DNA from: Paludibacteraceae bacterium
GTDB taxonomy: Bacteria; Bacteroidota; Bacteroidia; Bacteroidales; Paludibacteraceae
Length of the DNA stretch: 64,000 nucleotides
Assembly: GCA_017467185.1 (NCBI GenBank)
Contig: JAFTSS010000085.1
Span: forward strand, 1 to 64,000
Direction of reading: 5' to 3'
In this document: piece after piece, positions 1-64,000 of the stretch
How the letters are laid out: each line of letters begins with the position of its first letter
Numbering within the stretch: position 1 is the first letter of the stretch
Translations under genes and position numbers: made by a program
The notes under the pieces: generated by a model
Told to the model about the DNA's origin: nothing
Database searches by the model: none
What the model saw: only the letters and a program-made list of their open reading frames with translations

Positions 1-62
1 ATTGCTTATTAACTCTACATTTTACGCTCTTTGGGGGCTGCGCGCCCCCAGCCGCTTGGCAA

Positions 63-84
63 ACCCGCGGGTTTTTTCAAAGTT
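63..84 (+). terminator. GC-rich hairpin (CCCGCGGG palindrome) followed by a T6 run; putative intrinsic terminator of an off-window upstream gene
   Basis: Sequence caaacccgcgggttttttc is preceded by a second GC hairpin ggggctgcgcgcccc. It stands out against the AT-rich background. Confidence 0.4.
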
Positions 85-136
85 TGATTGACTGGCGTCA
101 ATATAAATCTAAAAATTTTGCACTTCGATTTTGAAT

Positions 137-676
137 TTACACTTTGTAAACTTTTGATAGTTCTATTTGTGTAAGAGAAATGTTTGCTACTTTGTCATAA
201 ATTGCTTTCATTGTTTTGTATGATTTATCTCCTAAATTTTCCCAGCGGTCTTTAACCAAAACATCTTCAATTGTAAGTGCATCTGAAGATAATATGCTTT
301 CAAGCACAGAATAATCAGGAGATATATCATGATCTAATTCGCTACCATTTGCATCAAGATAAGAAACTGTAAAGTTGCCAAAACGTGGTTCGTATTCAAA
401 GTCATCTCCTTTTAACTCTTTTGATGGAATTTCTGACCATATTTTTGTATTACCTATAGGTAAAATAGCACGGACATCCCATTTGTTATCTTCTTCATCT
501 ACGCAAACGAGCATAATTTTAATTGAATCAGATGCGATTGTGACCATGTTTTTGTGTTTTCCAGACATTTTGATTTCGCTAGATGGAATCATTTTTGTTT
601 CTTCTTGTTTACTTCCACATGAAGCTAACATGAATACAGCCAATAAGGCGATTACTAAAGCATTAATTTTTTTCAT
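137..676 (-). CDS. hypothetical lipoprotein
   Basis: 179-aa ORF with a signal peptide and lipobox (LASCGS). No recognisable domain. Confidence 0.5.
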   Translation of the reverse strand: MKKINALVIALLAVFMLASCGSKQEETKMIPSSEIKMSGKHKNMVTIASDSIKIMLVCVDEEDNKWDVRAILPIGNTKIWSEIPSKELKGDDFEYEPRFGNFTVSYLDANGSELDHDISPDYSVLESILSSDALTIEDVLVKDRWENLGDKSYKTMKAIYDKVANISLTQIELSKVYKV

Positions 677-952
677 AGATTAATTTGTTTTACGTCTGCC
701 CTTAACAGACATTAAGATTAATATAAATAGAGTGATTAGCATTTTTTATCTTGTTTTGACGATGCAAAATTAGTATGTTTAATTTGTTTGTGCAATAGGT
801 TAACTGGTTCATTTTGGTTCATTTGCATTTGGTGATTATTTGGACTTTACAAAGTAGTGGACGCACAACTCGTGCGTCCACTAAAAATGTTTAACTAAAA
901 AAATTTTTTTTGTGCCTACTTTTGTAATTTAGTACAGTTTAGTATAGTATTT

Positions 953-1050
953 TATGGAAAAATGACAAAATCAAGGAGAAAAAATTATAGAAAAATGACA
1001 GAATTAAGGTGGAAAAGTTATGGAAAAATGACAAAAGTTTGCATAATCCA
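953..1050 (+). repeat. three tandem ~33-bp direct repeats (tatggaaaaatgacaaaa...) upstream of the promoter of the AAA ATPase gene
   Basis: Direct inspection shows units starting near 953, 986 and 1019. Confidence 0.6.
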
Positions 1051-1061
1051 AATAAAATCAG

Positions 1062-1069
1062 TAACTTTG
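1062..1069 (+). promoter_or_regulatory. Bacteroides-type -7 box TAACTTTG
   Basis: TAnnTTTG motif about 22 nt upstream of the ATG at 1091. Confidence 0.45.
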
Positions 1070-1090
1070 CAGTGTAAAATATAAAATATT

Positions 1091-2446
1091 ATGATTGAAC
1101 GTAAATTTGAAAAGTATTTACAGCTTTTTTTGGAAGAAAAATCAGATAAAGTTATGCTATTGAATGGCGCACGACAAATAGGTAAATCGTTTATTATTCG
1201 TCATGTGGGTAGTAGGCTTTTTTCTCATTTCGTTGAAATTGATTTACGTGCTGATAAAGAGGGTGAAATGATATTTGCCAATGTGCGTAGCATTGAAGAC
1301 TTTTACTTGCAATTGGGTATTCGATATGGTGATAATTTGGGTGATTGGTCGAATACATTAGTTTTTTTAGATGAAATACAAGTATATCCACATCTCCTTA
1401 CAATGTTGAAGTTTTTGAATCAAGATAGGCGTTATCGTTATATTGCTAGCGGCTCTCAATTAGGGATAGCTCTAGCAAAAACTACGTCTGTGCCATTGGG
1501 GAGTATTGAGATTCAGCAGATGTATCCTATAGATTTTGAAGAGTTTTTAGGTGCGATGGGAGTCGGGAAGGATGCAATACAAGCGATGAGGCAAAGTTTT
1601 TTGGAGCGTCAATCCTTGTCACAAGAGACACATGATTATATTATGAAGTTGTTTCGCTATTATTTGCTTGTAGGGGGATTGCCTGATGCTGTAAATAAGT
1701 TTGTAGAGAGTAGAAATATGGTTGTTGTACGTACGATTCAGCGTGACGTGCACGAGCTTTATGGTATAGATGCGTCGCAATATGATGCTGAAAATAGTTT
1801 GAAAATCCGTAGGATATATGACCTTGTGCCGTCTAATTTAGAGAATAAAAAGAAAAGAGTTAGGGTCAAGGATATTGAAAATAAAAAAGGAAAACAATTT
1901 TCTGATTATGCTGATGAGTTTGAATATTTGATGCATTCAGGCATTAGTTTGGGAGTTTCGGCAATTAGTAATCCTCGTTTTCCATTGATAGAATCTTCAG
2001 TGAAGGATTTGTTGAAATTATATCTTAACGATGTAGGTATATTGACACATATATTATATGGTTTAAATGTGAATGCTATTCTTAATGATGAAAAAAGTAT
2101 CAATTTAGGAACGGTTTATGAGTCCGTTGTTGCGCAGGAATTGCATGCACATGGGTTTAGTAAGTTGTATTATTATGATAATAAACAGCGTGGAGAAGTC
2201 GATTTTTTAATTGACGATTATAATCGATTATCAGTGGTTCCAATAGAGGTTAAATCAGGCAAAGATTATACAATACATAGTGCATTATCTCATTTTATTT
2301 CAAATTCGGAGTATAATATTTGTGAGGGTGTGGTTTTTTCCAATGTGCGAGAGATAAGTCGAAAAGGAAAAATAATTTATCTGCCAATATATTATGTTAT
2401 GTTTATTGATAATCAGCAGAATATAGAAGAATTGATTTTAGAATAA
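1091..2446 (+). CDS. AAA+ superfamily ATPase with C-terminal DUF4143-type domain
   Basis: 451 aa with a Walker A-like NGARQIGKS. Length and architecture are typical of the AAA14/DUF4143 ATPases common in Bacteroidales accessory DNA. Confidence 0.75.
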   Translation: MIERKFEKYLQLFLEEKSDKVMLLNGARQIGKSFIIRHVGSRLFSHFVEIDLRADKEGEMIFANVRSIEDFYLQLGIRYGDNLGDWSNTLVFLDEIQVYPHLLTMLKFLNQDRRYRYIASGSQLGIALAKTTSVPLGSIEIQQMYPIDFEEFLGAMGVGKDAIQAMRQSFLERQSLSQETHDYIMKLFRYYLLVGGLPDAVNKFVESRNMVVVRTIQRDVHELYGIDASQYDAENSLKIRRIYDLVPSNLENKKKRVRVKDIENKKGKQFSDYADEFEYLMHSGISLGVSAISNPRFPLIESSVKDLLKLYLNDVGILTHILYGLNVNAILNDEKSINLGTVYESVVAQELHAHGFSKLYYYDNKQRGEVDFLIDDYNRLSVVPIEVKSGKDYTIHSALSHFISNSEYNICEGVVFSNVREISRKGKIIYLPIYYVMFIDNQQNIEELILE

Positions 2447-3211
2447 GAGTTTTTTGATATATGTGAGTTTTTTTGTTTGTTTGTCAAAAATTCTTGATTT
2501 TACGTTTTGGAGATTTGGAAGAGAAGGTCGGTGTCGAGGCTTTTGCGCTCGAAGATGTTATATACGTTGGGGCGTTCGCAACTGATTTTGCGGGCGAGTC
2601 ATGAGGGGGTGCGTTCTTGGGCTTCAAGTTCTTGCTTGATGAGTTTGTCTATATGTACCATAAAAAAACGTGGAGCTTTTGTTACTTGTCTCCACAGTTA
2701 AAGGCTCTCGCATTGCCCATCTAAGTCAGAGATCAAGCAATACAGAAGCCCACGTAGATATGAATATACTAACAAACGCTTTGTATGAATTGTCACACAA
2801 AGTATTTGACCGAAATATACACACCACGGAGACATCTATCTTGCTCAGTATTTTAACCTAGATTATGAATTTGCGAGATTCTTAACTGTTAAAGACTAAG
2901 GTCGTATAAACGTCCTATGTATGTTTTATAATGTATGTTTTAGTTTGTGTTTGGACTTAGATTTTTGGCATACCCCTCCGCCCTTTGGGCATCTCCCCTT
3001 ACTAAGGGGAGGAATATGAGGCATACTTTTGCGTCCCTACACTATGTAAAGGTACGTATTATTTTTTATTTGGCAAAAAAATATGATAAAAAAATAAGGC
3101 TAACCTTGTGGGGTTAGCCTTATTTGGGATATGCTATTAAATAATTTTTAGATATTAGTAGCGAGTAGCGAGATGTGAGACAACTCGCTTTGCTCGTTTC
3201 CTTATTTTTAA

Positions 3212-4297
3212 TTATTTGTTAGCAGCTTCGAATTCTTGCATGCAAGCTACGAGAGCTTTAACTGATTCAACTGGACATGCGTTGTAGATAGAAGCACGGA
3301 AGCCACCTACTGAACGGTGACCTTTGATACCTACCATACCGCGTTCTTTAGCGAATTCCATGAATGCTTTTTCTTTGTCTTCGTGACCTGGAGCCATTAC
3401 GAAGCAAACGTTCATGATTGAACGGTCTTCTTTAGCAGCAGTACCTACGAACATAGAGTTGCGGTCGATTTCGTTGTAAAGGAGGTCAGCTTTTTCAACG
3501 TTGATTTTGTTCATTGCTTCGAGACCACCGATTTTTTTCACCCATTTCAATGTTTCGTACATAACATAGATAGGGAATACAGGAGGAGTGTTGAACATAG
3601 AGATGTTGCGGTCTTCGTCAGCAGCATGAGTTTTGTAGTTAACCATTGTTTGAAGAGGACGATAGTTCTTTTCAAGAAGGTCGCGACGGATGATAACGAA
3701 AGTAACACCAGCAGGGCCTACGTTCTTTTGAGCACCACCGTAGATCATTGCGTATTTAGTAACGTCAACTGGACGGCTCATGATGTCTGATGACATATCT
3801 GCTACCAAGTCGATTGGGCAGTCCATATCGTAACGGATTTCAGTACCGTAGATAGTGTTGTTAGTTGTGATATGGAAATAGTCAGCATCTGTAGGGATTA
3901 CATAATCTTTAGGGATGTAAGAGTAAGTTTTGTCTTCAGATGAAGCAACAACTTCTACTTCGCCATAGAATTTAGCTTCTTTAGCAGCTTTTTTAGCCCA
4001 AACACCTGTTTGAAGATAAGCAGCTTTTTTGTTCAAAAGGTTAGCAGGTACGTGGAAGAATTGAGTTGAAGCACCACCACCGAGGAACAATACTTCGTAG
4101 TTGTCAGGAATATTCAAAAGATCGCGCCAGAGTTGACGAGTTTCAGCCATAACGCGTTCCCAACCTGGAGTACGGTGAGAAATTTCAAGAATACCGATAC
4201 CTGTGTTGTCAAAGTTACGGATTGCTTCGATAGCAGCTTCTACTGCTTCGCGTGGAAGTACGCAAGGACCTGCGTTGAAATTGTGCATTTGTTTCAT
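3212..4297 (-). CDS. serC: 3-phosphoserine aminotransferase
   Basis: 361 aa. The N-terminus [10 protein letters not shown] and overall similarity match the SerC class-V aminotransferase family. Confidence 0.9.
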
Positions 4298-4478
4298 AGT
4301 AAATTTTTTAATATGTTAAAAAACAGTTAGTTGTTGTTTTTGTGCGTAAAGTATAGTTTACGAGACAAAGGTAAGCATTAAATTGCTTATAAGCAAATTT
4401 TTGAGGAGGAATTTTTCAAAAATGTTTGTTTTTGTGTTTTGGGTAGTTTTTTTAGATATAATAACAGTTTTTTCTTTT

Positions 4479-4725
4479 AGACATAATGACATAAAGACAT
4501 AATTTTTTTTCTGCATACGCCTTGCTACATCTACGATGTATCTTGGCGGAAGAATGACAGACCTATCGGTATTAAAATCTGTCATTCTTTGGTTGAGATG
4601 AAACTTTGGTTTCAGCAAAGCTTATGTTAAGAGTGATAAATTTTGTCATTATGTCATTTTGTCTCAAAATTAATCTGTTTGAAATTAATTTTGAGTGAGT
4701 TTGCTACTATTTATAAGCTCTATTT
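4479..4725 (+). mobile_element. MITE-like element family A, copy 1 (terminal inverted repeats AGACATAATGACA / TGTCATTATGTCAT)
   Basis: Near-identical to copy 2 and similar to copy 3. It has an internal perfect hairpin aagaatgacaga...tctgtcattctt. Confidence 0.7.
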
Positions 4726-4730
4726 CTTTT

Positions 4731-4975
4731 AGACATAATGACATAAAGACATAATTTTTTTTTCTGCATACGCCTTGCTACATCTACGATGTATCTTGGC
4801 GGAAGAATGACAGACCTATCGGTATTAAAATCTGTCATTCTTTGGCTGAGATGAAACTTTGGTTTCAGCAAAGCTTGTGTTAAGAGTGATAAATTTTGTC
4901 ATTATGTCATTTTGTCTTAAAATTAATCTGTTTGAAATTAATTTTGAGTGAGTTTGCTACTATTTAACGTGAGTT
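4731..4975 (+). mobile_element. MITE-like element family A, copy 2 (tandem with copy 1)
   Basis: About 97% identical to 4479-4725. Confidence 0.7.
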
Positions 4976-5368
4976 CGATATAACTTTATAGCACACGGAA
5001 AACACGGATGACACAGAATTTGATTATTTATCTCCCACAGATTTTTTAACAAGATTATTGCTGTGCTCGGCAATTAGAGTAAACTCTATTGCTCTCGCTT
5101 ATCGCAATAATTCACAGATTTCTCAGATATTTTTCTTTCTTTACTATTCGATTTTTATCAAGATTTTGTTTATATTCAGCATAACCCAAATAAATTTGGC
5201 TTCTGCTCTCACTTATCACAAAATTCGCTCTTTTGCTACGCAAAAATAACTTCGTTGAAATTGCTTTCGTTCGGCAACTGAAGTAAACTTCGTTGCTCTC
5301 ACTTATTCGCAATTTTCGCTCTACTGATAACACGGATGCCATACGGCGTTTTATATCGAACGGACGTT
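4966..5368 (+). mobile_element. MITE-like element family B, copy 1 (18-bp TIR AACGTGAGTTCGATATAA / TTATATCGAACGGACGTT), enlarged by an internal duplication
   Basis: Its TIRs are shared with the copies at 14209 and 46690. The flanking hexamer TATTTA is duplicated. The right TIR supplies the last codons and stop of ispG. Confidence 0.65.
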
Positions 5369-6076
5369 ATTTATAAGCTCTAAAAGTTTTTCGATTGCTT
5401 CTTCTTCGGGGATGTTTTTCATTACGCATTCTTTGCCTTTGTAGAGTGAGACTTTACCCATTCCGGCTCCGATGTAGCCAAAGTCGGCATCTGCCATTTC
5501 GCCTGGTCCGTTGACGATACAGCCCATGACGGCGATTTTGAGGCCTACGAAACCTTGTGTGGCTTCTTTGACTTGACGGACTACACGTGGTAGGTCAAAT
5601 TTTGTACGCCCGCAAGATGGACATGAGGTGTATTCGGTTTTGCTGATGCGACAGCGTGATGATTGTAGGATTTCGAATGCTATGTCGTTGACTTGTTCGG
5701 CTGTGATGAATTCAGATTTGTTTGTGAGCCAAATGCCATCGATTAGGCCGTCGATTAGGTATGGTCCGAAGAAAGCTGCTGCGTGTATTTGAAGTGTTTC
5801 TAAATCGTCGAGTTCGAAGTGTTTTTTTAGGATTATTGGTTTGTCTGTTTTGAGTAATTCGTTGAAATTTGATAAATCTTCAACAATTGCAATATTTCCT
5901 TCTAAAGTCATAATCTCATCTGCAGTATAATCAGGTTTTAGTAGGGTGTTAAGTTGTTCGTTTGCTATTACAACTACGGGATTATTACCACCTATTTTGT
6001 CTATTGCAATGCTTTTGCGACGAGAATATTCAGTCTTTAATTTTGTGTTATCAATTTTGCATTTTGCATTTTGCAT
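5351..6076 (-). CDS. ispG: 4-hydroxy-3-methylbut-2-enyl diphosphate synthase, C-terminal segment (insert domain plus 4Fe-4S domain)
   Basis: 241 aa carrying the conserved C-terminal CPSCGRT...KIAVMGCIVNGPGE motif region of IspG/GcpE. It begins with its own ATG inside the heptamer tract. Confidence 0.8.
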   Translation of the reverse strand: MQNAKCKIDNTKLKTEYSRRKSIAIDKIGGNNPVVVIANEQLNTLLKPDYTADEIMTLEGNIAIVEDLSNFNELLKTDKPIILKKHFELDDLETLQIHAAAFFGPYLIDGLIDGIWLTNKSEFITAEQVNDIAFEILQSSRCRISKTEYTSCPSCGRTKFDLPRVVRQVKEATQGFVGLKIAVMGCIVNGPGEMADADFGYIGAGMGKVSLYKGKECVMKNIPEEEAIEKLLELINNVRSI

Positions 6077-6909
6077 TCTACATAGTCAACAAGTTTGCGA
6101 GCTACGGGGATTTCGGCTTCAGGGGCTTCGGATAGGGATACGCGGATTGTGTCGCCAATGCCGTCGTGGAGGAGAGTGCCGATGCCGACTGCTGATTTTA
6201 TGCGTCCTTCGTCGTCGCTGCCAGCTTCGGTTACGCCGAGATGAAGTGGATAGTTTTTGCCTTTGGCGTCCATCATTTGTACTAATAGGCGTACTGCGTA
6301 AATCATTACGCGTGTGTTAGAGGCTTTGACAGAGAGGATTAGGTTGGTAAAGCCTTCTTGCTCGCAGAGTTCGATGAACTCCATACATGAAGTGGCAAGT
6401 CCGAGAGGTGTGTTGCCGTAACGGCTCATGATGCGAGGAGAGAGTGAACCGTGGTTGACGCCGATGCGAATGGCTGTGCCTTTGTCTTTGCAGATAGAGA
6501 GCAGTGTGTGTAGTTTTTCGCGGATACGGCGTAGTTCGTCGTTCCATTCTTCATCGGTGTAGTCGCCATGCTTGCCAGTGACGAAGTTGCCGGGATTGAT
6601 GCGCACTTTTTCAACTAATTGTGCAGCGACCTCAGCTACGTTGGCGTTGAAGTGGATGTCGGCAACGAGGGGTAGGTCGATGCCTTCGGTGCGTAACGCT
6701 TCTTTTATTTTGCCGAGATTTTCGGCTTCTTTTGTGCCTTGTGTGGTGTAGCGGAGTAGTTCTGTGCCAGCTTCGAGACAGTGTTTTGCTTGAGCCACAG
6801 AGGCCTCGATATCGTTAGTGTCGGTGTTGGCCATTGTTTGTATGCGGATAGGGTTGTTGCCACCGATGCGCAAGTTGCCAACTTGAATTTCTTTTGTTTG
6901 TCGTCTCAT
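6037..6909 (-). CDS. ispG: 4-hydroxy-3-methylbut-2-enyl diphosphate synthase, N-terminal TIM-barrel segment (frame-separated from the C-terminal segment)
   Basis: 290 aa with N-terminus MRRQTKEIQVGNLRIGGNNPIRIQTMANTDT, typical of IspG. It ends 40 nt inside the next ORF in a different frame. Confidence 0.8.
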   Translation of the reverse strand: MRRQTKEIQVGNLRIGGNNPIRIQTMANTDTNDIEASVAQAKHCLEAGTELLRYTTQGTKEAENLGKIKEALRTEGIDLPLVADIHFNANVAEVAAQLVEKVRINPGNFVTGKHGDYTDEEWNDELRRIREKLHTLLSICKDKGTAIRIGVNHGSLSPRIMSRYGNTPLGLATSCMEFIELCEQEGFTNLILSVKASNTRVMIYAVRLLVQMMDAKGKNYPLHLGVTEAGSDDEGRIKSAVGIGTLLHDGIGDTIRVSLSEAPEAEIPVARKLVDYVECKMQNAKLITQN

Positions 6910-6959
6910 AATATTTAACTATATGGAAATTTTAACAGAAGTACAAATCTCTTATTTTT

Positions 6960-7190
6960 AGACATAATGACAGAAGAACATATTTTTTTTGTTTATATAT
7001 ACCTCGCTACATCAACGATGTATCTCGGTAAAACAATGACAAACCTACCGGTATCAAAATATGTCATTTTTTTGCCGAGATGAAACTTTAGGTTCAGCAA
7101 GGCATTTGCATATGAGTGATAAATTTTGTCATTATGTCATTCTGTCTGAAAAAATCATTCTGTTTAAAAGAATGAAAATTAAATCTGTAC
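6960..7190 (+). mobile_element. MITE-like element family A, copy 3
   Basis: Same TIRs (agacataatgaca ... tgtcattatgtcattctgtct), about 80% identical to copies 1 and 2. Confidence 0.6.
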
Positions 7191-7213
7191 TTATGTTAAA
7201 AAAGCAATAACTT

Positions 7214-9253
7214 TCAACTAATCTTCAATGGATTGTAGATGTCGTTATCTGTTCCGTCAGATGCAGTTTGTTGTGGGTATATCAATAAGAAGTTGTTGTC
7301 TGCAAAATATTTGTTGAGATAGTAAGGTATTTTTTCGAATAGGTTGTTGTATGATACAGTGGCTTTGCGGGCAGTGATTACGATTAGCGTGTCGCTGTGT
7401 TTTATCTCTTTTGAGATGATAAGGAAATCTTCCCATGACGCTAATTCGCGGAATGATACGTTGAGTGAACTATGTATTTCGCATTGTTTTTTTAGAGCCT
7501 CTGTGGTTGTTTTGTTGGCATAGAATACTATAGGTATGCTGAGTTGCGATGCTATATTTTTGACGCGATCGAACCAAAGGTCGAAACCTATCTCTAATTC
7601 AGCCATTTGTGGTACGGTTACGACTAATCGTTTAACTGAGTTTATAGGTCTTTTAGGACCATAAATTATAAGGTTTTGGTGTGATGTTCCGTTGATTAGG
7701 GCGGTGATTGTTCCTCCTAAGAAAGTATCGACGATGTTGGCTTTGTGGTGAATACCAACGATGAGGTCGGTTATTTTGTTGGCTTGTACGGTGTCGATGA
7801 TACAATTTGATATGTTCAAATCGCATTTCATGATTTGTACTAATTTGTTGTCGGTTGCTGAAGCCAATTTAGCTGCACTTTCTAAGAGTTTTGCGCCAGA
7901 TGTATCTTCTGGGTCGTTGTTGATTTTTAGAGCATAAAGGGTTTTGTTGTTGCGTTGTTTTATGAGGTTGCTTATGTCGAGCAACTGAGGCATGGTTTGA
8001 GGGTTTGATATAGGGATGAGAATGCGCTCGGTGCCAAGGCGTTGACGTTGTTCGTCTTGTTGAGTCTCTTCGATTGCGATTTTGCGGGCAGCGTGTTCGG
8101 TTGCAATTGACGAGATTGTACAGGTTACGAGAATCATTACGATTGTGCCATTGAGCACGTTTTCGTCGAGAAGTCCGATGTTGTAGCCAATCATTACTGC
8201 TGCAAGGGTAGCTGCTGCTTGTCCGTTGCTGAGACCGAAAATTAAGTCGCCTTCTACGCTACTGAGTTTTGATGTTACTTGCGATAATTTTGCTGCCATC
8301 CATTTGGTTACGGTTGCAACGATTGTCATTACCGCAGCGACTTTTACAGATTCAATGCTTGTTATAAAGGCACGTAGGTCGATTTGCATACCAATGCTGA
8401 GAAGGAAGAACGGTATAAATATGGCGTTGCCTACAAATTCGATGCGATTCATGAGTGGCGAAACGCTTGGAATCAATCGGTTGAGTATCAATCCGGCAAA
8501 GAATGCGCCAAGGATACCCTCGAGACCTGCGGCTTGGGCTAATAGCGAAGCGAAGAAGATTATAACCATTACAAAGATGTATTGCGCAACGCTGTCGTTG
8601 AATCGGCGGAGGAAATATTTTGATAGTTTGGGTAGTAGCCAAAATACTATTATGCTGAATATTAAGGTAGATACTCCGAACTTAATCCAATAGGCGCTAT
8701 TCATTTCGCCTTTTGTTGTGGCTACGATAACGGCAAGGATGAGCAAAGAGGCTGTAACTGTGATGATTGTACCTGCAATGGTGATACTTACAGCTCGGTT
8801 TTTTGATATACCCATTTTGCTGACAATAGGGTAGGCTATCAGTGTGTGAGAGGCATACATACTGGCTAACAGAGTGGCGCGTGTGAAGTCCATGTCTAAT
8901 AGCCACATGCCAGTGATGATACCGAAAACCATTGGTAGTATGAATGTATATATGCCGAATAGAATGCTCTTTGTGCTGTTTTGTTTGAAGGTGTTGAGGT
9001 CGATTTCCAAGCCAGCTTGGAACATTATGTATAGAATGCCGACTTTGCCAAATAGTTCGAAGCTGGCATCGTTTGATAGAATGTTAAGTCCGTGAGGGCC
9101 AAAGAGAGTACCTGCTAAAATCAATCCGATTATATGTGGAATTTTGAATCGATTTAGGATAGGTGCGCACAAGATTATCACGATAACCAAAAGAAATATG
9201 GCAATCGGGTCAGTTAAAGGAAACGTTGGTATTAAATCTTCGATATATTTCAT
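7214..9253 (-). CDS. monovalent cation:proton antiporter (CPA/Na+-H+ exchanger family) with C-terminal cytoplasmic domain
   Basis: 679 aa. It has 10-12 predicted TM helices at the N-terminus and a soluble C-terminal half, as in the NhaP/Kef-type exchanger family. Confidence 0.75.
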   Translation of the reverse strand: MKYIEDLIPTFPLTDPIAIFLLVIVIILCAPILNRFKIPHIIGLILAGTLFGPHGLNILSNDASFELFGKVGILYIMFQAGLEIDLNTFKQNSTKSILFGIYTFILPMVFGIITGMWLLDMDFTRATLLASMYASHTLIAYPIVSKMGISKNRAVSITIAGTIITVTASLLILAVIVATTKGEMNSAYWIKFGVSTLIFSIIVFWLLPKLSKYFLRRFNDSVAQYIFVMVIIFFASLLAQAAGLEGILGAFFAGLILNRLIPSVSPLMNRIEFVGNAIFIPFFLLSIGMQIDLRAFITSIESVKVAAVMTIVATVTKWMAAKLSQVTSKLSSVEGDLIFGLSNGQAAATLAAVMIGYNIGLLDENVLNGTIVMILVTCTISSIATEHAARKIAIEETQQDEQRQRLGTERILIPISNPQTMPQLLDISNLIKQRNNKTLYALKINNDPEDTSGAKLLESAAKLASATDNKLVQIMKCDLNISNCIIDTVQANKITDLIVGIHHKANIVDTFLGGTITALINGTSHQNLIIYGPKRPINSVKRLVVTVPQMAELEIGFDLWFDRVKNIASQLSIPIVFYANKTTTEALKKQCEIHSSLNVSFRELASWEDFLIISKEIKHSDTLIVITARKATVSYNNLFEKIPYYLNKYFADNNFLLIYPQQTASDGTDNDIYNPLKIS

Positions 9254-9256
9254 TTG

Positions 9257-9365
9257 GAGTGAGGAATTAGGAATTAGGAATTAGGAATGAGGAATTCGGA
9301 GTTAGGAATTGAATTTCTCAATTCTCAACTTTCAACTTTCAATTTTCAAATTTCAATTTTTTGTA
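9257..9365 (+). repeat. heptamer microsatellites (AGGAATT)n then (TCAACTT/TCAATTT)n immediately 5' of the antiporter start codon
   Basis: Direct inspection. Confidence 0.8.
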
Positions 9366-9726
9366 CGTTTCTGCAAAGTTAGTCATTTTTTTTTAATTGA
9401 GCAATAGTGCAAAACTTATGCCTGTGGCGGATTTTTATTAGTTTTGTTAAAAAATCTTGTGTTGTTTTATTGGATTTGTTAATAAATTACTGTGTTTTTG
9501 TTAAATTACGACTATTATTTGTAAAATATTTAGCATTTAGTGTTAAATTAACGTTAAATTTTAATTTTACGCTTGCTATTTTGTTAAAAAGTTGTACCTT
9601 TGCAGTGTCAAAACGAATTAACTTAGTTTTGGAGGTTTTTTTATAGATTATAGATTATAGATAATGTGGACAGAAGTTTTGCGTGAGCAAGGCTTCTGTT
9701 TTTTTTGTAAGGATATGGCAAAAAAA

Positions 9727-9754
9727 GTAGAGACGCAAAATTTTGCGTCTCCAC
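9727..9754. repeat. palindromic element gtagagacgcaaaattttgcgtctccac (family GAGACGCAA-N-TTGCGTCTC)
   Basis: Near-perfect inverted repeat in an intergenic region. Confidence 0.7.
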
Positions 9755-9854
9755 TAAAATTTTTTTCATAAAATTAGGGGGAGTGGTCGAAGACCGATGG
9801 GGTTAATACTTGTTATCTGTAATCTGTACTCTATTATCTGTTATTTGTATTATA

Positions 9855-11717
9855 TCAAAGTACTATCTTTTCCACCTCATCACCAACAGCAATCACATAC
9901 ACCCCACGTGGCAATGATAATTGAGCATCACGACCAGTATAAATTAATCGACCATTTACATCAAAGAGTTGATAATCTGCCGACAAACCATCCACATATA
10001 GCACACCGCCCACTGAATATATTGCAATATTTGCATTTTCGGTATTTTCGATTGAAGTATCTTCATCACTTTCTACTACATTGATAAATTCGCCCCAATA
10101 TTCATCATTTGCGTATGCCTCACGAGCTCCTTCTGGCACAATCACAGGGATATTTCTGTTCACATCGAAGAATGTTTTTGCAAAAATAGTTGGAGGCTCG
10201 ATAGCATTCACATTGATTTGTTTCATACGACTACAGAGTGCAAAACAGTTGTCGCCAATGCGTTGTGTAGTCGATGGCAAAGCGAGCGAATCGAGATAAG
10301 TACAACCATAGAATGCCGCATCACCCACTTCGGTTACACCCTCTGGAATTACAAGATTTTCCAACGCATGGCAGTTGTAGAATGCCCAGTTACCGATGCG
10401 TTGCAATGCCACATCGCCATCGGCTGCAGCACGTTTCATGCGCGATGCGAACGATTTAGCCTCAGCTTGACCACCAAATGTGATAGATTTGATAGAACGA
10501 CAATTCTCGAATGCTGCATCATTGATTTCTACCACCGAAGCAGGAATATTTATCTCTTTCAACTGATAGCACTCTGCCATAGCCTTAAATCCAATAGTTT
10601 CGAGATTGCCAGGCAACATCAAGTTCTCCAATTTATAGCAGTCGTAGAATGCCAAGTCGTTGATTGCAGTGTTTGTAGTACCAGCGAGGTCGATAGTATG
10701 AAGCGATTTTTTCGAGCGATTAATATAGTTAAAACCATTCTCATCCAACTCTCCATCAGTGATATGCACCTCAGTCAATTTATTAGAAAATTGGGTTTGA
10801 AATTCTTCCTTAATCGAATTAACCAATTTAGCAGGGCCTTGGAAATAACGAAGGTTTTTAGTTGCGTTAAGAGGATGCCATGTTTCGTCACTAGATTCAT
10901 AAAAATCAAGTTCTACATCATCCCCAAATTCACAAATCAAAGTATCAAGAGAAGAAACCATAGGAATCCATTCATCGCTTTCTTCATCATAAATATTATA
11001 ACAATAAAAAATGCTTTCACCAATATATTTAACTCCACTACCAATTTTTGCATACCTTAATTGCGCACAATCCCTAAAGACTCGTCCTCCAATACAAACT
11101 ACACTATTAGGAATTTCTATTGATGTAAGTCCAGAACATCCCCTAAATGCACTTTCTCCAATAAAAGTTACGCGATTGGGAATTGTGATTGATGTGAGAG
11201 CAGAATAATTATAAAATACATAATCCTTAATAGAGTCAACATCTTCTGGTACAACTACATCTGTTACTTTTTTATTATTTAAATATAAATTTTCTGCATA
11301 GTGTAGGGGGTTAGCAGTACTACAATTCTTAAATTCAATATCAAACCATGCGCCTACATCAAATATATATACATCAACAAGTGAATAACAAGCCAAAAAA
11401 GCATCTCCACCAATAGTTGTTACACTATTTGGGATTGTGATTGAAGTGAGAGATGAACATCTAGAAAATGCAAAATCCCCAATCTCAGTCACACTATATT
11501 CTACACCATTATAGGTTACTTTTTCAGGAATAACAATTTCTGATTGAATATATCCCGCACCATTATCATCCCATAAATACCCCCCATCATTCGTAACAGT
11601 AGCCGTCTTATTCTCATGGTCGAAATCGTAATAGATACCATCGATTTCGGCTTCATAGGCGAATGCCATTGTTGCACTACACAACAATGCAATCAATAAA
11701 AAGTAAATTTTCTTCAT
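9855..11717 (-). CDS. BspA-type leucine-rich-repeat surface protein with T9SS C-terminal sorting domain
   Basis: 620 aa with a signal peptide and repeated IPNSVTxIGxxAFxxCxxL modules (LRR_5/BspA type). The C-terminal approximately 80 aa resemble a Por secretion tail. Confidence 0.7.
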   Translation of the reverse strand: MKKIYFLLIALLCSATMAFAYEAEIDGIYYDFDHENKTATVTNDGGYLWDDNGAGYIQSEIVIPEKVTYNGVEYSVTEIGDFAFSRCSSLTSITIPNSVTTIGGDAFLACYSLVDVYIFDVGAWFDIEFKNCSTANPLHYAENLYLNNKKVTDVVVPEDVDSIKDYVFYNYSALTSITIPNRVTFIGESAFRGCSGLTSIEIPNSVVCIGGRVFRDCAQLRYAKIGSGVKYIGESIFYCYNIYDEESDEWIPMVSSLDTLICEFGDDVELDFYESSDETWHPLNATKNLRYFQGPAKLVNSIKEEFQTQFSNKLTEVHITDGELDENGFNYINRSKKSLHTIDLAGTTNTAINDLAFYDCYKLENLMLPGNLETIGFKAMAECYQLKEINIPASVVEINDAAFENCRSIKSITFGGQAEAKSFASRMKRAAADGDVALQRIGNWAFYNCHALENLVIPEGVTEVGDAAFYGCTYLDSLALPSTTQRIGDNCFALCSRMKQINVNAIEPPTIFAKTFFDVNRNIPVIVPEGAREAYANDEYWGEFINVVESDEDTSIENTENANIAIYSVGGVLYVDGLSADYQLFDVNGRLIYTGRDAQLSLPRGVYVIAVGDEVEKIVL

Positions 11718-12090
11718 AATAATTAAAGTTTTAGTGATTAATATAATTCGTTTTATAAAATAGAGACTATAGGTGAAATAGTAACTATAGGAGCAATAGA
11801 GACTATAGAAACTATAGTAGAGGGGAGATTAAACAGGCGTTAATTTAATATTAGGTGTATCAGGTGGTTATTAAAAATGTACAAATAAAGTGGATGACGG
11901 TTTTTTTCGGCAGAGGTTGTTTGCACCTTCGATAAGGGTAGGTTGTGGATTTAGTTGTACATTTTGACACAAAAAAAACGTGGAATTCGACTGTTGTCGT
12001 TCCACGAACTGAGGCTGTCGCATTGCCTTGAAGTCGGAACAGACAACGCGAAGCCCACGCTGAAATGTATGTATATTTATACCCCTACAG

Positions 12091-12112
12091 GAGACGCAAT
12101 ATATTGCGTCTC
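12091..12112. repeat. palindromic element gagacgcaatatattgcgtctc
   Basis: Perfect 10-bp arms. Confidence 0.7.
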
Positions 12113-12312
12113 TACAGGTATGTACAACATTCCCGTAGGACATCTAACGTTGCAATGCTCTTGACTTCATTAGAAACTGCGACATTTCAGTTCGTCAGAA
12201 CAAAGCGTCGATAAACGCCTATTTATTATTTATATCTTGCGATTCCCACCCGATTGCCCAATCAGCGTGAGTTTCACACCGCAAAGGTAGAAATTATTTT
12301 TGAAATATCCAA

Positions 12313-13251
12313 TTATTCCGAAATAATTTTTACGTTTTCGGCTATTATTGTTTTGTATTTTTCTTTTATTTCGTTTGGTAAGAACGATAGGTCTATCATT
12401 TCATACCATGCAGGAATAGTTTTATTGAATTTTTTGAATATATTGGCAATAGTTTTTTCTTCTAAACCTGAATTTTGCATTGCTATTTCGAAGTCTATTT
12501 TTTTTATCTTCCGTTTTTTGCTATTCAGATTCAATGCCAATTCTTCAGTGTCTTCTGGTAAAACTAATTGTGTTGATAAAAGGTTGTAAGCAGGAGATAA
12601 TATATGTCCGTATCCGATTGGTTTATATAGTGAAAAGTTCTTTAAATGCATATCGGAATTTCCAACTAACCACGAGAATAGAACTATTTCCCAAAATTTG
12701 ATGATGTCTAATTTTGGTACAGATGAATATTTGGCAATTAGTTTCGCTATTTGTTCGTATGACCCTTTATATTTATGCTCTGTTAATCTTTCTGATAATT
12801 GACACATATCTTCCATTGCAAGTTTGTATCCATTGTTTAATCTATCAATGCGACGAGTCAAATAGCAAAGGCGACCATCGGCAATTGGTATCAATGTATG
12901 AGGTACAACGTCAATACCAGATATTTCAGCCAAATGCATAGTTAAATCTTCGATTTCTGGTAGATTGGCATAAATGTCGGTTTGAGGTTTTAATATGTAT
13001 CGTCCCCATAAACCAACAATAGTGAATCTTTTTTCTTTGCTCTCTGTAGTGATATCTAACGAAAGTTTAGCTTGAACCCCAGTTAGTGTGGTTTGACTGC
13101 GAATGACTTCTTCTGCCAATTTGTTTAAATCAGCATGATGAAAATTGGCAATTGGGCACGTTGTATCGTTGAATATTTTTTTTGAACATGTGCGATGAAA
13201 CCCAATTTCGCCATTTTTTAATTCTTTGTAACAATAAAAACATTTAGCCAT
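12313..13251 (-). CDS. HipA-like serine/threonine kinase toxin (HipT-like: kinase core without the HipA N-terminal subdomain, with N-terminal CxxC...HxxC zinc ribbon)
   Basis: 312 aa. It carries the catalytic-loop motif VGNSDMHLKNFSL typical of the HipA family and an N-terminus CFYCYKEL...HRTC. Confidence 0.75.
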   Translation of the reverse strand: MAKCFYCYKELKNGEIGFHRTCSKKIFNDTTCPIANFHHADLNKLAEEVIRSQTTLTGVQAKLSLDITTESKEKRFTIVGLWGRYILKPQTDIYANLPEIEDLTMHLAEISGIDVVPHTLIPIADGRLCYLTRRIDRLNNGYKLAMEDMCQLSERLTEHKYKGSYEQIAKLIAKYSSVPKLDIIKFWEIVLFSWLVGNSDMHLKNFSLYKPIGYGHILSPAYNLLSTQLVLPEDTEELALNLNSKKRKIKKIDFEIAMQNSGLEEKTIANIFKKFNKTIPAWYEMIDLSFLPNEIKEKYKTIIAENVKIISE

Positions 13252-13255
13252 ATCT

Positions 13256-13582
13256 CTATTCTTCTTCTTTTATTTCAATGACACTAATAGCTCCTATGCA
13301 ATCACGGCAACAAGCTAATAATAGCGACATGCGGTCGCGATTGTTTATTTTCCAATTGCGCTCTGCTATATCAAGTAGCCAGCCTTCAGGTATTAAACCA
13401 TCAAAAAATGGGAATAACACTTTGTCGTGGTATGTTTCTTCTTGCAGTGGTAGTGTCAAACTAATTGGTTCGGCATCTGGTTGTACTAGATATTCTTTCT
13501 TGTACTGAAAAGAATAACCATTGTCTGTTTCTCGTAAAATGCCAACTTGTCTGTCTCGTAGATATATATATGCTTGTTTCAT
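13256..13582 (-). CDS. HipA N-terminal-domain protein (HipS-like third component)
   Basis: 108 aa. A 5-nt gap separates it from the kinase gene, and its start overlaps the hipB-like stop. Its length and position match HipS of the HipBST systems. Confidence 0.65.
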   Translation of the reverse strand: MKQAYIYLRDRQVGILRETDNGYSFQYKKEYLVQPDAEPISLTLPLQEETYHDKVLFPFFDGLIPEGWLLDIAERNWKINNRDRMSLLLACCRDCIGAISVIEIKEEE

Positions 13583-13785
13583 TATTTATCTCTATCTTGT
13601 TTGATTGGACCAACTTCGTAACCAAATAGATTTAATACTTGGTTCAATTTGTCAAGACGTAAAGTCTCTTTACCTTGTTCTAAATCACGAATAAAACGTA
13701 ATCCAACTCCTGATTTTTCGGATAAGTCAATTTGTGTTAGGTGATATTGCTTGCGCATTGTTTTTATAAATTCTGCAATTGTCAT
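13582..13785 (-). CDS. XRE-family helix-turn-helix antitoxin (HipB-like)
   Basis: 67 aa containing the HTH LTQIDLSEKSGVGLRFIRDLEQGK. Confidence 0.75.
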   Translation of the reverse strand: MTIAEFIKTMRKQYHLTQIDLSEKSGVGLRFIRDLEQGKETLRLDKLNQVLNLFGYEVGPIKQDRDK

Positions 13786-13806
13786 AGTTGTTTTTTTGTC
13801 GATTAT

Positions 13807-13906
13807 TATACCTTATAGGGTATAATTTATTGTTTAATTATTTATTTTATACCCGAAAAGGTATATTTTTGTTCTTATTTGGTGATATTATACCCGTTCG
13901 GGGTTA
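13807..13906. promoter_or_regulatory. three palindromic operator-like sites TATACC-N6-GGTATA upstream of the hipB-like gene
   Basis: tataccttatagggtata (13807-13824), tatacccgaaaaggtata (13848-13865) and the imperfect tatacccgttcggggtta (13889-13906). Confidence 0.5.
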
Positions 13907-14208
13907 TTTTGTGTTGCAAAGGTAGAAATTATTTTTTGAATATCCAATTATTCTAAAATATTTTTTTATTGGTGGTCTGGTAAAAAATAAAGCAATTATT
14001 CAAACTGTTAATAAACAAAGGGGAGATAAGATAATCTTATGAGAGGGGGAGTTTTTAGTTCGACGTTTTCAACGTCGTAGAGTGTGGGGAGTTTTCTTCT
14101 TCTGCAGGTAATTTTTGCGATATCGCTTCGCTTCTCGCAAAAATCACCCGCAGTTACGCATAATTCGACGTTTTCAACGTCGTTGTATCTTGAATTCTCC
14201 TTAATTTT

Positions 14209-14452
14209 AACGTGAGTTCGATATAACTTTATAGCACACGGAGCCAACGGTCTTGAGCCTTGGCGAAAATGCACAGATGACACGGAGATTTTTCATTACA
14301 TACCCCTCTGTTCAGCAGACATATTGAGCGGACGCACGAGCCGTGCGTCCCTACAATGAGGAGGATTTTTGCCGAATTCGCTCTTTTGCTACGCAAAAAA
14401 CGCTCTACGGATTGTACGGATGCCATACGGCATTTTATATCGAACTGACGTT
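14209..14452 (+). mobile_element. MITE-like element family B, copy 2 (244 bp, 18-bp TIRs, flanked by duplicated TTAATTTTA)
   Basis: TIRs aacgtgagttcgatataa / ttatatcgaactgacgtt. It contains an internal palindrome gacgcacgagccgtgcgtc. Confidence 0.7.
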
Positions 14453-14592
14453 AATTTTATTGTGAAATTATAAATATTTTAATTCGCATAGGTTATTTCG
14501 TTTATATGAATTATCATAATATAATTTTTAGCGGACAGTAATAATTTTTTAATGATGGATATTAGAACTTTGTTTTGAATTTATAGAAATCC

Positions 14593-14632
14593 TTTTACAT
14601 AAACAACGGCTGAACCGCATTGCGATTCAGCC
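14593..14632 (-). terminator. long perfect hairpin aaacaacggctgaa-loop-ttcagccgttgttt downstream of the ppiD-like gene
   Basis: 14-bp perfect stem. There is no strong U-tract, which is common in Bacteroidetes. Confidence 0.4.
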
Positions 14633-14658
14633 GTTGTTTATGTAGGATATTATTTTGA

Positions 14659-16761
14659 TTAATAGTATTTATAGCGCATATCTTCGATGTTAGCAGCTTC
14701 TTTGAGTGCTTCGATTGCGAGATATGGGTTCATGTAAGCTTCGCGAGTTTCGAGCATTACCATTTCTTCTTTTTCGTTGTAAGGTTTAGCAGCTTCTTCT
14801 TTGCTTATTACTTTGAAGATATAAGCTCCTGTGTTACCTTTGATAGGAGCCGATTCTTTATCAACTTCAGCACCTGCTACGCGAGCGAAGAGTGATGGTT
14901 CGTTACCGATTGAACCAGCATAAGTACTTGCGAAGTTGATGTTGCGAACTGTATCAACACGGAAACCTTCAGTTGCGAGTTGATCCATTGTTTTCTTATT
15001 CATTTCAGCAACAAGAATGTCTCCTTTTTTCTCTTTGCGGAGTTCTGATAAAAGTTGTGGACGTACGCTTTCGATTGAGCGATAGCCTTCTTCGTTGTGT
15101 TTGTCAACAGCAACTGCGATGATTTTGTCTTCAACTTCAAAGATGTCGCTGATAGCACCTTCTTTGTTTTCGAAAATCCAACGAACAACTTCGCGTGCTT
15201 TTTTCACGTTGTTGATTTCAGTAGCGTTGATGTCGAGGTTTTTAGCTGTCATCACAACGTAGCCATTGTTTGCAGCTTCAGCTTCGAGTTTTTCGATAGT
15301 GTTGTTATCAACGATAAATTGTTTCATTTTGTTGTAAAGTTCTGCGTGAGTGCGAGATGTAGCATCTACAGTGCGAGCAAGAACTGCAACTTTTGCTTTT
15401 GTAGTTTTTTGTCCAAGTTCGTTAACATAGAAGAGGTTGATGTCGTTGCCTTCTTTTACTTGGAACATATTTTTTGCAGGTGTAGAGAATGCAGGAGTAG
15501 CGATTTTCTTTTCTAAGCCCATTTCGCTTACCCAACCGATTTCGCCACCATTAGCTGCGTTTTGGAGAAGTGAGTGAGTTTTTGCTAATTCTGCGAAAGA
15601 TGCACCTTTTTTCACTGCATCCATAATGCTATCAGCTAAAGCTTGAGTAGCTTCGGCTGTTTCGCGGCGGAGATACATGTTGCTCAAATTAACAGAGTCA
15701 ACTGATGCGATGCCGTTTTCAACGATGCGAGCCATTTTGTATGTGTTGTCAACAAAAATAGGACCCATAACATCGCCTGCTTTGCCTGTAAATGCAAATT
15801 CTTGGAAGTCAGCATCAATTTGCTCTTTAACCAAGTTTTCGCCACGATATTGTACGTCAGAATTTGAGTTTACTACAGCTGCGATGTCTTCAGTTGCAGA
15901 GAATTCGTCTTTTAAATTGTTGATCCATTTTTCAACTTCAGCAAAATCTTCAGCCGATGGTTTGATGTCAACAACGATATATTTAACGTCAGCAGATTGT
16001 TTTTGTTTGAATTGTTCTTTTTTCTTATTGTAGAGAGCTTTGATTTCTGCATCAGATACGTTGATTGTTGAGTCAGCAATAGCGAAATAGTTTTTCATTG
16101 CATACACAGCATCAGCCGATACTTTTGCATTGTCGTAAGCATATTTAGCTTCTAATTGGTTTACAACCAAAGCTGCATTCAATAAGTTAGTGTATTTTTC
16201 TTGGAGACGATTAGTTTTGATTGCGTGCTCCCAATAACGCCAATAGTTACGATAGAGACGGAGTTGCTCGTAAGGGATGTTTTGAGTAGCTTCTTCGCTG
16301 TCGAGCATAGCGATGAATTGTTTTACTACATTAACATCGAATTGACCATTTTCGTTGAAGAACATTTGGTTGTTCATCATCATTGGGCTGATGTTGTTGC
16401 CAACGAGCATGTCAGCCAATTCGTTTTTAGTTACAGTCATACCGATATTTTCGCATTCGTCGCCAATAACTTTTTCGGTTACAGTGCTTTCCCATACCAT
16501 TTGACGGATTTGTTCTGTCATTTCGTCATTGATGTTGTTGCCATATTGCAATTTTACTACATCATTGAATTGGTCCATTGTTTCGGCATAGTCGCGAATT
16601 TTAACTTTGTCGCCATTGATAACAGCTACGTTTGCGCTGTTTTCTTGGAAATAAGTTGAACCTGAATTAACCAAGTCTCCTACGATGAAGACCACCAAAG
16701 CCAAACCTACTACAATTAAGAGTAAGAGACCTTTACTTCTAATTTTTTCTAATGTTGCCAT
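14659..16761 (-). CDS. ppiD: PpiD/SurA-like periplasmic chaperone, peptidyl-prolyl isomerase family
   Basis: 700 aa with an N-terminal membrane anchor followed by a large periplasmic region. This architecture is characteristic of Bacteroides PpiD. Confidence 0.7.
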   Translation of the reverse strand: MATLEKIRSKGLLLLIVVGLALVVFIVGDLVNSGSTYFQENSANVAVINGDKVKIRDYAETMDQFNDVVKLQYGNNINDEMTEQIRQMVWESTVTEKVIGDECENIGMTVTKNELADMLVGNNISPMMMNNQMFFNENGQFDVNVVKQFIAMLDSEEATQNIPYEQLRLYRNYWRYWEHAIKTNRLQEKYTNLLNAALVVNQLEAKYAYDNAKVSADAVYAMKNYFAIADSTINVSDAEIKALYNKKKEQFKQKQSADVKYIVVDIKPSAEDFAEVEKWINNLKDEFSATEDIAAVVNSNSDVQYRGENLVKEQIDADFQEFAFTGKAGDVMGPIFVDNTYKMARIVENGIASVDSVNLSNMYLRRETAEATQALADSIMDAVKKGASFAELAKTHSLLQNAANGGEIGWVSEMGLEKKIATPAFSTPAKNMFQVKEGNDINLFYVNELGQKTTKAKVAVLARTVDATSRTHAELYNKMKQFIVDNNTIEKLEAEAANNGYVVMTAKNLDINATEINNVKKAREVVRWIFENKEGAISDIFEVEDKIIAVAVDKHNEEGYRSIESVRPQLLSELRKEKKGDILVAEMNKKTMDQLATEGFRVDTVRNINFASTYAGSIGNEPSLFARVAGAEVDKESAPIKGNTGAYIFKVISKEEAAKPYNEKEEMVMLETREAYMNPYLAIEALKEAANIEDMRYKYY

Positions 16762-16960
16762 TTTTTTATTTATATTATTTGTTTTTTATTTTTGTTTTGT
16801 GTTTGTGTTATTGTGCTGATATATAGCAAAATATGTGCAAAATATGACCCATTTGTGCCCTATTTTACATGATAATTTTTCAAGATGCGAAGTTACGAAA
16901 AAAGTTTATATATACGAAATATTTTGTAATAAAATTTATAAAGTATTTATTGTTAGTGTA

Positions 16961-18226
16961 TTATGCTTTATTGTTAGTTATAAGTTTTACTAAATCAATA
17001 CGATTGTTGTGGGCTTGCATTATTTTGAATGTATAGTTTTCGATTTCGATAGTGTCGTTTAGTTTTGGGAATTTTTGATAGTGATGCAAGATATATCCTG
17101 CTATTGTAACATAGTTGTCTGATTCTGGAATATCGAAGTCGAATTTTGAATTAGCTGTATCTATCTCTAATCGTCCAGATAGGATGTATTCATTGTCTGC
17201 AATTTGGCGAGCTACCCATTCGCGGTTATCGTGTTCGTCTTCTATTTCGCCAAATATCTCTTCGATGATATCTTCGAGAGTAACAATACCAGCTGTACCT
17301 CCAAATTCGTCAACAACAACGGCAATACTTTTCTTTTCTTGCATGAATATGTCCATCAATTTGTTAGCAGCCATAGTTTCTGGAACGATAGGTAATGGAC
17401 GTATCTGTTTTTTCCAATCTTCAGGATTTTTGAATAGGTCGTTAGAGTGGAAATAACCTATGATATTGTCGATGCTTTCGCGATAGATTAGTATTTTTGA
17501 GTATCCTGTATTTGTAAATGTATTGCGAAGGTCTATTAACGTAGTTCCTTCTTCTGGTAGAGCTGTTATTTCGGTGCGAGGTATGGCGCAATCGCGAAGT
17601 TTTACTTCAGAGAAATCAAGTGCGTTTTGGAATATTTTCACATCGTGTTCAATCTCTTCTTGACTGTCAGAACCTTCTATAGACTCGTTGATTAAATAGT
17701 CGAGGTCAACTTTGCTGAGTTCGTGACTTTCTTGTTGAGGATTATAGAGTTTGAATAGGCGAAGTATGTTTTTAGAGAGGAATGTGGTAAATATTGTAAT
17801 AGGGTAGAGTAGTATATATATAATGTACATGATGGGTGAAAATACATTGAGCCATATATTAGGACGGCTTTTAAATATCATTTTAGGAATGAATTCGCCG
17901 GTGAAAAGTACAATGATTGTAGCAATGATTGTTTGTATAATCATTATTACAAAATCGGATGTAACGATATATTGTTTTATGATTCCAGTGAGCAGATTTG
18001 CCATTTGGATACTATAGACAACAAGGGCAATGTTGTTGCCTACGAGCATTGTAGATATATATTGTTCGCTATGGTGATAGAAGAAATCAACTATTTTGGA
18101 TGTTAGCGAATTGGATTTTTTGTCTATTTCAAAGCGTAGTTTATTGGATGAGACAAAAGCTATTTCCATTCCAGAAAATAGCGCAGAAAATATTAATGAT
18201 ATGGCTATAGCCCAATAATTGACCAT
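16961..18226 (-). CDS. CorC/HlyC-family transporter (DUF21-CBS pair-CorC_HlyC), GldE-like
   Basis: 421 aa with N-terminal TM helices (DUF21), CBS domains and a C-terminal transporter-associated domain. Confidence 0.8.
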   Translation of the reverse strand: MVNYWAIAISLIFSALFSGMEIAFVSSNKLRFEIDKKSNSLTSKIVDFFYHHSEQYISTMLVGNNIALVVYSIQMANLLTGIIKQYIVTSDFVIMIIQTIIATIIVLFTGEFIPKMIFKSRPNIWLNVFSPIMYIIYILLYPITIFTTFLSKNILRLFKLYNPQQESHELSKVDLDYLINESIEGSDSQEEIEHDVKIFQNALDFSEVKLRDCAIPRTEITALPEEGTTLIDLRNTFTNTGYSKILIYRESIDNIIGYFHSNDLFKNPEDWKKQIRPLPIVPETMAANKLMDIFMQEKKSIAVVVDEFGGTAGIVTLEDIIEEIFGEIEDEHDNREWVARQIADNEYILSGRLEIDTANSKFDFDIPESDNYVTIAGYILHHYQKFPKLNDTIEIENYTFKIMQAHNNRIDLVKLITNNKA

Positions 18227-18233
18227 TATTATT

Positions 18234-18690
18234 TAGTTTAGAGTTAAAAGTTTAGAGTTAAGAGTTAAGAGTTAAGAGTTTAGAGTTAAGAGTTAAGAGT
18301 TTAGTGTTTAGAGTTAAGAGTTAAGAGTTTAGTGTTTAGGGTTAAGAGTTTAGTGTTTAGAGTTAAGAGTTTAGTGTTTAGAGTTTAGTGTTTAGAGTTA
18401 AGAGTTTAGCGTTTAGAGTTAAGAGTTAAGAATTAAGAATTAAAAATTAAAACATTTAATTCCACATTCCACATTCCTCACTCCTCATTCCTCACTCCTC
18501 ATTCCTCATTCCTCATTCCCCATTCCTCATTCCCCATTCCTCATTCCCCATTCCTCATTCTCCATTCCTCATTCCCCATTCCTCATTCCACATTCCACAT
18601 TCCACATTCCTCATTCCTCATTCCCCATTCCTCATTCCACATTACTCATTCCACATTACTCATTCCACATTCCACATTCCTCATTCCTCA
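18234..18690 (+). repeat. two abutting heptamer microsatellite arrays, about 31 x (GAGTTAA/GAGTTTA/GTGTTTA) then about 33 x (CATTCCT/CATTCCA/CATTCCC)
   Basis: Direct inspection. The arrays fill the whole gap between the lptC-like stop and the gldE-like start. Confidence 0.9.
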
Positions 18691-19265
18691 ATAGGTATTG
18701 TGCCTTTTGGTTGGCGTATGCTGTATCGGCTGAAGGTTTGATTAGATTCGAACCCGATGCCGAGTATTTTTCTGTCTTTTTGGATGATTGTTATTGCAGA
18801 GTCGCTATATACGCGCTCTTCTTTTTGGTCCCAATATAGTTCATTGGTATAAAATTCCTCTTGGTTGAGATTTGTTGCCTCAATGTTGTCATTGAGTTTC
18901 CATAGTTCTAATTTGCTGTAATAAATTGCTTTATCGCATTCTATTTCAGCATCAATGTTGTAGTTTTCGTCGAAGCGTTCAAAACGTAATCCGTTTGGAA
19001 AATCCCAATATGGGGTATCGGCTTTTTCATAGACGTACCAATCTGGAGCTATAATTCTGTAACGGATTATACCAGAGTCGGATACGATGGTTGTTATTGA
19101 ATCGGCATACACCTGAGGTGTATGTTTTATATCAGTTATGGAAGATGTCATGTCGTGCTTTGTTTGGCACGAAAAAAATAATGCACAATGCAAAATGCAC
19201 AATGCACAAAAAAAATTAGATACGAGATGCGAGACACGAGATGCGAGACACGAGATGTGAGGCAT
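18681..19265 (-). CDS. hypothetical protein, possibly LptC-family periplasmic LPS-export protein. The start is uncertain (alternative ATG at 19151).
   Basis: 194 aa. The N-terminal 38 aa are encoded by an (ATGCACA)n heptamer tract. Conserved Bacteroides synteny (coaX - OMP - TPR - lptC - gldE - ppiD) supports the call. Confidence 0.35.
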   Translation of the reverse strand: MPHISCLASRVSHLVSNFFCALCILHCALFFSCQTKHDMTSSITDIKHTPQVYADSITTIVSDSGIIRYRIIAPDWYVYEKADTPYWDFPNGLRFERFDENYNIDAEIECDKAIYYSKLELWKLNDNIEATNLNQEEFYTNELYWDQKEERVYSDSAITIIQKDRKILGIGFESNQTFSRYSIRQPKGTIPIEE

Positions 19266-19288
19266 AAGTTGTTGAATAGTAAAAAATA

Positions 19289-19335
19289 GACACGAGACAC
19301 GAGAGCAAAAATCTTGTTTCTCGTGTCTTGTGTCT
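19289..19335 (-). terminator. hairpin built from inverted (GACACGA) heptamers, followed on the minus strand by a T-run; terminator of the TPR gene
   Basis: agacacgagacacgagagc-loop-ctcgtgtcttgtgtct, with atttttta downstream on the minus strand. Confidence 0.5.
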
Positions 19336-19349
19336 AATATCTAAAAAAG

Positions 19350-20660
19350 TTATTTGCTACGAACAGTAGTTGTTTCATTTACCCAACCGCCTACGTAGTG
19401 CGATTTGCCTTCTTCTACGTCAGGGTGCATGAATACCTCTTCTTTAGAAGGGAAATATGCGCTATATGTACGGATGAGTTTGTTAGCTTGTTCAATCATA
19501 TCTTCTGTTGGTTCTACACTTTTTGCTTTTGCAAATTGGTCAACTGATGCCCAATATACTGCTTTTTGGAGTGTTGGGTCGTCAGATACTTTTGCTTGTG
19601 CATAAACAAGACCAAGCATGATATGAGGTTGTCCTTGTGCAGGATTTTTAGCTAACGATTCTTTGCAATATTTACGTACATTTTGGTATTGCTCTTTTTT
19701 GTAATATACTTGAGCAATGCGGAACAAGTTGTCGGCAATATCTAAATCTTCAGTTGAAAGATTTACAGCTTCTTGATAATATTCAATAGCTTTGTCTAAA
19801 TCGCCTTTTACGTATGACATATTGCCAAGACCAGTAGCAGCTTCGGCAGATGGTGAAATTTTGTGAGCATATTCAGCCGCTTTGTAGTATGCTTCGTGTT
19901 CGATACATTTCAAGCGTTTGAACAATTTCATTACGCCTTCAAGATATTTGAGGTCAGCATTGTTACGTTCAACATTTGGCAAGAAGATTTCGTTCATTTT
20001 TGCGCAATCTGCAACGCCCGAAGCAGCAAAAAGTACATCAACAGCAGCTTTTACACTTGTATAGTCTTCGGCATTTTTGAGGTCAGCATTTTGACCATTT
20101 GCTGTTAAGATAGCATCAGCAAAAGTGTAGTCGCCGATAAATTGTTCAGCCAAAGTGTTGTCTGCTTTATAAAGATTAGCAGATGTAAATACAAAGAGTT
20201 GTAATTCGTTGGCTGCAGCGGCATTGCCCAAACCGTGAATAGCTTCTTTAATCCAAGGATAAATAGTTGCATTATCGTCTGGGAAGTATTTGTTATGCTT
20301 TGATGCTTTGTCTGCTAAAATTGCAGGACGAGGAGTTTTTTTGTCGTTTCCAAAATATTGGATGCGGTCATCATACAATTTCATCAATTGATTGAATGCA
20401 GCATTAAATTCATCTTGAGTTGTAGCTTGTTTGATTTTCCATTCGAGGATTCTAACACCGAGAGCATAGATGTTTTTTGATGCAGATGGACACTCAGTGT
20501 AAACTTTCATCCATGGCTCGTAAGCGTCGGCATAGTTTTTAACTTTTGCATACTCAGTGAAAAGTGAAAGGTTCACTTTGCATTCTTCTGACATTTGTGC
20601 CGCAATATTGCTTACAAACAACATCGCCACAAATAAAGCAGTTAATTTTAATGATTTCAT
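19350..20660 (-). CDS. tetratricopeptide-repeat lipoprotein/periplasmic protein
   Basis: 436 aa with a signal peptide and multiple TPR-like helical repeats (e.g. AIEYYQEAVNL). Confidence 0.55.
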   Translation of the reverse strand: MKSLKLTALFVAMLFVSNIAAQMSEECKVNLSLFTEYAKVKNYADAYEPWMKVYTECPSASKNIYALGVRILEWKIKQATTQDEFNAAFNQLMKLYDDRIQYFGNDKKTPRPAILADKASKHNKYFPDDNATIYPWIKEAIHGLGNAAAANELQLFVFTSANLYKADNTLAEQFIGDYTFADAILTANGQNADLKNAEDYTSVKAAVDVLFAASGVADCAKMNEIFLPNVERNNADLKYLEGVMKLFKRLKCIEHEAYYKAAEYAHKISPSAEAATGLGNMSYVKGDLDKAIEYYQEAVNLSTEDLDIADNLFRIAQVYYKKEQYQNVRKYCKESLAKNPAQGQPHIMLGLVYAQAKVSDDPTLQKAVYWASVDQFAKAKSVEPTEDMIEQANKLIRTYSAYFPSKEEVFMHPDVEEGKSHYVGGWVNETTTVRSK

Positions 20661-20732
20661 AGCTATTAATGATTAGTTATTAATGATTATTTATTAGTTA
20701 AAATGAACAACTCTCCAATTCGCAATTCTTCA

Positions 20733-21974
20733 TTATCTCACTTTCGCTTTGACAAACCAAGTTTCGTTAAGCGAGAAGTTTAAACCAAATTTGAAGTAGT
20801 TTTCTTTTAATATAGCATTCATGCCACCGGCATTGCCATATTCAAAATTGACATTGATTATAGTTCTTGATGTTCTAAGAGGTAAACCAACACCGCACGT
20901 AATGGCGAAATCTCCTGCTTGGCGTCCATTTATTTTTGCGTACGAATTGTTGTAGTTAGCACCAATTCTCCACGACATTCTATCAATGTATCTTCTGCCA
21001 CGTGGGTCGTGTGTATATTCTGCACCTAATGATATTTTCATTCGATTAGCAAGGGTATCGCGTTTGCCGTAGTAGAGGGCTTTGCTGTATTCTTGATAGG
21101 TGAAATCTGCACCAATCATCAATCTGTCATCGTAAGTGTACATCACACCTCCACCATAGAGTGATGGCATCTCGAATAATTCGTTTGAATTTACAACTAA
21201 AGTATCTGTACCTGTCGTAGTTTGCTCAAACTTGCCATTCATTCCTGAGCGGAATTCGTATATAGCACCAATATTCAATTTGTGTTTATCGCCAATAGTT
21301 TCGTGATATTGAAGACCAAATCTTGCGTTAAAACTACGAATGTATAGGTTGGCTTTCATTACAGTATTCGTAGTTGTCAATTCCGATTGACTATAACTTA
21401 CAGCTTTATAGTGGTTTATATTACCAAACATATAGTACCCATTCACACCGAGAGCTAAATGGTCAGCGATATCGAACGAGAGACCTAAATACACTTGACT
21501 GATACCTCCTGTGCCATAATATGTTTTGTCATAGACATTATTCCCTTCTTCCATTGGGATTTTTAGCGAGTCGGTATAGTTGTAGTTGTAGCCAACGTAC
21601 GAATAGGGTATCAAACCTGCTGACAAACCCATCCATTTTGTTATTGGTGATTGTAACGCAATGTAATCAAGATTGCCTGTAAAAGAGGTATTTTGAGTAT
21701 TTCCGCTACGGAAATTAGATAATAATCCCGAAACACCCATTTCGAATATAAAAGACGTCGAATCAATACTACTATACGAAGCCGGGTTGGTTGAGTTGAT
21801 AGCATTTTTTGTGCGCAAACCAATCGATGTACCACCCATTGCTTGTGAGCGAGAGAAACAATCGTCCTCCAACTGACCATAACCATAACGTGTATATGGC
21901 GAGTTAGTATTGTTCTGTGCCATCAACAACACCGAAACAACTAATCCCAATAATATATTTAGTCCTCTTTTCAT
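20733..21974 (-). CDS. outer-membrane beta-barrel protein (FadL/PorV-like family, tentative)
   Basis: 413 aa with a signal peptide, the N-terminal motif SPYTRYGYGQ and an alternating aromatic-rich beta-strand pattern. Confidence 0.45.
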   Translation of the reverse strand: MKRGLNILLGLVVSVLLMAQNNTNSPYTRYGYGQLEDDCFSRSQAMGGTSIGLRTKNAINSTNPASYSSIDSTSFIFEMGVSGLLSNFRSGNTQNTSFTGNLDYIALQSPITKWMGLSAGLIPYSYVGYNYNYTDSLKIPMEEGNNVYDKTYYGTGGISQVYLGLSFDIADHLALGVNGYYMFGNINHYKAVSYSQSELTTTNTVMKANLYIRSFNARFGLQYHETIGDKHKLNIGAIYEFRSGMNGKFEQTTTGTDTLVVNSNELFEMPSLYGGGVMYTYDDRLMIGADFTYQEYSKALYYGKRDTLANRMKISLGAEYTHDPRGRRYIDRMSWRIGANYNNSYAKINGRQAGDFAITCGVGLPLRTSRTIINVNFEYGNAGGMNAILKENYFKFGLNFSLNETWFVKAKVR

Positions 21975-22036
21975 TATAATTTACAATCAATAATCTGTTA
22001 TCCGTAATCTGTTATCTGTAATCTGTACTCTGTTAT

Positions 22037-22807
22037 CTATTTTGATATATTTTTCGCAATAAAGTTTAATCCCTTTGGCACAAGCATCGGTTCAAAAAAT
22101 AGCGAGGAGTGAGAAGTGAGGAGCGAGGAGTTATCTATAATGTTTAAATTAAAAAGTCCTCCAGTCAATATCACTTTTAAGTTATTATACTCCTTTAAAT
22201 ATTTTTCAATGTAGCCATTTATTTCGTTTATCACACCCCAATATGCCCCATTCAAAATTGCCTCACGGGTTGTTAAGCCCAATTGAGCATTGTGCATTTT
22301 TTGCTTTGGTTCAAAACCATTTTCTATTGAGCATTGTGGAAGTGCTGCCGTAAAATGATGCATAGCATCCAATCTCATTTGTATGCCAGGGGCAATATTA
22401 CCACCTACGAAATGACCATCAATCAACAAATCGTACGTATTGCATGTGCCACAATCAATTACCAAATAATTTCCCTTGCCAGCAATTGCGTATGCCCCAG
22501 CCAAAGCCGCAATCCTATCCTTGCCCAAAGTTTCAGGTGTTAAGTAATCAATTTCGAATGGTAGAGGTGATTTGTATGACAATAGATGATATTTTGCGTC
22601 TATTTCGTCTAATAATTGTGCAATTCTTCTCTCTTTTTCAGGATTAACACTCGACACGATAACATATTTGAGTAGGTCAAACCGAGAAAACAAATTAACT
22701 ATGTCTTCTTTATTAAATTGTTCAAATACAATATGTTCAACCAACCGTTCTCCATCGAAAACAGCTGCCTTTGTTTTAGTATTGCCTATGTCGATAGTCA
22801 GTACCAT
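22037..22807 (-). CDS. coaX: type III pantothenate kinase
   Basis: 256 aa with N-terminus MVLTIDIGNTKTKAAVFDG, characteristic of CoaX. Confidence 0.85.
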   Translation of the reverse strand: MVLTIDIGNTKTKAAVFDGERLVEHIVFEQFNKEDIVNLFSRFDLLKYVIVSSVNPEKERRIAQLLDEIDAKYHLLSYKSPLPFEIDYLTPETLGKDRIAALAGAYAIAGKGNYLVIDCGTCNTYDLLIDGHFVGGNIAPGIQMRLDAMHHFTAALPQCSIENGFEPKQKMHNAQLGLTTREAILNGAYWGVINEINGYIEKYLKEYNNLKVILTGGLFNLNIIDNSSLLTSHSSLFFEPMLVPKGLNFIAKNISK

Positions 22808-22965
22808 CCGTTTCTATATATTTAGTTGCAAAGTTACAAAAAAAAATCATAACAAACTAATGATTATTTATTAAAAAACAATAAAAAATTGTGTGATTGT
22901 TATTTGTTTGAAAGGAGTGTGATTTTTTTTTGTTTTATCTACTTTGATATGTTGAATAATTTTAT

Positions 22966-22973
22966 TAACTTTG
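22966..22973 (+). promoter_or_regulatory. Bacteroides-type -7 box TAACTTTG
   Basis: Lies 36 nt upstream of the likely mscS start at 23009. Confidence 0.45.
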
Positions 22974-23008
22974 CTAGTCGAAATAATAGATGTTTAATTT
23001 TTTTTATT

Positions 23009-24199
23009 ATGAATAAAACAATTTTAGGTTGGTTTCAGAGTATTGGCATTGTTGCCGATTCGCAATCGTGGCTTTATTGGGTAATTACACTTTCGTGTAT
23101 TGCTGTTGTTGTTTATGTTGTTTATTTAGTTTGTAGTAGGTTGATTATTCCAGCGTTGCGTCAATTGACACGTAGGACATCGTCTTCGTGGGATGATATT
23201 TTGTTTAATGATACATTATTAAAGGACATTTCGCGCCTTGTACCACCTATTCTTATTGCTGTACTTTTGCCGATAGTTTTTGTTGAAGGGAATGATACAC
23301 TTGATTTTCTTTTGCGTGTGGACTATATATACATGGTTGTTGTTGCAGCAAAATTGATGTGTACTTTTATTTCTGCGTTGTACGATTTATCGATGCACAA
23401 TGAACGGTTGAAAAATCATGCATTGCAGAGTGTTTATCAAATGCTAAAAGTGGTGGTTGTCTGTGTGGCATTGATTATTGTTGTCAGCATTCTTATAAAT
23501 AAAAATCCAGGTTATATACTTACTGCTCTTGGTGCTTCGGCTGCTGTTTTGATGTTGGTATTTAAGGATATGATTGTAGGTCTTGTGGCAGGTGTTCAGT
23601 TGTCGATGAATGATATGCTTCGTCCTGGTGATTGGATTGCTATGCCTAAATATGGTGCTGATGGTGATGTTGTTGAAGTTAGTCTTACTACGGTTAAAGT
23701 GCGAAATTGGGATAATACTATTACTACAATTCCTCCGTATGCTTTGGTGAGTGATTCGTTTCAGAATTGGCGAGGAATGCAAGAGAGTGGAGGTCGTCGA
23801 GTAAAGCGTGCTGTCTATATTGATATGCGTTCAATTCAATTTTGTACAGATGAACAGATGAAAGAGTTTGAAGTGAAAGGTTGGCTTGAGGGTGTGGAAC
23901 GTGTAGATGGTTTCCCTGTTAATTTGCATATTTTCCGTAATTATTTAGAGAAATATTTGCGCAATCATCCCCGTGTTAATAAGGGTATGACTATTATGGT
24001 GCGTCAGTTGCAACCTACGGCACAAGGACTTCCGCTTGAGCTCTATTTCTTTTCTGATGGTACGGCGTGGATTCCATACGAGCAATTACAAGCCGAAGTT
24101 TTTGAGCATGTCTTTGCTATGTTGCCTACTTTTGGTCTTCGTATATTCCAATCTCCGATGGGTATTGATTTTGCGGGTGAATCTTTTTCTATAAATTGA
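23009..24199 (+). CDS. MscS-family mechanosensitive channel
   Basis: TM helices followed by the conserved MscS beta-domain region (LVAGVQLSMNDMLRPGDWIAM...GDVVEVSLTTVKVRNWDNT). The ORF-track start at 22889 looks like a spurious extension. Confidence 0.8.
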   Translation: MNKTILGWFQSIGIVADSQSWLYWVITLSCIAVVVYVVYLVCSRLIIPALRQLTRRTSSSWDDILFNDTLLKDISRLVPPILIAVLLPIVFVEGNDTLDFLLRVDYIYMVVVAAKLMCTFISALYDLSMHNERLKNHALQSVYQMLKVVVVCVALIIVVSILINKNPGYILTALGASAAVLMLVFKDMIVGLVAGVQLSMNDMLRPGDWIAMPKYGADGDVVEVSLTTVKVRNWDNTITTIPPYALVSDSFQNWRGMQESGGRRVKRAVYIDMRSIQFCTDEQMKEFEVKGWLEGVERVDGFPVNLHIFRNYLEKYLRNHPRVNKGMTIMVRQLQPTAQGLPLELYFFSDGTAWIPYEQLQAEVFEHVFAMLPTFGLRIFQSPMGIDFAGESFSIN

Positions 24200-24234
24200 G
24201 TTGAAAAAAATTTGTTAGTTTAATTTTATTTGCA

Positions 24235-24242
24235 TAACTTTG
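24235..24242 (+). promoter_or_regulatory. Bacteroides-type -7 box TAACTTTG
   Basis: Lies 23 nt upstream of the ATG at 24265. Confidence 0.45.
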
Positions 24243-24264
24243 CAAAAATAAAAAAATATTTGTT

Positions 24265-24828
24265 ATGTTTGATAAATTTCTTGCTTTAGATGTTTATATG
24301 CAGGTGTTTTGGACGCTTGCTTTGTTGTCAAGTGTTATTTTTTTAATACAAATGGTTATGACATTTATGGGCCTTGACAGTGATACTGAAATGGGTTCGG
24401 GATTTGATGATGTAGAAATGGAAGGTGTGGGTGGATTTTTCTCGTTTCGTAATTTTGTGAATTTTTTGCTTGGATATGGTTGGGGTGGTGTGCTTTTGCA
24501 TGATGCTATTTCAAATATGGTGTGGTTGCAAGTGGCTGCTTTAGGTATAGGTTTTTTGCTTGTATTGATTTTTGTGTTTATTTTGCGTCAAGTGATGAAA
24601 TTGGCTACTGATAAAACGTTTCGTTTGGAAGAGGCTGTTGGTATAGTGGCAGATACTTATTTGCGTATTCCAGCGGCTAAACAAGGTTCGGGTAAAATAC
24701 TTGTCAGTGTGCGTGGTTCAGTCCATGAGTTAGAGGCTATGACCGAAGGTGAGGAGATACCGACAGGTAGCAAAGTGCGTGTAACTAAAGCAATAGGATC
24801 GGAACTAGTAGAAGTAGAAAGAATTTAG
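24265..24828 (+). CDS. NfeD/YqiJ-like membrane protein (OB-fold C-terminal domain), partner of the flotillin
   Basis: 187 aa with two TM segments plus a soluble C-terminal domain. It sits immediately upstream of an SPFH/flotillin gene, as in yqiJK. Confidence 0.55.
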   Translation: MFDKFLALDVYMQVFWTLALLSSVIFLIQMVMTFMGLDSDTEMGSGFDDVEMEGVGGFFSFRNFVNFLLGYGWGGVLLHDAISNMVWLQVAALGIGFLLVLIFVFILRQVMKLATDKTFRLEEAVGIVADTYLRIPAAKQGSGKILVSVRGSVHELEAMTEGEEIPTGSKVRVTKAIGSELVEVERI

Positions 24829-24868
24829 GGGGTGTTAGTTACTAGTTATTAGTTATTAGTTATTAGTT

Positions 24869-25037
24869 AGTAATTTTCAATTTTTGCGTTAAGCGAGAGC
24901 AATGAAAATTATTTCAATTGCCGAGTGGAGCAAAAATCACGACCGAAGGGAGTAATTCTCAATTTTTGCGATAAGCGAGAGCAATGAAAATTATTTCAAT
25001 TGCCGAGCGGAGCAAAAATCACGACCGAAGGGAGTAA
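24869..25037 (+). repeat. tandem duplication of an approximately 84-bp unit (aattttcaatttttgcgttaagcgagagcaatgaaaattatttcaattgccgag...gaagggagta)
   Basis: Two copies about 93% identical. They are flanked by (TAGTTAT)4 on the left and (AACACTC)n on the right. Confidence 0.8.
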
Positions 25038-25140
25038 CTCTCCAACTCTAAACACTCAACACTCAACATTCAACACTCAACACTCAACACTCAACACTCA
25101 ACTCTAAACACTAAACTCTCAACACTAAACTTTATATATT

Positions 25141-26514
25141 ATGGCTAATGTTGCTTTTATTTTTGTTATTCTTGTAGTTGTAGTTTTTATTACTATAGCT
25201 GCAGTGATACGTCGTTACAGACGTTGTCCTTCTGACAAAATTCTTGTCGTTTATGGTAAAACAGGCGGAGGTTCTGCTCGTTGTATTCATGGTGGTGGTA
25301 AATTTATTTGGCCAATCATTCAAGATTATGCCTATTTGAATCTTACACCGATTTCGATTGATGCTAATTTGACTAACGCACTTTCTCGTCAGAATATTCG
25401 CGTCGATGTTCCTTGTCGTTTTACCGTTGGTATTTCAACAGAGTCGGATTCGATGAATAATGCGGCTGAACGTCTTTTGGGTTTATCGTCAAACGAAATT
25501 CAAGAGTTGGCTCGTGATATTCTTTTTGGTCAATTGCGTTTGGTTATTGCCACTATGTCGATTGAAGAAATCAATAGCGACCGTGATAAATTCCTTGAAA
25601 ATATCTCTAAAAACGTTGAGGTCGAATTGAAAAAAATTGGTCTTCGCTTGATTAACGTCAATGTAACCGATATTAAAGACGAGTCTGGCTATATTGAGGC
25701 TTTAGGTAAAGAAGCTGCTGCTAAAGCTATCAACGAAGCTAAAGTTAGTGTGGCAGAACAAGATAAATTTGGTGAGATTGGTAAGGCTGAGGCAGTTCGT
25801 GATACTCGTATTAAGACCTCAGAGGCAAATGCTATCGCTGTAAAAGGTGAGAATAATGCTCAAATTGAGGTTGCAAATTCTAATGCATTCCGTCGTGAAA
25901 AAGAGGCTGAGGCTAATCGTTTGGCTATTGCAGCTGAAAAAGTTCAACAAGCAAAAGCGTTGCAAGAGGCTTATGCTGCTGAACGTGAGGCAGAGTTGGC
26001 TCGTGCTGAACGTGAACGTTCAACTCAACAAGCTAACGTGATTGTGCCTGAAGAGATTGAAAAACAACGTCGTATTATCGAGGCAGAAGCAGAAGCAGAA
26101 AAACTTCGTGTTAATGCAAAAGGTGAAGCTGATGCAATTTATGCTAAGATGGAGGCTGAGGCTAAAGGTCTTTATGAAATCCTTACAAAACAAGCTGCTG
26201 GTTACGATCGTATGGTGCAAGCGGCTGGTGGCGATGCTAACAAAGCATATATGTTGCTCTTGCTTGAAAAATTACCAGAATTGGTTAAGACTCAAGTTGA
26301 GGCGGTTAAAGGTGTTAATATCGATCATGTTACAGTGTGGGATTCTGGTAATAATGCAGATGGTAAAGGTTCAACCGCCAATTTCGTTTCAGGATTGATG
26401 AAATCAGTGCCACCGTTGAACGATTTGTTTGACCTTGCTGGTATGAATTTGCCAGAATATCTTGGTAAAAAACAAGAAGAACAACAAGAAACGGAAACTA
26501 AGAAAACTAAATAG
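25141..26514 (+). CDS. flotillin / SPFH (band 7) domain protein, YqiK-like
   Basis: 457 aa with an N-terminal TM segment, an SPFH domain and a long A/E/K-rich coiled coil. Confidence 0.85.
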   Translation: MANVAFIFVILVVVVFITIAAVIRRYRRCPSDKILVVYGKTGGGSARCIHGGGKFIWPIIQDYAYLNLTPISIDANLTNALSRQNIRVDVPCRFTVGISTESDSMNNAAERLLGLSSNEIQELARDILFGQLRLVIATMSIEEINSDRDKFLENISKNVEVELKKIGLRLINVNVTDIKDESGYIEALGKEAAAKAINEAKVSVAEQDKFGEIGKAEAVRDTRIKTSEANAIAVKGENNAQIEVANSNAFRREKEAEANRLAIAAEKVQQAKALQEAYAAEREAELARAERERSTQQANVIVPEEIEKQRRIIEAEAEAEKLRVNAKGEADAIYAKMEAEAKGLYEILTKQAAGYDRMVQAAGGDANKAYMLLLLEKLPELVKTQVEAVKGVNIDHVTVWDSGNNADGKGSTANFVSGLMKSVPPLNDLFDLAGMNLPEYLGKKQEEQQETETKKTK

Positions 26515-26562
26515 TTTTTGAAAAAAGAATGTTAAAAATTTGGTAGTTAGCAAAATAATTTG

Positions 26563-26570
26563 TAACTTTG
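26563..26570 (+). promoter_or_regulatory. Bacteroides-type -7 box TAACTTTG for the rimP-nusA-infB operon
   Basis: TAnnTTTG 60 nt upstream of the rimP ATG. Confidence 0.5.
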
Positions 26571-26585
26571 CACCGAATTTAAGAT

Positions 26586-26611
26586 ATTGAGGGGACGAGT
26601 AGTCCCCTCAA
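26586..26611 (+). promoter_or_regulatory. 5'-UTR hairpin ttgagggga-cgagtag-tcccctcaa between the promoter and rimP
   Basis: 9-bp perfect stem. It may be an attenuator or a processing/autoregulatory site of the nusA-infB operon. Confidence 0.35.
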
Positions 26612-26629
26612 TTCGTAGTATTAAGTGTT

Positions 26630-27094
26630 ATGATACAGAAAGATATTATTACTAATTTGGTTATCAGCAAATTAGCTGATACAAGATATTTTTTGGTTGA
26701 TGTTACAGTTTCGGCTGATAATGTGATAAAGGTAGAAATTGATGCCGAGGAGGGTGTTGATATTGACTTTTGTGTTGAACTAAATCGTTTTATTGAAGCT
26801 AACTTTGATCGTGAGGTGGAGGATTATGAGCTTGAAGTAGGTTCGGCAGGTCTTACATCTCCGTTTAAGGTGAAACGTCAATACGAAAAAAATCTAAACA
26901 AAGAGGTTGAAGTGTTAGAGGCGAATGGTATTAAGCATGAGGGCGTGTTGGTAGAGGTAGATGATGAAAAATTCGCTATTGACGAGACTAAAATGATACG
27001 TAAAGAAGGTGATAAGCGCAAAAAGCCTTATACAGAGCGTATAGAATTTAAGTATTCAGAAATAAAATATACAAAATATAAATTTAAAATTTAA
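26630..27094 (+). CDS. rimP: ribosome maturation factor RimP
   Basis: 154 aa in the conserved position before nusA. Confidence 0.8.
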   Translation: MIQKDIITNLVISKLADTRYFLVDVTVSADNVIKVEIDAEEGVDIDFCVELNRFIEANFDREVEDYELEVGSAGLTSPFKVKRQYEKNLNKEVEVLEANGIKHEGVLVEVDDEKFAIDETKMIRKEGDKRKKPYTERIEFKYSEIKYTKYKFKI

Positions 27095-27180
27095 TTTGAA
27101 ATTTTAAATTTGAAATTTTAAATCTTCGTTATGATTTTCAACTTTCAACTTTCAATTTTCAATTTTCAACTTTAAACGTA

Positions 27181-28431
27181 ATGGCTAAAAAAGAGAAAGT
27201 AAATCTTATTGAAACCTTTTCGGAATTCAAAGATTTGAAGGCGATTGATCGCTCTACATTGATTGCTATCTTGGAAGATTCGTTCCGTAGTGTGATTGCT
27301 AAAATGTATGGAACTGATGAAAACTATGATGTGATTATCAACCCTGAGACTGGCGACTGTGAAATTCTTCGTACACGTACTATCGTTGAAGATGATGAGT
27401 TGGAAAACGAAAGCATGGAAATTGCACTCTCAGCAGCTCAAGAAATAGATGAGGACTATGAAGTGGGAGAGGAAGTTGTCGATAAAGTAGAATTTTTGAG
27501 TTTTGGACGTCGTGCAGTTCTTAATCTTCGTCAAACTTTGGCTTCTCGTATCCTTGAACTTCAAAAAGAGGCTCTTTATGAAAAATATGCTGATATTATC
27601 GGTCAAGTAGTATCTGGCGATGTTTATCAAGTTTGGAAAAAAGAGGTGCTTTTGCTTGATGAAGATAAAAACGAAATGCTTCTTCCTAAACAAGAGCAAA
27701 TTCCTAACGATTTTTATCGTAAAGGTGAACCAGTACGTGCAGTAGTGCTTCGTGTTGATAATAAAAACAACAACCCTAAAATCTATCTTTCTCGTACTTC
27801 TCCTTTGTTCTTGGAACGTTTGTTTGAACAAGAAGTTCCTGAAATTCACGATGGTTTGATTACTATCAAAAAAGTAGTTCGTATTCCTGGTGAGCGTGCT
27901 AAAGTGGCTGTTGAATCTTTCGATGATCGTATCGACCCAGTAGGAGCATGCGTAGGTATGAAGGGTGCTCGTATTCATGGTATAGTTCGTGAATTGCGTA
28001 ATGAAAATATCGATGTTATCAACTATACAAATAACATTAGTTTGTATATTGCTCGTGCGCTTAGTCCTGCTAAAGTTCAAACTATCGAACTTGATGAGGA
28101 AAACAAAAAAGCAAATGTATATCTTCGTCCAGAAGAAATTTCACTTGCTATTGGTAAAAATGGTAATAATATTAAATTGGCAACAATGCTTACAGGTTAT
28201 ACAATCGATGTATTCCGTAATGACGTTGAAGTTGATGAAGAAGATATTTACCTTGATGAATTTAGCGATGAAATTGATGGTTGGATTATCGATGTATTGA
28301 AAAGCATTGGTTGTGATACAGCTAAAAATGTATTGGCACTTTCTCGTGAAGAATTGATTCAACGTTCTGACTTAGAAGAAGAAACAATCGACGAAGTATT
28401 GGCTATTTTGAAAGCCGAATTTGAAGACTAA
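27181..28431 (+). CDS. nusA: transcription termination/antitermination factor NusA
   Basis: 416 aa with NusA N-terminal, S1 and KH domains. Confidence 0.95.
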   Translation: MAKKEKVNLIETFSEFKDLKAIDRSTLIAILEDSFRSVIAKMYGTDENYDVIINPETGDCEILRTRTIVEDDELENESMEIALSAAQEIDEDYEVGEEVVDKVEFLSFGRRAVLNLRQTLASRILELQKEALYEKYADIIGQVVSGDVYQVWKKEVLLLDEDKNEMLLPKQEQIPNDFYRKGEPVRAVVLRVDNKNNNPKIYLSRTSPLFLERLFEQEVPEIHDGLITIKKVVRIPGERAKVAVESFDDRIDPVGACVGMKGARIHGIVRELRNENIDVINYTNNISLYIARALSPAKVQTIELDEENKKANVYLRPEEISLAIGKNGNNIKLATMLTGYTIDVFRNDVEVDEEDIYLDEFSDEIDGWIIDVLKSIGCDTAKNVLALSREELIQRSDLEEETIDEVLAILKAEFED

Positions 28432-28509
28432 AATAAATAGTTATGAATTAGTATTTTTTATCTCTAATTCGTTAATAACTAATAATTAGTAACTAATAAC
28501 TAAAAATAT

Positions 28510-31500
28510 ATGGCAAGATTAGGAAAATTAGTAAAAACATTAAAGATTGGTATTGGTACTGCAACAGACTTTTTGAAATCAAAAGGTTTCACTGTCGAGG
28601 AGGATTTTAATGCTAAAATTACAGGCGAGCAAGAAGCTTTACTTTTAAAAGAATTTGCTACACCTGAAATGTTGGCTGAATTTGAGGCTCAAAAGAAAGA
28701 GCCTAAAAAGGCAAAAGTAGAAGAATCTAAAAAAGAGGTTAAGGAATCGACTAAAGACCAGAAAAAAATAGAGGTGAAGGTAGAACCTCAATTTAATGTT
28801 GTAGGTAAAATAGATTTGGATGCTCTTAATAAGCCTAAAGTAGAGAAAAAAGAGGAGCCAAAAATTGAAACTCAAGCAGAATCTAAAACGATAGAGGCTC
28901 AAAAAGTCGTGCCTCAAACTGTTGAAGTGAAGAAAGAGAAACCTAAAAAAGAGGTTGCTCCGATTGCCCCTGAATCAAAACAAGAGGTAAAAAAAGAGGA
29001 ACCAAAGCCTAAAAAAGAGGAGAAAACAAAAGAACCAAAACCAGCTCAAAAAGAAAATCTTGCCAAAGAAAATAAAACAGAAAAAACTGCTGTGAAAGCA
29101 GAATCAAATGTGGGTACGCAACAAGTTACCTCTGTTAAAGCAGAACCTAAAAAAGCAGCAGAACCTAAGAAAGTAGAAGAACCAAAACCAGAAAAGAAAG
29201 AGGAAGAAATTTTCACTTTCCGTAAAGTTGAGTTTAAGAGCGATATTAAAGTTCTTGATAAAATTGACCTTTCTGCCATAAATAGTAATACTCGTCCTGC
29301 TAAAAAATCTAAAGAGGAATTACGTAAAGAGCGTATAGCTAAAGATCGTCAAGCTGCCGAAGCTCGTCGTAAAGCGCAAAAAGAGGCTAATAAAAAAGCT
29401 GCTAAAGAGGGTAAATCTGATGAAGTATTTAGTGTGGATAAGCCTAAATTGCAAGGACCTAATGTCGTTGATAAAATTGATTTGGGTTCACAAGGTAAAG
29501 GTGGTGAAAAAGGCGATAAGAAAAAACGTAAACGTATTGGAGGTGAACGCGTTGATGTAAGTAAAGCTATGCAAGGTGGTGGTCAACCACAAGCTGGCGG
29601 ACAAAAAGAGGGTAAGAAAAAGAATAAACATCAAAAAGCTATTCATACTCCTGTTGTTAGCGAAGAAGATGTTGCACGTCAAGTAAAAGAGACTTTAGCT
29701 CGTCTTACAGAGGGTAATAAAGGTGTTAAAAAAGGTGCAAAATATCGTAAAGAAAAACGTGAAGCCAATGCTCAACGCTTGCAGAATGAGCAAGAAATGG
29801 AACAACTCGAATCAAAAATTCTTAAACTTACCGAGTTTGTTACCGCTAACGAGTTGGCTGCTATGATGAATGTGCCTGTAACTCAAATTATTCAAACTTG
29901 TTTCAATCTTGGTTTGTTCGTTTCTATCAACCAGCGTCTTGATGCTGAAACTATCAATATTGTAGCAGACGAATTTGGTTTCCAAACAGAGTTTGTCTCT
30001 GCCGATGTAGTTAATGCTATTCAAGAAGAGGAAGATAACGAGGAAGACCTCCTCCCTCGTCCACCTATTGTTACCGTAATGGGTCACGTTGACCACGGTA
30101 AAACTTCGTTGCTCGACTATATCCGTAAGTCTAACGTTATTGCAGGTGAAGCTGGTGGTATCACTCAACATATTGGAGCGTACAACGTAACACTCGAAGA
30201 TGGTCGCCATATTACATTCCTCGATACTCCTGGTCACGAAGCATTTACTGCTATGCGTGCTCGTGGTGCTCAAGTTACCGATATTGCTATCATCATTGTG
30301 GCAGCCGATGATAATGTCATGCCTCAAACAGTCGAAGCTATCAATCACGCTTCAGCTGCAGGTGTACCTATTGTATTTGCAATCAATAAAGTAGATAAAC
30401 CAAGTGCTAACCCAGATAAGATTAAAGAATCGCTTGCAGCGATGAATTATCTTGTTGAAGAGTGGGGCGGTAAATATCAATCTCAAGACATCTCTGCTAA
30501 ACATGGTATGGGTGTCAATGAACTGCTTGAAAAAGTATTGCTCGAGGCCGAATTGCTTGATCTTAAGGCAAATCCTAATCGTAAAGCATCAGGTTCGGTT
30601 ATCGAATCTTCGCTTGATAAAGGTCGTGGCTATGTGGCAACTGTGCTTGTAAATAATGGTACGTTGCGAGTTGGTGATATTATGCTTGCTGGTACAGCAT
30701 ACGGACGTGTGAAAGCGATGTTTAACGAACGTAATCAACGTATTAAAGAGGCTGGCCCTGCAGAACCTGTTATTGTACTTGGTCTTAATGGAGCACCTCA
30801 AGCTGGTGATAATTTCAATATCTTCGATCAAGATCACGAAGCTCGCGATATTGCAAATAAACGTGAACAATTAGCTCGTGAACAAGGTCTTCGTACTTCT
30901 AAACATCTTACTCTCGAAGAGATTGGCCGTCGTATTGCTCTCGGCAACTTCCAAGAACTCAATCTTATTGTTAAAGGTGACGTGGATGGTTCTATCGAAG
31001 CACTTTCTGACTCGCTTTTGAAACTTTCTACCGAAGAAATTCAAGTTAATGTAATCCATAAAGCTGTAGGTCAAATCTCTGAAAGCGATGTTATGTTGGC
31101 TACTGCTTCTAACGCAATTATCGTAGGTTTCCAAGTGCGTCCTTCTATGGAGGCTCGCAAATTGGCAGAAAAAGAAGAAGTTGATATTCGTCTTTATTCA
31201 ATTATTTACGATGCAATCGAAGAGCTTAAAGCCGCTATGGAAGGTATGTTGGCTCCTGATATTAAAGAGGAAATCACTGCTACACTCGAAATTCGTGAGA
31301 CATTCAAAATCACTAAAGTTGGTACAATTGCAGGTTGTATGGTTAAAGAAGGTAAAATCAAACGTACCAATAAGATACGTCTCATTCGCGATGGTATCGT
31401 GATTTATACTGGCGAACTTGCATCCCTCAAACGTATGAAAGATGACGTTAAAGAGGTTAACTCTGGTTACGAATGTGGTCTTAATATTGCTAATTACAAT

Positions 31501-31563
31501 GATATTCGTATAGGTGATATTATCGAAGCATACGAAGAAGTAGAAGTTAAGAAAACACTTTAA
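28510..31563 (+). CDS. infB: translation initiation factor IF-2
   Basis: 1017 aa. It has a K/E-rich N-terminal region and a GTPase domain ([29 protein letters not shown]). Confidence 0.95.
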
Positions 31564-31579
31564 TTAGAAATAAAATAAT

Positions 31580-31625
31580 AGACACGAGATGTAAGACATA
31601 TTTGTCTTGTGTCTCGTGTCTTTTA
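31580..31625 (+). terminator. hairpin (agacacgagatgtaagaca / tgtcttgtgtctcgtgtct) plus TTTT after infB
   Basis: Inverted heptamer-family arms followed by a T-run. Confidence 0.55.
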
Positions 31626-31630
31626 GTAAT

Positions 31631-31700
31631 TAGTTTTTTTATAATTTCTATAGCCACTATAGCTACTATAGCCACTATAGTTTCTATAGCCACTATAACT
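31631..31700 (+). repeat. nonamer array (CTATAGCCA/CTATAGCTA)x~6 upstream of cvpA
   Basis: Direct inspection. The same family occurs at 47706-47790, 42141-42170 and 11745-11830. Confidence 0.8.
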
Positions 31701-31725
31701 CTCAACTTTTAATTCTTAACTATCA

Positions 31726-32271
31726 ATGAACTATCTTGATATAATTTTAATTATACCTCTTGCTTATGGGCTTGTTCAGGGGCTTCGTAAGGGCTTGGTA
31801 AAAGAAATTGCAGGTTTGCTTGCTGTTGTTTTAGGTATCTATTTAGCGCGTTATTGGTCATTGCCAGCATCGCAAGCTTTGACAGAAATGACAGGTTGGG
31901 CAACAAATATTTGTACTCCTTTGGCATACGCTTTAGTTTTTATAGTTGTTTCTTTATCAATTTCTGCATTGTCATATATGCTCAGTAAGATAATAGGTGC
32001 AATTATGCTTGGTTGGCTCAATCGTCTGTTAGGCGCAGCTTTTGGCGTTGTAAAAATGACTCTATTGTTGAGTGTTATACTCAATTTTGTAGCAATTATG
32101 AATCAGTTTATGCCAATTAAAGATAAACCTGTGGTACAGCAATCATTGCTATATTCACCCATCGAAAATGTGATGAGTGCAGTTTTGCCTTTATTGAATT
32201 TTGAAGATTTTACAACTGCAGTTCGTGAAGGTGTTGTTGAGCCTGCAACTAAAGTAATCGAAGAACTTTGA
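31726..32271 (+). CDS. cvpA: CvpA-family membrane protein
   Basis: 181 aa with 4 TM helices, in the conserved position after infB. Confidence 0.75.
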   Translation: MNYLDIILIIPLAYGLVQGLRKGLVKEIAGLLAVVLGIYLARYWSLPASQALTEMTGWATNICTPLAYALVFIVVSLSISALSYMLSKIIGAIMLGWLNRLLGAAFGVVKMTLLLSVILNFVAIMNQFMPIKDKPVVQQSLLYSPIENVMSAVLPLLNFEDFTTAVREGVVEPATKVIEEL

Positions 32272-32310
32272 TGTGATTTTTATAAAAATAAATGCTGATT
32301 AGCATTAATG

Positions 32311-33241
32311 CTAATCAGCGTTTTTCATATCTATTGAATATTTTAGTCCAATGCGAAATTCATGATATTGCCAATCTTTAATGCCGTATTGATAGGCGAC
32401 GTATGGTTCTAATCCGTATGGGCAAGGAATGCCAATTTTTGTTTTTAATGTCATAGGTTTATCTCCATTATTTTGCCAGCCTATATAACCTCCCCATTCT
32501 GTGATTAGTCGTAAATATAGAGCTTCAAATTCAGCCCTTAATCCATACATGTAGGCATCGTTTTGTTCTGCTCGTCCTGTTTGCCAGCAATAGAATCCGA
32601 TTGACCCAGAAAGACTAAATGATTTTGCCCATTTATTTTCCCAATTTATTTTTTCGGCGAGTGCTAAATCTAAGAAGTATCCTGGAGCATCAATGAATCT
32701 TTTATTCTCAAAATTTCCTCCCGATGCTGTTTTTATGCCTATTCTAACAACTGCCGAAGGTATATATGGTGATGATTTTTTGAACCATTGGTGGTGCAAG
32801 ACTTGAATATTAGTGCTTACATAAATATCTCCAGCAACATTATGCCAATTATTTCGTGTCTCGTATCTCGTATCTCGTGTCTCGTATCTCGTGTCTCATG
32901 TCTCGTGTCTTTTTTTTTGAATAAAAATCCATTACCGAATACCAAGCCTCCAAATTTACCCAACGTGTAAAAAGAGGTATATTCAATCGTAGATTTGGTG
33001 TAAAAGTATTGCTTTGGTCAAATCCTCTAAAGTAACTTCCTGATATTTCTACTGAAAATTTATCTGAAGTTTCTCCCGACGACATCTCTATCACTGGCAA
33101 CGCATTGGGCCCCCACGGCATCTCTTGTCCCCACCCAAACAACGAAAAAAACAAAGCGCAACCTACGAGGCATAACCTCATACATTGCGCTTTAATATTT
33201 AGTTTGTAAGTCATAAGATTATGAGTTAATTTAACTTTCAA
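32311..33241 (-). pseudogene. outer-membrane protein gene split into two frames at a (TGTCTCG)~7.5 heptamer array plus T9 tract (32857-32918); candidate phase-variable or disrupted gene
   Basis: The upstream ORF (33241-32849, with signal peptide) ends inside the array. The downstream ORF (32799-32311) is open through the array in the other frame. Confidence 0.5.
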
Positions 33242-33269
33242 CTCTCAACTTTCAACTTTCAACTCGTTT

Positions 33270-35057
33270 TTACATTCTTTCAGGCATTTCAATGCCGAGC
33301 AATCCCATACCCGAAGTGATAACTTTAGCCACATTAGCAGAAAGTAATAGACGTAAGTTTTTAATCTCTGCATTCTCTTCCTTCAATATTGGAGATGCTT
33401 GATAGAATTGATTATACTCTTTCACTAAGTCATATACATAGTTGGCAATCAATGCAGGCGAGAAATCTTCACCAGCTTGGCGCACTACGTTAGGGTAGTT
33501 TGTAAGCATTTGAATGAGAGTACGTTCTTTGTCAGTAATTTCCATAGCCTCATTTGCTGCTACTACATTGATACCTTGTTCTGCAGCCTTGCGGAGAACT
33601 GATTTGATACGGGCGTTTGTATATTGAATAAATGGACCTGTATTTCCGTTAAAATCAATAGATTCTTTAGGGTTGAAAGTCATATTTTTGCGTGGATCGA
33701 CTTTCAAAATAAAATATTTTAATGCACCAAGACCGACCATGCGGCAAATGTCATTGATTTCCTCTTCCGAGCAATTATCTAATTTGCCAAGTTCGTCAGA
33801 TGTTTCGCGCGCTTGTGCCACCATTTCGGCAATCAAGTCGTCGGCATCAACCACAGTACCTTCGCGGCTCTTCATCTTACCTTCAGGCAACTCAACCATA
33901 CCGTATGAGAAGTGTACTAACTCTTTACCCCATTCAAAACCGAGTTCGTCGAGCAATAATGAAAGTACTTGGAAGTGATAATTTTGTTCATTACCAACCA
34001 CATACACCATTTTGTTGATAGGGTAGTCTTGATAACGGAGTTTAGCTGTACCAATGTCTTGAGTCATATATACAGAAGTACCGTCTGTACGCAACAACAA
34101 TTTCTCGTCCAAGCCATCGGCTGTCAAGTTAGCCCAAACTGAATTATCAGGGCGGCGGTAGAAAATGCCTTTTTCAAGACCTTCTTCCACTTTCGATTTA
34201 CCTTCGAGGTATGTGTCTGACTCATAGTATATTTTATCGAAATCGACACCCATTTTTTTGTATGTTTCGTCGAAGCCAGCATATACCCATTCGTTCATTT
34301 CGCGCCACAAAGCACGTACTTCAGGGTCGTTTTGTTCCCATTTCAAAAGCATAGCTTGAGCTTCAACCATAAGTGGAGCTTTACGTTTTGCCTCATCTTC
34401 TTCCATGCCTTGAGCCATAAGTTCTTTGACTTCGGCTTTATAATGTTTGTCAAATTCTACATAGTATTTTCCTACAAGGTGGTCGCCTTTCATGCCACTT
34501 GATGCAGGAGTTTCGCCATTGCCATATTTCAACCATGCCAACATCGATTTGCAGATGTGGATACCGCGGTCGTTTACTATGTTAGTTTTTACAATTTTCC
34601 AGCCATTAGCCTCTTGAATACGTGAAATAGAGTAGCCGAGAAGGTTATTTCTAATATGTCCAAGGTGTAAAGGTTTGTTAGTATTAGGTGATGAATATTC
34701 AATCATCATCAATGGCGAATTTTCATTTGCACGAGTATGGCCAAAGTCAGCGTCTGCATTGATATTATTGAGCGTAGCTACCCAATGTTGTTGATTTATC
34801 GAAAGATTCAAAAAACCTTTTACAACATTAAATTTAACTACAAGAGCCTCATTAGCAACCAAATATTCACCAATTTCAGTACTTACTTGTTCAGGTGCTT
34901 TGCGCGCAGCTTTTACAAAAGGGAAGGTTAACAACGTAATATCGCCTTCAAACTCACTGCGAGTTTTTTGTAATTGCACTGCACTCTCTTCAACTTCAAG
35001 GCCATAAAGCGATTTTACGGCAGCAACAACAGCTTTCGATAATTTAGTTTCAATCAT
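33270..35057 (-). CDS. argS: arginine--tRNA ligase
   Basis: 595 aa with the class I HIGH-region motif PNTNKPLHLGHIRNN, the KMSKS-region motif GKMKSREG and C-terminus ...GIEMPERM. Confidence 0.95.
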   Translation of the reverse strand: MIETKLSKAVVAAVKSLYGLEVEESAVQLQKTRSEFEGDITLLTFPFVKAARKAPEQVSTEIGEYLVANEALVVKFNVVKGFLNLSINQQHWVATLNNINADADFGHTRANENSPLMMIEYSSPNTNKPLHLGHIRNNLLGYSISRIQEANGWKIVKTNIVNDRGIHICKSMLAWLKYGNGETPASSGMKGDHLVGKYYVEFDKHYKAEVKELMAQGMEEDEAKRKAPLMVEAQAMLLKWEQNDPEVRALWREMNEWVYAGFDETYKKMGVDFDKIYYESDTYLEGKSKVEEGLEKGIFYRRPDNSVWANLTADGLDEKLLLRTDGTSVYMTQDIGTAKLRYQDYPINKMVYVVGNEQNYHFQVLSLLLDELGFEWGKELVHFSYGMVELPEGKMKSREGTVVDADDLIAEMVAQARETSDELGKLDNCSEEEINDICRMVGLGALKYFILKVDPRKNMTFNPKESIDFNGNTGPFIQYTNARIKSVLRKAAEQGINVVAANEAMEITDKERTLIQMLTNYPNVVRQAGEDFSPALIANYVYDLVKEYNQFYQASPILKEENAEIKNLRLLLSANVAKVITSGMGLLGIEMPERM

Positions 35058-35060
35058 ATT

Positions 35061-35205
35061 ATAGATTTTTAGTAGCGAGTAGCGAGTAGCAAGACCTTTT
35101 GTACTCGGCTTCGCCTCGTTAGTCTTTATAGATTTTTAGTAGCGAGTAGCGAGTAGCAAGACCTTTTGCACTCGGCTTCGCCTTATTCGTATTATAGTAG
35201 CGATT
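35061..35205 (+). repeat. tandem duplication of an approximately 72-bp unit containing (TAGCGAG)3, immediately upstream of argS
   Basis: Units 35061-35133 and 35137-35205 are about 95% identical. Confidence 0.8.
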
Positions 35206-35313
35206 TTTTTTAGATTCACATTTTTGTTATTTACACTTACTTATAAAACGAATATTACAAGTTTATAGGCAAATAATTATGCATTATGCATTGTGAATTG
35301 AGCATTGATGTAT

Positions 35314-35386
35314 GAGCCACATTGGGGACTCGAACCCCAGACCTACTCATTACGAATGAGTTGCTCTACCAACTGAGCTAATGTGG
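35314..35386 (-). tRNA. tRNA-Thr (anticodon CGT)
   Basis: 73 nt. The cloverleaf folds manually (acceptor GCCACAT/ATGTGGC, D-arm GCTC-AGTTGGTA-GAGC, anticodon loop TTCGTAA, T-arm TGGGG-TTCGAGT-CCCCA). No CCA is encoded. Confidence 0.85.
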
Positions 35387-35396
35387 CAAGGTTATT

Positions 35397-36347
35397 TTAA
35401 AAACCTATATATAATATCGTTATTGCCGATACAACCGATATGATAATCCAAAGAATTATACCCAATAAAATAGGTCGGAAGCCCACTTGTTTTAAACTTT
35501 GCCATGATAATCCCGAGCCAATCAAAAACAACGTATAAATCATGCCATATCGTGCAATATCCACTGTTTTTTCATACAACTCAGCTCCTTGTGGTACGTA
35601 TGTTGCAATTACCATTGCAATCACATAAAGGAATATAAACCAAGGAATTGATATTTTGCCTTTACCGCCTTCCTCTTTGTTGTATTTATTGTAAACAACA
35701 GAAATAATCAATGTTAGAGGAATAATCCACAACGCACGAATCAATTTTGTTGTAGTTGCAATTTGTAGAGCTAATTCACTTCTTTCTGCTGCAGCACCAA
35801 CTACCGACGATGTATCATGTATCGCAATTGCACACCAATAGCCAAACTCTGTGTCATTCATTCCCAACCAATTACCGAGTGGCGGAAACACAAACAATGC
35901 AATTGCATTCAATGTGAAAATTGTGCCTAATGCCACAGTCATATCATTGTCCTTAGCTTTAATCACAGGCGCAATCGCAGCAATCGCACTACCTCCACAT
36001 ATTGCTGTACCTCCCGACACTAAAGTACGTGTTCCTGTATTAATCTTCAACAATTTACCAATCCATAAACCCAATCCCATCGTCAATGCAATTGAGAATA
36101 TTGTAAACACAAAACCTGTTTTTCCAGCCTCCATTGCTTCTGTCAAATTCATACCAAAACCTAATCCTACAACCGATGCTTGGAGCAATATTTTTGTAAA
36201 AATTTTATTGTGCTGAATAAACGGGTTTCCTATCGTAAATGCCACAATCAATCCCGACAACAATGCTGTAGCCGGTGTCAAAAACGGCACCAAAAATAGT
36301 AGAATTATAAATACTGTTTCACGTGTCTTTTGTGATAAATTAAGCAT
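35397..36347 (-). CDS. YeiH/UPF0324-family putative sulfate exporter membrane protein
   Basis: 316 aa with about 10 TM helices and family-typical N-terminal motifs. Confidence 0.7.
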   Translation of the reverse strand: MLNLSQKTRETVFIILLFLVPFLTPATALLSGLIVAFTIGNPFIQHNKIFTKILLQASVVGLGFGMNLTEAMEAGKTGFVFTIFSIALTMGLGLWIGKLLKINTGTRTLVSGGTAICGGSAIAAIAPVIKAKDNDMTVALGTIFTLNAIALFVFPPLGNWLGMNDTEFGYWCAIAIHDTSSVVGAAAERSELALQIATTTKLIRALWIIPLTLIISVVYNKYNKEEGGKGKISIPWFIFLYVIAMVIATYVPQGAELYEKTVDIARYGMIYTLFLIGSGLSWQSLKQVGFRPILLGIILWIIISVVSAITILYIGF

Positions 36348-36470
36348 AATTTAATAAGGTTTAAAATAAAATGCAAAGTTACTAAAAATAATTTATAAAA
36401 TTATCATTAGTTAAGATTTTTTTAGAGTAAAAAAATATCTGTTATGTATTGTATATTGTATATTTTTTAG

Positions 36471-36478
36471 TAATTTTG
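36471..36478 (+). promoter_or_regulatory. Bacteroides-type -7 box TAATTTTG
   Basis: Lies 21 nt upstream of the smpB ATG. Confidence 0.45.
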
Positions 36479-36498
36479 CAAAGATAAAAATATTAAAT

Positions 36499-36954
36499 AT
36501 GAAAACACAGCAACAAGTAAATATTAAGAATAAGAGGGCGAGTTTCGATTACGAATTAGTAGAACGTTTTACTGCGGGCATAGTCCTTTATGGAACTGAA
36601 ATTAAGTCAATTCGCGAAGGTAAAGCAAGTCTTGTTGATACCTATTGTCAATTCTCTGCTGGTGAACTTTGGGTGCGTAATATGCAAATCTCTGCCTATC
36701 GTTTGGGCTATTATTATAACCACGATGTTAAGCGCGAACGCAAACTTTTACTCAATAAGCGCGAACTTCGTAAACTCGAAAAAGCGACAAAAGAGACAGG
36801 TTACACTATTGTGCCAACAAAACTTTTCACTAACGAGAAAGGTCTTGCCAAACTCGAAATAGCCCTTGCTCGTGGTAAAAAAGCTTACGACAAGCGCGAA
36901 ACTCTAAAAGAAAAAGAAGACCGTCGCGATATGGACCGTGCAATGAAATTCTAA
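36499..36954 (+). CDS. smpB: SsrA-binding protein
   Basis: 151 aa with conserved SmpB motifs ([22 protein letters not shown]). Confidence 0.9.
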
Positions 36955-36997
36955 AATTAAAAAGCACACTTTCGGTGTGTATTAACCTTTCGAAATT

Positions 36998-37762
36998 ATG
37001 AAAAAAACACTTTTTGGTCTCATTTTTTTTGTGATAAGCATATCACTTTTTGCGCAAGAAAATTATCTTTACGGATCGTTTATTTCTAATGGTCATACAC
37101 TCCCATATCGTTATCTTGAGCCACAAAATATTAAGGTAAACAAAAAATACCCAGTTGTACTTTTTCTTCACGGCGCAGGCGAGCGAGGCATCGACAATGA
37201 ACAGCAACTTCTACATTGTTCAGGTCAATTTCTTAACCCCGACATTCGTGATAAATATCCCGCATACGTATTTTTTCCACAAGCTCCTACAGGTGCTTTT
37301 TGGTCTATTCCTGACCGACTTACAGAATTAAGTCAGGATATGTTTGCTGCCGTAAGTGAGCCAAGTTGGCAATTGCAAACTATCAAAGCAATGGTCGATT
37401 CAATTGCTCAGCTCCCAAATGTTGACCCTAAACGAATATACATAATGGGTATATCTATGGGCGCAATGGCAACATACGAACTTTGCTGGCGTTATCCTTA
37501 TCTGTTTGCTGCTGCAGTTCCTATTTGTGGCGGAGCAGACACCAATCGTTTAGTCAATGCTGCCGAAATACCTTGGCGCATATATCATGGCGATGCCGAT
37601 AAAGTAGTACCTGTAACATTCTCGCGTACAGCATATCGTGCGCTGAAAAATGCAGGAGCCAAAATTGTGTATCGCGAATTTGCAGGTTGTACCCACAACT
37701 CATGGAATCCCGCATTCAACGACCCTGACCTATTCCCATGGCTTTTTAAACAAAAAAAATAG
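36998..37762 (+). CDS. secreted alpha/beta-fold hydrolase (putative esterase)
   Basis: 254 aa with a signal peptide and a nucleophile elbow GISMG. It has the length and pattern of the phospholipase/carboxylesterase family. Confidence 0.65.
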   Translation: MKKTLFGLIFFVISISLFAQENYLYGSFISNGHTLPYRYLEPQNIKVNKKYPVVLFLHGAGERGIDNEQQLLHCSGQFLNPDIRDKYPAYVFFPQAPTGAFWSIPDRLTELSQDMFAAVSEPSWQLQTIKAMVDSIAQLPNVDPKRIYIMGISMGAMATYELCWRYPYLFAAAVPICGGADTNRLVNAAEIPWRIYHGDADKVVPVTFSRTAYRALKNAGAKIVYREFAGCTHNSWNPAFNDPDLFPWLFKQKK

Positions 37763-37766
37763 AAAA

Positions 37767-38987
37767 ATGAAATATTTCTTATACATATTGCTATTCTTTT
37801 GCTCATTCCCCATCGTAGCGCAAAATGCAGTAGGGACTGTCATTGACGAAGATGGAGAACCAATTCCATACGCATCAGTTTATGTAAAAAACGATCCGAT
37901 TGGAGGTACTATGACCGATATGGATGGGCGTTATAATTTGAAAATAGATTCTTTAATTGCATCCGACGATGAAGTTATATTCTCTTTCATCGGTTATCGT
38001 ACAGAGGAGTTTTCTGTAGCTTCAATAATTTCAGATTCCAATTTTACAGTTACTCTTGTCGAACAGCCAATTATGCTCGAAGGAGCAGTCGTAAAAGCCA
38101 AAATATCTCGTAAAGAGAGCACAAAACTAAAAAAAGAAGCCCTTAAAAAATTCGTAGAGCAGATGGCTAACGATTTTCCTAAACGGACAGCCGAATATCC
38201 TGTTTTTTCAATGTATAATGGTTCGCAAGACGAACGTCAGCTCATTCATCATGAGATTGTTGGCACAATAAAAGAATATCCTTTTGATAATAAACGAGGT
38301 GGTGATTCTGTAGCACTTGTTGTGAAATCAGTAAAAGAATTTACGACAGATGAGGCAAAAACAGCTTACGATATGTTTAATGAAATAGCAGACGAACGTA
38401 TCAATAATCCTAAAAAGAAGAAAAAGAAAAATAAACTCACCTACACTAAACGCGATTTAGATTATCAAGCACTTCGTATGCATCGTTTCCTTTGGGGTGG
38501 GCCTACAGGTTCGTTGATTGATATGTTGAACATCAAGAAACCTGCAAAATGGGATTATACTATGATTGGCGATGATGCTGTATTGACTTATACAGAAAAA
38601 GAAAACTATATGGGTATAGTAAAAGGTGAATTGCAACTACATTTTTATATCGACCCTGTTACTTTTCAGATAAATAAAATAGCCCAAAGTCTTTCTGGCG
38701 AATTGCATATACCATTTGGTTATAAACTTAAGGACGAAGAACTTGAATTTATCAATGCTCTTCAGTTTGGTCACGATACACTCGACCGTTACCGTGTTCG
38801 TCATGCCTATGTCGATGTACTTCGCAATGTTTTTTTTCGTCGCACACAAGAGGGTGATGTAGTTATTCGTGAAAAAAACCTTGAAGTTCGTGGCGATATA
38901 ATTGACACTAAAAAGAAAAAACTAAGTTATAGTGCCGAAGCAAAAGCAATAGTTTCTGGTACTCCAAAAATAACAAAAAATGATTAG
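37767..38987 (+). CDS. hypothetical secreted protein with N-terminal carboxypeptidase-regulatory-like (CarbopepD_reg) domain
   Basis: Signal peptide followed by VIDEDGEPIPYASVYV...DGRYNL. The ORF-track start at 37650 overlaps the preceding gene. Confidence 0.45.
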   Translation: MKYFLYILLFFCSFPIVAQNAVGTVIDEDGEPIPYASVYVKNDPIGGTMTDMDGRYNLKIDSLIASDDEVIFSFIGYRTEEFSVASIISDSNFTVTLVEQPIMLEGAVVKAKISRKESTKLKKEALKKFVEQMANDFPKRTAEYPVFSMYNGSQDERQLIHHEIVGTIKEYPFDNKRGGDSVALVVKSVKEFTTDEAKTAYDMFNEIADERINNPKKKKKKNKLTYTKRDLDYQALRMHRFLWGGPTGSLIDMLNIKKPAKWDYTMIGDDAVLTYTEKENYMGIVKGELQLHFYIDPVTFQINKIAQSLSGELHIPFGYKLKDEELEFINALQFGHDTLDRYRVRHAYVDVLRNVFFRRTQEGDVVIREKNLEVRGDIIDTKKKKLSYSAEAKAIVSGTPKITKND

Positions 38988-39055
38988 ATATTTTTTTTCG
39001 GTTTTTAGAAATTTTGTGTATCTTTGCACTATTAAAACCGCAAAAAATATCTTTT

Positions 39056-39538
39056 ATGAAAAAATTGTATTTATTATTGAATTTTGTCTTGGCATTCACT
39101 ATTATGGCGAAAGCCGAGACTTCTTTATTTATTGATTATCTTTCTGATGACGATGCCGAAATAGCATTAAATGTAATTGGTCGCATCGAAATTAAAGATG
39201 AAGTTTTCCGTCTTATTAGTGTTGAGGGAACCGAATTAGCCTCTTGTAATCTTTATGAAGTGAAAAAAATTTCATTTGTCAAAAACTCTACTGAGACTAA
39301 CCTTGTTGATAATAACTCTAATTCTATAGTTATTTTTCCTAATCCAACACAAGAAGTTTTATTTATCAATGGTTTAGAATCTAACGATAAGGTTCGTTTG
39401 TTCGACCTTCAAGGTAAATTGATTTTAACATCTGTTGCCGATACTGATGGTAATTTGCAAGTGTCAGTGTCGCAACTGCCTGACGGAGTTTATCTTCTTC
39501 AAGTAGGAGTAGAAATAATGAAATTTGTTAAACAGTAA
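39056..39538 (+). CDS. small secreted protein with T9SS C-terminal sorting domain
   Basis: Signal peptide, with a Por_Secre_tail-like C-terminus (VIFPNPTQEVLFI...GVYLLQV). Confidence 0.5.
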   Translation: MKKLYLLLNFVLAFTIMAKAETSLFIDYLSDDDAEIALNVIGRIEIKDEVFRLISVEGTELASCNLYEVKKISFVKNSTETNLVDNNSNSIVIFPNPTQEVLFINGLESNDKVRLFDLQGKLILTSVADTDGNLQVSVSQLPDGVYLLQVGVEIMKFVKQ

Positions 39539-39546
39539 AACTAATC

Positions 39547-40626
39547 TTGATTATGAAACGAATAACTACAATTATATCTTTTTTATTGCTTGCTTTTTTT
39601 AGCTACTCGCAAATGTATGTTTGGCAAAATGGCGCATTAGTTGGCGATTATGCTGAAGGAGTTATTGATAGTGTTAAATTTGTAAAACCAGAACCACAAG
39701 TGGAGACTCTTCGTAATGAGCCTACCGAAGGTGGATTGTTAAAAGCATTTTCTATAGCCGATGGTGCCACTGTTTTTTTCTCACAAGGCAATCTTCGTTA
39801 TAAACCATCAACTAAAGAGTGGGCTTTTGCTTCTGAGCAAACAAGTCGAGTAGGTGCGGGAAATGCATCTATCGCCGAAGAACATACAGGTTGGATCGAC
39901 CTTTTTGGTTGGGGTACAAGTGGTTATAACAACGTAGCGCCATACCTCTCAGTTCAAGACTATACTAAATACGCTAATGTGCAAAACATTGCAGGCACAA
40001 ATTACGATTGGGGCGTTTATAATAAGATTTCTAATGGTGGCAATGAAGCTGGTTTGTGGCGTACGCTTACTGCTGACGAGTGGTTATATCTTTTCTACTC
40101 TCGCGAAAATGCCGACTCTCTTTTTGCTTTTGGTGTTGTAAATAGTGTCAAGGGACTTATTCTTTTGCCTGATAATTGGCAACAACCAGAGGGTGTTGAT
40201 TTTTACCCAAGTACCACTAAAGGTTTGATGCCTGAAGGTAAATATTTTTGGAATATGGCTTCTGATAATTACGAGCATAATACATATACCAAAGCTCAAT
40301 GGACAAAAATGGAAGAGGCAGGAGCTGTTTTCCTTCCTGCAGCAGGTTATCGCAGAGGCACTGAGGTAGAAGAGCTTAACGAATATGGAGCTTATTGGAC
40401 TGCATCTGGTCGAACTGACAATTTTGCTTATCGTACTATTTTTTATTCTTCTATTCTTAGCCCTGGTGGTAGCAATATTACCTATTATTACGGCTATTCA
40501 GTTCGCCTTGTGCAAGACGCCGTGAAAGTTATTCAACCACAAGGCGAAATGATTGTTTATAAAACAAATTCCGAAATAGATAAATACTTTGTTAATCAAG
40601 TAGATAGTATTACATATAAAAAATAA
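39547..40626 (+). CDS. hypothetical secreted protein, FISUMP-like (Fibrobacter major paralogous) domain candidate
   Basis: Signal peptide plus the motifs GAYWTASG and GYSVRLVQD, resembling the TIGR02145 domain. Confidence 0.4.
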   Translation: MIMKRITTIISFLLLAFFSYSQMYVWQNGALVGDYAEGVIDSVKFVKPEPQVETLRNEPTEGGLLKAFSIADGATVFFSQGNLRYKPSTKEWAFASEQTSRVGAGNASIAEEHTGWIDLFGWGTSGYNNVAPYLSVQDYTKYANVQNIAGTNYDWGVYNKISNGGNEAGLWRTLTADEWLYLFYSRENADSLFAFGVVNSVKGLILLPDNWQQPEGVDFYPSTTKGLMPEGKYFWNMASDNYEHNTYTKAQWTKMEEAGAVFLPAAGYRRGTEVEELNEYGAYWTASGRTDNFAYRTIFYSSILSPGGSNITYYYGYSVRLVQDAVKVIQPQGEMIVYKTNSEIDKYFVNQVDSITYKK

Positions 40627-40687
40627 TTACTCATTCCTTAGGTTTTGGAGAGCAATGTAGCTTACTTTAGTTGCTGGTGAAAAATAA

Positions 40688-42142
40688 TTCCTCATTCATC
40701 ATTCCTCATTCCTCATTTTTAATATTTTTACCTTCATATTTTCAATCATTCTTCTCGTATTAGGCTATGTAGTATATGGTCGCATAGTCGCTCGAGTTTT
40801 TGGTGCAGACTCCAATCGTGTAACACCAGCCATAGCCAATCCCGATGGTGTTGACTATGTATCAATGCCATGGTGGAAAATTTTCCTTATTCAATTTCTT
40901 AATATTGCAGGGCTTGGACCTATTTTTGGCGCAATTATGGGAATCATGTTTGGTCCATCTGCATTTCTTTGGATTGTATTTGGCTCTATATTTGGTGGTG
41001 CTGTACATGATTATCTTTCGGGTATGTTGTCTATGCGACGCAATGGTGCATCATTGCCTGAATTAGTGGGTGAACAACTCGGTATGGGGGTTAAGCAATT
41101 TATGCGCGTTTTTTCGCTTTTGTTGATGGTGCTTGTTGGTGCTGTTTTTGTAAGCGGTCCTGCAGGTTTGCTTGCTGGTATGGTGAAATCTATTAGCGTT
41201 ACTTGGTGGATTGTAATTATTTTCGGCTATTATATGCTTGCAACTTTGCTCCCTATCGATAAACTCATTGGTAAAATCTATCCATTGTTCGGATTTGCTC
41301 TACTTTTTATGGCTGTAGGTATTTTGGTTTCTTTGTTTATTAACAACGCACCAATACCTGAAATTACATCTGGACTTGCAAGCCAACATCCACAAGGTTA
41401 TTCAATTTTTCCAATGATGTTTGTCTCTATTGCATGTGGGGCAGTCTCTGGTTTTCATGCTACTCAGTCGCCTATGATGGCACGCTGTATGACGAATGAA
41501 AAATATGGTCGTCCATGTTTTTATGGAGCTATGATTGCCGAAGGCATTGTTGCTCTTATTTGGGCAGCAGCAGCCTCTTCGTTCTTCGGTTCAGTTGGTG
41601 GATTGCAAGAGTATGTTGCCTCTTTACCTGCTACTGCAAACAAGGCTGCTGAGGTTGTTAATCTTATATCTAACACTTGGTTAGGTAAATTTGGTGGTAT
41701 TTTGGCCGTGTTGGGTGTTGTGGCTGCTCCTATTACTTCGGGCGATACAGCTCTCCGTTCAGCTCGCCTTATTGCTGCCGATTTTTTACATATTGATCAA
41801 AAACCAATTCTTAAGCGTCTTATGGTGGCAGTACCTCTTTTCGTGGGTACATTCATATTATTACAAATCAATTTTGATGTAATTTGGCGTTATTTTGCTT
41901 GGAGCAATCAAACACTTTCTGTCTTTACTTTTTGGGCATTGACAGTATATCTTTATAAGGAAAAACGTTGTTATTGGATAACTTTAATTCCTGCTCTATT
42001 TATGACTGCTGTATGTTCTGCCTATATTATGGTTGCCCCAGAAGGTTTCGGTCTCCCACTATATATAGGCTATATCGTCGCCGCAGTTGTTTGTATAGTT
42101 TTTACTCTTTTATTTATTCGTTTCACAAAAAATAAACTATAG
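40688..42142 (+). CDS. cstA: carbon starvation protein CstA; no canonical start, and the 5' end overlaps the (TTCCTCA)n array
   Basis: CstA homology (LGYVVYGRIVARVFGADSNRVTPAIANPDGVDYV...) starts upstream of the first ATG (40865) and runs back to the stop at 40685 inside the heptamer array. Confidence 0.7.
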   Translation, partial: FLIHHSSFLIFNIFTFIFSIILLVLGYVVYGRIVARVFGADSNRVTPAIANPDGVDYVSMPWWKIFLIQFLNIAGLGPIFGAIMGIMFGPSAFLWIVFGSIFGGAVHDYLSGMLSMRRNGASLPELVGEQLGMGVKQFMRVFSLLLMVLVGAVFVSGPAGLLAGMVKSISVTWWIVIIFGYYMLATLLPIDKLIGKIYPLFGFALLFMAVGILVSLFINNAPIPEITSGLASQHPQGYSIFPMMFVSIACGAVSGFHATQSPMMARCMTNEKYGRPCFYGAMIAEGIVALIWAAAASSFFGSVGGLQEYVASLPATANKAAEVVNLISNTWLGKFGGILAVLGVVAAPITSGDTALRSARLIAADFLHIDQKPILKRLMVAVPLFVGTFILLQINFDVIWRYFAWSNQTLSVFTFWALTVYLYKEKRCYWITLIPALFMTAVCSAYIMVAPEGFGLPLYIGYIVAAVVCIVFTLLFIRFTKNKL

Positions 42143-42214
42143 CTACTATAGTTCCTATAGGTTCTATAATTCCTCATTCCTCATTTCTCATTTCTCATTT
42201 CTCATTCCTCATTC
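42141..42214 (+). repeat. nonamer (CTATAGNNC) then heptamer (CATTCCT/CATTTCT)x7 array immediately 5' of the helicase start
   Basis: Direct inspection. Confidence 0.8.
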
Positions 42215-44728
42215 TTGATAATGTCTATTTACGAAATTGCCGAAGAATTTATTCAGTTGACTAATTGCTCTGTTTTCCTGACAGGTAAAGCTGGTACGGG
42301 TAAGACTACTATGCTTCGGCAGATTCGTGATGTGGCATTCAAGCAAACAGCCGTTGTTGCTCCTACTGGTGTGGCGGCTATCAATGCTGGTGGTACGACA
42401 ATTCATTCCTTTTTTCAACTCCCTTTTTCTCCATTTATACCTACTATTGAGGCAAAAAAATCGTTTATTGCAAAGCAACAGGTCAATAATGTTCGCCGTA
42501 AAATATATCGCGAGCTCGAATTGCTTATCATCGACGAGGTTTCTATGGTGCGTGCCGACGTACTTGATGCAATTGACACAGTATTACGTCATTATCGTTT
42601 CCGCCCAAATGAGCCATTTGGGGGAGTCCAAGTAGTTTTCATTGGCGACATGTACCAATTGCCTCCTGTCTGCGTGGGTGAAGAGTGGGATCTATTGCGT
42701 CGTTATTACGAAACACCATATTTCTTTCATTCTCAAGTCATTCGTCAAGATCCCCCGATATATATCGAACTTGATAAAATTTTTCGTCAAAGCAATCAGC
42801 AGTTTATCAATTTGCTTAACGAAGTTCGCAATAATCAGCTTACTCCCGACACTTTCCGCTTGCTGAATCATTGTTATCAGCCTAATTTTCGTAATGTTGA
42901 TGAATATATCACTCTCACAACGCATAATGCCTCTGCCGATGCAATCAACAATGACGAATTAGCAAAAATCGATGCACCATATTATAAATTTATGGCTCAT
43001 ATCGACCGCGATTTTCCTGAACGAATTTTCCCAACCGAGATAGAACTTATCCTTAAATTAGGCGCAAAAGTCATGTTCATTGCCAATGACATGGCTCAAC
43101 CTCGTCGTTATTATAATGGAAAAATTGGTGAAATCACCGAGATAAATAATAATGAAATTTGGGTTACATGTGAAGGTGAAACAGAGGCGATTAAAGTCTC
43201 GCTCGAAGTGTGGGAAAACAAGTCCTATACTATCGACCCTAAAACCAATCAGATAGAAGAAAAACTTTTGGGTACTTTTACTCAATATCCTCTGCGTTTG
43301 GCTTGGGCTATTACTATTCACAAAAGTCAAGGTCTTACATTTGATAGGGTAGTGATTGATGCTGCCGCAGCCTTTGCTTCTGGGCAGGTTTATGTCGCAT
43401 TATCGCGTTGTCGCTCATTAGATGGAATTGTTTTAACCTCTCAAATCAACCCTAATTCCCTTGCTGTTGACCCTCAAATTGTGCGGTATAGCGAGCAGCG
43501 TCTGCCTATTGTTGAGCTTGAGCGTCAAGTTGAATTATTTAAATCTCGTTATAGTATTCAACTTCTTGCTAAGTTGTTTAGCCTCGAAGATTTAATGTCG
43601 CATACATTCAGTTTTGTAAATTATATCAAAACTGTTTTAGATGATTTCAACGAAGATACTGCGCCTTATCTCGATGAAATATTAAAACGTGTGAATGATT
43701 TATATGCTGTAGCACAACGTTTTGTGGCACAACTTTTATCTTTCAATCCTAAATTAGACATAGTTCGTATTGCTGAACGTGTAAAAGCTGCTTCTGGCTA
43801 TTTTGTTCCTCAACTTGATGATTTATTGGTTCTTATAGAATCATCTCCTGCTATAACCGAAAGCAAAGTAGAGGCTCAAGATTATATTGATCGTTTACAA
43901 GCTGTGTTTGAAATTGCGTCACAACTTCGTCATATCATTGCGGGCATTGCCGATGATATCTCCGTAATTAACTATTTCGATGTAAAACAGTCATATAAAG
44001 TTCCGCCGTTTAAGGTGAAAGCCTACGTTGTAGAACGTGAAGTGAAGATGTTAAAGACCGAGCATCCAAAACTTTATAAAATGCTTGCTACTTGGCGTAA
44101 TGAGTATTGCAAAGAGAATAACATTCCTGCATTTCAAATGTTTAGCAATGCTACTTTGGTCGAAGTATCAAATCGTCTTCCTATCGAATTAGAGTCGCTA
44201 ATTAAAATTAAAGGTTTTGGAAAAATAAAAATCCAACGATTTGGTAAAGAGTGTGTTGATATTGTGCGAATTTATTGTCGTGAAAATGGTATCGATGCCT
44301 CATCTCAGTCTGATATTGCTTTTGAATCAGAGTCTGATTATGGTAATGCCGCAGAAGAAGGTAGAGACGCAATAAATTGCGTCTCAAAAAACAAGAAAAG
44401 TAGGCGCAAGGAAAAAGAAAAAATAGAAAAAATACCAACCAAAGAAATAACGTTATCTCTTATTAATCAGGGAAAAACGTTACAAGAAATTGCCGACGAA
44501 CGAAGTCTTGTTTTAAGTACGATCTACACTCATTTGGCAAAACTCATACATGCAAAAAAAATCGACATCGCTCAATATGTCGATATCGATTTATTGGATA
44601 GGGTTATGTTGGTTCTCAATGAAACCCCTGAAATTTCTAATTCTGAACTATTCGAACGCCTCGAAGGTTCTGTAACATACGATGAATTAAAACTTATTCG
44701 AGCTCATCAACTTTCAAGTAATAATTAG
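42215..44728 (+). CDS. Pif1/RecD-like SF1B DNA helicase with C-terminal HRDC-like and HTH domains
   Basis: Walker A LTGKAGTGKTT, with helicase motifs throughout the first 450 aa. An HRDC-like region lies at aa 640-700 and a C-terminal HTH follows. Confidence 0.7.
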   Translation: MIMSIYEIAEEFIQLTNCSVFLTGKAGTGKTTMLRQIRDVAFKQTAVVAPTGVAAINAGGTTIHSFFQLPFSPFIPTIEAKKSFIAKQQVNNVRRKIYRELELLIIDEVSMVRADVLDAIDTVLRHYRFRPNEPFGGVQVVFIGDMYQLPPVCVGEEWDLLRRYYETPYFFHSQVIRQDPPIYIELDKIFRQSNQQFINLLNEVRNNQLTPDTFRLLNHCYQPNFRNVDEYITLTTHNASADAINNDELAKIDAPYYKFMAHIDRDFPERIFPTEIELILKLGAKVMFIANDMAQPRRYYNGKIGEITEINNNEIWVTCEGETEAIKVSLEVWENKSYTIDPKTNQIEEKLLGTFTQYPLRLAWAITIHKSQGLTFDRVVIDAAAAFASGQVYVALSRCRSLDGIVLTSQINPNSLAVDPQIVRYSEQRLPIVELERQVELFKSRYSIQLLAKLFSLEDLMSHTFSFVNYIKTVLDDFNEDTAPYLDEILKRVNDLYAVAQRFVAQLLSFNPKLDIVRIAERVKAASGYFVPQLDDLLVLIESSPAITESKVEAQDYIDRLQAVFEIASQLRHIIAGIADDISVINYFDVKQSYKVPPFKVKAYVVEREVKMLKTEHPKLYKMLATWRNEYCKENNIPAFQMFSNATLVEVSNRLPIELESLIKIKGFGKIKIQRFGKECVDIVRIYCRENGIDASSQSDIAFESESDYGNAAEEGRDAINCVSKNKKSRRKEKEKIEKIPTKEITLSLINQGKTLQEIADERSLVLSTIYTHLAKLIHAKKIDIAQYVDIDLLDRVMLVLNETPEISNSELFERLEGSVTYDELKLIRAHQLSSNN
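44361..44385. repeat. palindromic element gtagagacgcaataaattgcgtctc embedded in-frame in the helicase gene (encodes GRDAINCVS)
   Basis: Perfect 10-bp arms located in an inter-domain linker. Confidence 0.7.
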
Positions 44729-44899
44729 TCTTTTGTCCTATCATATTCTCCCCCTGTTTTAGGGGGAACTGACGCAGGAGAGAGAGCAGGACCAAGCCCG
44801 CTTGAGTTATGCCGAGCGACAAGGAAGTCGCCGAAGGCAATACCCGAAGGGGGAGGGGGTTCGACTATTGACTATTGACTATTGACCATTGACTATAGA

Positions 44900-45502
44900 C
44901 TATAAACTATCGTCTGTCGCTCGTTTTTTCATCTCTTCATTGTAGCAATGGCGGCAAATAGGCTCATATTTGTCAGTTTCACCCAATAATACTTGAGATT
45001 CGCCGGCAACTAAACGATGTGAAACGTATGCTGGAGCGCCACAACGTACGCATACAGCATGTACCTTTTGTATGTCATCAGCAATAGCCATCAATGCAGG
45101 CATTGGTCCGAATGGAGTGCAACGGAAGTCCATATCCAATCCCGCAATAATCACGCGATAACCGCTTTCTGACAATTTGCGGCATACGTCAACAATTCCA
45201 TTATCAAAAAATTGGGCCTCATCAATGCCTATAACATCAACATCACCAGCCATCAATAAAATATTTTGCGACGATTCTACTGGTGTCGATTGTATTGCAT
45301 TATGGTCATGGCTAACAACTTCAGTCTCTGAATAGCGGGTATCTATACAAGGCTTAAATATTTCAACTCTTTGTTTTGCAAATTTTGCACGTTTCAATCT
45401 GCGGAGCAACTCTTCTGTTTTTCCTGAAAACATAGACCCACAAATTACTTCTATACTTCCACGATGAGGACAACTGCAGTTAGCTGATTCAAAAAAATAC
45501 AT
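44900..45502 (-). CDS. tdk: thymidine kinase
   Basis: 200 aa with the P-loop [11 protein letters not shown] and zinc-ribbon cysteines CVRCG...CRHC. Confidence 0.85.
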
Positions 45503-45651
45503 ATATTATTGTTTTTTATTCGTAAAAAATTCGTACCTTTGTATTTGTAAAAATGAAGTAAGCTCAATATTTAAATTATGTAGAGGAGACCCATTTTTGC
45601 CATGCAAAGTTACAAAATAAATTTTAATAAAAATCATATTTTTCTTACAAA

Positions 45652-46617
45652 ATGAACAAAGAAGTTTTAGTTGCACTTATAGCAAAGGATGTCAATGAAT
45701 TACAAACTCTCACTGAAGGTCTTGATCAAATGGAGACTATTCCAGCACCTTATCTTCGTCTTGCTTTGGATAAGTCAAAAGCATTGACTACGAATCTTGA
45801 TAATCTTATCAATTATTTGAATAATAAAGAATTAGAGGACGCTGCAGAAGCTCAACGTCAGGCTGAATTAGAGGCTGCAAGAGCCGAAGAAGAAGCACGT
45901 AAAGCCGAAGAAGAAGCACGTAGAGTCGAAGAAGAAGCACGTAGAGCAGAGGAAGAAGCACGCCAAGCCGAATTAGCACGTATTGCCGAAGAGCAAGAAG
46001 CTTTGCTTCGAGCTCAAGAACTCGAACGTGAGCGTCAAGCTGAGGAACGCCGTAAAGCTGAAGCTGAAATTGCTCGACAAGTTGCCGCACTTGAAGCTGC
46101 CCGTCAATTAGAACTTGAAGAAAAAAGTCGTGTCTGCAACGAGCAAAACGAAGCAGAAAATAAAATAACGATGGAAACTTCAGAGGAAAAATCTATAGCC
46201 TCTACAGAAAATATAGATTCTATAGCTCCTACAGCTCCTGTAGAAACTACTGCTCCCACAACCTCAATCGTTGGTGCCATAGCCGAAAATCAACCTCAAA
46301 CATTAGCAGAATCCATCGAAACATCAGAATCCTTAGCCGATAAACTTGCAAAAACTGCTGATGATACTCTTGCTGAAGTTATTAACAATAAAAAAATAAT
46401 AGATTTAAAATCATCTATAACTCTTGGCGACCGTTTCCGTTTCCAACGCGAATTATTTGGTGGTAATGGCGAAAAAATGAATAAAGCAATATCTGACTTT
46501 AATTCATTTGAAACTATGACCGAAGCTCAATCTTATATAGCTAAAAACTTCGATTGGCCATTAGACAACGATGCTGTATCTGATTTCATTCAACTCCTTC
46601 AACGCCGCTATTTGTAA
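45652..46617 (+). CDS. hypothetical coiled-coil protein with in-frame 24-bp (8-aa EEARRAEE) tandem repeats
   Basis: 321 aa. Four or five repeats of gaagaagaagcacgtaga-like units fall at 45890-45985. Confidence 0.4.
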   Translation: MNKEVLVALIAKDVNELQTLTEGLDQMETIPAPYLRLALDKSKALTTNLDNLINYLNNKELEDAAEAQRQAELEAARAEEEARKAEEEARRVEEEARRAEEEARQAELARIAEEQEALLRAQELERERQAEERRKAEAEIARQVAALEAARQLELEEKSRVCNEQNEAENKITMETSEEKSIASTENIDSIAPTAPVETTAPTTSIVGAIAENQPQTLAESIETSESLADKLAKTADDTLAEVINNKKIIDLKSSITLGDRFRFQRELFGGNGEKMNKAISDFNSFETMTEAQSYIAKNFDWPLDNDAVSDFIQLLQRRYL

Positions 46618-46689
46618 TAAATATTTCAGAACTAAAGTAGGGACACGGCATGCCGTGTCCGTTGTTAAATGGAATAAAAACACTTAATT

Positions 46690-46942
46690 ACGTCAGTTCG
46701 ATATAAAAATCCGTATGGTATCCGTGTAATCTGTAGAACTATTTTTGCGTAGTAAAAGAGCGAATTCAGCCAAAATCCTTCTCAACGTAGGGACGCACGG
46801 CTCGTGCGTCCGCTTAATATGTCTGTAGAACGGAGGGGTATGTGATAAAAAAATCGTGTTATCCGTGCATTTTTCGCCAAGGCTCAAGACCGTTGGTTCC
46901 GTGTGAGATAAAAGTTATATCGAACTCTCGTTAATTATGAAT
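46690..46942 (-). mobile_element. MITE-like element family B, copy 3 (inverted orientation, flanked by duplicated TTAATTA)
   Basis: About 85% identical to copy 2 over the whole length, with the same 18-bp TIRs. Confidence 0.7.
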
Positions 46943-46950
46943 TTTGAATT

Positions 46951-47715
46951 ATGAATTGTGCATTATATTTAGTTCCTACCCCTGTAGGCAATCTCGAAGA
47001 CATAACATATCGTGCCTTACGAATTCTAAAGGAGGTGAATCTTGTGCTTGCCGAAGATACTCGCACTACGGGTATCCTTTTCAAACATTTTGATATTCAC
47101 ACTCCTATGGCATCGCATCACAAATTCAACGAACATAAAACCATAGCACATTTTGCCGATCGCATTCTCGCTGGCGAATCCATAGCATTAGTTAGCGATG
47201 CTGGCACTCCTGCAATTTCTGACCCTGGTTTTATGCTTGTGCGTGAGTGCGTTGCTCGTGGCATTAGAGTAGAGTGCCTCCCTGGAGCTACAGCTTTTGT
47301 ACCCGCATTAGTCGATTCAGGCTTGCCAACCGATCGTTTCTGTTTCGAAGGATTCTTGCCACAGAAAAAAGGCAGACAAACCAAATTACAATTGCTTATT
47401 TCTGAAGATCGTACAATGATTTTCTACGAATCCCCATACCGACTTGTAAAAACACTCCAACAATTTGCTGAAGTCTTTGGCTCAGAACGTCAAGCATCAG
47501 TTTCACGCGAAATATCTAAAATGTTCGAAGATACACAACGTGGTACGCTACAACAGCTTATCGAACATTTTACAGCCATACCACCCAAAGGCGAAATCGT
47601 AATTGTAGTAGCTGGAGCTAGTAGAGACGCAATACATTGCGTCTCAACAGGCGAAGATAAAGATGAAGAACAAGACCTCGCAAAAATCCGAAAATCCAAA
47701 AAACATAGATTATAG
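46951..47715 (+). CDS. rsmI: 16S rRNA (cytidine1402-2'-O)-methyltransferase
   Basis: 254 aa with N-terminus LYLVPTPVGNLEDITYRALRIL. It carries a C-terminal in-frame palindromic-element insertion. Confidence 0.85.
   Translation: MNCALYLVPTPVGNLEDITYRALRILKEVNLVLAEDTRTTGILFKHFDIHTPMASHHKFNEHKTIAHFADRILAGESIALVSDAGTPAISDPGFMLVRECVARGIRVECLPGATAFVPALVDSGLPTDRFCFEGFLPQKKGRQTKLQLLISEDRTMIFYESPYRLVKTLQQFAEVFGSERQASVSREISKMFEDTQRGTLQQLIEHFTAIPPKGEIVIVVAGASRDAIHCVSTGEDKDEEQDLAKIRKSKKHRL
47621..47645. repeat. palindromic element gtagagacgcaatacattgcgtctc embedded in-frame near the 3' end of rsmI (encodes SRDAIHCVS)
   Basis: Perfect 10-bp arms. Confidence 0.7.
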
Positions 47716-47812
47716 CGGCTATAGCAACTATAGCAACTATAGCGGCTATAGCAACTATAGTAACTATAGCAACTATAGTTGCTAATTCCTAACTCCTCAT
47801 TCCTCATTCTCA
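47706..47812 (+). repeat. nonamer array (CTATAGCAA/CTATAGCGG)x~9 followed by (CATTCCT) heptamers, abutting the HAD-hydrolase start codon
   Basis: Direct inspection. Confidence 0.85.
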
Positions 47813-48508
47813 ATGTATTCTCACATCCTAATCGACCTTGACGACACCCTTTGGGATTTTAAAAAGAATTCCAAAATTGCCATGCAAGAAATATTTAACG
47901 ACTACGAATTAATCAAATATTACGATTCATTCGAGTCGTTTTACGATATATATATGGCAAAAAACCATCAACTTTGGGAGCAATATTCCAAAGGTGAAAT
48001 AACAAAAGACTTCCTTTCGTTAGAGCGTTTTCTCTATCCTTTACGTATAGCTGGTTGCGAAAACATCGAATTAGCAAAAACATTAGGCACCGATTTTCTA
48101 TATCGTACAACCCAACAAACCAACTTAGTCGAAGGAGCAATAGAATTATTAGAATATTTAAAAGAAAAAAAATACAATTTATCTATCATATCAAATGGTT
48201 TCATTGAAGTGCAATATACCAAATTGCGCCGTTCTGGACTATTACCATATTTTTCCAATATATTTTTATCTGAAGAGGTCGGTTATCAAAAACCGGACAT
48301 ACGATTTTTTCAAGCAGTTTTAGCAAAATTAAGTACAAAATCCACAGAATGCATTATTATTGGCGATAATATTCAAACTGATATTCAAGGAGCAAATAAT
48401 GCTAATATAGATGCTATTTTTTATAATAGAGAGGGTTGTGGATTGTTAAATGTTTCATTAGATGCTTGTATAGTTGACAAATTATTGCAAATAAATACCA
48501 TTTTGTGA
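47813..48508 (+). CDS. HAD-IA family hydrolase, YjjG-like pyrimidine 5'-nucleotidase
   Basis: 231 aa with the HAD motifs DLDDTLWDF, ISNG and GDNIQTD. Confidence 0.7.
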   Translation: MYSHILIDLDDTLWDFKKNSKIAMQEIFNDYELIKYYDSFESFYDIYMAKNHQLWEQYSKGEITKDFLSLERFLYPLRIAGCENIELAKTLGTDFLYRTTQQTNLVEGAIELLEYLKEKKYNLSIISNGFIEVQYTKLRRSGLLPYFSNIFLSEEVGYQKPDIRFFQAVLAKLSTKSTECIIIGDNIQTDIQGANNANIDAIFYNREGCGLLNVSLDACIVDKLLQINTIL

Positions 48509-48929
48509 TATTTTGTAATTGTATTTTTATTGGTTTATAAAATGGGAATAAGTTACTTTTTTCTTATATTTTTAGTACTTTTGACTGTAAAAAACATGTT
48601 TTACAACATAAAATGATTTTTTACCGTTTTTGTTGAAAAATATATCTTTTTTGTTGTTTTTGTTGTTTTTTTACCTTTAATTGATTGATATACAATAGCG
48701 TTTTTGCGTTTTTTTATTGCTTTTAATTTGAAAGCAAGAGATTGAATTTTTTGTAAAAAAAAAGAATAAAAAAGTTTTAATAAAAAAAGGTTAGATTTTT
48801 ATTTGCATGTTTGCAGATTATTGTGTAATTTTGCTGACTGAATTTGTGTGCCGTAATGCACACTTGTTTTCGTGGCAAAATTTATCGAAAACTAATTATT
48901 AACATTATTTATAACTAAAAAAAACATTT

Positions 48930-51900
48930 ATGAGAAAGTTAATTCTTTTGTTCTCGGCATTAGTACTTTGTATTGGTGTCGTATTTGGACAGGGAAAAAC
49001 TGTTTCGGGTCGCGTTATCGACGAAAATAACGAACCTGCAATCGGTGCCTCTATCCAGGTGAAAGGAGCGGAAACAGTAGGTACAATTTCCGATTTTGAT
49101 GGTAATTTTACTATTACTCTTCCTTCTGGTACAACTCATCTTATCGTTTCTTATGTGGGTTATACTACAGTTGAACAAGAAGCTGAAGATGGTATGGTTG
49201 TTCGTCTTACTACTGATGCTGAAGTTCTCGACGAAGTTATGGTTGTGGCTTATGGTACATCAACCAAAAAAGCTTTCGCAGGTTCTGCTACTGTGGTTAA
49301 ATCGGAGACTCTCGAAAAGAAAAACCCTACAGACGTATCTAAAGCTCTTGCTGGTGAGGTTGCTGGTGTGCAAGTGGTTTCATCTTCTGGTCAACCAGGT
49401 ACTTCTGCTACTATTCAAATTCGTGGTTTGGGTTCTATTAATGCAAGTTCTGCACCTCTTTATGTTGTCGATGGTGTGCCTTTCGATGGTGACGTTTCTG
49501 CTATTGACCCTTCGGATATAGCTTCTACAACAGTGTTGAAAGATGCTACAGCTACATCTCTTTATGGTTCTCGTGGTGCTAATGGTGTTATCTTGATTAC
49601 CACTAAAAAAGGTACTGCTGGTGATGCTGGTAAAATTGAAGTAGATGTTAAATATGGTGGTAACATGCGCTTAATTCCTTTGCATAATTCAATTACATCT
49701 CCTGAAAAATATATGGAACTTGCATGGGAGTCTATTTATAACCAATATTGGATTGATGGTAAAGCAAATCAAGAGATTGTTGGTAATGTAGGAGGTAAAG
49801 ATTTGACTCAATGGGTTGTTGATGGTATTCCAGCAGCACAGCTTGCTTCTCAAAAATTGTTTGGTAGCAAGGGAATTCCATTTGCTTATAATCGTTGGCA
49901 AAAACCAACTGATCCGCAAGCTGGGTCTCTTATTTATGATCAAAAATTTAAATATGATGACAATACTGGTATGTTGTTGGGTTATAACCCTGATTTTGGT
50001 AAATTCAATTATGCTTATAAACAATATCCAGGCTATGCAACAGATCCAGGTTGGGAAGATGCTCTTTTCCGTACAGGTCAAAAACTTGAGGCTAAAGTTA
50101 ATATTTCTGGTGGCTCTGAAAAGACTACATATTATACATCTTTTGGTTATTTGAGAGATCAAGGTTACTATATCGGTTCTGACTATAGTCGTGTTACAGG
50201 TCGTGTTAATGTTTCTCATGAAGCTAAAAAATGGTTGAAGGGTAGTATGAATATGAACTATTCTTATTCAACATTTGATAATCCAGGTCAAGATGGAGAT
50301 GGAGCTATGAATAATGGTTTCTTCTATGTGAACTCATGTCCTGCTATCTATCCAGTATTCTATTATGATGCAGAAGGTAATCGTATGGCAGACCCTCGTA
50401 TCGAAGGTGAAGATATGTATGACTATGGTGATGCTACTGGACGTACTTTTGGTTATGGTATCAACCCTGCTGGTGCTCTTAAATATGATAAACAACGCAC
50501 AGTTAGTCATCAAGTACTTGGTAATGCAACTTTGGAGGCTACTCTTTATAAGGGGCTTAAATTGAGTGCTAATGTTGGTTTCTTGTATCTTGGTAGTACT
50601 TATTCTAAATTGACAAATAACTATTATGGTGATGCTGCAAGTGTAGGTCGTATTTTGAAACAATCAAGTCATGGCTTTACTCTTAATGCTCTTCAACAAT
50701 TGTCTTATAATAACGATTTTGGTGGTGATCACGACTTTAGCGCTTTTGTTGCTCACGAAACTCGTTATACAAATTCGACAAACGTTTATGGTTACAAATC
50801 GTATATTACAAGACCTGATGGTCTTGAACTTGATAATGCCGTTGTGATGGATGATACTGGTTCTTCTACTTCTGAGCAAACTTTGGAATCTTATTTTGGA
50901 GAGGTTCGTTATCGTTATAAAGAACGTTATGGTATCCATGCTACTCTCCGTGCCGATGGTTCTTCTAAATTTGCTAAAGGTCACCGTTGGGGTACGTTTG
51001 GTGGTGTAGGTGTTACTTGGACTATCTCTAGTGAGGAGTTTATGCAAGGAGTTAACCTTCTTCGCGACCTCAAACTTAAAGCATCTTGGGGTATGCTTGG
51101 TAATCAAGGTATTAGTAGCTATCTTTACACAAATCGTTATTCTATCGTTAATGTTGGTGATATGCCAGGTATTTATCAATCGTTTGCAGGTACACCTGAT
51201 TTAACTTGGGAAAATTCTTCTATGGCTAACGTTGGTGTTGAATTTAATCTTGGTAAATATTTGACTGCAGAAATTGAGTATTATTATAAATATACTTCGG
51301 CTTTGTTGTTCCCTATTGCATTGGCTCCATCTACAGGTTTTTCAACTCGTTATGTAAATGACGCAATGATGGTTAACCAAGGTGTTGATTTCATGTTCAA
51401 TATTCATGCAGTTAATACTAACGCAGTTAAACTTGATATTCGTTTGACAGGTGGTCACGTTACTAATAAGATGACTAAAATGCCTAAAGATGCTCTTGGT
51501 ATAGAGATGGATATGAATGGTTCTATGGCTCTTGGTCACTCTATGCTTGACCTTTATATGCCACACTATTTAGGTGTTAGCAAAAATGGTGAAGCAACAT
51601 ACCAGATGTGGTATGATCCAATCTCTATTGAGGATGGTAGCAAAGTAACTAAAGAAATGGCGGATGCAGACCCTAATAGATATTCTATTTCTTCTGTGCA
51701 TCAATATATCTTGAACTATCATAAAAAGCACCCTAATTTCGATAAGTATATGAAGACGAGTGATCCTTCTTTAATACTTGAATCAACTTCAACAACAGAT
51801 GCTTCTAAAGCTTCAAGTTACTATATTGGAAAATCTCAACTTCCTAAGTTACAAGGTGGTTTCGGTTTTGATTTGTCTGTTTATGGCGTTGAACTTTCTG

Positions 51901-52361
51901 CTTCTTTCCAATATCAACTCGGTGGATATGGTTATGATAACATTTATGCAGGTTTGATGCATAGTGATCTTGTTGGTAAACAAAACTGGCACGAAGATAT
52001 GTACACAAATCGTTGGACAGAAGCTATCGGTGCTGAAATGAAAGAGGGAGAATTGCGTACAGATATTGCTCCTCGTTTGTCTAATGGTTCTGACTTTTAT
52101 GCAAATTCAGCATCTGATCGTTTTGTGATAACTACAAATTATTTATCTTTAGCTAATGTAAGTATTGGTTATTCTTTCCCTAAAAAATGGATGGAAAAAG
52201 CTAAATTAAACTCTTTGCGTTTGTCAGTTGCTGCTGATAACCTCTTCTGTTTGTCTGCTCGTCGTGGATTTATTCCAATGGCTTCTATGTATGGAACTTC
52301 TGATGTTTCGCAATATAGTCCGCTTTCTTCTATAATCGGTACTCTTAAAATTTCGTTCTAA
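48930..52361 (+). CDS. SusC/RagA-family TonB-dependent outer-membrane transporter
   Basis: 1143 aa with a signal peptide, a carboxypeptidase-regulatory-like N-domain, a TonB plug and a C-terminal beta-barrel ending in F. Confidence 0.9.
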   Translation: MRKLILLFSALVLCIGVVFGQGKTVSGRVIDENNEPAIGASIQVKGAETVGTISDFDGNFTITLPSGTTHLIVSYVGYTTVEQEAEDGMVVRLTTDAEVLDEVMVVAYGTSTKKAFAGSATVVKSETLEKKNPTDVSKALAGEVAGVQVVSSSGQPGTSATIQIRGLGSINASSAPLYVVDGVPFDGDVSAIDPSDIASTTVLKDATATSLYGSRGANGVILITTKKGTAGDAGKIEVDVKYGGNMRLIPLHNSITSPEKYMELAWESIYNQYWIDGKANQEIVGNVGGKDLTQWVVDGIPAAQLASQKLFGSKGIPFAYNRWQKPTDPQAGSLIYDQKFKYDDNTGMLLGYNPDFGKFNYAYKQYPGYATDPGWEDALFRTGQKLEAKVNISGGSEKTTYYTSFGYLRDQGYYIGSDYSRVTGRVNVSHEAKKWLKGSMNMNYSYSTFDNPGQDGDGAMNNGFFYVNSCPAIYPVFYYDAEGNRMADPRIEGEDMYDYGDATGRTFGYGINPAGALKYDKQRTVSHQVLGNATLEATLYKGLKLSANVGFLYLGSTYSKLTNNYYGDAASVGRILKQSSHGFTLNALQQLSYNNDFGGDHDFSAFVAHETRYTNSTNVYGYKSYITRPDGLELDNAVVMDDTGSSTSEQTLESYFGEVRYRYKERYGIHATLRADGSSKFAKGHRWGTFGGVGVTWTISSEEFMQGVNLLRDLKLKASWGMLGNQGISSYLYTNRYSIVNVGDMPGIYQSFAGTPDLTWENSSMANVGVEFNLGKYLTAEIEYYYKYTSALLFPIALAPSTGFSTRYVNDAMMVNQGVDFMFNIHAVNTNAVKLDIRLTGGHVTNKMTKMPKDALGIEMDMNGSMALGHSMLDLYMPHYLGVSKNGEATYQMWYDPISIEDGSKVTKEMADADPNRYSISSVHQYILNYHKKHPNFDKYMKTSDPSLILESTSTTDASKASSYYIGKSQLPKLQGGFGFDLSVYGVELSASFQYQLGGYGYDNIYAGLMHSDLVGKQNWHEDMYTNRWTEAIGAEMKEGELRTDIAPRLSNGSDFYANSASDRFVITTNYLSLANVSIGYSFPKKWMEKAKLNSLRLSVAADNLFCLSARRGFIPMASMYGTSDVSQYSPLSSIIGTLKISF

Positions 52362-52387
52362 TTTTAATAATTTAAATATTTGCTAAA

Positions 52388-54016
52388 ATGAAAACTATTA
52401 AAATATTCTTTTTAGGTTTGGCTTTAGTGCTTGGCCTCTCGGCTTGTTCTGACAAGTTTTTGGATACCGAGTTGACAGGTAGCAGTATTACACAAGAGGA
52501 ATTAGATGGTCTTGGTAATACTATGATTGAGCGTGTTCGTGGTTTGTATGCGCTTATGTTCCAATATGGTGGAGACCACCAATCTTTTGGTCAAAAATCT
52601 ATTGATATATCTACTGATATTTTGTCAGGAGATGTAGCTTTAACTAATCCAGGTTATGGCTATTGGTCTTCTTATGCTGCTCGTCTTGCTTATACAAGTG
52701 GAGGATATATTTGGAGTCATCATTATTTAATTGTAGCTAATGCTAATAATATTGTGCGATATTACAATGAATTAGATAGAGCTGATTGGACTTTAACTGA
52801 CTCTTTGTGTTATGCAGAAACACTTACTTTGCGTGCGTATAGTTATTTTAATTTGGGTCACTTCTTCTCTCCATCTCCATCAAATACTGATCCTCAAGTT
52901 TATTCTTCATTGATTACATGTGAAGATGCTACCCGTCGAGAAAATCCTAATGCGATTGTTAATAGACATGACTATTATGTAACTTGTCCTATTTACAAAG
53001 GTGACTCTACAGAGTATAATCCTGAAAATGGATTATTGTATCCTAAAGTGTTATCTGGTATTACTGATGTTTATTCTTTTGTTTTAGAAGACGTTGATGC
53101 TGCAATTGAGTATTTTGAATATTTAGAAACAAAAGCTATTAAACGTGAATCAAAATTGCATGTTAATAAAGAAGTTGCTAGTATTATTGGTGGATACACA
53201 GCCCTTCAATTGGGTCGTTACCATGATAATGCTGATTATTATGAACTTGCTTATAATTATGTTGCTCCTATTCTTGGAGGGGAGTTTGAATTGTTAGAAT
53301 ATGCTAAAGTTTTAGAGACTGGTTTTCATGATGTGACTGATAAGTCATGGATTTGGGGACTTGATGTTACTCGCGAAAATTCTACATCTTTGGCTTCATT
53401 CTGGGGACACATGGATATTCATACTTATTCATACGCAGCAGCTGGTGGTATTTTGGGTATTGATAAAAAACTTTATGAAGAAATTCCTGAAACTGATATT
53501 CGCAGACAATGGTTTAATGCAACAGGTGATTATAATTATTGTCCACAGAATAAATTCTATTTTGGAGATAGAGATACTCGTCATGACCCAATAGCAACTG
53601 GTACATTGAATGGAGTTGACCGTAACTGGTTAAGTGATATCGTTTATATGCGTATTGAAGAGGCTTATTTGCTTGCTGCAGAAGCTGCTTATCGCATGGG
53701 TAATAATGCTGAAGCTAAAAATGTTCTTTCTCAGCTTCTTGTAGAACGTGACCCTACTATTGCTTCTACTTTGACAGATGATAATCTTTTGAAACAACTT
53801 TATTTCAACTGGCGTGTAGAACTTTGGGGCGAAGGTCGTGGTTTATTAACATTTAAACGTTTTGGTTCTGATCTTCCTGATAAATTGCGTGGAGGTAATC
53901 ACTATTATTATCCAGAAAAAGAGATGTCTTATGCCGATCCAGAAGTTACATTTACACTTCCTTCTTCTGAATTTGCTTACAATAATGCTTTGCAACCAGA
54001 TTCTATTGCTAACTAA
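52388..54016 (+). CDS. SusD/RagB-family nutrient-binding lipoprotein
   Basis: 542 aa with a lipobox LSACSD, immediately downstream of the SusC-like gene. Confidence 0.85.
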   Translation: MKTIKIFFLGLALVLGLSACSDKFLDTELTGSSITQEELDGLGNTMIERVRGLYALMFQYGGDHQSFGQKSIDISTDILSGDVALTNPGYGYWSSYAARLAYTSGGYIWSHHYLIVANANNIVRYYNELDRADWTLTDSLCYAETLTLRAYSYFNLGHFFSPSPSNTDPQVYSSLITCEDATRRENPNAIVNRHDYYVTCPIYKGDSTEYNPENGLLYPKVLSGITDVYSFVLEDVDAAIEYFEYLETKAIKRESKLHVNKEVASIIGGYTALQLGRYHDNADYYELAYNYVAPILGGEFELLEYAKVLETGFHDVTDKSWIWGLDVTRENSTSLASFWGHMDIHTYSYAAAGGILGIDKKLYEEIPETDIRRQWFNATGDYNYCPQNKFYFGDRDTRHDPIATGTLNGVDRNWLSDIVYMRIEEAYLLAAEAAYRMGNNAEAKNVLSQLLVERDPTIASTLTDDNLLKQLYFNWRVELWGEGRGLLTFKRFGSDLPDKLRGGNHYYYPEKEMSYADPEVTFTLPSSEFAYNNALQPDSIAN

Positions 54017-54054
54017 TATAATTAATCTTTTATTAACTTAAAATTATTTGAATT

Positions 54055-55356
54055 ATGAAAAAGTTTTTGTTTTTCTTAATGTCTCTTGCTGTTTTTGCTT
54101 TTACAGCATGTGAGGAGCCAGGTTCTGGTAATGCAGGTGGTAATGGTAATGATACTACTAGTGTTTCTAAACCAGCAGAAATTGATCCTAATACAGTTTT
54201 GACTCTTTCTCCAGCAGAGTTTAGTATCACTCCTGGTGAGCAAAAACGTATTACTCCAAATTTGAACCCACAGCCAACAGGTTCTTTCAATATGATTTGG
54301 ACTTCAAGTGATAACAATGTTGCTACTGTAGCTGGTGCTGTTGTTACAGGTGTTGCTTCAGGTAAAGCTACTATTACAGCTCAAATTGAAGGTACAGATA
54401 TTAAAGCTTCTGTATCAGTTAAAGTTGGTACTCCTATAGAAAATGTTGAGTTCTCAAAAGTTCAAATTCTTGGTTATAAAGCAGATATGCTTCCTTTGTC
54501 TGTGAAAGGATTTGATTATGATGAAGAAGGAAATGTTATTAAAGATGAAAATGGTGACACTATTTGGAATGAAATAACTGATATTAATGATGATGGTACA
54601 GATGATTACTTTATTAAAGGTGTCGCTTATATTATGCCTTCTGGTATGACTTATGGTAGTGATGGATTATCTGGAACTTCTGATTATTTAGTTTTTGTTC
54701 AAACTTCTATTATCTTTGATGGTACTTATATTTATCCAGTATGGAATTATAAATTCTCAAGTAATCCGGAAGAATATTTGACTGAAGAAGTTAATGAAGA
54801 AGGTAAACAATGTATGAAATGGAGATATGCAACATATACTAATTTTAGTGAAGAACTTTATGGTAAATATTGGTATAGAGTTATTGCATCTAAAGGTGAC
54901 TGGCCATCTTCTCAAGAGGAATATGATGCATATATGGCAGAAAATTATTATATGGGTGATTTAGATTCTTATGTAGCTTATTTTGTTACACCAGATGATA
55001 AAGAAGCTTATGCAACAATTGGTGGTTTAGTTTCTGGCGGTAGTGGTTTTGGTACTGATCTTGTTGATGGAGAGCTTGTTTTGAGTTATTTGGATATTCA
55101 ATTGGATTTCTTTGATAATTTCGACTTTTATGGTTTAGCTATTGAAGGAGAAGGTGATCAAGCTTCATTTGTTCCAGTAGGAGAAGGTGAAAATGCATAT
55201 TTCAAAATGGCAGATATGATTACTCGTACATTCTCATTCGATAATAGAAGTGCAGCTTCAGCACCTAGAAAAGCTCTTGCTAAAGGTATGACAATGAAAC
55301 GTATGGAAGCTAATATTCTTACAAACCTTCCTATGGTACAAATGCTCCCTCGTTAA
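54055..55356 (+). CDS. surface lipoprotein with Big_2 (bacterial Ig-like) domain; SusE/F-position accessory protein
   Basis: 433 aa with a lipobox FTACEE. It has a Big_2-like segment (SSDNNVATVAGAVVTGVASGKATITAQ). Confidence 0.5.
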   Translation: MKKFLFFLMSLAVFAFTACEEPGSGNAGGNGNDTTSVSKPAEIDPNTVLTLSPAEFSITPGEQKRITPNLNPQPTGSFNMIWTSSDNNVATVAGAVVTGVASGKATITAQIEGTDIKASVSVKVGTPIENVEFSKVQILGYKADMLPLSVKGFDYDEEGNVIKDENGDTIWNEITDINDDGTDDYFIKGVAYIMPSGMTYGSDGLSGTSDYLVFVQTSIIFDGTYIYPVWNYKFSSNPEEYLTEEVNEEGKQCMKWRYATYTNFSEELYGKYWYRVIASKGDWPSSQEEYDAYMAENYYMGDLDSYVAYFVTPDDKEAYATIGGLVSGGSGFGTDLVDGELVLSYLDIQLDFFDNFDFYGLAIEGEGDQASFVPVGEGENAYFKMADMITRTFSFDNRSAASAPRKALAKGMTMKRMEANILTNLPMVQMLPR

Positions 55357-55524
55357 TAAAATAAGTTGTATTTTATTATAATTTAGTCCATCTACATTTG
55401 TAGATGGACTTTTTTTATAAAAAAACATTTTTATTGCTTGTGTAATATATTTTTTTTAATTATCTTTGCAAAATATTAGTATCTGTGTATAATATAAATT
55501 AAATCAATCTTATATCTATCAATT

Positions 55525-58455
55525 ATGAAAAAGTTATTTTCAAGTTTATTCTTGTTATTGTGCCTTTCTGTAATGGTTAAGGCTGTGCCAGCTTATCCTG
55601 GTTTATTAACAAAAACACAACCTGATGGTTCTGTTATTAATTATTATCTTCGAGGTGATGAGATTTTTAATTTCGCAATGTCAGAAGATGGTTATTTGAT
55701 GGTTGCTAATGAAAATGGAATTTTTGAATATGCTGAGTTAAATGACCAAATGGAGGTAGTTTCGGTTGGTATTAAAGTGTCGAATATTGATGATAGAACT
55801 TTAAGAGAGAAACGCTATTTGAAAAATGCCTCTAAAGTTGAGGAACTTGGAATAGAGCTTAATCAAGTAGCTTCAGTTGCACGTGCAAAAAAACAACAAC
55901 GTGCTAATGCTGAATCTAAAGCTCCGGTTAAACGTTATCCTTTGAAAGGTTCGCCTACAAGTTTGGTGATACTTGTTAATTTTACTGATGTTGCATTTAC
56001 TTCTCCAACAGCAAAAGAGGATTTTACTGCGTTGTTGAATCAAGAAAATTATTCTAAAAATGGTGCAACAGGGTCAGCTAAAGATTTCTTTAAAGCTTCT
56101 TCTAATGGTGTATTCCACCCTGATTTTATAGTTGTTGGACCTTATACTTTGCCTAAAGATATGGCTTATTATGGAACGGACTATGGTTCAGGTTCAGATC
56201 GTAATGAAAGTTATGCAGGACAAATGATTATTGATGCTTGTAAGGCTGCTGATGCTGATGTTGATTTTTTAGAGTATGATACTGATGGCAATGGTTATAT
56301 TGATAATGTTTTTGTCTATTATGCTGGATATAATCAAGCAGAAGGAGGTTCTAAAGATGCAGTTTGGCCTCATCGTTCTCAAATTATGGCAAAGCAAAAT
56401 TTTGATGGTGTTTTGCTTAGAGACTATGCTTGTACTTCAGAGTTGAAAGGAAATAGTGGTACAACTATGTGTGGAATTGGTACGTTCTGTCATGAATTTG
56501 GTCACGTGTTAAGTTTACCTGACTTCTATGTAACTGACTATGGTCATAGTGAGCCTACACTTGGAGCTTGGGATGCAATGGATCAAGGTCCTTATAATAA
56601 TGAGGGAAGAACTCCTCCATCATATTCTTCATACGAACGTTTTTTCTTAGGTTGGTTAGAACCTCAAATACTTGAACTCGGAGGTATGTATGAATTGCAA
56701 CCATTAGTGTCATCTAATACAGCCTATATATTGGCAAAAGAGAAACCTAACTTAAATGGTGCACGTCCAACCCCAAATGAGTTTTTTATGATTGAAAATC
56801 GTCAAAAAATAGGTTGGGATTCTGTTGGCCTACCTGGTACTGGCATGTTGGTTACTCATATTGACTGGGATGATAGTAAATGGCGTAGTAATATAGTTAA
56901 TAACACTCCTGATAATATGGGTGTTCAAATAGTTTGTGCTGCAGAAACAACAAGACGACCAGCATATAATACTTTTCCTGGTGATGGAGATGTTTCAACA
57001 TGTTATCTTTCAATGAAAGATGGTTATAAATTTGAAGAACCAATAACAGCAATACAGGAAAAAGAGGATGGAACTATTTCTTTTGTTTATGGGGAGGCTT
57101 TGGATGCTCCTTATATTTCAAAAGAAGGGGATGATATAAGTTATTTTGTGACAGACTATGAAACTGCAATTGTGAAACTTGTTAATTTTAAAGGTCATAA
57201 GTTAGCTCAAAATGTTAAATTTGAGTTAATGATTGGAACTAATTTTAAAATTAGAAAATATGGTGATGAGGATTTTAGGAAATCTGTAAATATTGAGCTT
57301 GCTTCAGATTCTGTGATGGACTTAGTTTTAGAAATTCAATTTAATCCTAAAAAAATTACAAGTGGAGATGATTTGTTAATTGATAGATTGTCTGTTACAA
57401 CTGATAATTATAGCATATTTTATGATATTAAAGGCAAGTCTAATAAGCCTATTAATGTAAAAAAACCAGTAGCATACGAGGCTAAGGATATTACAGAGTC
57501 ATCGTTTATTGCTCATTGGCAAGGACAGCCAAAGGCAACTTGTTATTATCTATCTGTTTATTCTTTGAATAATACTCCTACTTCAGAAACAGAAGAATTT
57601 GCAGTATTCTCAGAAAAAGAAAAACCAGAAGGTTGGGAGGCTAATTTTATTTCAACAAGCTCGTTATATAAATCATCTACTCCGATATCTGTATATTTTA
57701 AAACTGATGCAGATACATTGTGGTCTAAAGAATATTTCTCTAAGGTAGATAAAGTTACTTTGTGGTTACACTCTAATAATACAATTGGTACTTTCTATGT
57801 TGATGGTTTTGTTAATGGAAAATGGATTAATGTATATACAAAAGAGATAACAACATCAGTGAAACGTCAAACAGAATCGTTTGAATTGGGTGCTAATGCT
57901 TGTACTAAGTTTAGAATGTATTATAAGTCAACATCTAATTCTACTGGTGGTGTATGTTTAGATGATTTTGTTGCTGAAACTTATACTTCTCCAGAATTTG
58001 TTTACAATGGTGAGTATTTAGAGTTATATGATACTTTGTTAAATGTAAAAGGTTTGACTAATGATAGATTGTATTACTATAAATTGAGAGCATCAGATAA
58101 AGATTTGCAAGCTGTTTCGGATCCAGATGAACTTATTAGTTCTTATTCTAACGAAATAAAAGTTGATTTGGTTGGTGGTGTCGGTGTTGATAATATTTTT
58201 GGTGACATTTCAGAATTGGTTATTGAATATGCCACTGATGGTTCTGGTGATGTATTTGTTGATTTAGGTGAAACTCCAACTGATATGTCTCGATTGTATA
58301 TATATTCTATTGATGGTCGTTTGGTTAAGACTATTATTCCTGCTGAGCAAAGATTGAAAATCGAAGATCTTGTAGTTAATAATTTGTATATCGTTAAGTA
58401 TTCAAATCAAGGCTCATCGGATAAAACTACTAAAATAGGAAAAGTTGTATATTGA
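55525..58455 (+). CDS. T9SS-secreted zinc metalloprotease, M6 (immune inhibitor A)-like catalytic domain
   Basis: 976 aa with a signal peptide. The zinc-binding motif is HEFGHVLSLPDFY. It has a C-terminal Por secretion tail. Confidence 0.6.
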   Translation: MKKLFSSLFLLLCLSVMVKAVPAYPGLLTKTQPDGSVINYYLRGDEIFNFAMSEDGYLMVANENGIFEYAELNDQMEVVSVGIKVSNIDDRTLREKRYLKNASKVEELGIELNQVASVARAKKQQRANAESKAPVKRYPLKGSPTSLVILVNFTDVAFTSPTAKEDFTALLNQENYSKNGATGSAKDFFKASSNGVFHPDFIVVGPYTLPKDMAYYGTDYGSGSDRNESYAGQMIIDACKAADADVDFLEYDTDGNGYIDNVFVYYAGYNQAEGGSKDAVWPHRSQIMAKQNFDGVLLRDYACTSELKGNSGTTMCGIGTFCHEFGHVLSLPDFYVTDYGHSEPTLGAWDAMDQGPYNNEGRTPPSYSSYERFFLGWLEPQILELGGMYELQPLVSSNTAYILAKEKPNLNGARPTPNEFFMIENRQKIGWDSVGLPGTGMLVTHIDWDDSKWRSNIVNNTPDNMGVQIVCAAETTRRPAYNTFPGDGDVSTCYLSMKDGYKFEEPITAIQEKEDGTISFVYGEALDAPYISKEGDDISYFVTDYETAIVKLVNFKGHKLAQNVKFELMIGTNFKIRKYGDEDFRKSVNIELASDSVMDLVLEIQFNPKKITSGDDLLIDRLSVTTDNYSIFYDIKGKSNKPINVKKPVAYEAKDITESSFIAHWQGQPKATCYYLSVYSLNNTPTSETEEFAVFSEKEKPEGWEANFISTSSLYKSSTPISVYFKTDADTLWSKEYFSKVDKVTLWLHSNNTIGTFYVDGFVNGKWINVYTKEITTSVKRQTESFELGANACTKFRMYYKSTSNSTGGVCLDDFVAETYTSPEFVYNGEYLELYDTLLNVKGLTNDRLYYYKLRASDKDLQAVSDPDELISSYSNEIKVDLVGGVGVDNIFGDISELVIEYATDGSGDVFVDLGETPTDMSRLYIYSIDGRLVKTIIPAEQRLKIEDLVVNNLYIVKYSNQGSSDKTTKIGKVVY

Positions 58456-58525
58456 TTTTTTAGTATTTAAATAAATATGAAGGGGAACTTTTGTTTAAGG
58501 TTCCCCTTTATAAAATAATTGCTTT

Positions 58526-60955
58526 ATGAAAAAAATAGTGTCATTATTGCTAATTGTATTTTTGTCTTGTAATTTGTCTTATGCAGTAAAGGCTTATCCT
58601 GGATTGATTACTCATCAACAACCAGATGGTTCTCTTATAAAGTATTATCTTAAGGGTGATGAAAATTATAGTTATATGGTTTCAGAGGATGGCTATTTAT
58701 TAACATATAATGAAGATGGTTTCTTAGTTTATGGAGAGTTGTGTATTAAAAAAGGAATCGTAAAACCAGCAAAAAAAAGGGTTAAGGCTTTATCTGTTTC
58801 TCGTCAATTAGATAGTCTATTTAATTTGAATGTAGGAAAAGTATATTCTGCACAGAAAAGGGCATTTACTAATGTTGGTTATCCTCGTACAGGTTCTCCT
58901 AAAAGTTTGGTGATTTTGGTTAATTTTTCTGATGTGAAGTTTAAATCACCTACAGCAAATCAGGATTTTGTTGATTTGTTAAATAAGTATAATTATTCTC
59001 AAAATGGGGCTACTGGCTCGGCTCGTGATTATTTTCGTAATGCTTCGAATGGAGTGTTTGAACCAGAGTTTGTAGTTGTAGGACCATACGATCTACCTAA
59101 TGAAATGAAATTTTATGGAGAAGATACGGATGATCGTCACGATAAGTATGCTGGAAATATGATTGTTGATGCTTGTAAAGCTGCTGATGTAGATATTGAC
59201 TTTAATGATTTTGATGAAAATAAAGATGGCGCTATTGATAATGTCTTTGTTTATTATGCGGGTCATAATCAAGCAGAGGGCGCAGGTGTTAATACCGTTT
59301 GGCCACATCGTTCGTATATTTTGCCTAAAAATGATATTCGCTTTGATGGTGTATTGTTAGGTGATTATGCGTGTACTTCTGAACTTAAAGGTTCAAGTGG
59401 TAATTATATGTGTGGTATTGGTACTTTTGTGCATGAATTTGGTCATGTGTTGTCTTTGCCAGATTTGTATGATACTCAATATTCAGGGCATAAAACATTA
59501 GGCTCTTGGGATGTTATGGATAATGGTTCATATAATAATGGCGGTCGAACTCCGCCAACATATTCAGCATACGAACGATTTTATCTTGATTGGATGACTC
59601 CAAAGCAATTAACGAATGATATGAAAATTGAATTACAACCTATTTCAATAAGTAATACAGCTTATTTGGTTGCAGAATCAGAACATAACTTGGACGGAGC
59701 AAATCCTAATCCAACAGAATTTTTTATGTTGGAAAATCGTTGTCAAGTTAATAATGATGGAGTTTTGGCTAATGGCCTTTTGATAACACGAATTAGGTAT
59801 GGTAATGGAAAGAAATGGAGTAATAATGTTGTTAATAATAATCCTAATGATATGGGTGTTGTGATTTGTTGTGCTGCTGGAGATACAGATGAACCGCCAT
59901 TAAATATTTTCCCTGGGGGAAGACGTGTTACTGATTTTACTTTTAAAATGTGGGATGGTACTATTTTAGATAAAAAGTTATCGCAGATTTCGAAGGAAAG
60001 AGATAATTCTGTTTCTTTTGTTTATGGAGTCCCTCAAACTATACCTACAATTGAAATTCAAACAGATGGTGATTTAGATAATTTTGTCGCTATGTTGGGA
60101 GAAGAACAAATTCAGAGGGTTTCAATTTTGGGTAATGCTGTTGATGGTAATTTGGATGTAAATTTAGATGCAAATTGTTTTTCTGTGCGTTTGGCTGATA
60201 CTGATGATGATTTTGTTAAAAGTATCTCTTTAAAATCTAATGTTGATAGTATTGTTGATGCTACCATTGAGATAAAATATACACCTCAAGATTATACGTA
60301 TAGTAATTATTCTTTTGGAGTATTATCTTTAAATACCAATTGTTTTGAAAAAAATATTATTTTAAAGGCTCGTACACCTCGTCCTATTTATGTAGTACCA
60401 CCTGTGGCTTGTGATGCGGAAGAGGTTAGCCCTTATACTTTTACTGCGGTGTGGGATACTGTATTTGATGCTACGGAATATTTGTTGTCGGTTTATAATC
60501 TTGTGGGTAATGATACTTCGTTTGTTCTTAAAAATCATGTCGTGAAGGCTGATAAATTGAATAAAATGAGGTGTGAGGTTGCTAATTTGTTAGGTGGAAC
60601 GGATTATAAATATCGAGTTAAGGCTTCAGATAAAGACCCGTATGGTCGTTATGAGAATATAACTGATTATTCTAATGAGATATCGGTTACTACTTTGCCT
60701 GGTTATGGTGTTGAAAGTCGTAAATTGGATGTATTGAAAGATGGTGATAAATATATGATTTATTTGCCTGTTGTGGATGAAAATCATAGTATATTTGTTT
60801 ATTCACTTGAGGGACATTTGATTACTTCTGTGCCTGTTTTGTATAATATTGTTGAGTTGCCTGTGCTTGCATCAAATAGGGTATATATTTTGAAGTATGC
60901 ATCGAATGATGGTTTAAAACGTAAATCGAAGGTTATTAAGTTATATTACGAATAA
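58526..60955 (+). CDS. T9SS-secreted zinc metalloprotease, paralog of the preceding gene
   Basis: 809 aa. Its N-terminal region (AYPGLxTxxQPDGS) and HEFGHVLSLPDLY catalytic region match the preceding gene. It has a C-terminal sorting domain. Confidence 0.6.
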   Translation: MKKIVSLLLIVFLSCNLSYAVKAYPGLITHQQPDGSLIKYYLKGDENYSYMVSEDGYLLTYNEDGFLVYGELCIKKGIVKPAKKRVKALSVSRQLDSLFNLNVGKVYSAQKRAFTNVGYPRTGSPKSLVILVNFSDVKFKSPTANQDFVDLLNKYNYSQNGATGSARDYFRNASNGVFEPEFVVVGPYDLPNEMKFYGEDTDDRHDKYAGNMIVDACKAADVDIDFNDFDENKDGAIDNVFVYYAGHNQAEGAGVNTVWPHRSYILPKNDIRFDGVLLGDYACTSELKGSSGNYMCGIGTFVHEFGHVLSLPDLYDTQYSGHKTLGSWDVMDNGSYNNGGRTPPTYSAYERFYLDWMTPKQLTNDMKIELQPISISNTAYLVAESEHNLDGANPNPTEFFMLENRCQVNNDGVLANGLLITRIRYGNGKKWSNNVVNNNPNDMGVVICCAAGDTDEPPLNIFPGGRRVTDFTFKMWDGTILDKKLSQISKERDNSVSFVYGVPQTIPTIEIQTDGDLDNFVAMLGEEQIQRVSILGNAVDGNLDVNLDANCFSVRLADTDDDFVKSISLKSNVDSIVDATIEIKYTPQDYTYSNYSFGVLSLNTNCFEKNIILKARTPRPIYVVPPVACDAEEVSPYTFTAVWDTVFDATEYLLSVYNLVGNDTSFVLKNHVVKADKLNKMRCEVANLLGGTDYKYRVKASDKDPYGRYENITDYSNEISVTTLPGYGVESRKLDVLKDGDKYMIYLPVVDENHSIFVYSLEGHLITSVPVLYNIVELPVLASNRVYILKYASNDGLKRKSKVIKLYYE

Positions 60956-60988
60956 TAATAGATTTATATACTAAAAACGCTCACTTGA

Positions 60989-61594
60989 TTAAGTGAGCGT
61001 TTTTAGTATAAAGCCTTGTGCTTTTAGCCAAATTATTATGGTTTCTAATATTTGTAGGGTACGAGGAGCTGCTTTTATAGAGTCGTGCATTACTATGATT
61101 GAACCTTGGCGGGTGTAGTTTTTGACTACATCAAATACCTTGTCTGGCGAATGGTTGCTGTCCCAATCATAGGTAATTACATCCCATTGGATTATTTTGT
61201 AACCCTTATTGCGTAACATGCTGTTTTGTCGGGGTGTTATCAATCCATGTGGTGGGCGAAATAGGTTATTACCAACAAGGGCTGCACATTCGTCTATTTC
61301 GTTGATATAATCGTTTGTATTTGTGTAAAACCCTTTGGAGTGGTGCATCGTGTGGTTGCCTACTTGATGTCCTTCTGCTTTGATTTGTGCAAATAATTCG
61401 GGGTGTTTTAGTATATTGTCGCCAACGCAGAAAAATGTTGCTTTTACGTTGTGTTTGCGCAGTATATCTAAAATTATAGGTGTTGTTTCGGCACAAGGTC
61501 CATCATCAAATGTAAGATATACATTATGTCCAGCAGTAGGTATGTTATATACTGCTGGACATAATAGTTTTAATATTTTATTCGGTTGATACAA
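60989..61594 (-). CDS. polysaccharide deacetylase (NodB-homology, CE4 family)
   Basis: 201 aa with the motifs TFDDGP and HTMHH. Confidence 0.75.
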   Translation of the reverse strand: MYQPNKILKLLCPAVYNIPTAGHNVYLTFDDGPCAETTPIILDILRKHNVKATFFCVGDNILKHPELFAQIKAEGHQVGNHTMHHSKGFYTNTNDYINEIDECAALVGNNLFRPPHGLITPRQNSMLRNKGYKIIQWDVITYDWDSNHSPDKVFDVVKNYTRQGSIIVMHDSIKAAPRTLQILETIIIWLKAQGFILKTLT

Positions 61595-61605
61595 TTTTTA
61601 TTATT

Positions 61606-61842
61606 TTAAAGTTTCATGATGTCGGAAATGCTATAAAATACTTCTGGACGTTCAATAAAAGTGAAGAATTGGTCGTCTAATATGGTCCAACTATTTCGTT
61701 GTTTTGTATTTAATCGTTTAATGTCGGGGTAATTCCTTAGAGGAACAGATAAAACTCTACCATCTTCGAGGTAGAGAGTAAAGAACCCTCTACGTTCAAA
61801 GGATAGTTTTTTTATAGCTGTATTGATATTTGCTTTACACAT
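61606..61842 (-). CDS. DUF2442-family small protein
   Basis: 78 aa, paired with a DUF4160 gene at a 2-nt spacing. Confidence 0.5.
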   Translation of the reverse strand: MCKANINTAIKKLSFERRGFFTLYLEDGRVLSVPLRNYPDIKRLNTKQRNSWTILDDQFFTFIERPEVFYSISDIMKL

Positions 61843-61844
61843 AA

Positions 61845-62168
61845 TTATTTTAATTTTTTGATAATTTTGACTTTAGAACCATTGAAAACATTATCGGATT
61901 GTTTGATAATTTCAGAATAATTTTCATCTATAAATTCGCATATTTGTTTAATTTCTTTATTAGACAAACCATCATTATAGGCTATCTCAAAATTTTTATT
62001 ACCATTTTTTTCAATCCAAATTTTTGCAGAACAATTAGATTTATTTTTTGTTCGAGTTTTATACACATGTATATGTCTTCGTTCTCCTTTATCCGTAGGA
62101 ATAACTGACAAGAAAAAAGCAATTAGTTGAGCGATGATTCCAATTATTTTGTTTTTTTGTATGTGCAA
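61845..62168 (-). CDS. DUF4160-family small protein
   Basis: 107 aa. The core HIHVYK...AKIWIE resembles the DUF4160 signature. The N-terminus is possibly over-extended. Confidence 0.5.
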   Translation of the reverse strand: MHIQKNKIIGIIAQLIAFFLSVIPTDKGERRHIHVYKTRTKNKSNCSAKIWIEKNGNKNFEIAYNDGLSNKEIKQICEFIDENYSEIIKQSDNVFNGSKVKIIKKLK

Positions 62169-62226
62169 ATTGTGTGCAAAAAGGCATTAAAAGGACCTCT
62201 ATAATTTGATTTATAGGTGCTCGACT

Positions 62227-64000
62227 TTATTGATTTGCTAATGGATAATATTTTTGCAAGTTTTCTTCGAGTTCGGTTGTTAGACCAGAGTTATAGTTTC
62301 TTGCAGTCATCCAAAGATTTTGTATCAAGCCAACATTCTGACGTATTGATAATTCTTGTGATACACGTTTGCGTTTTTTTGTATCCAACGAATTTACCCA
62401 TTCTATTTTTTGAATGCAATCGTCGAGTAATGGGCGTGTTAAGTTGTCGGCTTTTTCAGTTTGACCGAGTTCGTAATAATATCCAGCCAACATAGCAGTA
62501 CTATAATCGGCAGGTACAGAGGTAGTAGGTATTACTTCCATACATTTGTCAAGTACAGCAAGAGCTTTTTCTGTTTGACCTTCATTGATTAAAGCTTCGG
62601 CTAATTGGCCAAACATCATACGCATTGTGCGTGACATACGGATATGTTGTTCGTCGAGATATACGTTAGGATCTGCGATGTTGCCCCATACGAATTTGTT
62701 CATCATATTGTCGTACATAGCTTCAGTATTTACACGTTCTGGGCGGCCTTTTACAGGTACAATACGATAGGCAAGACCTTCTAATTGCATATATTCTTGA
62801 AGAGCAGGGTAGTATTCGCTACCTACTGTTGCTGCCACATATATTGGGCGTTCCCAATTGTTAGAGTTGAGCATTTCAAGAACCATAAGTTGTGCTTTGC
62901 CTACAGAACGACCAAGTTTAATTTGCATTTGGTCAACAATGAGGTTGGTGTCTTTATCTGCAACTGCTCCAGATTTGATAACTTGTTGTTTGTCAACAGG
63001 AAGAATCATATTAGAACTAAAGAATGTACCAATACCATTATCGTCAATAGTTTTTGGATTTCGTACAAGGTCGAGGGCTTGACCGAGTTCCATACCATTT
63101 TTGAATTGTGGGTGGTCAGATACGCGACAAACATCAAGGTGTCCTGATACATAGTCTTTTTTCTCCCACGAGATTGGTAGTGGAGCAGAAGTATATGCTT
63201 CACGTTTCATTTGATCGATATACCAATCTGTGTTGAGATAAGAGAGGTTACATACGCGCATGTCGGTACGATTTTCTTCTACTTCTTGATTGTACCAAAG
63301 AGGGAATGTGTCGTTGTCTCCATTTGAGAAGATTATTGAATTAGGTGCGCAACTATTGAGGTAGTTAAGACCAAAATCGCGAGCGACACGGCGATTAGAG
63401 CGATCGTGGTCGTCCCAGTTTTGTTGAGCCATAAGGGCTGGAACACCGAGGCAGCAGATTGTTACTATAATTGCAGCCAAAGGTTTTGGCATGAATTTTT
63501 TAATGAGAGAGTAGAAGAACATCACACCAAGACCAATCCATATTGAGAATGCATAGAACGAAGCTGCGTATGCATAGTCGCGTTCGCGAGGTTGATATGG
63601 CGTTTGGTTGAGGTACATTACAATGGCAAGACCAGTCATAAAGAATAGAACAAAGACGAGCCAGAATTGCAAATTACCTTGTTTTTTGTTGCATAATTGC
63701 CATGCTATACCGAGTAAACCAAGTAACAATGGAAGCATGAAGTAACGGTTGCGACCTTTGTTGTTTTTGAGTGAATCAGGCAAAGAGTCTTGATCGCCGA
63801 GGCGTGCATTATCGAGGAATGATATACCTGAAATCCAGTTTCCTTTGTCTAATTCGCCATGACCTTGAATGTCGTTTTGGCGACCTGCAAAGTTCCACAT
63901 GAAGTAGCGCCAGTACATGAAGTTGACTTGATATGAGAAGAAGAAACGGAGGTTTTCGCCGAATGTAGGCATTACAAGAGTTTCTTGACGTCCGCAGCGG
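62227..64000 (-). CDS. DUF2723-family membrane protein (GT-C-like, putative protein O-mannosyltransferase-like); 5' end beyond the window
   Basis: The ORF stays open to the window edge. It has multiple TM helices followed by a large soluble C-terminal TPR-like region. Confidence 0.6.
   Translation of the reverse strand, partial: RCGRQETLVMPTFGENLRFFFSYQVNFMYWRYFMWNFAGRQNDIQGHGELDKGNWISGISFLDNARLGDQDSLPDSLKNNKGRNRYFMLPLLLGLLGIAWQLCNKKQGNLQFWLVFVLFFMTGLAIVMYLNQTPYQPRERDYAYAASFYAFSIWIGLGVMFFYSLIKKFMPKPLAAIIVTICCLGVPALMAQQNWDDHDRSNRRVARDFGLNYLNSCAPNSIIFSNGDNDTFPLWYNQEVEENRTDMRVCNLSYLNTDWYIDQMKREAYTSAPLPISWEKKDYVSGHLDVCRVSDHPQFKNGMELGQALDLVRNPKTIDDNGIGTFFSSNMILPVDKQQVIKSGAVADKDTNLIVDQMQIKLGRSVGKAQLMVLEMLNSNNWERPIYVAATVGSEYYPALQEYMQLEGLAYRIVPVKGRPERVNTEAMYDNMMNKFVWGNIADPNVYLDEQHIRMSRTMRMMFGQLAEALINEGQTEKALAVLDKCMEVIPTTSVPADYSTAMLAGYYYELGQTEKADNLTRPLLDDCIQKIEWVNSLDTKKRKRVSQELSIRQNVGLIQNLWMTARNYNSGLTTELEENLQKYYPLANQ

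Follow-up and report, generated by a model that had tools for sequence, protein, structure and literature searches.

About a fifth of the spacer DNA between genes in this region of Candidatus Aphodosoma, a gut Bacteroidales, consists of fast-changing 7-base tandem repeats. The arrays are probably long simple-sequence repeats (LSSRs) that were made by replication slippage and filtered by selection on translation-initiation regions. The evidence comes from a 64-kb stretch, referred to as the window, and from its counterparts in other strains and lineages.

Heptamer arrays are dense in the spacers of the window

Arrays were detected with Tandem Repeats Finder and a separate period scan, and gene names were backed by Pfam. 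The window held 23-28 arrays of period 7 and four built of 9-mers, and shuffles gave none. At a single threshold, the period scan returned 23 period-7 arrays (1,232 bp), four period-9 arrays, one array at period 6, two at period 8 and one at period 13. The same threshold gave no arrays in the window at periods 3-5, 10-12 or 15, and the period-14 matches were the period-7 arrays found again. The scan of shuffled sequence gave 0 arrays (0.1 at period 13), and the excess is not due to chance. Arrays contained about 3 to 33 units, from at least 12-20 different unit families within 64 kb. Tandem Repeats Finder also found higher-order 14-, 21- and 28-bp periods inside them, which are typical of slippage. 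Arrays made up 14% of intergenic bases in the window versus 0.3% of coding bases (odds ratio 53), and 23% of intergenic bases within 9-48.6 kb; few lay in 1-9 kb and none in 49-64 kb.

The first-pass annotation had reported heptamer or nonamer arrays at 12 named loci, and both methods confirmed all of them: antiporter, CNNM/GldE-like, flotillin, nusA, infB, cvpA, OMP-like, argS, cstA, helicase, HAD and BspA-like. The infB array is weak and imperfect, that of cvpA is a 9-mer and that of the BspA-like gene a 9/18-mer. The cstA array had been placed near the start codon, and its end lies 6 nt 5' of the true start at 40724. Unit families were found again at other loci and on both strands, as had been described. 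The features are as follows.

6054..6077, minus strand: ATTTTGC x3.4 inside ispG/gcpE, present as ORFs 5351-6076 and 6037-6909 in the window
9262..9360, minus strand: antiporter leader with two arrays, AATTCCT x7 (9262-9310, mRNA strand) ending 8 nt short of the ATG at 9253, and a promoter-side TTGAAAR-type x7 (9312-9360)
9641..9849, no strand assigned: TTATAGA x3.1 (9641-9662) and TGTAATC x5.6 (9811-9849), both past the 3' end of the BspA-like gene in a spacer with no start codon nearby
11758..11817, minus strand: CTATAG-type 9/18-mer array, 40 nt upstream of the BspA-like start at 11717
18235..18452, minus strand: AGTTAAG/AGTTTAG, about 30 units (mRNA strand CTTAACT/CTAAACT, 1 G, 57 C; higher-order 28-bp period), ending 8 nt before the CNNM/GldE-like ATG at 18226
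18459..18690, minus strand: ATTCCTC/ATTCCAC/ATTCCCC, about 33 units (mRNA strand GAGGAAT, 104 G, 0 C), overlapping the LptC stop at 18681
19180..19335, minus strand: AATGCAC x4.3 and AGACACG/AGATGCG x6 in the LptC leader/TPR-gene 3' region
20660..20700, minus strand: TAGTTAT/TAATGAT x5.9, adjoining the TPR-gene start codon at 20660
21991..22038, minus strand: TAATCTG x6.9, occupying the spacer from the hyp413 start (21974) to the coaX stop (22037)
22104..22131, minus strand: GAGGAGT x4 inside the 3' part of coaX, in frame and kept in strain L083
24835..25130, plus strand: flotillin upstream spacer, with TTAGTTA x5 past the upstream gene's stop, an 82-bp unit x2.1 (24869-25042) and G-free CAACACT/CTAAACA x12.6 (25043-25130) ending 10 nt before the ATG at 25141
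27080..27177, plus strand: rimP-nusA junction, with AAATTTG x6.6 overlapping the rimP stop and G-free TTTCAAC x6 stopping 3 nt short of the nusA ATG at 27181; each array is complementary to the other
28473..28503, plus strand: imperfect TAATAAC x4.4, 6 nt upstream of the infB ATG at 28510
31576..31725, plus strand: infB-cvpA junction, with a terminator-like hairpin with GACACGA arms (31576-31625), CTATAGCCA x5.6 (31648-31697) and degenerate G-free AACTNTN x4 reaching the cvpA ATG at 31726
32854..32910, minus strand: TCGTGTC x8.1 (mRNA GACACGA) inside the OMP-like gene (32311-33214), two ORFs in the window
33233..33264, minus strand: AACTTTC x4.6 (mRNA GAAAGTT, 10 G, 0 C), 5 nt past the argS stop (33270), with the OMP-like start (33214) 18 nt downstream
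35058..35308, minus strand: argS upstream region, with a 67-bp unit x2, each copy holding AGTAGCG x2.9 (35071-35090, 35138-35157), and ATTATGC-type x4 (35276-35308) adjoining tRNA-Thr
40687..40717, plus strand: G-free ATTCCTC x4.4 before cstA
42136..42214, plus strand: cstA-helicase junction, repeats throughout, with CTATAGNNN x3.7 and then G-free ATTCCTC/ATTTCTC x6.6, whose end is 6 nt from the helicase ATG at 42221
44863..44910, no strand assigned: GACTATT x6.9 in a convergent spacer, overlapping the thymidine-kinase stop
46933..46966, plus strand: AATTATG x4.9 across the methylase start codon (46951), invariant in strains
47711..47809, plus strand: methylase-HAD junction, with TATAGCAAC x7.6 overlapping the methylase stop and G-free ATTCCTC-type x4 ending 3 nt before the HAD ATG at 47813

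Unit and orientation depend on position relative to genes

The arrays had been described as lying immediately 5' of start codons. Many do adjoin starts, but others adjoin or overlap stop codons (18459-18690, 24835-24869, 27080-27123, 33233-33264, 47711) or occupy convergent spacers (9641-9662, 9811-9849, 44863-44910). Arrays also sit within four genes, in ispG (6054-6077), coaX (22104-22131), the OMP-like gene (32854-32910) and over the methylase start (46933-46966); the window has the ORF broken at the array in two of the four, ispG and the OMP-like gene. Most arrays occupy spacers between co-directional genes, at junctions within apparent operons and not between promoter and gene. Only at the antiporter does a Bacteroidetes -7 box (TAACTTTG, 9374-9381) lie upstream of arrays, and no array interrupts any -33/-7 promoter spacing. 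The housekeeping genes nusA, infB and argS are also flanked by arrays.

Start-adjoining arrays are G-free on the mRNA strand and share a loose AAYTYYY consensus. The eight arrays that end ≤10 nt from a start codon contain 2 G versus 150 C in 517 nt of mRNA strand, independent of which DNA strand carries the gene. Among the start-proximal alleles of other strains, three more lack G and a fourth contains one G. Background G is 9% in the 30 nt upstream of starts versus 15.5% downstream of stops. An orientation test across all arrays, start-proximal and the rest together, was not significant (17 vs 11, p = 0.34). Most stop-adjoining arrays have at least as much G as C on the mRNA strand, and the palindromic 9-mer arrays are predicted to give hairpins. 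Folding predictions showed the G-free arrays as unstructured and the 9-mer arrays as strongly structured. Hairpins were predicted at the methylase-HAD junction (-35.8 kcal/mol, z -6.3), at the infB-cvpA junction (-27.4 kcal/mol, z -8.5), at 19288-19335, where GACACGA-unit arms are followed by a U-run in a terminator-like arrangement (-26.9 kcal/mol, z -7.6), and in the rimP-nusA allele common to most strains (-20.4 kcal/mol, z -3.9). The sense strand of the antiporter leader at 9262-9295 holds 0 G and 11 C, and fold prediction gave no support for a hairpin in this leader (z 0.23).

Arrays vary between strains in 7-bp steps and by whole-spacer exchange

We compared the window with about 20 strain contigs, 95-99.9% identical, from independent ENA, NCBI and Logan assemblies; part of the inter-assembly differences could be repeat assembly errors. 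The first-pass annotation had proposed looking for copy-number polymorphism, and repeat number did vary between strains in 7-bp steps. Invariance between strains, the outcome that it had named as speaking against its reading, is therefore not what the arrays show. Copy number differed at cvpA, cstA, HAD, flotillin and CNNM. Alleles stepped by 7 bp at the L082-type cvpA spacer (121/128/135/177 bp), at rimP-nusA (86 vs 79 bp) and at the hyp413 spacer (62 vs 83 bp), where the window has 6 units and L083 has 9. Spacer lengths were 205/263/279/312/319/364 bp at flotillin, with the 82-bp unit once or twice, 97/132/139/148 bp at methylase-HAD, and 43/106/171/215 bp at the convergent spacer around 44863..44910. 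The cstA array had x4, x6 or about x13 units, and the cstA start is ATG in every strain but the window, which has ATT. The start-proximal arrays of nusA and infB kept the same copy number in nine strains, and array-free spacers with promoter boxes (TAnnTTTG) kept a constant length.

Entire spacers were also exchanged for other unit families between strains with 98-99% identical flanking genes. In L083, the 18235..18452 array is exchanged for a 90-bp spacer with ATTTCAA units, the 18459..18690 array is absent, and the argS 67-bp unit is present once; L084 has a wholly different argS spacer. The infB-cvpA spacer has three unrelated alleles, one with ATTCCTC x5-14. Junction sequences are alike at several loci (TAATTCCT...CATTCT), and a composite (CTATAGNNN)n(ATTCCTC)n module precedes both the helicase and the HAD gene. 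L094 carries this module, as part of the methylase-HAD spacer, before a different gene.

Over about 50 kb, the window and a near-identical scaffold differed at 11 positions. Two of the 11 were exact 7-bp indels in arrays, five were substitutions within arrays and one lay 9 nt past an array end; arrays are about 2.4% of the compared sequence. Several of the differences are G-to-T changes inside arrays. The ispG array is one unit shorter in the window than in the same-strain scaffolds L099 and L100 (x4, single 521-aa GcpE ORF), and this 7-bp gap is the sole indel in 10 kb. The OMP-like gene is intact in L083 (285 aa, x2 units, A8), is 293 aa long in L084 with another array (AATGCAA x4) at the same site, and is out of frame in the window (A9 and x8).

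Array density in this lineage was 3.6-7.8 per 10 kb, whereas most of the 80 syntenic loci compared from other Bacteroidota had 0. The arrays had been taken for a lineage-specific system; the lineage enrichment is strong, but the same repeat class has been published from other phyla. A related species, L001, has a 20-bp rimP-nusA spacer with no arrays, and in the nearest species the rimP-nusA arrays are missing, but the leader there has a matching AACTTTAA seed. Exact units were common to 7/22 and 6/15 arrays in comparisons with other Bacteroidales genera and IMG/VR contigs, against a null of about 5-8% that is uncertain because the shared vocabulary is partly low-complexity and A/T-rich. The IMG/VR contigs that share units are 34-67% GC. 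One of them, L106, encodes a phage portal protein.

Slippage filtered by selection as the proposed explanation, and its competitors

We propose that replication slippage creates the heptanucleotide-class repeats and a single palindromic 9-mer family (CTATAGNNN), lengthens and shortens them, and drives their turnover. They persist almost solely in spacers of co-directional genes. Selection at the mRNA level appears to set which unit and orientation survive at each position. On the start side, G-free sequence has no ATG, GTG or TTG and would have no capacity to fold; such unfolded leaders fit the A/U-rich, Shine-Dalgarno-independent initiation regions of Bacteroidota. On the stop side, the complementary G-containing orientation or palindromic 9-mers occur, some of them with predicted hairpins. 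Slippage alone leaves unexplained why the same unit families occur at many loci and again in IMG/VR contigs and other Bacteroidales genera, and how whole spacers are replaced between 98-99% identical flanks.

A dedicated expression-tuning (contingency) system, in which repeat-number changes would serve as adaptive up- or down-shifts of the neighbouring gene's expression, on the model of the H. influenzae hmw1A (ATCTTTC)n 5'-UTR, is unlikely. Copy number varies at five loci as such a system would predict, but neutral microsatellites are equally expected to vary. The fixed orientation of start-adjoining arrays and the antiporter arrays between -7 box and ATG also suit tuning, as does the precedent of a G-free 5'-UTR heptamer repeat with expression inverse to length (PMC12721329). 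However, arrays also lie 3' of stop codons and in convergent spacers, never interrupt -33/-7 spacing, and flank housekeeping genes, with start-proximal copy number constant at nusA and infB. Intragenic arrays coincide with split ORFs in the OMP-like gene and ispG, yet the loss of one unit in essential ispG resembles damage or assembly error, not regulation.

It is more doubtful still that the arrays are repeated binding sites on RNA or DNA for a trans-acting factor, so that unit sequence and not only length would matter. Candidates would be ribosomal protein S1, cold-shock/RRM proteins, CsrA-like regulators, or Rho loading on C-rich G-free RNA. Rho is known to prefer G-free, C-containing unstructured RNA, consistent with such loading. 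The AAYTYYY fit of start-proximal units, the families found again across loci, and AT-rich units in other Bacteroidales genera and on GC-rich contigs, unexpected by composition, point the same way. S1/Csp/Csr binding has been proposed for start-proximal TAACTGA repeats (MacGregor 2015, PMC4679880). Against a common factor stand the at least 12-20 unit families in 64 kb, loci that can switch to an unrelated family between strains, and the uncertain null for unit sharing; no candidate protein was found.

That arrays and spacers were copied between loci and strains as cassettes, by recombination or a mobile process, and not grown in place, is improbable. Whole-spacer replacement, the composite module at helicase, HAD and the other gene in L094, similar junctions, and units common to IMG/VR contigs, including the portal-protein contig, would agree with it. 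But the arrays showed neither terminal inverted repeats nor target-site duplications, no associated recombinase was found, the infB-cvpA alleles of the window and L084 are homologous and differ by in-place 7-mer expansion or decay, and slippage is the simpler account of 7-bp steps. An assembly or sequencing artefact is hardly credible despite scaffold gaps (N runs) and contig ends inside arrays and the G-to-T differences, since about 20 independent assemblies carry the same arrays at the same loci in coherent allelic series.

Comparison with known heptamer repeats

Repeats of this kind have precedents. Prokaryotic LSSRs have 5-11-nt units, mostly heptanucleotides (Mrázek, Guo & Shah 2007, via PMC4679880), and PMC4679880 credits to Mrázek et al. 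2007 the explanation of the 7-nt preference by polymerase slippage. As summarized there, LSSRs resemble the present arrays in being far above chance, heptamer-dominated, mainly non-coding, phylogenetically sporadic and attributed to slippage. The LSSR-rich genomes given in PMC4679880 are from Burkholderia, cyanobacteria, actinobacteria and Xanthomonas, with no gut Bacteroidales among them; compared with these, arrays of many unit families take up about 14-23% of the intergenic DNA in the window.

Placement and orientation rules like those here are known in Xanthomonas/Nostoc (PMC4692102) and Beggiatoaceae/Flexibacter (PMC4679880). GGGNATC and GGGGA(C/T)T repeats of Xanthomonas and Nostoc (Rehm et al. 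2015, PMC4692102) likewise form heptamer arrays across the genome with variable copy number, and GAGGAAT/GGGGAAT here is one base from CGGGAAT. In contrast, the window has many families, not one, and no four-unit preference; no GGGAATC or GGGGAYT tandems were found in it. Most units lack G3 tracts, so G-quadruplex formation is not indicated. Cyanobacterial STRR units are CCCCAGT, TTGGTCA and CAACAGT. TAACTGA direct repeats occur in marine Beggiatoaceae, some cyanobacteria and five Bacteroidetes (MacGregor 2015, PMC4679880). Both are, like the arrays here, intergenic direct repeats mostly a few nt 5' of starts in forward orientation; TAACTGA arrays are also strain-specific and absent from close relatives, and a translational role was proposed (PMC4679880). 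A search of the window for tandems of these four units found none, and the window differs from the TAACTGA system in its many other units and far longer arrays (up to 33 units).

The H. influenzae hmw1A/hmw2A (ATCTTTC)n 5'-UTR repeat has a length inversely related to expression and an RNase III-processed hairpin (PMC12721329, PMC2424069). It resembles the antiporter leader in placing, between promoter and start, a copy-number-polymorphic heptamer repeat whose mRNA strand lacks G, but this leader has no predicted hairpin. Unlike that single adhesin locus, the arrays here involve dozens of loci, mostly apparent-operon junctions.

Under slippage with selection, any influence of copy number on the downstream gene would be graded at most, exerted via Rho loading, RNA processing or the length of the spacer. 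Because every unit moves the reading frame by +1, a clear on/off effect is expected only for arrays inside ORFs (ispG, OMP-like). Tuning of expression by the arrays is plausible as a hypothesis. Repeats of this type have been described before in cyanobacteria, sulfur bacteria and Xanthomonas, so that the arrays are a new example and not a new system; they fit the description of a known, hypermutable repeat class better than that of a dedicated system specific to the lineage.

Tandem heptamer arrays and their distribution

The first-pass annotation had described pervasive heptamer and nonamer arrays. These were recovered by Tandem Repeats Finder, which gave about 50 rows between 9 and 48 kb whose period was 7 or one of its multiples, and by an independent period scan of the window. 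The scan found 23 period-7 arrays, totalling 1,232 bp, and four period-9 arrays. Periods 6, 8, and 13 gave 1, 2, and 1 arrays, respectively, periods 3-5, 10-12, and 15 gave none, and the hits at period 14 were the period-7 arrays detected again. Shuffled sequence gave 0 arrays, with 0.1 at period 13. Thus, as in the long simple sequence repeat (LSSR) class, tandem repeats of 5-11-nt units were present above random expectation (23 period-7 arrays vs 0 in shuffles). In the biggest block (18235-18690), AGTTAAG was repeated about 30 times and ATTCCTC, next in order, about 33 times.

Of the intergenic bases, 14% lay in arrays (23% within 9-48.6 kb), as opposed to 0.3% in coding sequence, an odds ratio of 53. 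This concentration in non-coding DNA, with units not divisible by three kept out of coding sequence, is also a property of LSSRs, and frameshifted ORFs coincided with the few intragenic arrays. The gene names in the annotation were upheld by Pfam (Na/H exchanger, BspA-type LRR, CNNM/CorC, LptC, flotillin/Band 7, RimP, NusA, IF-2, CvpA, ArgRS, CstA, PIF1-like helicase, and HAD hydrolase). At the Rfam gathering threshold, no structured-RNA family was found in the window except tRNA-Thr (35315-35387). Features of other kinds were as follows.

Other features in the window
4471-4966 and 6956-7169: 253-bp element, a tandem pair at 98% identity and a third copy at 81%; inverted termini of octamers (GACATAAT x3 / ATTTTGTC x3) and TAATTTTG promoter-like boxes; MITE-like or structured in appearance
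9595-9760: promoter-like TACCTTTG box, then TTATAGA x3 and a pair of terminator-like hairpins that have T-runs; no convincing ORF here, so it may be a small RNA gene
12313-13582, minus strand: gene for a HipA-like kinase and, upstream of it, a small partner ORF; probably a toxin-antitoxin pair
44729-44862: G/C-rich hairpin (CCCCCTGTTTTAGGGGG ... GGGGGAGGGGG) in the convergent spacer between the helicase and thymidine kinase (TK) genes; some strains carry an insertion of about 65 bp in the hairpin and others lack it
45882-45992: in-frame 21-bp repeat (AGCCGAAGAAGAAGCACGTAA x4-5) in ORF 45652-46617, encoding a coiled segment rich in EEARR/KAE; the protein has 314-328 aa among strains

Position relative to genes and promoters

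The arrays had been placed immediately 5' of start codons in the first-pass annotation. Many of them do adjoin starts, but this position is not specific, and arrays also occupy whole co-directional spacers, convergent spacers, and ORFs. At co-directional junctions, the whole stop-to-start spacer was often filled with arrays (cstA/helicase, methylase/HAD, CNNM/LptC, and rimP/nusA, where CNNM is the CNNM/GldE-like gene). In divergent, promoter-bearing spacers, arrays were rare. A sigma-70 promoter scan was set aside, as it gave fewer promoters than the shuffle expectation, and the Bacteroidetes TAnnTTTG box was used instead. A -7 box upstream of arrays was found only at the antiporter (9374-9381), which places those arrays in a 5'-UTR. 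The remaining arrays lie mostly at junctions within apparent operons.

Arrays in convergent spacers and apparent operons
9641-9849: convergent spacer
44863-44910: convergent spacer
coaX to CNNM gene, minus strand: apparent operon
rimP-nusA-infB, plus strand: apparent operon

A simple sequence repeat in a promoter, 5'-UTR, or ORF, as at a contingency locus, was observed at the antiporter leader, ispG, and an OMP-like gene. The preference of contingency loci for surface or host-interaction rather than housekeeping genes was not seen in the window, where the genes flanked by arrays were nusA, infB, argS, coaX, lptC, and the helicase gene, together with the OMP-like and BspA-like genes.

Base composition and predicted structure of the arrays

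At eight genes (antiporter, CNNM, flotillin, nusA, infB, cstA, helicase, and HAD), an array ends no more than 10 nt from the start codon. Read on the mRNA strand, these eight arrays total 517 nt, of which 2 are G and 150 are C, independent of the DNA strand of the gene. Four more start-proximal alleles from other strains were G-free in three cases and carried a single G in the fourth. In stop-adjacent arrays, G equalled or exceeded C in 7 of 10 cases, with GAGGAAT x33 after lptC as the extreme. Ordinary leaders in the window are G-poor too (9% G upstream of starts vs 15.5% downstream of stops), and an orientation test over all arrays was not significant (17 vs 11, p = 0.34). The G-free rule is confined to the start-proximal subset.

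The G-free arrays were predicted to be unstructured. Arrays of the palindromic 9-mer CTATAGNNN had a strong predicted fold (-35.8 kcal/mol, z -6.3), and terminator-like hairpins with arms of GACACGA units followed infB and the TPR gene (z -8.5 and -7.6); a simple terminator scan missed the heptamer-armed hairpins because of its loop limit. Base pairing was predicted between the TTTGAAA and TTTCAAN arrays of the rimP-nusA spacer (z -3.9). A composite module, found at the helicase and HAD genes, consists of a 9-mer array, a G-free 7-mer array, and the ATG, in that order; cvpA has a similar layout, with a degenerate G-free tract as its 7-mer part. A hairpin in the antiporter leader, considered by analogy with hmw, was unsupported (z = 0.23), and no G-quadruplex motifs with G3 tracts were found in the window.

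Copy-number variation between strains

We compared the window with about 20 strain contigs from independent assemblies, 95-99.9% identical to it, which were retrieved by exact matches to the RimP, thymidine kinase, and antiporter proteins; the antiporter search returned the same strain only. Spacers with arrays varied between strains, and alleles differed in 7-bp steps, the length instability by whole units that characterizes LSSRs.

Variation of array-bearing spacers in the strain comparison
cvpA spacer of the type in strain contig L082: 121/128/135/177 bp, ATTCCTC x5 to x14
Spacer upstream of cstA: x4, x6, or about x13 units
HAD spacer: 97/132/139/148 bp
Flotillin spacer: 205-364 bp
Spacer of the hypothetical-protein gene hyp413: 62 vs 83 bp
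rimP-nusA spacer: 86 vs 79 bp
Convergent helicase/TK spacer: 43-215 bp

The CNNM-LptC spacer has 454 bp in the window, and strain contig L083 has a wholly different 90-bp spacer with other units; the infB-cvpA spacer had three forms among strains. Array-free spacers (MscS/hyp187, flotillin/rimP, TK/hyp321, hyp321/methylase, and HAD/SusC, where hyp187 and hyp321 are hypothetical-protein genes) changed in length by at most 1 bp and had few or no substitutions among closely related strains. Three of them (MscS/hyp187, flotillin/rimP, and HAD/SusC) carry a TAnnTTTG -7 box with a -33 TTTG.

Against a near-identical scaffold, the window showed 11 differences in about 50 kb, including two exact 7-bp indels in arrays, five substitutions within arrays, and one difference 9 nt past an array end. 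Four of the nine substitutions had T in the window and G in the scaffold, and one had A and C, respectively; all five of these lie within or adjoin arrays. Single-unit array differences thus separate even near-identical assemblies, and some of the differences against the scaffold could be assembly errors in repeats. With array spacers varying among the strain contigs and 7-bp indels in arrays, the invariance between strains that the annotation had named as grounds for refutation was therefore not observed.

Larger changes were also seen between strains. The spacer upstream of flotillin contains an 82-bp unit in two tandem copies (24869-25042), with one or two in other strains; the unit has a weak predicted fold (z -1.6) and no Rfam match. 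In strain contig L094 (7684-7808, vs 47716-47812 in the window), transglutaminase-like and capsule-export genes replace the HAD gene and the SusC/D locus, and the spacer after the methylase gene, a 9-mer array followed by an ATTCCTN array, is kept and now precedes the new gene. The genomic surroundings of a block of about 9.4 kb from MscS to cvpA (about 22.9 to about 32.3 kb) differ in several strains. Five of them (L082, L084, L085, L087, and L088) have rpoB-rpoC upstream. In L082, L085, L087, and L088, the downstream neighbour also differs, being DUF3078-Era-Der where the locus reaches far enough, and L084 retains window-like sequence there. A rearrangement therefore segregates within the species.

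Arrays inside genes and at start codons

Three arrays are intragenic and one more overlaps a start codon, that of the methylase gene (an AATTATG array). In ORFs, the consequences of repeat number for the reading frame can be read from the sequence.

Intragenic arrays
ispG/gcpE, 5351-6909, minus strand: array 6054-6077, ATTTTGC x3; gene split into two overlapping ORFs
OMP-like gene with signal peptide, 32311-33214, minus strand: array 32854-32910, GACACGA x8 preceded by an A9 run; frameshifted and split
coaX: GAGGAGT x4, in frame and stable

The ispG/gcpE gene is normally essential. Same-strain scaffolds have ATTTTGC x4 and an intact 521-aa ORF, and the gene is split in the window because only three units are present; this allele arose either by real slippage of one unit or through an assembly error. 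The OMP-like gene is intact in L083, with GACACGA x2 and A8, and a different heptamer array (AATGCAA x4) occupies the same site in L084. From its sequence, the gene appears to behave like a phase-variable surface-protein gene. The cstA start (40724-40726) is ATT in the window and ATG in 10/10 other strain contigs. Phase variation of cstA through an in-array frameshift was dropped as a candidate; the ATG of other strains lies at 40724, just 3' of the array.

Relatives and recurrence in other taxa

At 97% identity, NusA matched that of a Candidatus Aphodosoma MAG; the relatives next in rank were at 74%. Among 80 syntenic nusA loci of other Bacteroidota, to which the density comparison refers, period-7 arrays were missing from most and reached a maximum of about 2 per 10 kb, vs 3.6-7.8 per 10 kb in this species. 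Such sporadic, lineage-specific occurrence is also typical of LSSRs. In the nearest species, represented by a 3.9-kb contig, the rimP-nusA spacer is a repeat-free 20 bp containing AACTTTAA, apparently the seed of the TTTCAAC array found here.

Exact units, among them TTTCAAC, TTTTCAA, AATTCCT, and AGATACG, recurred as arrays in Tidjanibacter and Alistipes loci (48-55% GC) and in IMG/VR contigs (34-67% GC) found with (ATTCCTC)4 or (TTTCAAC)4.

Loci with shared heptamer units
Tidjanibacter: L051, L052
Other compared loci: L025, L079, L080
IMG/VR contigs: L103-L113

Exact units were shared by 7/22 and 6/15 arrays vs 5-8% expected from a composition-matched null; this null is rough, being inflated by low-complexity A/T-rich units. 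Should the excess hold, it would favour sequence-specific function or horizontal spread. One unit-sharing IMG/VR contig encodes a phage portal protein, and unit-sharing contigs from other genera or from viral or prophage sources often terminate within arrays.

Comparison with known heptamer repeats

In MacGregor 2015 (PMC4679880), TAACTGA heptamers of Beggiatoaceae, cyanobacteria, and five Bacteroidetes are placed immediately 5' of start codons. As cited there, Mrázek et al. 2007 reported heptanucleotides as the commonest unit in genomes rich in long SSRs, 7 nt perhaps being the stretch that contacts the polymerase. Rehm 2015 (PMC4692102) describes Xanthomonas and Nostoc heptamers between aligned ORFs, with a placement and orientation rule that the window arrays share. 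The placement described for the TAACTGA, STRR, and GGGAATC repeats is also found here, with the G-poor strand sense before starts and the G-rich sense after stops. No tandem TAACTGA, CCCCAGT, TTGGTCA, CAACAGT, GGGAATC, GGGGACT, GGGGATT, or ATCTTTC was found in the window, and membership in the TAACTGA, STRR, GGGAATC, or ATCTTTC families was ruled out. Since placement and orientation are shared, but known units in tandem and an Rfam match are lacking, we file the arrays as an addition to the heptanucleotide long-SSR class, outside every sequence-defined family. In these sources, this phylum-level lineage and habitat had not been highlighted.

Origin and possible function of the arrays

From the observed repeats, their polymorphism, and their grammar, we infer slippage and a selective filter, as well as any effect on expression. 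Arrays would be born, grow, and decay by slippage in transcribed spacers and would be filtered by selection, an account that is the best supported and that we consider probable. Initiation in Bacteroidota is independent of the Shine-Dalgarno sequence, which G-free start-adjacent sequence suits. Sequence next to a start would need to lack both start codons and structure, which we propose as the reason for the G-free arrays; sequence next to a stop may form hairpins.

The first-pass annotation had instead proposed an adaptive system for tuning expression through repeat number. Array variability fits this proposal, as does the 5'-UTR (ATCTTTC)n of H. influenzae hmw1A, where heptamer number was experimentally validated to set expression (PMC12721329). 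With housekeeping genes as neighbours, invariant arrays at nusA and infB, and arrays also at 3' ends, we regard it as unlikely.

Binding of a trans-acting factor to the repeats, to which the excess of shared units, if it holds, would point, is quite doubtful. Bacteroidales initiate without Shine-Dalgarno pairing. It is similarly improbable that they share a small G-free AAYTYYY vocabulary, in which modular intercistronic leaders with upstream hairpin arrays are read by such a factor and repeat number is the dial. The candidate factor may be S1, an RRM/cold-shock protein, or Rho, and repeat number may be a heritable, fast-mutating dial of translation or intra-operon termination for dozens of genes. 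If this were true, function or horizontal spread, and not coincidence, would explain why the units recur in Tidjanibacter, Alistipes, and GC-rich IMG/VR contigs. Spread of the arrays as cassettes, with which unit recurrence is consistent, appears very unlikely, and an artefact hardly credible.

In practice, the arrays break short-read assemblies, and annotation pipelines will misread the frameshifted ispG and OMP-like calls and the lost cstA start adjoining arrays. Bacterial heptanucleotide repeats were described in cyanobacteria around 1990. The phenomenon is now found in a Bacteroidales species of the gut, where its density is very high and many metagenomic strains exist; therefore, natural copy-number variation could be correlated with transcript levels, and the G-free rule is open to trial in genetically tractable Bacteroides.

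Follow-up and report, generated by a model that had tools for sequence, protein, structure and literature searches.

GTAG-class REPs are short hairpins that are associated with RAYT (TnpA-REP) enzymes. The RAYT/TnpA-REP subclass 2.4 is common in Bacteroidota and Cyanobacteria, and its REPs listed by Quentin et al. 2018 (PMC6006769, Table S1) include GTAGAGACGCAATGCATTGCGTCTCTAC, GTAGAGACGCACGGCCGTGCGTCTCTAC, GTAGGGACGCACTGCGTGCGTCC, and GTAGGGACACTCTGCGTGTGTCC. The same study described "double foot" REPs as well as in-frame copies inside tnpA genes. Intragenic GTAG REPs, including copies in helicase and AcrB-type genes, were documented by Di Nocera, De Gregorio and Rocco 2013 (PMC3733652), who reported GTAG repeats in Proteobacteria, Cyanobacteria, Chloroflexi, and the PVC group, Bacteroidetes with CGTC repeats only, and families made mostly of single REP units. 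Only for the pairs from E. coli, S. maltophilia, and Marinomonas has a RAYT been shown to cleave its REP and transfer the strand on single-stranded DNA (PMC8266576). CGTC repeats have no known dedicated transposase. Palindromic elements of other kinds are larger. Correia/NEMIS-type MITEs measure 100 to 155 bp, have inverted repeats of about 26 bp at their termini, and produce a target-site duplication. The palindromic RPE-1 insert of about 100 to 150 bp is known only from Rickettsia.

In this study, we analyzed a 64,000-nt stretch of Paludibacteraceae-like Bacteroidales DNA with a GC content of 36.5%, referred to as the window. It contains eight GTAG-footed hairpins of three related types, A, B, and C. 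These repeats are very probably GTAG-class REPs of subclass 2.4, in "canonical long" and "double-foot" forms.

GTAG-footed hairpins in the window

Type A, GTAGAGACGCAAnnnnTTGCGTCTC(TAC), is present in four copies. Type B, GTAG(G/T)GGACGCAC...GTGCGTCC, is present in three, two of which lie within a 250-nt MITE that has terminal inverted repeats of about 23 nt, and type C, GTAGGGACACGGCATGCCGTGTCC, occurs once. The copies and the two genes that host them are as follows:

854..883, plus strand: type B variant REP, GTAGTGGACGCACAACTCGTGCGTCCACTA, with a 12-bp stem, in a divergent intergenic region (-14.4 kcal/mol, z = -8.5)
9727..9754, plus strand: type A REP with a double foot (GTAG ... CCAC, the latter being GTGG on the minus strand), located 3' of an LRR gene at a distance of about 100 nt (-10.4 kcal/mol, z = -6.5)
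12088..12115, minus strand: type A REP with a single GTAG foot (minus strand, at 12115), intergenic between the LRR gene and a HipA_C gene
14326..14354, minus strand: type B REP (GTAGGGACGCACGGCTCGTGCGTCC), inside MITE copy 1 (about 14207 to 14456)
42221..44728, plus strand: gene for a PIF1-family helicase that has HRDC and HTH_40 domains (Pfam scan, translation), hosting an in-frame REP
44361..44385, plus strand: in-frame type A REP of the helicase linker, which translates as (G)RDAINCVS and belongs to a lineage-specific insertion of 33 nt
46637..46660, plus strand: type C REP, intergenic, 20 nt past the stop codon of the upstream gene
46787..46811, plus strand: type B REP, inside MITE copy 2 (about 46686 to 46934)
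46951..47715, plus strand: rsmI (16S rRNA C1402 2'-O-methyltransferase; TP_methylase at aa 5 to 203), hosting an in-frame REP in its C-terminal tail
47621..47645, plus strand: in-frame type A REP within the acidic C-terminal tail of rsmI, which translates as (S)RDAIHCVS (sequence match, translation)

The original prediction had placed four copies of the element at 9727 to 9754, 12091 to 12112, 44361 to 44385, and 47621 to 47645. All four were present, with zero to two mismatches to GAGACGCAATAnATTGCGTCTC, whereas no matches were expected from 100 shuffles. The related GGACGCAC...GTGCGTCC variant was likewise found, at 854 to 883 and in both copies of the repeat of about 250 nt. To these variants the type C copy at 46637 to 46660 adds a third. 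The unit is palindromic, as had been stated, but it is better described as a GTAG-footed hairpin, often of 28 nt with a second, CTAC foot, than as a 25-nt palindrome; in the copy at 12091, the GTAG lies on the minus strand, at 12115.

Perfect GTAG-footed hairpins were observed eight times in the window against about 0.9 expected. In all eight copies the GTAG stands directly at the foot of a perfect stem of 9 to 12 bp, closed by a loop of 2 to 5 nt. Folded as single-stranded DNA, the copies yielded -8.9 to -14.4 kcal/mol (z from -3.9 to -8.5), and none of 200 shuffles folded equally well. The loops are A+T rich (AATT, TATA, TAAA, and TACA), which is consistent with a genome of 36.5% GC. Together with the adjoining 7 kb, the density was eight copies in 71 kb, or approximately one per 9 kb, and six of the eight were located outside confirmed genes. 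All eight are singletons; no inverted doublets (REPIN/BIME), which are common in the family without being required, were detected in the window.

The window copies share with the subclass 2.4 REPs the GT[AG]G foot directly at a 9- to 12-bp hairpin, the optional 3' C[TC]AC foot, near-identical published sequences, Bacteroidota hosts, and in-frame copies within genes, which in other genomes include the RAYT gene itself. They differ in their A+T-rich loops, in being singletons throughout, and in having no cognate RAYT within 71 kb. With the E. coli REP/BIME and TnpA-REP system (RayT/YafM; PDB 4ER8) they have in common a GTAG guide and a hairpin, which that HUH/Y1 enzyme reads on single-stranded DNA. 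However, E. coli REPs are imperfect, bulged palindromes that are mostly extragenic and clustered in BIMEs, whereas the perfect short palindromes of the window resemble the second group of Corneloup et al. 2021 (PMC8266576). Assignment to the CGTC-tagged REPs, which have an unpaired terminal CGTC, stems starting with A/T, and a CCA-like tail, was rejected: here CGTC is paired within the stem (GCGTCTC), GTAG serves as the unpaired tag, and the CCA tail is absent.

Occurrence in other genomes and association with RAYT genes

The type A census was performed with a 22-nt core and covered at least 120 loci, whose host species belong to many phyla. The core was found in more than 120 species, and its feet were nearly always GTA/TAC: 133 of 151 copies carried a GTA and/or a TAC foot, and 56 carried both. 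Close inverted doublets with outward-facing feet, 13 in number, were found among the type A copies in other genomes. The motif is very widespread, and it is tied to RAYT genes. RAYT-like ORFs adjoin or surround the REP in four loci (L011, L052, L081, and L107). L011 is a REPtron, in which REP doublets lie on either side of the RAYT, and in L081 the REP is within the RAYT gene. These ORFs matched the NCBIfam model REP_Tyr_transpos with E values of about 1e-15 and 57 to 58 bits, below the trusted cutoff of 80. They also match E. coli TnpA-REP (PDB 4ER8) across the HUH and Y motifs, to which those of the Bacteroidota RAYTs can be aligned. An in-frame REP peptide was present in 83 of the 120 best RAYT homologues.

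Neither the window nor the next 7 kb contains a RAYT gene, so an active cognate enzyme in the source genome is putative. A RAYT is normally single copy, so its absence from 71 kb of the genome says little. Sequence-family identity, RAYT association elsewhere, lineage-specific presence or absence, and decay are directly supported; mobilization by a RAYT in the source genome is inferred.

In other phyla, in-frame copies of this REP were found in bona fide genes for a sulfatase, two AcrB-family transporters, a peptidase U32, and PurL. Among 28 copies lying in long open frames, 27 used one of two reading frames, yielding the peptides RDAxxCVS (14 copies, one of them as GDAKFCVS) and ETQxxASL (13 copies); the remaining copy reads ERRKALRLY. 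Short in-frame GTAG REPs that encode 7 to 8 residues are also known from Opitutus terrae and other species (PMC3733652). Their host proteins include helicases, AcrB-type transporters, and RNA-modifying enzymes, compared with a PIF1-type helicase and an rRNA methyltransferase here, but their stem sequences and encoded peptides are different.

In-frame copies in the helicase and rsmI genes

As predicted, both intragenic copies in the window are in frame and encode RDAI(N/H)CVS, as GRDAINCVS in the helicase and SRDAIHCVS in rsmI. The helicase copy does lie in the linker that had been proposed for it, between HRDC (aa 619 to 684) and HTH_40 (aa 742 to 829) as placed by Pfam. The insertion comprises 33 nt (11 codons), 8 to 9 bases more than the REP itself, and it is missing from relatives at 83 to 92% identity. 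L126 has a filled site, as does the window, while the REP is decayed in L127 and L125 holds a different decayed REP; in L124 the site is empty, as seen at the DNA level. In a sister strain at 96% identity, the same linker position of the helicase is occupied by a type C REP that has decayed.

The rsmI copy was found in the window and, in slightly decayed form, in L126 and P0054; most relatives lack it. Relatives without it have an unrelated acidic stretch of near-equal length (proteins of 251 to 253 aa compared with 254 aa), so that the REP changes the length of this variable acidic tail by a net of about +1 to +3 residues. The rsmI copy looks like an equal-length replacement rather than a clean insertion. 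For both proteins, only some of the close relatives (82% identity or higher) carried the REP-encoded residues, and none were found in more distant orthologues. The 8 to 9 extra residues of the original prediction fit neither gene exactly, the gain being 11 aa in the helicase and a net of about 1 to 3 aa in rsmI. The reading as a REP-like palindrome able to sit in ORFs without destroying them was supported by both orthologue comparison and census.

Because of the 8 to 9 extra bases in the helicase and the apparent equal-length replacement in rsmI, neither junction shows a defined target site, and no target-site duplication was visible when filled and empty helicase or intergenic junctions were compared. 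This bears on whether the repeats could be miniature transposons of the Correia/NEMIS or RPE type, moved by a DDE transposase via terminal inverted repeats. Two type B copies do lie inside a real MITE, and ORFs tolerate these dispersed palindromic repeats, much as essential genes tolerate Rickettsia RPEs in frame. Yet the unit is just 25 to 28 nt, a single hairpin with a GTAG guide, and the associated gene encodes an HUH/Y1 enzyme instead of a DDE transposase, which makes this explanation extremely unlikely. Both candidate classes were rejected: Correia/NEMIS-type MITEs on unit size, the single hairpin, and the lack of duplication at the junctions, and RPEs since the inserts here, of 25 to 33 nt, are in Bacteroidales, another phylum, and far shorter than classic RPE-1, in-frame tolerance being the only common trait. 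Of the affinities that the original prediction had offered, the REP-like one stood; the Correia-like and RPE-like ones did not.

Intergenic copies and strain comparison

Over 19 kb of synteny, L124 (about 90% identity) contains no GTAG hairpins compared with four in the window. The type C copy at 46637 to 46660 is missing from both L124 and L126. The copy at 9727, when read on the minus strand, forms a 13-pair hairpin followed by TTTTTT, and the site at 9726 to 9755, just 3' of a gene, topped the list of terminator-like sites in the 14 kb scanned. Its form suggests that it may have been co-opted as an intrinsic terminator for the LRR gene. This behavior, the position of the type C copy just past a stop codon, and the location of REPs mostly downstream of ORFs reported by Di Nocera et al. 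(PMC3733652) would all suit hairpins that are selected host regulatory elements (intrinsic terminators, mRNA stabilizers, or protein-binding sites) and not mobile DNA. As a general account this is very unlikely, as it leaves unexplained the in-frame coding copies, the 22-nt core and conserved GTAG foot shared across phyla, the physical association with RAYT, and the presence or absence of copies between relatives of about 90% identity. The REP/RAYT explanation allows for the co-option of individual copies.

No REP site was polymorphic among near-identical strains (99.9%), and recent movement is accordingly not demonstrated. The helicase of L126 is a mosaic that matches the window almost exactly around the REP, with few substitutions, and is diverged upstream. 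Such observations, along with the decayed copies in L127, L126, L125, and P0054, the singletons in the window, and the 71 kb without RAYT, would be expected of fossil REPs that were inherited or acquired via interstrain recombination and are only decaying, without an active RAYT, their presence or absence reflecting homologous recombination and deletion. We consider this unlikely. The perfect 9- to 12-bp stems in all eight window copies argue for recent origin or selection, three subfamilies occur side by side, and the lack of a RAYT gene in 71 kb says little about a gene that is usually single copy.

Proposed mechanism

Under the preferred REP/RAYT explanation, each unit consists of a 9- to 12-bp G+C-rich hairpin with the tetranucleotide GT[AG]G at its foot. 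By analogy with other TnpA-REP/REP pairs, an HUH/Y1 enzyme (RAYT), whose single-copy gene would lie elsewhere in the genome, would bind the folded hairpin on single-stranded DNA; the biochemistry of those pairs suggests that it would read the GTAG guide and cut and rejoin the strand, so that REPs are copied to new places. Most intragenic insertions would presumably be lethal or frame-breaking and be lost. Those that survive would add a multiple of three bases, avoid the one TAG-containing frame, and sit in disordered linkers or tails, here the HRDC-HTH_40 linker of the PIF1-type helicase and the acidic RsmI tail. Survivors would persist and then undergo slow mutational decay, and intergenic REPs would be open to co-option, as the intrinsic-terminator form of the 9727 copy suggests. 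The REP phenomenon observed here is real but ordinary, and the current REP/RAYT picture is unchanged.

A more speculative proposal, which we regard as rather improbable, is that REPs in coding linkers are not random survivors. RAYT strand transfer or hairpin template switching would hit earlier REPs or hairpins and replace sequence, resulting in cassette-like peptide turnover in DNA- and RNA-handling enzymes. As a related idea, a RAYT gene, which usually contains its own in-frame REP, could seed new genomes on gene transfer alone. The proposal derives from a single helicase linker position that is type A in the window, decayed type C at 96% identity, and empty at 83 to 92%, and from the rsmI REP being equal in length to the unrelated stretch of relatives. 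If a RAYT gene alone could seed genomes, the same 22-nt core in many phyla would be explained.

Relevance to annotation and comparative analysis

The findings are mainly relevant to annotation and comparative work. Through these repeats of 25 to 28 nt, proteins that are otherwise conserved gain short peptides (RDAxxCVS or VETQxxASL) specific to a lineage, and homology searches can be misled by an identical 8-mer that is common to unrelated proteins. REPs also generate spurious small ORFs. A 90-aa ORF at 11871 to 12143, which overlaps the REP at 12088, had no family match and is probably an example. Given the difference in copy number from the relative at about 90% identity, REPs can be useful as strain markers. 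In-frame GTAG-REP insertions are now documented for a Bacteroidales PIF1-type helicase and RsmI, and the recurrence of REPs from two subfamilies in one helicase linker provides a small, concrete case for REP landing sites.

REP copies in the window

Four matches to GAGACGCAATAnATTGCGTCTC, each with 0 to 2 mismatches, were located at 9730-9751, 12091-12112, 44364-44385 and 47624-47645, and none was expected from 100 dinucleotide-preserving shuffles. The type A copies of the original prediction are thus real. Scanning the window for perfect hairpins with GTAG directly at the foot gave eight elements, compared to approximately 0.9 expected: the four type A copies and four of two related types.

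Type B and type C REPs recovered by the GTAG-hairpin scan
854: type B, GTAG(G/T)GGACGCAC...GTGCGTCC
14354, minus strand: type B, same consensus
46787: type B, same consensus
46637: type C, GTAGGGACACGGCATGCCGTGTCC

When folded as single-stranded DNA, all eight copies yielded energies from -8.9 to -14.4 kcal/mol, and each beat all of its 200 shuffles. Since tRNA-Thr was the sole Rfam match in the window at gathering thresholds, no RNA family covers the hairpins. A CRISPR array was rejected as an explanation because the copies are irregularly spaced. The neighboring genes (SusC/SusD, T9SS tails) and the RsmI homologues assign the window to a Paludibacteraceae-like Bacteroidales genome with a GC content of 36.5%, and the window was also present in several metagenome assemblies at 99.9% identity. 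An assembly artifact was dismissed because independent assemblies contain the same copies (loci L001 to L003 and L126).

Two of the type A copies lie inside genes, as follows.

42221-44728, plus strand: PIF1-family helicase gene, REP at 44361-44385
46951-47715, plus strand: rsmI, REP at 47621-47645

Both are in frame and encode the predicted RDAI(N/H)CVS peptide, as GRDAINCVS in the part of the helicase that separates HRDC from HTH_40 and as SRDAIHCVS C-terminal to the TP_methylase domain of RsmI.

The reading of these elements as REP-like was correct. TnpA-REP (RAYT) transposases of subclass 2.4 are abundant in Cyanobacteria and Bacteroidetes, and their REPs include canonical long and "double foot" forms (Quentin et al. 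2018, PMC6006769). Unique to this subclass are REPs in frame within tnpA-REP genes, between HuH and Y (PMC6006769). Table S1 of that study lists GTAGAGACGCAATGCATTGCGTCTCTAC, GTAGAGACGCACGGCCGTGCGTCTCTAC, GTAGGGACGCACTGCGTGCGTCC and GTAGGGACACTCTGCGTGTGTCC as subclass 2.4 REPs; therefore, types A, B and C had all been cataloged before. The GTAG and CGTC superfamilies were defined by Di Nocera et al. (2013, PMC3733652), in whose survey CGTC repeats were the only kind in Bacteroidetes. They also described intragenic REPs, many in genes for replication and repair, with helicases and AcrB-type proteins among the hosts. Corneloup et al. (2021, PMC8266576) demonstrated cleavage and strand transfer with three TnpA-REP/REP pairs, perfect palindromes among them. 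The literature already covers the element family, its transposase, the double-foot form and copies placed in frame within genes. A full-text literature query with GTAGAGACG returned nothing but unrelated primer sequences.

Type A core in other genomes

The wider count proposed in the original prediction was performed as an exact-match search for GAGACGCAAnnnnTTGCGTCTC, with one genome per species and the feet outside the query. The motif proved to be widespread, occurring in at least 120 loci outside the window. From the record titles, we take the hosts among the matches listed to be Bacteroidota, Chloroflexota, Planctomycetota, Acidobacteriota, Myxococcota, Desulfobacterota, CPR groups such as Gracilibacteria and Parcubacteria, Melioribacteraceae (Ignavibacteriota), Turneriella (Spirochaetota), Proteobacteria and others. 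Among the matches listed, 94 of 151 copies carried a 5' GTA and 95 a 3' TAC; both feet were present in 56 and neither in only 18. Because these feet recur although they are absent from the query, the unit can be defined as GTAG plus hairpin, optionally followed by CTAC. Thirteen close pairs among the same matches were inverted doublets with their feet pointing outward. A methylation-linked, HIP-like palindrome was rejected, as conservation spans the whole 28-nt unit and not a 6- to 8-mer.

Elsewhere, 28 of 152 copies among the matches listed were inside long open frames. They were read as RDAxxCVS in 14 cases (one being GDAKFCVS), ETQxxASL in 13 and ERRKALRLY in 1, and the third reading frame of the GTAG foot includes TAG. 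This frame usage fits a selection filter in which the only survivors are in-frame, stop-free insertions in tolerant segments. The five host open reading frames that were checked are bona fide genes, encoding a sulfatase, two AcrB-family transporters, a peptidase U32 and PurL. In PurL, another REP-like stretch, degenerate in sequence, lies close by.

Link to a RAYT transposase

When all open reading frames of the census loci were searched with phmmer, four that touch or contain the repeat matched E. coli YafM/RayT. The HUH and Y regions of the YafM query sequence were confirmed by alignment to PDB 4ER8. Unlike phmmer, a strict HUH/Y motif pattern gave no RAYT hits among the fetched loci. Two of these genes, noted together with proteins P0243 to P0359, are as follows.

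L081, 199-792, minus strand: RAYT-like gene containing an in-frame REP
L011, 1255-1965, minus strand: RAYT-like gene with REP doublets on either side

The RAYT-like proteins aligned to E. coli TnpA-REP (4ER8) across the HUH and Y motifs and matched the NCBIfam model REP_Tyr_transpos with an E value of about 1e-15, a match that falls short of the trusted cutoff. At E ≤ 1e-10, about 8000 database proteins belong to the family, and JGI names some of those listed RayT. An in-frame REP within RAYT genes might account for the joint spread of gene and repeat across phyla.

In the window and the next 7 kb, no RAYT gene was found, nor were there more REPs between 48 and 71 kb. Same-strain contigs (identical window proteins, 99.9% identical) displayed no insertion polymorphism at the intergenic copies, and no clean target site was visible at the helicase, rsmI or intergenic junctions. 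A RAYT encoded in this genome is therefore a putative mobilizer of the REPs.

Helicase and RsmI relatives

In the relative L124, 19 kb of synteny contained zero GTAG hairpins, compared to four in the window, and upstream of rsmI both the MITE and the type C REP of the window were missing. At its empty helicase site, the sequence is GGCGACGA/AAAACC; the window carries 33 additional bases at this point, including the REP. The helicase insert therefore amounts to 11 residues and not the 8 to 9 originally proposed; the same 11 residues were missing in 17 aligned relatives with 83 to 92% identity (P0126 to P0138, P0140, P0141, P0143 and P0147). The REP was intact in the L126 helicase (88% identity), decayed in that of L127 (GCAGAGACGCAATAGATTCTGTTTC), and P0146 showed a partial deletion. 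Helicases P0122 to P0125 are 95 to 96% identical to that of the window but carry another insert at the identical position, with a decayed type C REP, which is translated as SRDTASHVRS in P0123 and P0125. In L125, the decayed type C REP (GTGGGGACACGGCATATCATGTCC; linker at about 12100-12200, window counterpart 44330-44400) is accompanied by extra codons. That two REP subfamilies occupy the same helicase linker in strains that are nearly identical is mildly unusual.

Most Bacteroidales RsmI orthologues stop at 222 to 225 amino acids. In those of the window clade, a variable acidic stretch leads into a conserved basic end (DLAKIRKSKKHR); the REP lies within the acidic stretch in the window and in P0042. 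Slightly decayed versions were found in L126 (GTAAAGACGCAATGAATTGCGTC) and P0054 (SKDAVRSES). The remaining close relatives have an unrelated sequence of equal length in its place; therefore, the net change in RsmI is only +1 to +3 residues, fewer than the 8 to 9 proposed. This replacement-like state is mildly unusual. The REP peptide was confined to close relatives and occurred in no helicase or RsmI orthologue below 82% identity.

Intergenic copies and other repeats

On its minus strand, the 9726-9755 copy forms a 13-pair hairpin followed by TTTTTT approximately 100 nt past an LRR gene, and it headed the list of terminator-like structures in the region 600-15000. Its co-option as a putative terminator is plausible. 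The copy at 12088-12115 adjoins a HipBA-like toxin-antitoxin module of three genes (HTH_3, Couple_hipA and HipA_C; 12313-13790, minus strand). At 3024-3040, ACTTTTGCGTCCCTAC resembles the 3' half of the type B REP (GTGCGTCCCTAC) with the partner arm missing and may be a decayed type B copy.

A MITE-like repeat of about 250 nt is present in two inverted copies that are 87% identical, each with a central type B REP.

14207-14456, minus strand: MITE, type B REP at 14326-14354
46686-46934, plus strand: MITE, type B REP at 46787-46811
5308-5375: partial MITE copy

By eye, the MITE has terminal inverted repeats of about 23 nt (TTAATTACGTCAGTTCGATATAA / TTATATCGAACTCTCGTTAATTA). It is missing from the orthologous intergenic region of L124 and L126 and is expanded or nested in L125.

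Short tandem repeats with 7- or 9-nt units (e.g., ATTCCTC x33, AGTTAAG x30 and TATAGCAAC x7.6) fill many intergenic regions, directly between genes. The array 3' of rsmI differs from that of L124 in unit number and sequence.

Short tandem arrays in the window
18235-18690
9262-9360
25043-25130
27134-27177
31648-31697
32854-32910
42169-42214
44863-44903
47711-47778

Longer duplications were also observed. A tandem duplication of a 253-nt unit (98% identity) lies at 4471-4966, with a third, partial copy (80 to 93% identical) 2.2 kb off at 6948-7152. Intergenic tandem duplications occur at 24869-25042 (82-nt unit, x2.1) and at 35059-35192 (67-nt unit, x2), the latter adjoining tRNA-Thr(CGT) at 35314-35387. 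Two paralogous Peptidase_M6 genes lie side by side (55525-58455 and 58526-60955) and have stretches of 72 to 76% nucleotide identity in common.

Follow-up and report, generated by a model that had tools for sequence, protein, structure and literature searches.

A hipBST-type toxin-antitoxin cassette lies between two copies of one promoter-like element in a Paludibacteraceae genome

The movement of chromosomal toxin-antitoxin (TA) operons is poorly understood because most of them carry no mobility genes. A hipBST-like cassette flanked on both sides by nearly the same short sequence raises the question of how such a unit comes to lie between two repeats. The window analyzed is a 64,000-nt stretch of contig JAFTSS010000085.1 from a Paludibacteraceae bacterium (GCA_017467185.1). 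The initial annotation of this DNA had noted direct repeats of about 50 bp around the cassette and offered two origins for them, an ancestral tandem array of TA units or att-like sites left by site-specific integration or excision. A repeat search of the window confirmed the pair as an ungapped 51-nt direct repeat with 46 of 51 positions identical (90%), and the first 21 nt are the same in both copies (Table 1). The annotated start of the second copy and its identity of about 90% hold, but its end at 13972 does not because similarity stops at 13966; the sequences outside both repeat ends are dissimilar. The window contains only these two copies of the 51-mer, and a BLAST comparison of the cassette region with the whole window returned the pair with E = 1e-13. 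A search with the 21-mer allowing up to three mismatches found both repeat sites and one weak match, with a chance expectation of 0.02. The weak match is located at 26551-26571, ahead of another gene. The pair was also recovered in independent ENA, NCBI (GCA_017622455.1), and Logan assemblies, which excludes an artefact of assembly. Both copies fall on one Logan contig (L003), a noncircular one; the junction expected of a circle or a tandem arrangement would read ...GCCGAAAACGT, one 51-mer, AACACAAAATAACCCCG.

The cassette ORFs abut or overlap and consist of an HTH gene followed by two genes that divide HipA between a small protein with its N-terminal domain and a kinase core. The nearest solved chain to the hipS-like product is HipS(Lp) (7VKB_B, E = 1.5e-16), and the nearest to the kinase are those of HipT(Lp) (8EZR/7VKB, E = 1e-56). 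The same order of an HTH protein, a HipA N-terminal subdomain protein of ~100 aa, and a HipA_C kinase of ~310 aa is found in HipBST of Legionella pneumophila (PDB 8EZR/7VKB/7WCF) and E. coli O127 (PDB 7AB3-7AB5). Unlike solved HipT, the kinase has an N-terminal CxxC...HxxC motif (residues 4-22) that lies outside the aligned region, which starts at ~48-52. The relationship to characterized HipT is accompanied by retention of the predicted catalytic loop, and the DMHLKN loop (D200-M-H-L-K-N205) and D223 are invariant or nearly so in the family alignment. These residues are assigned as catalytic by comparison with HipA. The cassette is, as judged from its predicted products, a HipBST-type TA operon.

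Both repeat copies are positioned relative to these genes as annotated. Copy 2 precedes the hipB-like start codon (13785) by 131-181 nt. Because the kinase ORF extends to 12313, the last codons of the gene fall within copy 1. The shared stretch (12313-12331) comprises one base of a Val codon, five codons, and the TAA stop (12315..12313), and the kinase tail VKIISE* is encoded within the repeat. Three 18-bp palindromes spaced exactly 41 bp apart are located between the -7 box described below and hipB, and these TATACC-N6-GGTATA elements are kept upstream of the cassette relatives. The palindromes are putative HipB operators by their likeness to the E. coli hipBA operators. No operators were found downstream of copy 1.

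Table 1. Positions of the repeat copies, cassette genes, and neighboring features in the window
Feature	Position	Strand	Basis or remark
Repeat copy 2 (left in the direction of transcription)	13916..13966	-	Putative promoter element ahead of hipBST
Repeat copy 1 (right in the direction of transcription)	12281..12331	-	Same putative promoter element; fronts the leader RNA
Cassette-specific DNA, 1,584 bp	12332..13915	-	Missing from empty sites L009 and L008
hipB-like HTH gene, 67 aa	13582..13785	-	Pfam HTH_3; NCBIfam TIGR03070 couple_hipB, 82 bits against a cut-off of 71.65
hipS-like gene, 108 aa	13256..13582	-	Pfam Couple_hipA, 1.3e-28; HipA N-terminal subdomain alone
hipT-like kinase gene, 312 aa	12313..13251	-	Pfam HipA_C, 1.9e-43
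Three 18-bp palindromes, TATACC-N6-GGTATA	13807-13824, 13848-13865, 13889-13906		Read from sequence
Leader RNA, ~310 nt, conserved and structured	11968..12276	-	Alignments; the repeat is its predicted native promoter
BspA-type LRR surface-protein gene	9855..11717	-	Pfam LRR_5, 7.5e-72; downstream of the leader
Right flank, ppiD to copy 2	13967..14658		Alignment and window self-BLAST

Each 51-mer reads, on the minus strand, TTG, 20 nt, and TACCTTTG. The candidate -33 and -7 boxes are at 13947..13945 and 13924..13917 in copy 2, and at 12312..12310 and 12289..12282 in copy 1; a motif search places TAnnTTTGC at the minus-strand end of both copies (13916-13924 in copy 2). Bacteroidetes sigma-A type promoters are reportedly built from a -33 TTTG and a -7 TAnnTTTG (Bayley et al. 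2000). The 20-nt distance from TTG(G) to TACCTTTG in both copies is within the 19-21 nt of this promoter class. The bipartite motif occurs ahead of long ORFs at 11 of 28 window sites compared to 2.6 expected, and a sigma-70 promoter and terminator scan gave nothing informative for this organism. Just past the -7 box the copies cease to be homologous, and the conserved leader sequence begins 3-4 nt after TTTGC. These features suggest that both 51-mers are functional-looking copies of one complete Bacteroidetes-type promoter with an AT-rich upstream part.

The transcript predicted to start at copy 1 is a conserved leader that ends in a terminator hairpin followed by T8 (12006..11971). Its structure has 94% paired cells and 14 compensatory pairs, values reached by 0 of 500 shuffles. 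Rfam searches of both flanks by gathering threshold and by E-value gave only chance miRNA-type matches on hairpins and no leader family. The same succession of promoter, leader, and LRR-type gene is present in L171, L174, and the second of two such units in L008, which stands without a cassette ahead of another LRR gene. The arrangement points to a Bacteroidetes-type promoter that, in this genus, would drive a structured leader of ~310 nt preceding BspA-type LRR genes. The 51-mer thus heads a low-copy promoter-leader unit, and Logan contigs break within this unit, which suggests further copies elsewhere in the genome. The neighbors of the cassette are ppiD, the LRR gene, and a Na+/H+ exchanger gene. 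The right flank is a mosaic of segments common to the empty sites described below and secondary indels, namely a MITE-like element (14207-14456) and a 105-bp unit (14079-14183).

The leader bears directly on the tandem-array proposal, by which hipBST units with identical promoters once stood in a row, the unit after copy 1 decayed, and the repeats are left over from the series. Copy 1 does sit where the promoter of the next unit would be, and an operator-bearing palindrome recurs just past the kinase gene in several Bacteroides-type relatives. The DNA downstream of copy 1 is nevertheless not decayed coding sequence but a conserved structured RNA common to cassette-free units, and the lack of operators after this copy also argues against an array. 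tblastn detected no second hipB, hipS, or hipT in the window or in any retrieved locus, and the sequence upstream of the single repeat copy at the empty sites resembles kinase 3' regions no more than shuffled controls do. With no second unit or relic beside any copy, the tandem-array origin was rejected as extremely unlikely.

The annotation had predicted that related genomes could show an empty site with a single repeat copy, and such sites are present in L009 and L008, which come from two sister Candidatus Aphodosoma species. The order in the window is right flank, copy 2, 1,584 bp, copy 1, and left flank. The empty sites consist of right flank, one 51-mer (11625-11675 in L009, 14820-14870 in L008), and left flank, with flanks that match those of the window and are joined base for base. 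The L009 copy matches copy 1 at 50 of 51 positions and copy 2 at 47 of 51, and the junction of copy 2 with the right flank is the one seen at the single copy. In the sister species this single copy would drive the structured leader, which again precedes a BspA-type LRR gene. The repeats therefore bracket a cassette-sized insertion or deletion that holds the hipBST unit and has a copy of the duplicated target at each end. The single-copy sites could be secondary deletions instead of sites that were never occupied. Within the species of the window itself, searches for identical copies of the kinase, PpiD, and LRR proteins recovered the filled arrangement alone and gave no sign of polymorphism.

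The empty sites also bear on whether the copies are separate promoters that are alike through an extended consensus of strong promoters in the genus. Copy 2 shares ~83% identity over 37-40 nt with the promoters of unrelated Na+/H+ exchanger genes in L010 and L013, and the weak third 21-mer match likewise precedes a gene. Independent origin is hardly credible for this pair, however, because the 46 of 51 identity extends to the 20 upstream nt that are not part of the consensus, a single copy joins the two cassette flanks in the empty sites, and the chance expectation of the match is as low as given above.

The filled lineages (the window, L179, and L171) share both junctions and have ppiD genes that are 95-98% identical in nucleotide sequence. 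The cassettes of L171 and L179 are at the same site and 98% identical to that of the window. L179 compared with the window is 100% identical over the right copy (copy 1) and 309 nt of leader, 98% over the cassette, and 97.7% over ppiD, and recombination breakpoints therefore fall at the repeat. Copy 2 departs from the empty-site sequence mostly near the flank, and the variant bases are mixed between the left and right copies from lineage to lineage. Neither of these patterns is predicted by a simple one-step model.

Other members of the cassette family indicate where the junctions are. The L085/L177/L183 cassettes are 80% identical to the one in the window and occupy a third locus. They have their own promoter with a -7 box at the matching position relative to the operators, a native kinase tail (...LIFE*), and no repeat; both junctions in the window are thereby placed at short homologies. 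These homologies are ~10 nt of exact match at the -7 box and a patchy match at the kinase tail, where the likeness of native tails to the 5' part of the promoter lacks statistical significance by itself. The L174 cassette is 87% identical and at a different locus, and its kinase-to-promoter junction is at a position matching that in the window. The junction may be old because L174 shares it elsewhere and the cassette figure of 87% is similar to the host divergence figure of 87-90%.

These comparisons probably reflect one promoter that is now present twice, with the hipBST cassette between promoter and leader as the footprint of an insertion with long target duplication, for which recombinase-independent microhomology joins are the candidate mechanism. 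At this locus downstream of ppiD, the 1,584-bp cassette separates the promoter from the leader precisely where the leader begins, and the promoter is present in full on both sides of it. The left copy, with its -7 box where the cassettes of relatives keep theirs, would drive hipBST under the control of the putative HipB operators, and the right copy would go on driving the leader. The kinase ORF would run 19 nt into the right copy, which would supply its last codons and stop. The joins would have formed without a recombinase at short homologies that occur in crossed order in the target. On the left, the -7 box of the cassette would pair with the 3' end of the promoter, and on the right, the kinase 3' end (...ATTTTTGAATAA in relatives) would pair with the 5' part of the promoter (...ATTATTTCGGAATAA). 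Microhomology joining is inferred here from relatives that are only 80-87% identical. The origin at this site could be de novo or by homologous import from an older composite of cassette, promoter, and leader like that in L174. The 51-bp repeats would then permit precise loss of the cassette, or exchange between the copies, by homologous recombination. A Campbell-type single crossover or homology-facilitated illegitimate recombination likewise brackets an insert with a duplication as long as the homologous or overlapped stretch and needs no dedicated recombinase, and the short homologies at both junctions are consistent with these processes. As a model, a simple Campbell crossover disagrees with where the variant bases of L171 lie, and it was rejected.

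In a rival reading, no new duplication took place here, and ordinary homologous recombination brought in the cassette from a pre-existing composite elsewhere, made up of its own promoter, hipBST, promoter element, and leader. The promoter-leader unit would have served as the right arm, and a left crossover in the promoter core of ~30 nt would have left the recipient promoter on the left and made the second copy donor-borne. A composite of this kind is found in L174 at a different locus, with the kinase-to-promoter junction at the matching position, its left promoter is identical to the element core at 26 of 29 positions, the promoter-leader unit is multi-copy and is where Logan contigs break, and the identity step in L179 puts breakpoints at the repeat. 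On the other hand, the right copy and leader of the window are orthologue-like, with 50/51 and 87% identity to L009 compared to 82% and 76% to L174, so either the right crossover would need to lie only a few bases into the element, or a donor far closer than L174 would be needed. Import also merely shifts the origin of the first composite elsewhere. Import without a new duplication is accordingly possible but unlikely.

The att-like alternative would make the 51-mers attL and attR of a non-autonomous cassette, similar to a CIME or integron cassette, that is moved by a recombinase encoded elsewhere. Several observations fit this idea. There is a one-copy empty site, the two copies have an identical 21-nt core, an imperfect palindrome (AAATTATTTCGGAA-N10/11-TTCCAAAAATAATTT) lies within the 51-mer, variant bases are shuffled between copies, and in L174 a cassette with 13% divergence adjoins a copy of this element at a second locus. 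The repeats also resemble the attL/attR of integrase-less cis-mobilizable elements and integron cassettes in bounding a small insert with a single-copy empty site. Unlike those elements, the cassette has no nearby integrase, tRNA target, or cassette array, and its occupancy of a second locus comes without a clean second copy; upstream of the L174 cassette, only the core promoter resembles the element, to a degree that unrelated promoters of the genus also reach. Pfam searches detected no integrase, transposase, or serine recombinase in the cassette, its neighbors, or 10 further window ORFs, and the only tRNA in the window (35314-35387) is not at the repeats, which have no tRNA or tmRNA target. 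The third-locus relatives lack the element, and flanking repeats are absent at ~54 of the 64 loci of the family. The promoter element was not found on viral contigs, no close cassette relatives were found on phage genomes or viral contigs, and distant relatives on plasmids were limited to eight large plasmids. The repeated unit itself is the functional-looking promoter of a low-copy host transcription unit as opposed to a dedicated attachment site. Site-specific integration or excision is therefore unsupported and very unlikely.

The long-target-duplication reading has a precedent in restriction-modification (R-M) units (Nobusato et al. 2000, Gene 259:99; Furuta, Abe & Kobayashi 2010, PMC2853133). 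The class is defined by an empty site, a duplication of >30 bp, an insert of <20 kb, no linked mobility genes, and a repeat that is neither an IS end nor dispersed in many copies; the reported duplications measure 45-47 bp and 370-420 bp, some of which overlap gene 3' ends (PMC2853133). The hipBST locus has empty sites in L009 and L008, a 51-bp duplication close to the 45-47 bp of R-M units, and a 1,584-bp three-gene insert without mobility genes, and its repeat too overlaps a gene 3' end. An addiction-type module is the cargo in both cases. The cargo here is a HipBST-type TA operon and not an R-M system, and TA systems go unmentioned in PMC2853133. For R-M units the proposed driver is that the restriction enzyme breaks both DNA strands, an activity that a kinase toxin does not offer. 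The two cases also differ in that the host is an uncultured Bacteroidales organism and the duplicated target is, as predicted, a complete promoter, so that insert and displaced transcript would each keep a promoter.

The 51-bp case, L157, and L086 raise the broader idea that Bacteroidales HipBST-type cassettes are self-contained mobile units that enter by recombinase-independent long target duplication and land at promoters, terminators, or gene 3' ends, with the right junction in the last codons of the kinase. This generalization is speculative and rather improbable. In L157, a distant relative, a host segment of ~200-250 nt is present on both sides of the cassette and the kinase frame continues into the downstream one, and L086 is apparently bounded by a 42-nt exact repeat. 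An empty site for L157 was not found among OmpA contexts that are 99% identical, and an Rfam search with a related motif in L157 gave chance miRNA-type matches only. Flanking repeats as a general trait of the cassette family were rejected because most of the 64 loci are at control level, and the long repeats at L159 and L153 were rejected as clean junctions because they are duplicated neighboring genes (HU-like and XRE).

The scope of the finding is one locus in a family whose members mostly lack such repeats, and at this locus the states before and after are both visible at base resolution. One promoter would have become two, HipBST would have been wired to a host promoter while the leader keeps its own copy, and the end of the toxin gene would have been rewritten by the target. 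The footprint known from R-M units would thus extend to a TA system and to the Bacteroidales, and the 51-bp repeats would allow clean loss of the cassette. If the process is general, addiction modules would share a mode of mobility that is free of transposases, and their insertions could capture host promoters.

The toxin-antitoxin cassette of the window, whose source organism is Candidatus Aphodosoma (Paludibacteraceae, Bacteroidales), is bracketed by 51-nt direct repeats that are 46/51 identical without gaps, the first 21 nt being identical. BLAST of the cassette region against the whole window returned the repeat pair (E = 1e-13) and no further copy, and a 21-mer search of the window with up to 3 mismatches found both sites and one weak third match (0.02 expected). 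Independent ENA, NCBI and Logan assemblies show the same repeat-cassette-repeat arrangement, which confirms the direct repeats of about 50 bp proposed in the initial annotation. The described overlap of the right copy with the kinase 3′ end also holds, and the end of the left copy moves from 13972 to 13966, where the similarity stops; the sequences outside both ends are unrelated. The closest solved structures to the cassette proteins are HipT and HipS of Legionella pneumophila HipBST (E = 1e-56 and 1.5e-16). Three palindromes between the -7 box of the left copy and hipB are kept in cassette relatives and are probably HipB operators.

Coordinates of the repeats, the cassette and associated features (window positions unless a locus is named)
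Feature	Coordinates	Strand	Details
Repeat, right copy	12281-12331		overlaps 3′ end of kinase ORF
Repeat, left copy	13916-13966		131-181 nt upstream of hipB-like start
HTH protein	start 13785	minus	67 aa; Pfam HTH_3; NCBIfam couple_hipB above cut-off
HipA N-terminal domain alone		minus	108 aa; Couple_hipA
HipA_C kinase	13251..12313	minus	312 aa; Pfam HipA_C
Palindromes TATACC-N6-GGTATA	13807-13824, 13848-13865, 13889-13906		three, 18 bp; spacing exactly 41 bp
Leader RNA	11968-12276	minus	~310 nt; between promoter element and BspA-type LRR gene
Leader hairpin plus T8 terminator	12006..11971		leader 3′ end
Leader homologues	L009 11676-12005; L008 220-550; L171 5972-6300; L174 1961-2305		
Perfect hairpin GAGACGCAATATATTGCGTCTC	12091-12112		recurs in intergenic regions 47624-47651, 44361-44385, 9727-9754
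18-nt tandem repeat (AATAGAGACTATAGG...)	11759-11819		similar at 47700-47779, 31640-31697, 42143-42167
MITE-like element, ~250 bp	14207-14456		inverted ends 14195-14226 / 14435-14466; copy 46686-46934; fragments 4963-5375
105-bp insertion/deletion	14056-14183		hairpin 14102-14153; 23-nt direct repeats 14056-14078 and 14161-14183, 96% identical
IS-type transposase gene	L008 12699-13676		325 aa; between ppiD and right flank
Terminator-ended segment	L157 ~5490-5600		~110 nt
Split kinase region	5535-6512 in L185, L186, L188, L189		pieces of 123-292 aa; hipB and hipS intact

About a dozen sister species were retrieved for comparison with PpiD as the anchor. The empty site that the initial annotation had suggested looking for, a single repeat copy and no cassette, was found in two of these relatives, L009 and L008. 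Both carry the right flank (the segment between ppiD and the left copy), one 51-mer and the leader, and the window has the order right flank, left copy, 1,584 bp, right copy, leader. The single 51-mer is 50/51 identical to the right copy and 47/51 to the left copy. The repeats enclose an insertion/deletion of cassette size, and there is an allele with a single copy. The three filled lineages (the window, L179 and L171; ppiD 95-98% nt) have both junctions in common, and their right flanks differ by secondary indels only. Other sister species pass from ppiD directly to the Na+/H+ exchanger gene, without any promoter-leader-LRR unit. Judged from the ppiD locus alone, the more parsimonious history is gain of the cassette in the window clade. 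Loss is also possible; in that case recombination between the two copies might have secondarily deleted the cassette from the single-copy sites.

Throughout the genus, the DNA from ppiD to the Na+/H+ exchanger gene is a hot spot of variation. The dispersed MITE-like element is present at this site in the window and L179 and absent from L009, L008 and L171; because of it the contig breaks here in several assemblies. The 105-bp unit is a second small insert bounded by direct repeats within the ppiD-side intergenic region, present in the window and L008 and reduced to one 23-mer copy in L179 and L009. L008 also carries the transposase gene and has a truncated LRR gene after its leader.

On the minus strand each repeat copy reads AAAAATTATTTCGGAATAA-TTGG-20 nt-TACCTTTGC and contains TTG at -33 and a TAnnTTTG box at -7, spaced as is typical of Bacteroidetes primary-sigma promoters, the -33 / -7 TAnnTTTG consensus being reportedly that of Bayley et al. 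2000. Of the 28 sites of this bipartite motif in the window, 11 have a long same-strand ORF starting at most 300 nt downstream, compared with 2.6 expected. Unrelated promoters of the genus can be ~83% identical to the repeat core over 37-40 nt. Homology between the two copies stops directly after the -7 box, and the empty-site junctions exclude a chance likeness of two promoters. Because the bipartite motif is followed by a structured leader and LRR genes, the 51-mer is best read as a promoter, predicted to drive a leader RNA ahead of genes for surface proteins.

No coding sequence lies directly downstream of the right copy; the leader segment is there instead. Sister species and a paralogous unit share it with strong conservation, which starts 3-4 nt past TTTGC, and it matches no Rfam family. 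Five homologues support its long-range secondary structure: 94% of alignment cells are paired, as against 36-47% with the partner columns slid, and 14 of 112 predicted pairs are kept through changes on both sides (shuffles 5.9 ± 1.7; 0/500 reach 14). The left arm of the terminator hairpin is in competition with one strand of the main long-range helix, a predicted arrangement resembling an attenuator. The unit is multi-copy in the genus, and promoter and leader precede BspA-type LRR genes in the window, L008 (unit 2), L171 and L174. The perfect hairpin GAGACGCAATATATTGCGTCTC forms the apex of the long helix, and the 18-nt tandem repeat is directly upstream of the LRR gene start. In L157, a distant Muribaculaceae-type genome, a promoter (TATAACTTTGC) precedes a segment without an Rfam match that has the motif GGGTGGGnnTGCAAGACATAATAA, common to the 5′ domain of the Aphodosoma leader.

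Two origins had been offered for the repeats. An ancestral tandem array of TA units is ruled out by the absence of a second hipB/S/T unit or relic beside either copy and by the relic alignment, in which the empty-site sequence upstream of the single copy matched native kinase 3′ regions no better than shuffled controls did. The att-like sites expected from site-specific integration or excision are unsupported: neither the cassette and its neighbours nor ten further window ORFs encode a recombinase, no tRNA target lies at the site, viral contigs and phages yielded no close cassette relative, and viral contigs no promoter element.

Aphodosoma and its relatives carry three cassette lineages. The window type occupies the ppiD site with both repeat copies. 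The L174 cassette (87% nt) adjoins coaX at a different locus; its kinase ends inside a promoter-element copy at the same position, followed by a leader-like unit and an M6-peptidase/LRR gene, and its upstream promoter resembles the element only across a ~30-nt core. The L085/L177/L183 cassette (80% nt), at a third locus, lacks the repeat and has its own promoter and the native tail ...LIFE*. Its -7 box is as far from the operators as that of the window, which places the left junction of the window cassette in or at the -7 box, with ~10 nt shared. At the other junction, the native kinase end (...ATTTTTGAATAA) resembles the 5′ part of the promoter element (...ATTATTTCGGAATAA), a resemblance not significant on its own. 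The two short homologies are in crossed order in the target, ~50 bp apart. From the cassette relatives we infer joining at both, by which 51 bp of the target would be duplicated and the kinase tail replaced in frame, the promoter being duplicated around the inserted cassette independently of a recombinase. With the repeats in place, the copies could exchange sequence and the cassette could be lost cleanly. Across lineages, variant bases are shuffled between the left and right copies, and L179 and the window are 100% identical in the right copy and 309 nt of leader versus 98% in the cassette, which shows that recombination acts at the repeats. Alternatively, homologous recombination with an L174-like composite might have brought the cassette to the ppiD site, the left crossover falling in the promoter core. 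Between L174 and the window organism, divergence of the host (coaX fragment 87-90% nt) is about equal to that of the cassette, so the kinase-to-promoter junction may be old. We consider it fairly likely that the promoter was duplicated around the TA cassette, by short-homology joining or through import of an older composite by homologous recombination.

The kinase is a member of a very large Bacteroidales family, in which flanking duplications recur but are not the rule: most of 64 relative loci (56-67% aa) show no flanking direct repeat above the mismatched-pair control. The L157 locus is a close structural parallel, its cassette lying between two ~200-250-nt copies of an OmpA-like gene 3′ end plus the following intergenic DNA, with the kinase reading into the downstream copy; no empty site was found among 99%-identical OmpA contexts. 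By de Bruijn-graph reasoning, the contig ends of L086 imply that another relative is flanked on either side by an exact 42-nt repeat. The long repeats of L159 and L153 are duplicated neighbouring genes and were rejected as insertion junctions. Several Bacteroides-type cassettes have an operator-bearing palindrome on both sides; in L123, L130, L132, L133 and L114 it is 55-69 nt long with operator-like motifs (CCCCGAAAAGGTATAATT...AATTATACCTTTTCGGGG), ~100-160 nt upstream of hipB and 20-230 nt past the kinase stop. Split kinase ORFs at L157-type loci suggest repeated inactivation of the toxin gene.

Insertion with long target duplication is known from restriction-modification units of Helicobacter, Haemophilus and others; the duplications measure 45-47 bp and ~370-420 bp, some over gene 3′ ends (PMC2853133). 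To belong to the class, an insert must be <20 kb and free of mobility genes, its duplication >30 bp, and a single copy present at an empty site; the suggested driver is double-strand breakage by the restriction enzyme (PMC2853133). The cassette footprint shows all three features (51 bp; 1,584-bp insert), and is therefore counted within this class. The suggested driver has no counterpart in the cassette. TA systems go unmentioned in PMC2853133, and the TA reviews consulted cite that work for restriction-modification only. The case differs from the restriction-modification class in its HipBST cargo and in a duplicated target that is a whole promoter, and this is what is new here, the class itself being already known.

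What the first reader, a model, noticed from the sequence alone, without database searches (positions are those of the whole stretch)
12313..13785. Tripartite HipB-HipS-HipT-like toxin-antitoxin cassette with a zinc-ribbon-bearing kinase
Three tightly coupled minus-strand genes run in the order HTH (67 aa), HipA-N-terminal-domain protein (108 aa), HipA-like kinase (312 aa). The first two overlap by ATGA and the last two are 5 nt apart. The kinase carries the HipA catalytic-loop motif GNSDMHLKNFS but lacks the HipA N-terminal subdomain, which is supplied in trans by the 108-aa protein. This is the architecture reported for the HipBST systems of enteropathogenic E. coli. Here the kinase additionally begins with a CxxC...HxxC zinc ribbon that canonical HipA/HipT lack. 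The module sits in an accessory gap between a BspA-like adhesin and core genes. A Bacteroidales HipBST variant with an extra metal-binding module would be a distinct sub-type.
Basis: partly seen in the sequence, partly recalled or inferred. Interest (0 to 1): 0.7.

Follow-up and report, generated by a model that had tools for sequence, protein, structure and literature searches.

The report
Ordinary HipBST toxin-antitoxin cassette, toxin mutated
This is a regular three-gene HipB-HipS-HipT toxin-antitoxin cassette of a type already known to be common in Bacteroidota; its cysteine/histidine "zinc" motif is a feature of almost the whole clade rather than a new sub-type, and this copy's kinase carries a mutation at a magnesium-binding residue that probably disarms it.

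Summary
The three minus-strand genes are real and lie at the stated coordinates. They encode HipB (67 aa, HTH), HipS (108 aa, Couple_hipA) and HipT (312 aa, HipA_C). The closest solved relative is Legionella HipT(Lp) (E 1e-56; Foldseek TM 0.81). GenBank already holds the proteins (MBQ8722339-41, Paludibacteraceae MAG). Lin et al. already reported that HipBST(Lp)-type systems are widespread in Bacteroidota.

The CxxC...HxxC motif is real but not distinctive. It occurs in 119/120 close homologues and in 110/116 complete representatives at ≤50% mutual identity. It sits in the N-terminal "mini-domain" already described for E. coli HipT. The E. coli and Legionella mini-domains are homologous but keep only the first Cys. 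The model suggests a knuckle plus helix (treble-clef-like), not a zinc ribbon.

Three further results:
- Three palindromes (TATACC-N6-GGTATA type) lie between a Bacteroidetes-type promoter and hipB, and are conserved in five distant loci.
- This kinase has Asn223 where 108/110 representatives and all near-identical sister variants have Asp. This is the position of the inactivating D233Q mutant of E. coli HipT, so the toxin is probably disarmed.
- The cassette lies in a 4.9-kb variable island flanked by ppiD.

Verdict: new member of a known kind; low-to-moderate interest.

The parts
13917..13924 (-). Bacteroidetes-type -7 promoter box TACCTTTG, 139 nt upstream of the hipB ATG
   Evidence: Matches TAnnTTTG. 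The same box and the following 'CAACAC' are conserved in L001, and a TATCTTTG box in L002. Promoter function is inferred, not shown.
13889..13907 (.). Operator-like palindrome O1 (ATAACCCCGAACGGGTATA), degenerate
   Evidence: Core ACCC-N5-GGGT at -119. The equivalent site is conserved in L001-L003 and L005.
13848..13865 (.). Operator-like palindrome O2, TATACC-N6-GGTATA
   Evidence: One of only two perfect matches in the 64-kb window; 0.09 expected by chance. Conserved position in five other loci.
13807..13824 (.). Operator-like palindrome O3, TATACC-N6-GGTATA
   Evidence: The three sites are spaced about 40 bp apart.
13582..13785 (-). hipB: 67-aa Xre-type HTH protein, presumed autorepressor
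   Evidence: HTH_3 1.6e-8; TIGR03070 couple_hipB 82.2 bits, above its cutoff of 71.65. GenBank MBQ8722341.1.
13256..13582 (-). hipS: 108-aa homologue of HipA N-subdomain 1, presumed antitoxin; E66-G67-W68 motif
   Evidence: Couple_hipA 1.3e-28; TIGR03071 5e-35. HipS(Lp) 1.5e-16; H. influenzae HI_0666 1.3e-14, with PEGW aligned; E. coli HipS 2e-10.
12313..13251 (-). hipT: 312-aa HipA_C kinase lacking N-subdomain 1
   Evidence: HipA_C 1.9e-43. HipT(Lp) 1e-56 and HipT(Ec) 1e-15. Foldseek TM 0.81 to 7vkc and 0.75 to 7ab5. GenBank MBQ8722339.1.
13108..13251 (-). N-terminal mini-domain (residues 1-48) with C4, C7, H19, C22
   Evidence: The four residues are invariant in 30 homologues. They are 94-98% conserved in 110 diverse representatives. 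pLDDT is about 90 in the full model and 79 for the domain modelled alone. No Pfam or NCBIfam model covers it.
13066..13098 (-). Gly-rich loop 52-SQTTLTGVQAK-62; T55 and T57 align with HipT(Ec) S57/S59, and T55 with HipT(Lp) S54
   Evidence: Alignments. The autophosphorylation sites are from PMC10627512 and PMC9325769.
12637..12663 (-). Catalytic loop 197-GNSDMHLKN-205 (D200, N205)
   Evidence: Conserved in 108-109 of 110 representatives.
12583..12585 (-). Codon AAC = Asn223 at the Mg-binding Asp position (PAYD); the sister strain has GAC
   Evidence: D in 235 of 242 regex matches, the other seven not being genuine exceptions, and N in none. D in 108/110 aligned representatives. D in sister variants 98.4-99.4% identical. 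A single G>A change versus L091. Aligns with HipT(Ec) D233.
13916..13966 (.). Direct repeat copy A, ending at the hipBST -7 box
   Evidence: 51 nt, 90% identical to copy B, spacing 1635 nt. Only two copies in the window, 0 expected.
12281..12331 (.). Direct repeat copy B; overlaps the last 19 nt of hipT and carries a second TACCTTTG box facing the LRR gene
   Evidence: The same promoter-like motif precedes a surface-protein gene in L015.
9712..14595 (.). Variable island (LRR_5 gene plus hipBST) between ppiD and a Na+/H+ exchanger gene
   Evidence: Absent from six related contigs (L011-L014, L017, L027), where ppiD is followed within about 50-120 nt by sequence homologous to window <=9713. L015 has a different island at the same spot. 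Sister strain L091 has hipBST but not the LRR gene.

Best explanation
This is a type II, tripartite HipBST toxin-antitoxin operon of the Legionella-type (HipBST-Lp) subclade, in a Paludibacteraceae genome.

Shown here: the three-gene architecture, the family memberships, the conserved operator-like palindromes, the conserved CCHC mini-domain and the Asn223 substitution.

Inferred mechanism:
1. A Bacteroidetes-type promoter (-7 box TACCTTTG) gives one transcript. Its roughly 130-nt leader holds three TATACC-N6-GGTATA-type palindromes about 40 bp apart.
2. HipB dimers bind these palindromes and autorepress, as HipB does at the TATCC-N8-GGATA operators of E. coli hipBA (the E. coli operators are from my own knowledge, not tested here).
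3. hipS and hipT are translationally coupled to hipB (1-nt overlap, 4-nt gap).
4. HipS binds the N-lobe of HipT and blocks the Gly-rich loop with its E66-G67-W68 motif. It therefore acts as the antitoxin.
5. Free HipT would autophosphorylate on T55/T57 and phosphorylate an essential target. An aminoacyl-tRNA synthetase is the precedent, but the target of the Lp-type clade is unknown.
6. The four invariant residues C4, C7, H19 and C22 most likely hold one zinc ion. This would staple the N-terminal mini-domain, a knuckle plus helix leading into the Gly-rich loop.

In this strain the Mg-binding Asp is Asn223. The kinase is therefore probably inactive or strongly attenuated (my estimate about 0.7), and the module is a recently disarmed copy.
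For: Architecture and profiles.

Solved relatives: HipT(Lp) 1e-56, HipT(Ec) 1e-15, HipS(Lp) 1.5e-16. The structure model matches 7vkc at TM 0.81, HipT(Ec) at 0.75 and HipA at about 0.6.

Operators: only two perfect palindromes occur in 64 kb, both upstream of hipB, with 0.09 expected. Three sites at equivalent positions occur in Paludibacteraceae, Aphodosoma, Muribaculaceae, Sphingobacteriales and Pedobacter loci.

CCHC motif: found in 119/120 close homologues, in 110/116 complete representatives, and at 103-108 of 110 aligned representatives per position.

Mini-domain homology: the profile aligns 'DFHKSCSKKIFG' with HipT(Ec) 'GYSTQGLKRLSG'. P0233 aligns 'CLMCCEPL...YHYRCL' with HipT(Lp) 'CPITYEKI...YSQRGL'.

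Asn223. HipT(Ec) D233Q is described as 'enzymatically inactive' (PMC6581861; PMC10627512).

Selection and sequence quality: pN/pS for hipT is 0.065 against the sister strain and 0.115 against L001. The exact N223 protein is on 9 contigs from more than one assembly, so it is not a one-off sequencing error.

Prior report: HipBST(Lp) homologues are reported as widely distributed in the FCB superphylum.
Against: No toxicity, neutralisation, DNA-binding or metal-binding experiment exists for this locus or for any Bacteroidota member I could find. Asn can still ligate Mg2+, and D-to-N has not been tested in a HipT, so some activity may remain. Only two non-synonymous differences separate this copy from its sister, too few to show relaxed selection after D223N. 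The full model has a mean pLDDT of only 70.5, with low confidence in the Gly-rich and catalytic loops. I could not read coordinates, so the Cys/His geometry was not measured. The mini-domain has no significant structural match. HipS(Lp) lacks the Trp, so the Trp-plug mechanism is carried over from the E. coli clade.
Confidence: 0.8

Rival explanations
1. The module is a fully functional toxin-antitoxin system. Asn223 still coordinates Mg-ATP well enough for toxicity, and the substitution is neutral or merely tunes activity.
For: All three ORFs are intact, and the other catalytic residues (K62, D200, N205) are present. pN/pS against the sister strain is low at 0.065. The N223 allele is found on 9 contigs.
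Against: None of 242 homologues or 110 aligned representatives has Asn here. The four sister variants at 98.4-99.4% identity all have Asp. The amide substitution D233Q at the same position inactivates E. coli HipT. The second private change, G244S, also hits a position that is Gly in 95/110 representatives.
Confidence: 0.22
2. One reading: this is a distinct Bacteroidales HipBST sub-type, defined by an extra zinc-ribbon module that canonical HipT lacks.
For: The two structurally characterised HipTs (E. coli O127, L. pneumophila) do lack three of the four ligands. No HipBST paper in the searchable library mentions zinc.
Against: The region is not an added module but the HipT mini-domain, residues 1-41 in E. 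coli, and it aligns with it. The ligands are present in about 95% of diverse representatives, including non-Bacteroidales loci (Pedobacter, Sphingobacteriales) and fused HipA-like proteins. The ligand-less forms are therefore the exceptions. The predicted fold is a knuckle plus helix, not a ribbon.
Confidence: 0.05
3. The cassette's main role is anti-phage defence by abortive infection, or stabilisation of a variable island, rather than persistence or growth control. The kinase would be triggered by infection.
For: It sits in a variable hot spot that in another strain carries a different small two-gene module I read as TA-like, unverified, plus a surface-protein gene. Relatives are found on Bacteroidota plasmids. 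There are weak PADLOC matches to candidate system PDC-M03 (E 2e-4 and 2e-6).
Against: The PADLOC matches are weak and partial. There is no match in 50,697 phage records. No defence genes were identified next to it. The probable loss of kinase activity argues against a current defence role in this strain.
Confidence: 0.15
4. The conserved Cys/His cluster is not a structural zinc site. It could be a redox-sensitive disulfide switch, or a site for iron or another metal.
For: Metal identity cannot be read from sequence. The host is an anaerobe, where Cys-based oxygen or redox sensing would make sense (inference).
Against: The C-x2-C ... H-x2-C spacing, with His as third ligand in 108/110 cases and a knuckle-plus-helix model, is the classical zinc pattern. 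The non-significant Foldseek hits are mostly zinc domains such as RING, LIM, PHD and UBZ.
Confidence: 0.12

Closest known systems
HipBST(Lp) of Legionella pneumophila (Lpg2368-2370; PDB 7VKB/7VKC/7WCF, 8EZR/8EZS)
   Same: Same gene order and sizes (72/102/312 aa versus 67/108/312 aa). HipT is 39-40% identical over residues 52-308 (E 1e-56) and the model matches at TM 0.81. HipS matches at E 1.5e-16. It belongs to the same subclade that Lin et al. report as widespread in Bacteroidota.
   Different: HipT(Lp) keeps only the first Cys of the mini-domain (MKHCPITYEK...YSQRGL), whereas this protein has all four ligands. HipS(Lp) has Ile where this HipS has Trp68. HipT(Lp) has the Mg-binding Asp, whereas this one has Asn223.
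HipBST of enteropathogenic E. coli O127:H6 (PDB 7AB3-5)
   Same: Tripartite architecture. HipS is the antitoxin and has an E-x-W motif. The Gly-rich loop has two hydroxyl residues (S57/S59 versus T55/T57). The N-terminal mini-domain is absent from HipA.
   Different: Only about 21% identity. Its mini-domain lacks three of the four ligands: the aligned segment has Ser and Gly at the H19 and C22 positions, while the first-Cys-only N-terminus is from my memory of the sequence. Its HipB is longer, about 100 aa. Its target is TrpS, whereas the target here is unknown.
HipBA of E. coli K-12 (HipA, 440 aa)
   Same: Same kinase core and catalytic loop. The HipS-like N-subdomain 1 is part of HipA (E 1.5e-10). 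HipB is an autorepressor at repeated palindromic operators (from my own knowledge).
   Different: It has a single-chain toxin, HipB is the antitoxin, and there is no mini-domain. Foldseek TM is only about 0.6.
Fused HipS-mini-domain-kinase proteins (427-457 aa) found among the representatives
   Same: They have Couple_hipA plus HipA_C, with the same CCHC segment immediately before the Gly-rich loop. They are 36-44% identical to this HipT.
   Different: They are one polypeptide. I could not tell whether they correspond to the 'HipBA(Bu)' clade of Lin et al., and their genomic context was not examined.

Membership tests
HipBST tripartite toxin-antitoxin system | Three adjacent, same-strand, tightly coupled genes in the order hipB-hipS-hipT | tested here: met
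   1-nt overlap and 4-nt gap. The same order is seen in L001-L005 and L091-L093.
HipBST tripartite toxin-antitoxin system | HipT is a HipA_C kinase core without HipA N-subdomain 1 | tested here: met
   HipA_C 1.9e-43 covers residues 55-281, and there is no Couple_hipA match in the 312-aa protein. Best PDB matches are HipT(Lp) and HipT(Ec).
HipBST tripartite toxin-antitoxin system | HipS is a protein of about 100 aa homologous to HipA N-subdomain 1 | tested here: met
   Couple_hipA 1.3e-28; TIGR03071 5e-35. Matches HipS(Lp), HI_0666, HipS(Ec) and the HipA N-terminus.
HipBST tripartite toxin-antitoxin system | HipB is a small Xre-type HTH protein encoded first | tested here: met
   HTH_3 and TIGR03070, above cutoff.
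HipBST tripartite toxin-antitoxin system | Complete kinase active site: Gly-rich loop with Lys, catalytic Asp and Asn, and Mg-binding Asp | tested here: not met
   G58/Q60/K62, D200 and N205 are present, but the Mg-binding Asp is Asn223. This bears on activity of this copy, not on ancestry.
HipBST tripartite toxin-antitoxin system | N-terminal mini-domain preceding the Gly-rich loop, absent from HipA | tested here: met
   Residues 1-48 align with the HipT(Ec) and, via P0233, the HipT(Lp) N-termini. Described in PMC10627512.
HipBST tripartite toxin-antitoxin system | HipT is toxic, HipS (not HipB) neutralises it, and the three proteins form a complex | not testable with these tools
   Needs expression and pull-down experiments.
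HipBST tripartite toxin-antitoxin system | Autoregulation through HipB binding to promoter-proximal palindromes | tested here: inconclusive
   Conserved, statistically unexpected palindromes are present. Binding was not tested.
Zinc ribbon | Two zinc knuckles, each on a beta-hairpin, forming a three-stranded sheet | tested here: not met
   The models show one short hairpin (residues 3-10) carrying C4/C7, with H19/C22 at the start of helix 20-27. This is model-based only, and the coordinates were not inspected.
Treble-clef zinc finger | Ligands 1-2 on a knuckle and ligands 3-4 at the N-terminus of a helix; a structural match to known members | tested here: inconclusive

The most novel reading that the evidence does not exclude
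The CCHC mini-domain is the ancestral and still dominant state of HipT-type kinases and of fused HipA-like relatives, and it is a working metal- or redox-responsive element. By holding or releasing the segment that leads into the Gly-rich loop, it would gate HipS binding, autophosphorylation or target docking. The two HipTs studied so far would then be degenerate exceptions. This would give the 'mini-domain of unknown significance' a function and might help explain why the Lp-clade target has not been found.
Probability: 0.25. Interest if true: 0.55.

Novelty: new member of a known kind. Interest (0 to 1): 0.3.

Why it matters
For the window itself it matters little. The locus is a routinely annotated HipBST cassette in a gut or rumen Paludibacteraceae MAG, and the toxin is probably dead.

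Two by-products could be useful to people who work on Hip kinases:
- The N-terminal mini-domain, called 'of unknown significance' in the E. coli structure paper, carries four Cys/His residues in about 95% of the Lp-type clade. These are as conserved as the catalytic residues. I found no mention of this in the searchable HipBST literature.
- A conserved three-site operator array (TATACC-N6-GGTATA type) is a ready-made test of HipB autoregulation in Bacteroidota.

The natural D223N allele, next to 99%-identical D223 alleles, offers a matched pair for testing toxicity.

Tried and rejected
- Rfam scans, both the gathering scan of the whole window and the E-value scan of 11650-14700, gave nothing credible in the flanks. 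The only hits were hairpin-like miRNA and sRNA chance matches at the ppiD terminator.
- tblastn of HipB, HipS and HipT against the flanks and the whole window found no second copy and no remnant of another cassette next to repeat copy A.
- The sigma-70 promoter scan was no better than shuffles (16 sites versus 13.2 expected) and was ignored in favour of the Bacteroidetes -7 box.
- A PDB sequence search with the N-terminal 69 residues gave only a MYM zinc finger at E 0.46, which is not significant.
- PADLOC gave weak partial hits to candidate PDC-M03, too weak for a membership claim.
- The phage collection gave no match.
- The 143-aa ORF called upstream of hipB in L091 is split by a 1-nt indel in the window and is full of palindromes. 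I treated it as non-coding.
- I could not obtain the E. coli HipS sequence to align Trp65 directly. The equivalence of W68 rests on the E-x-W spacing and on the alignment with H. influenzae HI_0666.
Full report
**1. Observation**

The ORF listing and the sequence show three minus-strand genes at the coordinates given: 13785..13582 (67 aa), 13582..13256 (108 aa) and 13251..12313 (312 aa). The first two share one base (TAATG), not ATGA. The last two are separated by 4 nt (AGAT), not 5.

The kinase contains LVGNSDMHLKNFS and begins MAKC4FYC7YKELKNGEIGFH19RTC22.
- The 312-aa protein matches HipA_C (1.9e-43, residues 55-281).
- The 108-aa protein matches Couple_hipA (1.3e-28) and TIGR03071 (5e-35).
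- The 67-aa protein matches HTH_3 and TIGR03070 'couple_hipB' at 82 bits, above its cutoff of 71.65.

**2. What it is**

Against solved structures, the kinase is closest to Legionella HipT(Lp) (1e-56, residues 52-308). Next come E. coli O127 HipT (1e-15) and HipA (1e-9). The small protein matches HipS(Lp) (1.5e-16), H. influenzae HI_0666 (1.3e-14), the HipA N-terminus and E. coli HipS.

An AlphaFold model (mean pLDDT 70.5) matches 7VKC at TM 0.81, E. coli HipT at about 0.75 and HipA at about 0.6.

The exact proteins are already in GenBank. They are MBQ8722339.1 'HipA domain-containing protein', MBQ8722340.1 'HipA N-terminal domain-containing protein' and MBQ8722341.1 'helix-turn-helix transcriptional regulator', from a Paludibacteraceae MAG. 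The window is identical over 14.1 kb to an ENA metagenome scaffold.

The homologue search saturated at 8,000 hits, nearly all about 313 aa long. Relatives on Bacteroidota plasmids carry the same two-gene annotation. Lin et al. (bioRxiv 10.1101/2022.11.26.518041) already state that HipBST(Lp) homologues are 'widely distributed ... particularly [in] the FCB superphylum'. The locus is therefore a member of a known, common kind.

**3. The 'zinc ribbon'**

The motif is real but not special to this locus:
- It is present in 119 of the 120 best homologues.
- It is present in 110 of 116 N-terminally complete representatives of 50%-identity clusters, at 35-67% identity to the query. The spacer is 8-19 residues, and the third and fourth ligands are H and C in 108 cases.
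- In a MAFFT alignment of 110 representatives, C4, C7, H19 and C22 are conserved in 108, 103, 103 and 103 sequences. This compares with K62 (109), D200 (108) and N205 (108).

The region is not an add-on. [quoted passage not shown] A profile of the present family aligns 'kegekDFHkSCskKIFG' with E. coli 'RDEQRGYSTQGLKRLSG'. A CCHC-bearing representative (P0233) aligns 'CLMCCEPLSSEESRYHYRCL' with HipT(Lp) 'CPITYEKISDQE-NYSQRGL'. HipT(Lp), and as far as the aligned segment shows HipT(Ec), have a homologous mini-domain that has lost three of the four ligands. I recall the E. coli N-terminus as MANCRILL, which was not retrieved here.

None of the four HipBST papers or the Hip phylogeny paper mentions zinc or cysteine in this context. 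A library search for HipA with zinc or CxxC found nothing relevant.

The models place C4/C7 on a short hairpin (residues 3-10) and H19/C22 at the start of helix 20-27. pLDDT is about 90 in the full model and 79 for the domain alone. This is a knuckle-plus-helix (treble-clef-like) layout, not a ribbon.

Fold searches with the 48-residue model were not significant. The weak Foldseek hits were mostly zinc domains. The first was the FANCL RING, the protein on which an earlier and since rejected E3-ligase prediction for Lpg2370 residues 4-28 was based. I could not inspect coordinates, so zinc geometry is untested.

Fourteen representatives are single-chain proteins of 408-457 aa, and eleven of them keep the four ligands. 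The six that I scanned have Couple_hipA, then the mini-domain segment, then HipA_C (five of the six with the four ligands intact). The mini-domain is thus older than, or independent of, the split.

**4. Regulation**

Upstream of hipB lies a Bacteroidetes-type -7 box (TACCTTTG, 13917-13924). Between it and the start codon are three palindromes at -119, -80 and -39:
- ATAACCCCGAACGGGTATA
- TATACCTTTTCGGGTATA
- TATACCCTATAAGGTATA

The pattern TATACC-N6-GGTATA occurs only twice in the 64-kb window, both times here, with 0.09 expected. Equivalent sites at similar spacing occur in five loci from Paludibacteraceae, Aphodosoma, Muribaculaceae, Sphingobacteriales and Pedobacter, whose flanking genes differ. 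This is good comparative evidence for a HipB operator array. Binding itself is inferred.

**5. The kinase active site**

The Gly-rich loop (SQTTLTGVQAK) keeps hydroxyl residues at T55 and T57, the positions of HipT(Ec) S57/S59. T55 is also the position of HipT(Lp) S54. HipS has E66-G67-W68, which aligns with PEGW of HI_0666. HipS(Lp) has Ile at that position. In E. coli, Glu63 and Trp65 of HipS reach into the active site.

The Mg-binding Asp of the 'PAYD' motif is Asn223 here (codon AAC, 12583-12585). Evidence on this position:
- Asp is found in 235 of 242 homologues. The seven exceptions are regex offsets or truncated and frameshifted fragments, and none is Asn.
- Asp is found in 108 of 110 aligned representatives.
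- Asp is found in four sister variants that are 98.4-99.4% identical.
- Against the sister contig L091, the change is a single G>A transition.
- The position aligns with HipT(Ec) D233, whose D233Q variant is 'enzymatically inactive'.

The only other difference from the nearest allele, G244S, also hits a position that is Gly in 95/110 representatives. The N223 protein is encoded on nine contigs from more than one assembly, so it is not a single-assembly artefact.

hipT shows purifying selection overall, with pN/pS of 0.065 against the sister strain and 0.115 against L001. The substitution is therefore recent. I infer a disarmed or strongly attenuated toxin (about 0.7). D-to-N has not been tested in a HipT.

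**6. Target**

HipT(Ec) phosphorylates TrpS. For HipT(Lp), neither TrpS nor GltX rescues growth, and the target remains unknown, with PheS as a candidate. The target here cannot be inferred.

**7. Context**

In six related contigs (ppiD product 84-92% identical), ppiD is followed within about 50-120 nt by sequence homologous to window positions at or below 9713. Window 9712-14595 is therefore a 4.9-kb variable island. Another contig (L015) carries a different 5.4-kb island at the same spot. It has a small two-gene module that I read as TA-like and a 1,114-aa surface protein. A sister strain (L091/L092, 96.8% nt identity) has hipBST there but lacks the LRR_5 gene.

The cassette is bracketed by a 51-nt direct repeat (12281-12331 and 13916-13966; 90% identity; no other copy in the window). 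Each copy ends with the TACCTTTG box. A similar promoter-like motif precedes the surface-protein gene of L015. Copy B probably drives the LRR gene, and copy A is a duplicate joined to the hipBST leader. How the duplication arose is unresolved.

**8. Verdict**

The 'distinct sub-type with an extra metal-binding module' is not. This is a new member of a known kind, already annotated, and this copy is probably inactivated. Residual interest lies in the clade-wide and apparently undescribed CCHC mini-domain and in the conserved operator array.

Noticed in passing
window 12281-12331 and 13916-13966: A 51-nt direct repeat (90% identity) brackets the hipBST cassette. Each copy ends in a TACCTTTG -7 box, and copy B overlaps the last 19 nt of hipT. 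Both copies are also present in sister strain L091. The origin is unresolved; tandem duplication, recombination between promoters and an att-like site are all possible.
   Followed up: partly
window 9712-14595; loci L011-L017, L027, L091, L092: The ppiD / Na+/H+-exchanger intergenic region is a hot spot for variable cargo. It is empty in six relatives. It holds hipBST only in a sister strain, and hipBST plus an LRR_5 (BspA-like) gene here. In L015 it holds a different small two-gene module that I read as TA-like (unverified) plus a 1,114-aa surface protein.
   Followed up: partly
proteins P0146, P0165, P0171, P0174, P0185, P0196, P0211, P0219, P0229, P0238, P0251 (representative search): These are single-chain proteins of 427-457 aa, 36-44% identical to this HipT, with the four-ligand CCHC segment before the Gly-rich loop. 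The five that I scanned with Pfam (P0146, P0165, P0174, P0196, P0211) have Couple_hipA, the CCHC segment, then HipA_C. They look like fused or unsplit relatives. Their gene neighbourhoods were not examined.
   Followed up: partly
window hipT codon 244 (12520-12522) and hipS codon 21 (13520-13522): Besides D223N, this strain has two further private substitutions, HipT G244S and HipS D21N. All three involve a first-position G>A change relative to the sister allele.
   Followed up: partly
window 13967-14595: This roughly 630-nt non-coding stretch between ppiD and the cassette is rich in hairpins and short repeats. They include TCGACGTTTTCAACGTCG (twice) and GGACGCACG-N3-CGTGCGTCC. A 143-aa ORF called here in L091 is split by a 1-nt indel in the window, so it is probably not a gene.
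   Followed up: partly
window 11759-11819: Three tandem, overlapping copies of an 18-nt-period repeat (AATAGAGACTATAGGTGA-like) lie just upstream of the LRR gene start codon (11717), inside its long leader.
   Followed up: no
mini-domain model m42d6ab6dea18; PMC9325769: The best Foldseek hit of the mini-domain, though not significant, is the FANCL RING (4CCG). This is the same protein whose similarity to Lpg2370 residues 4-28 led to an earlier E3-ligase prediction that was later rejected.
   Followed up: no
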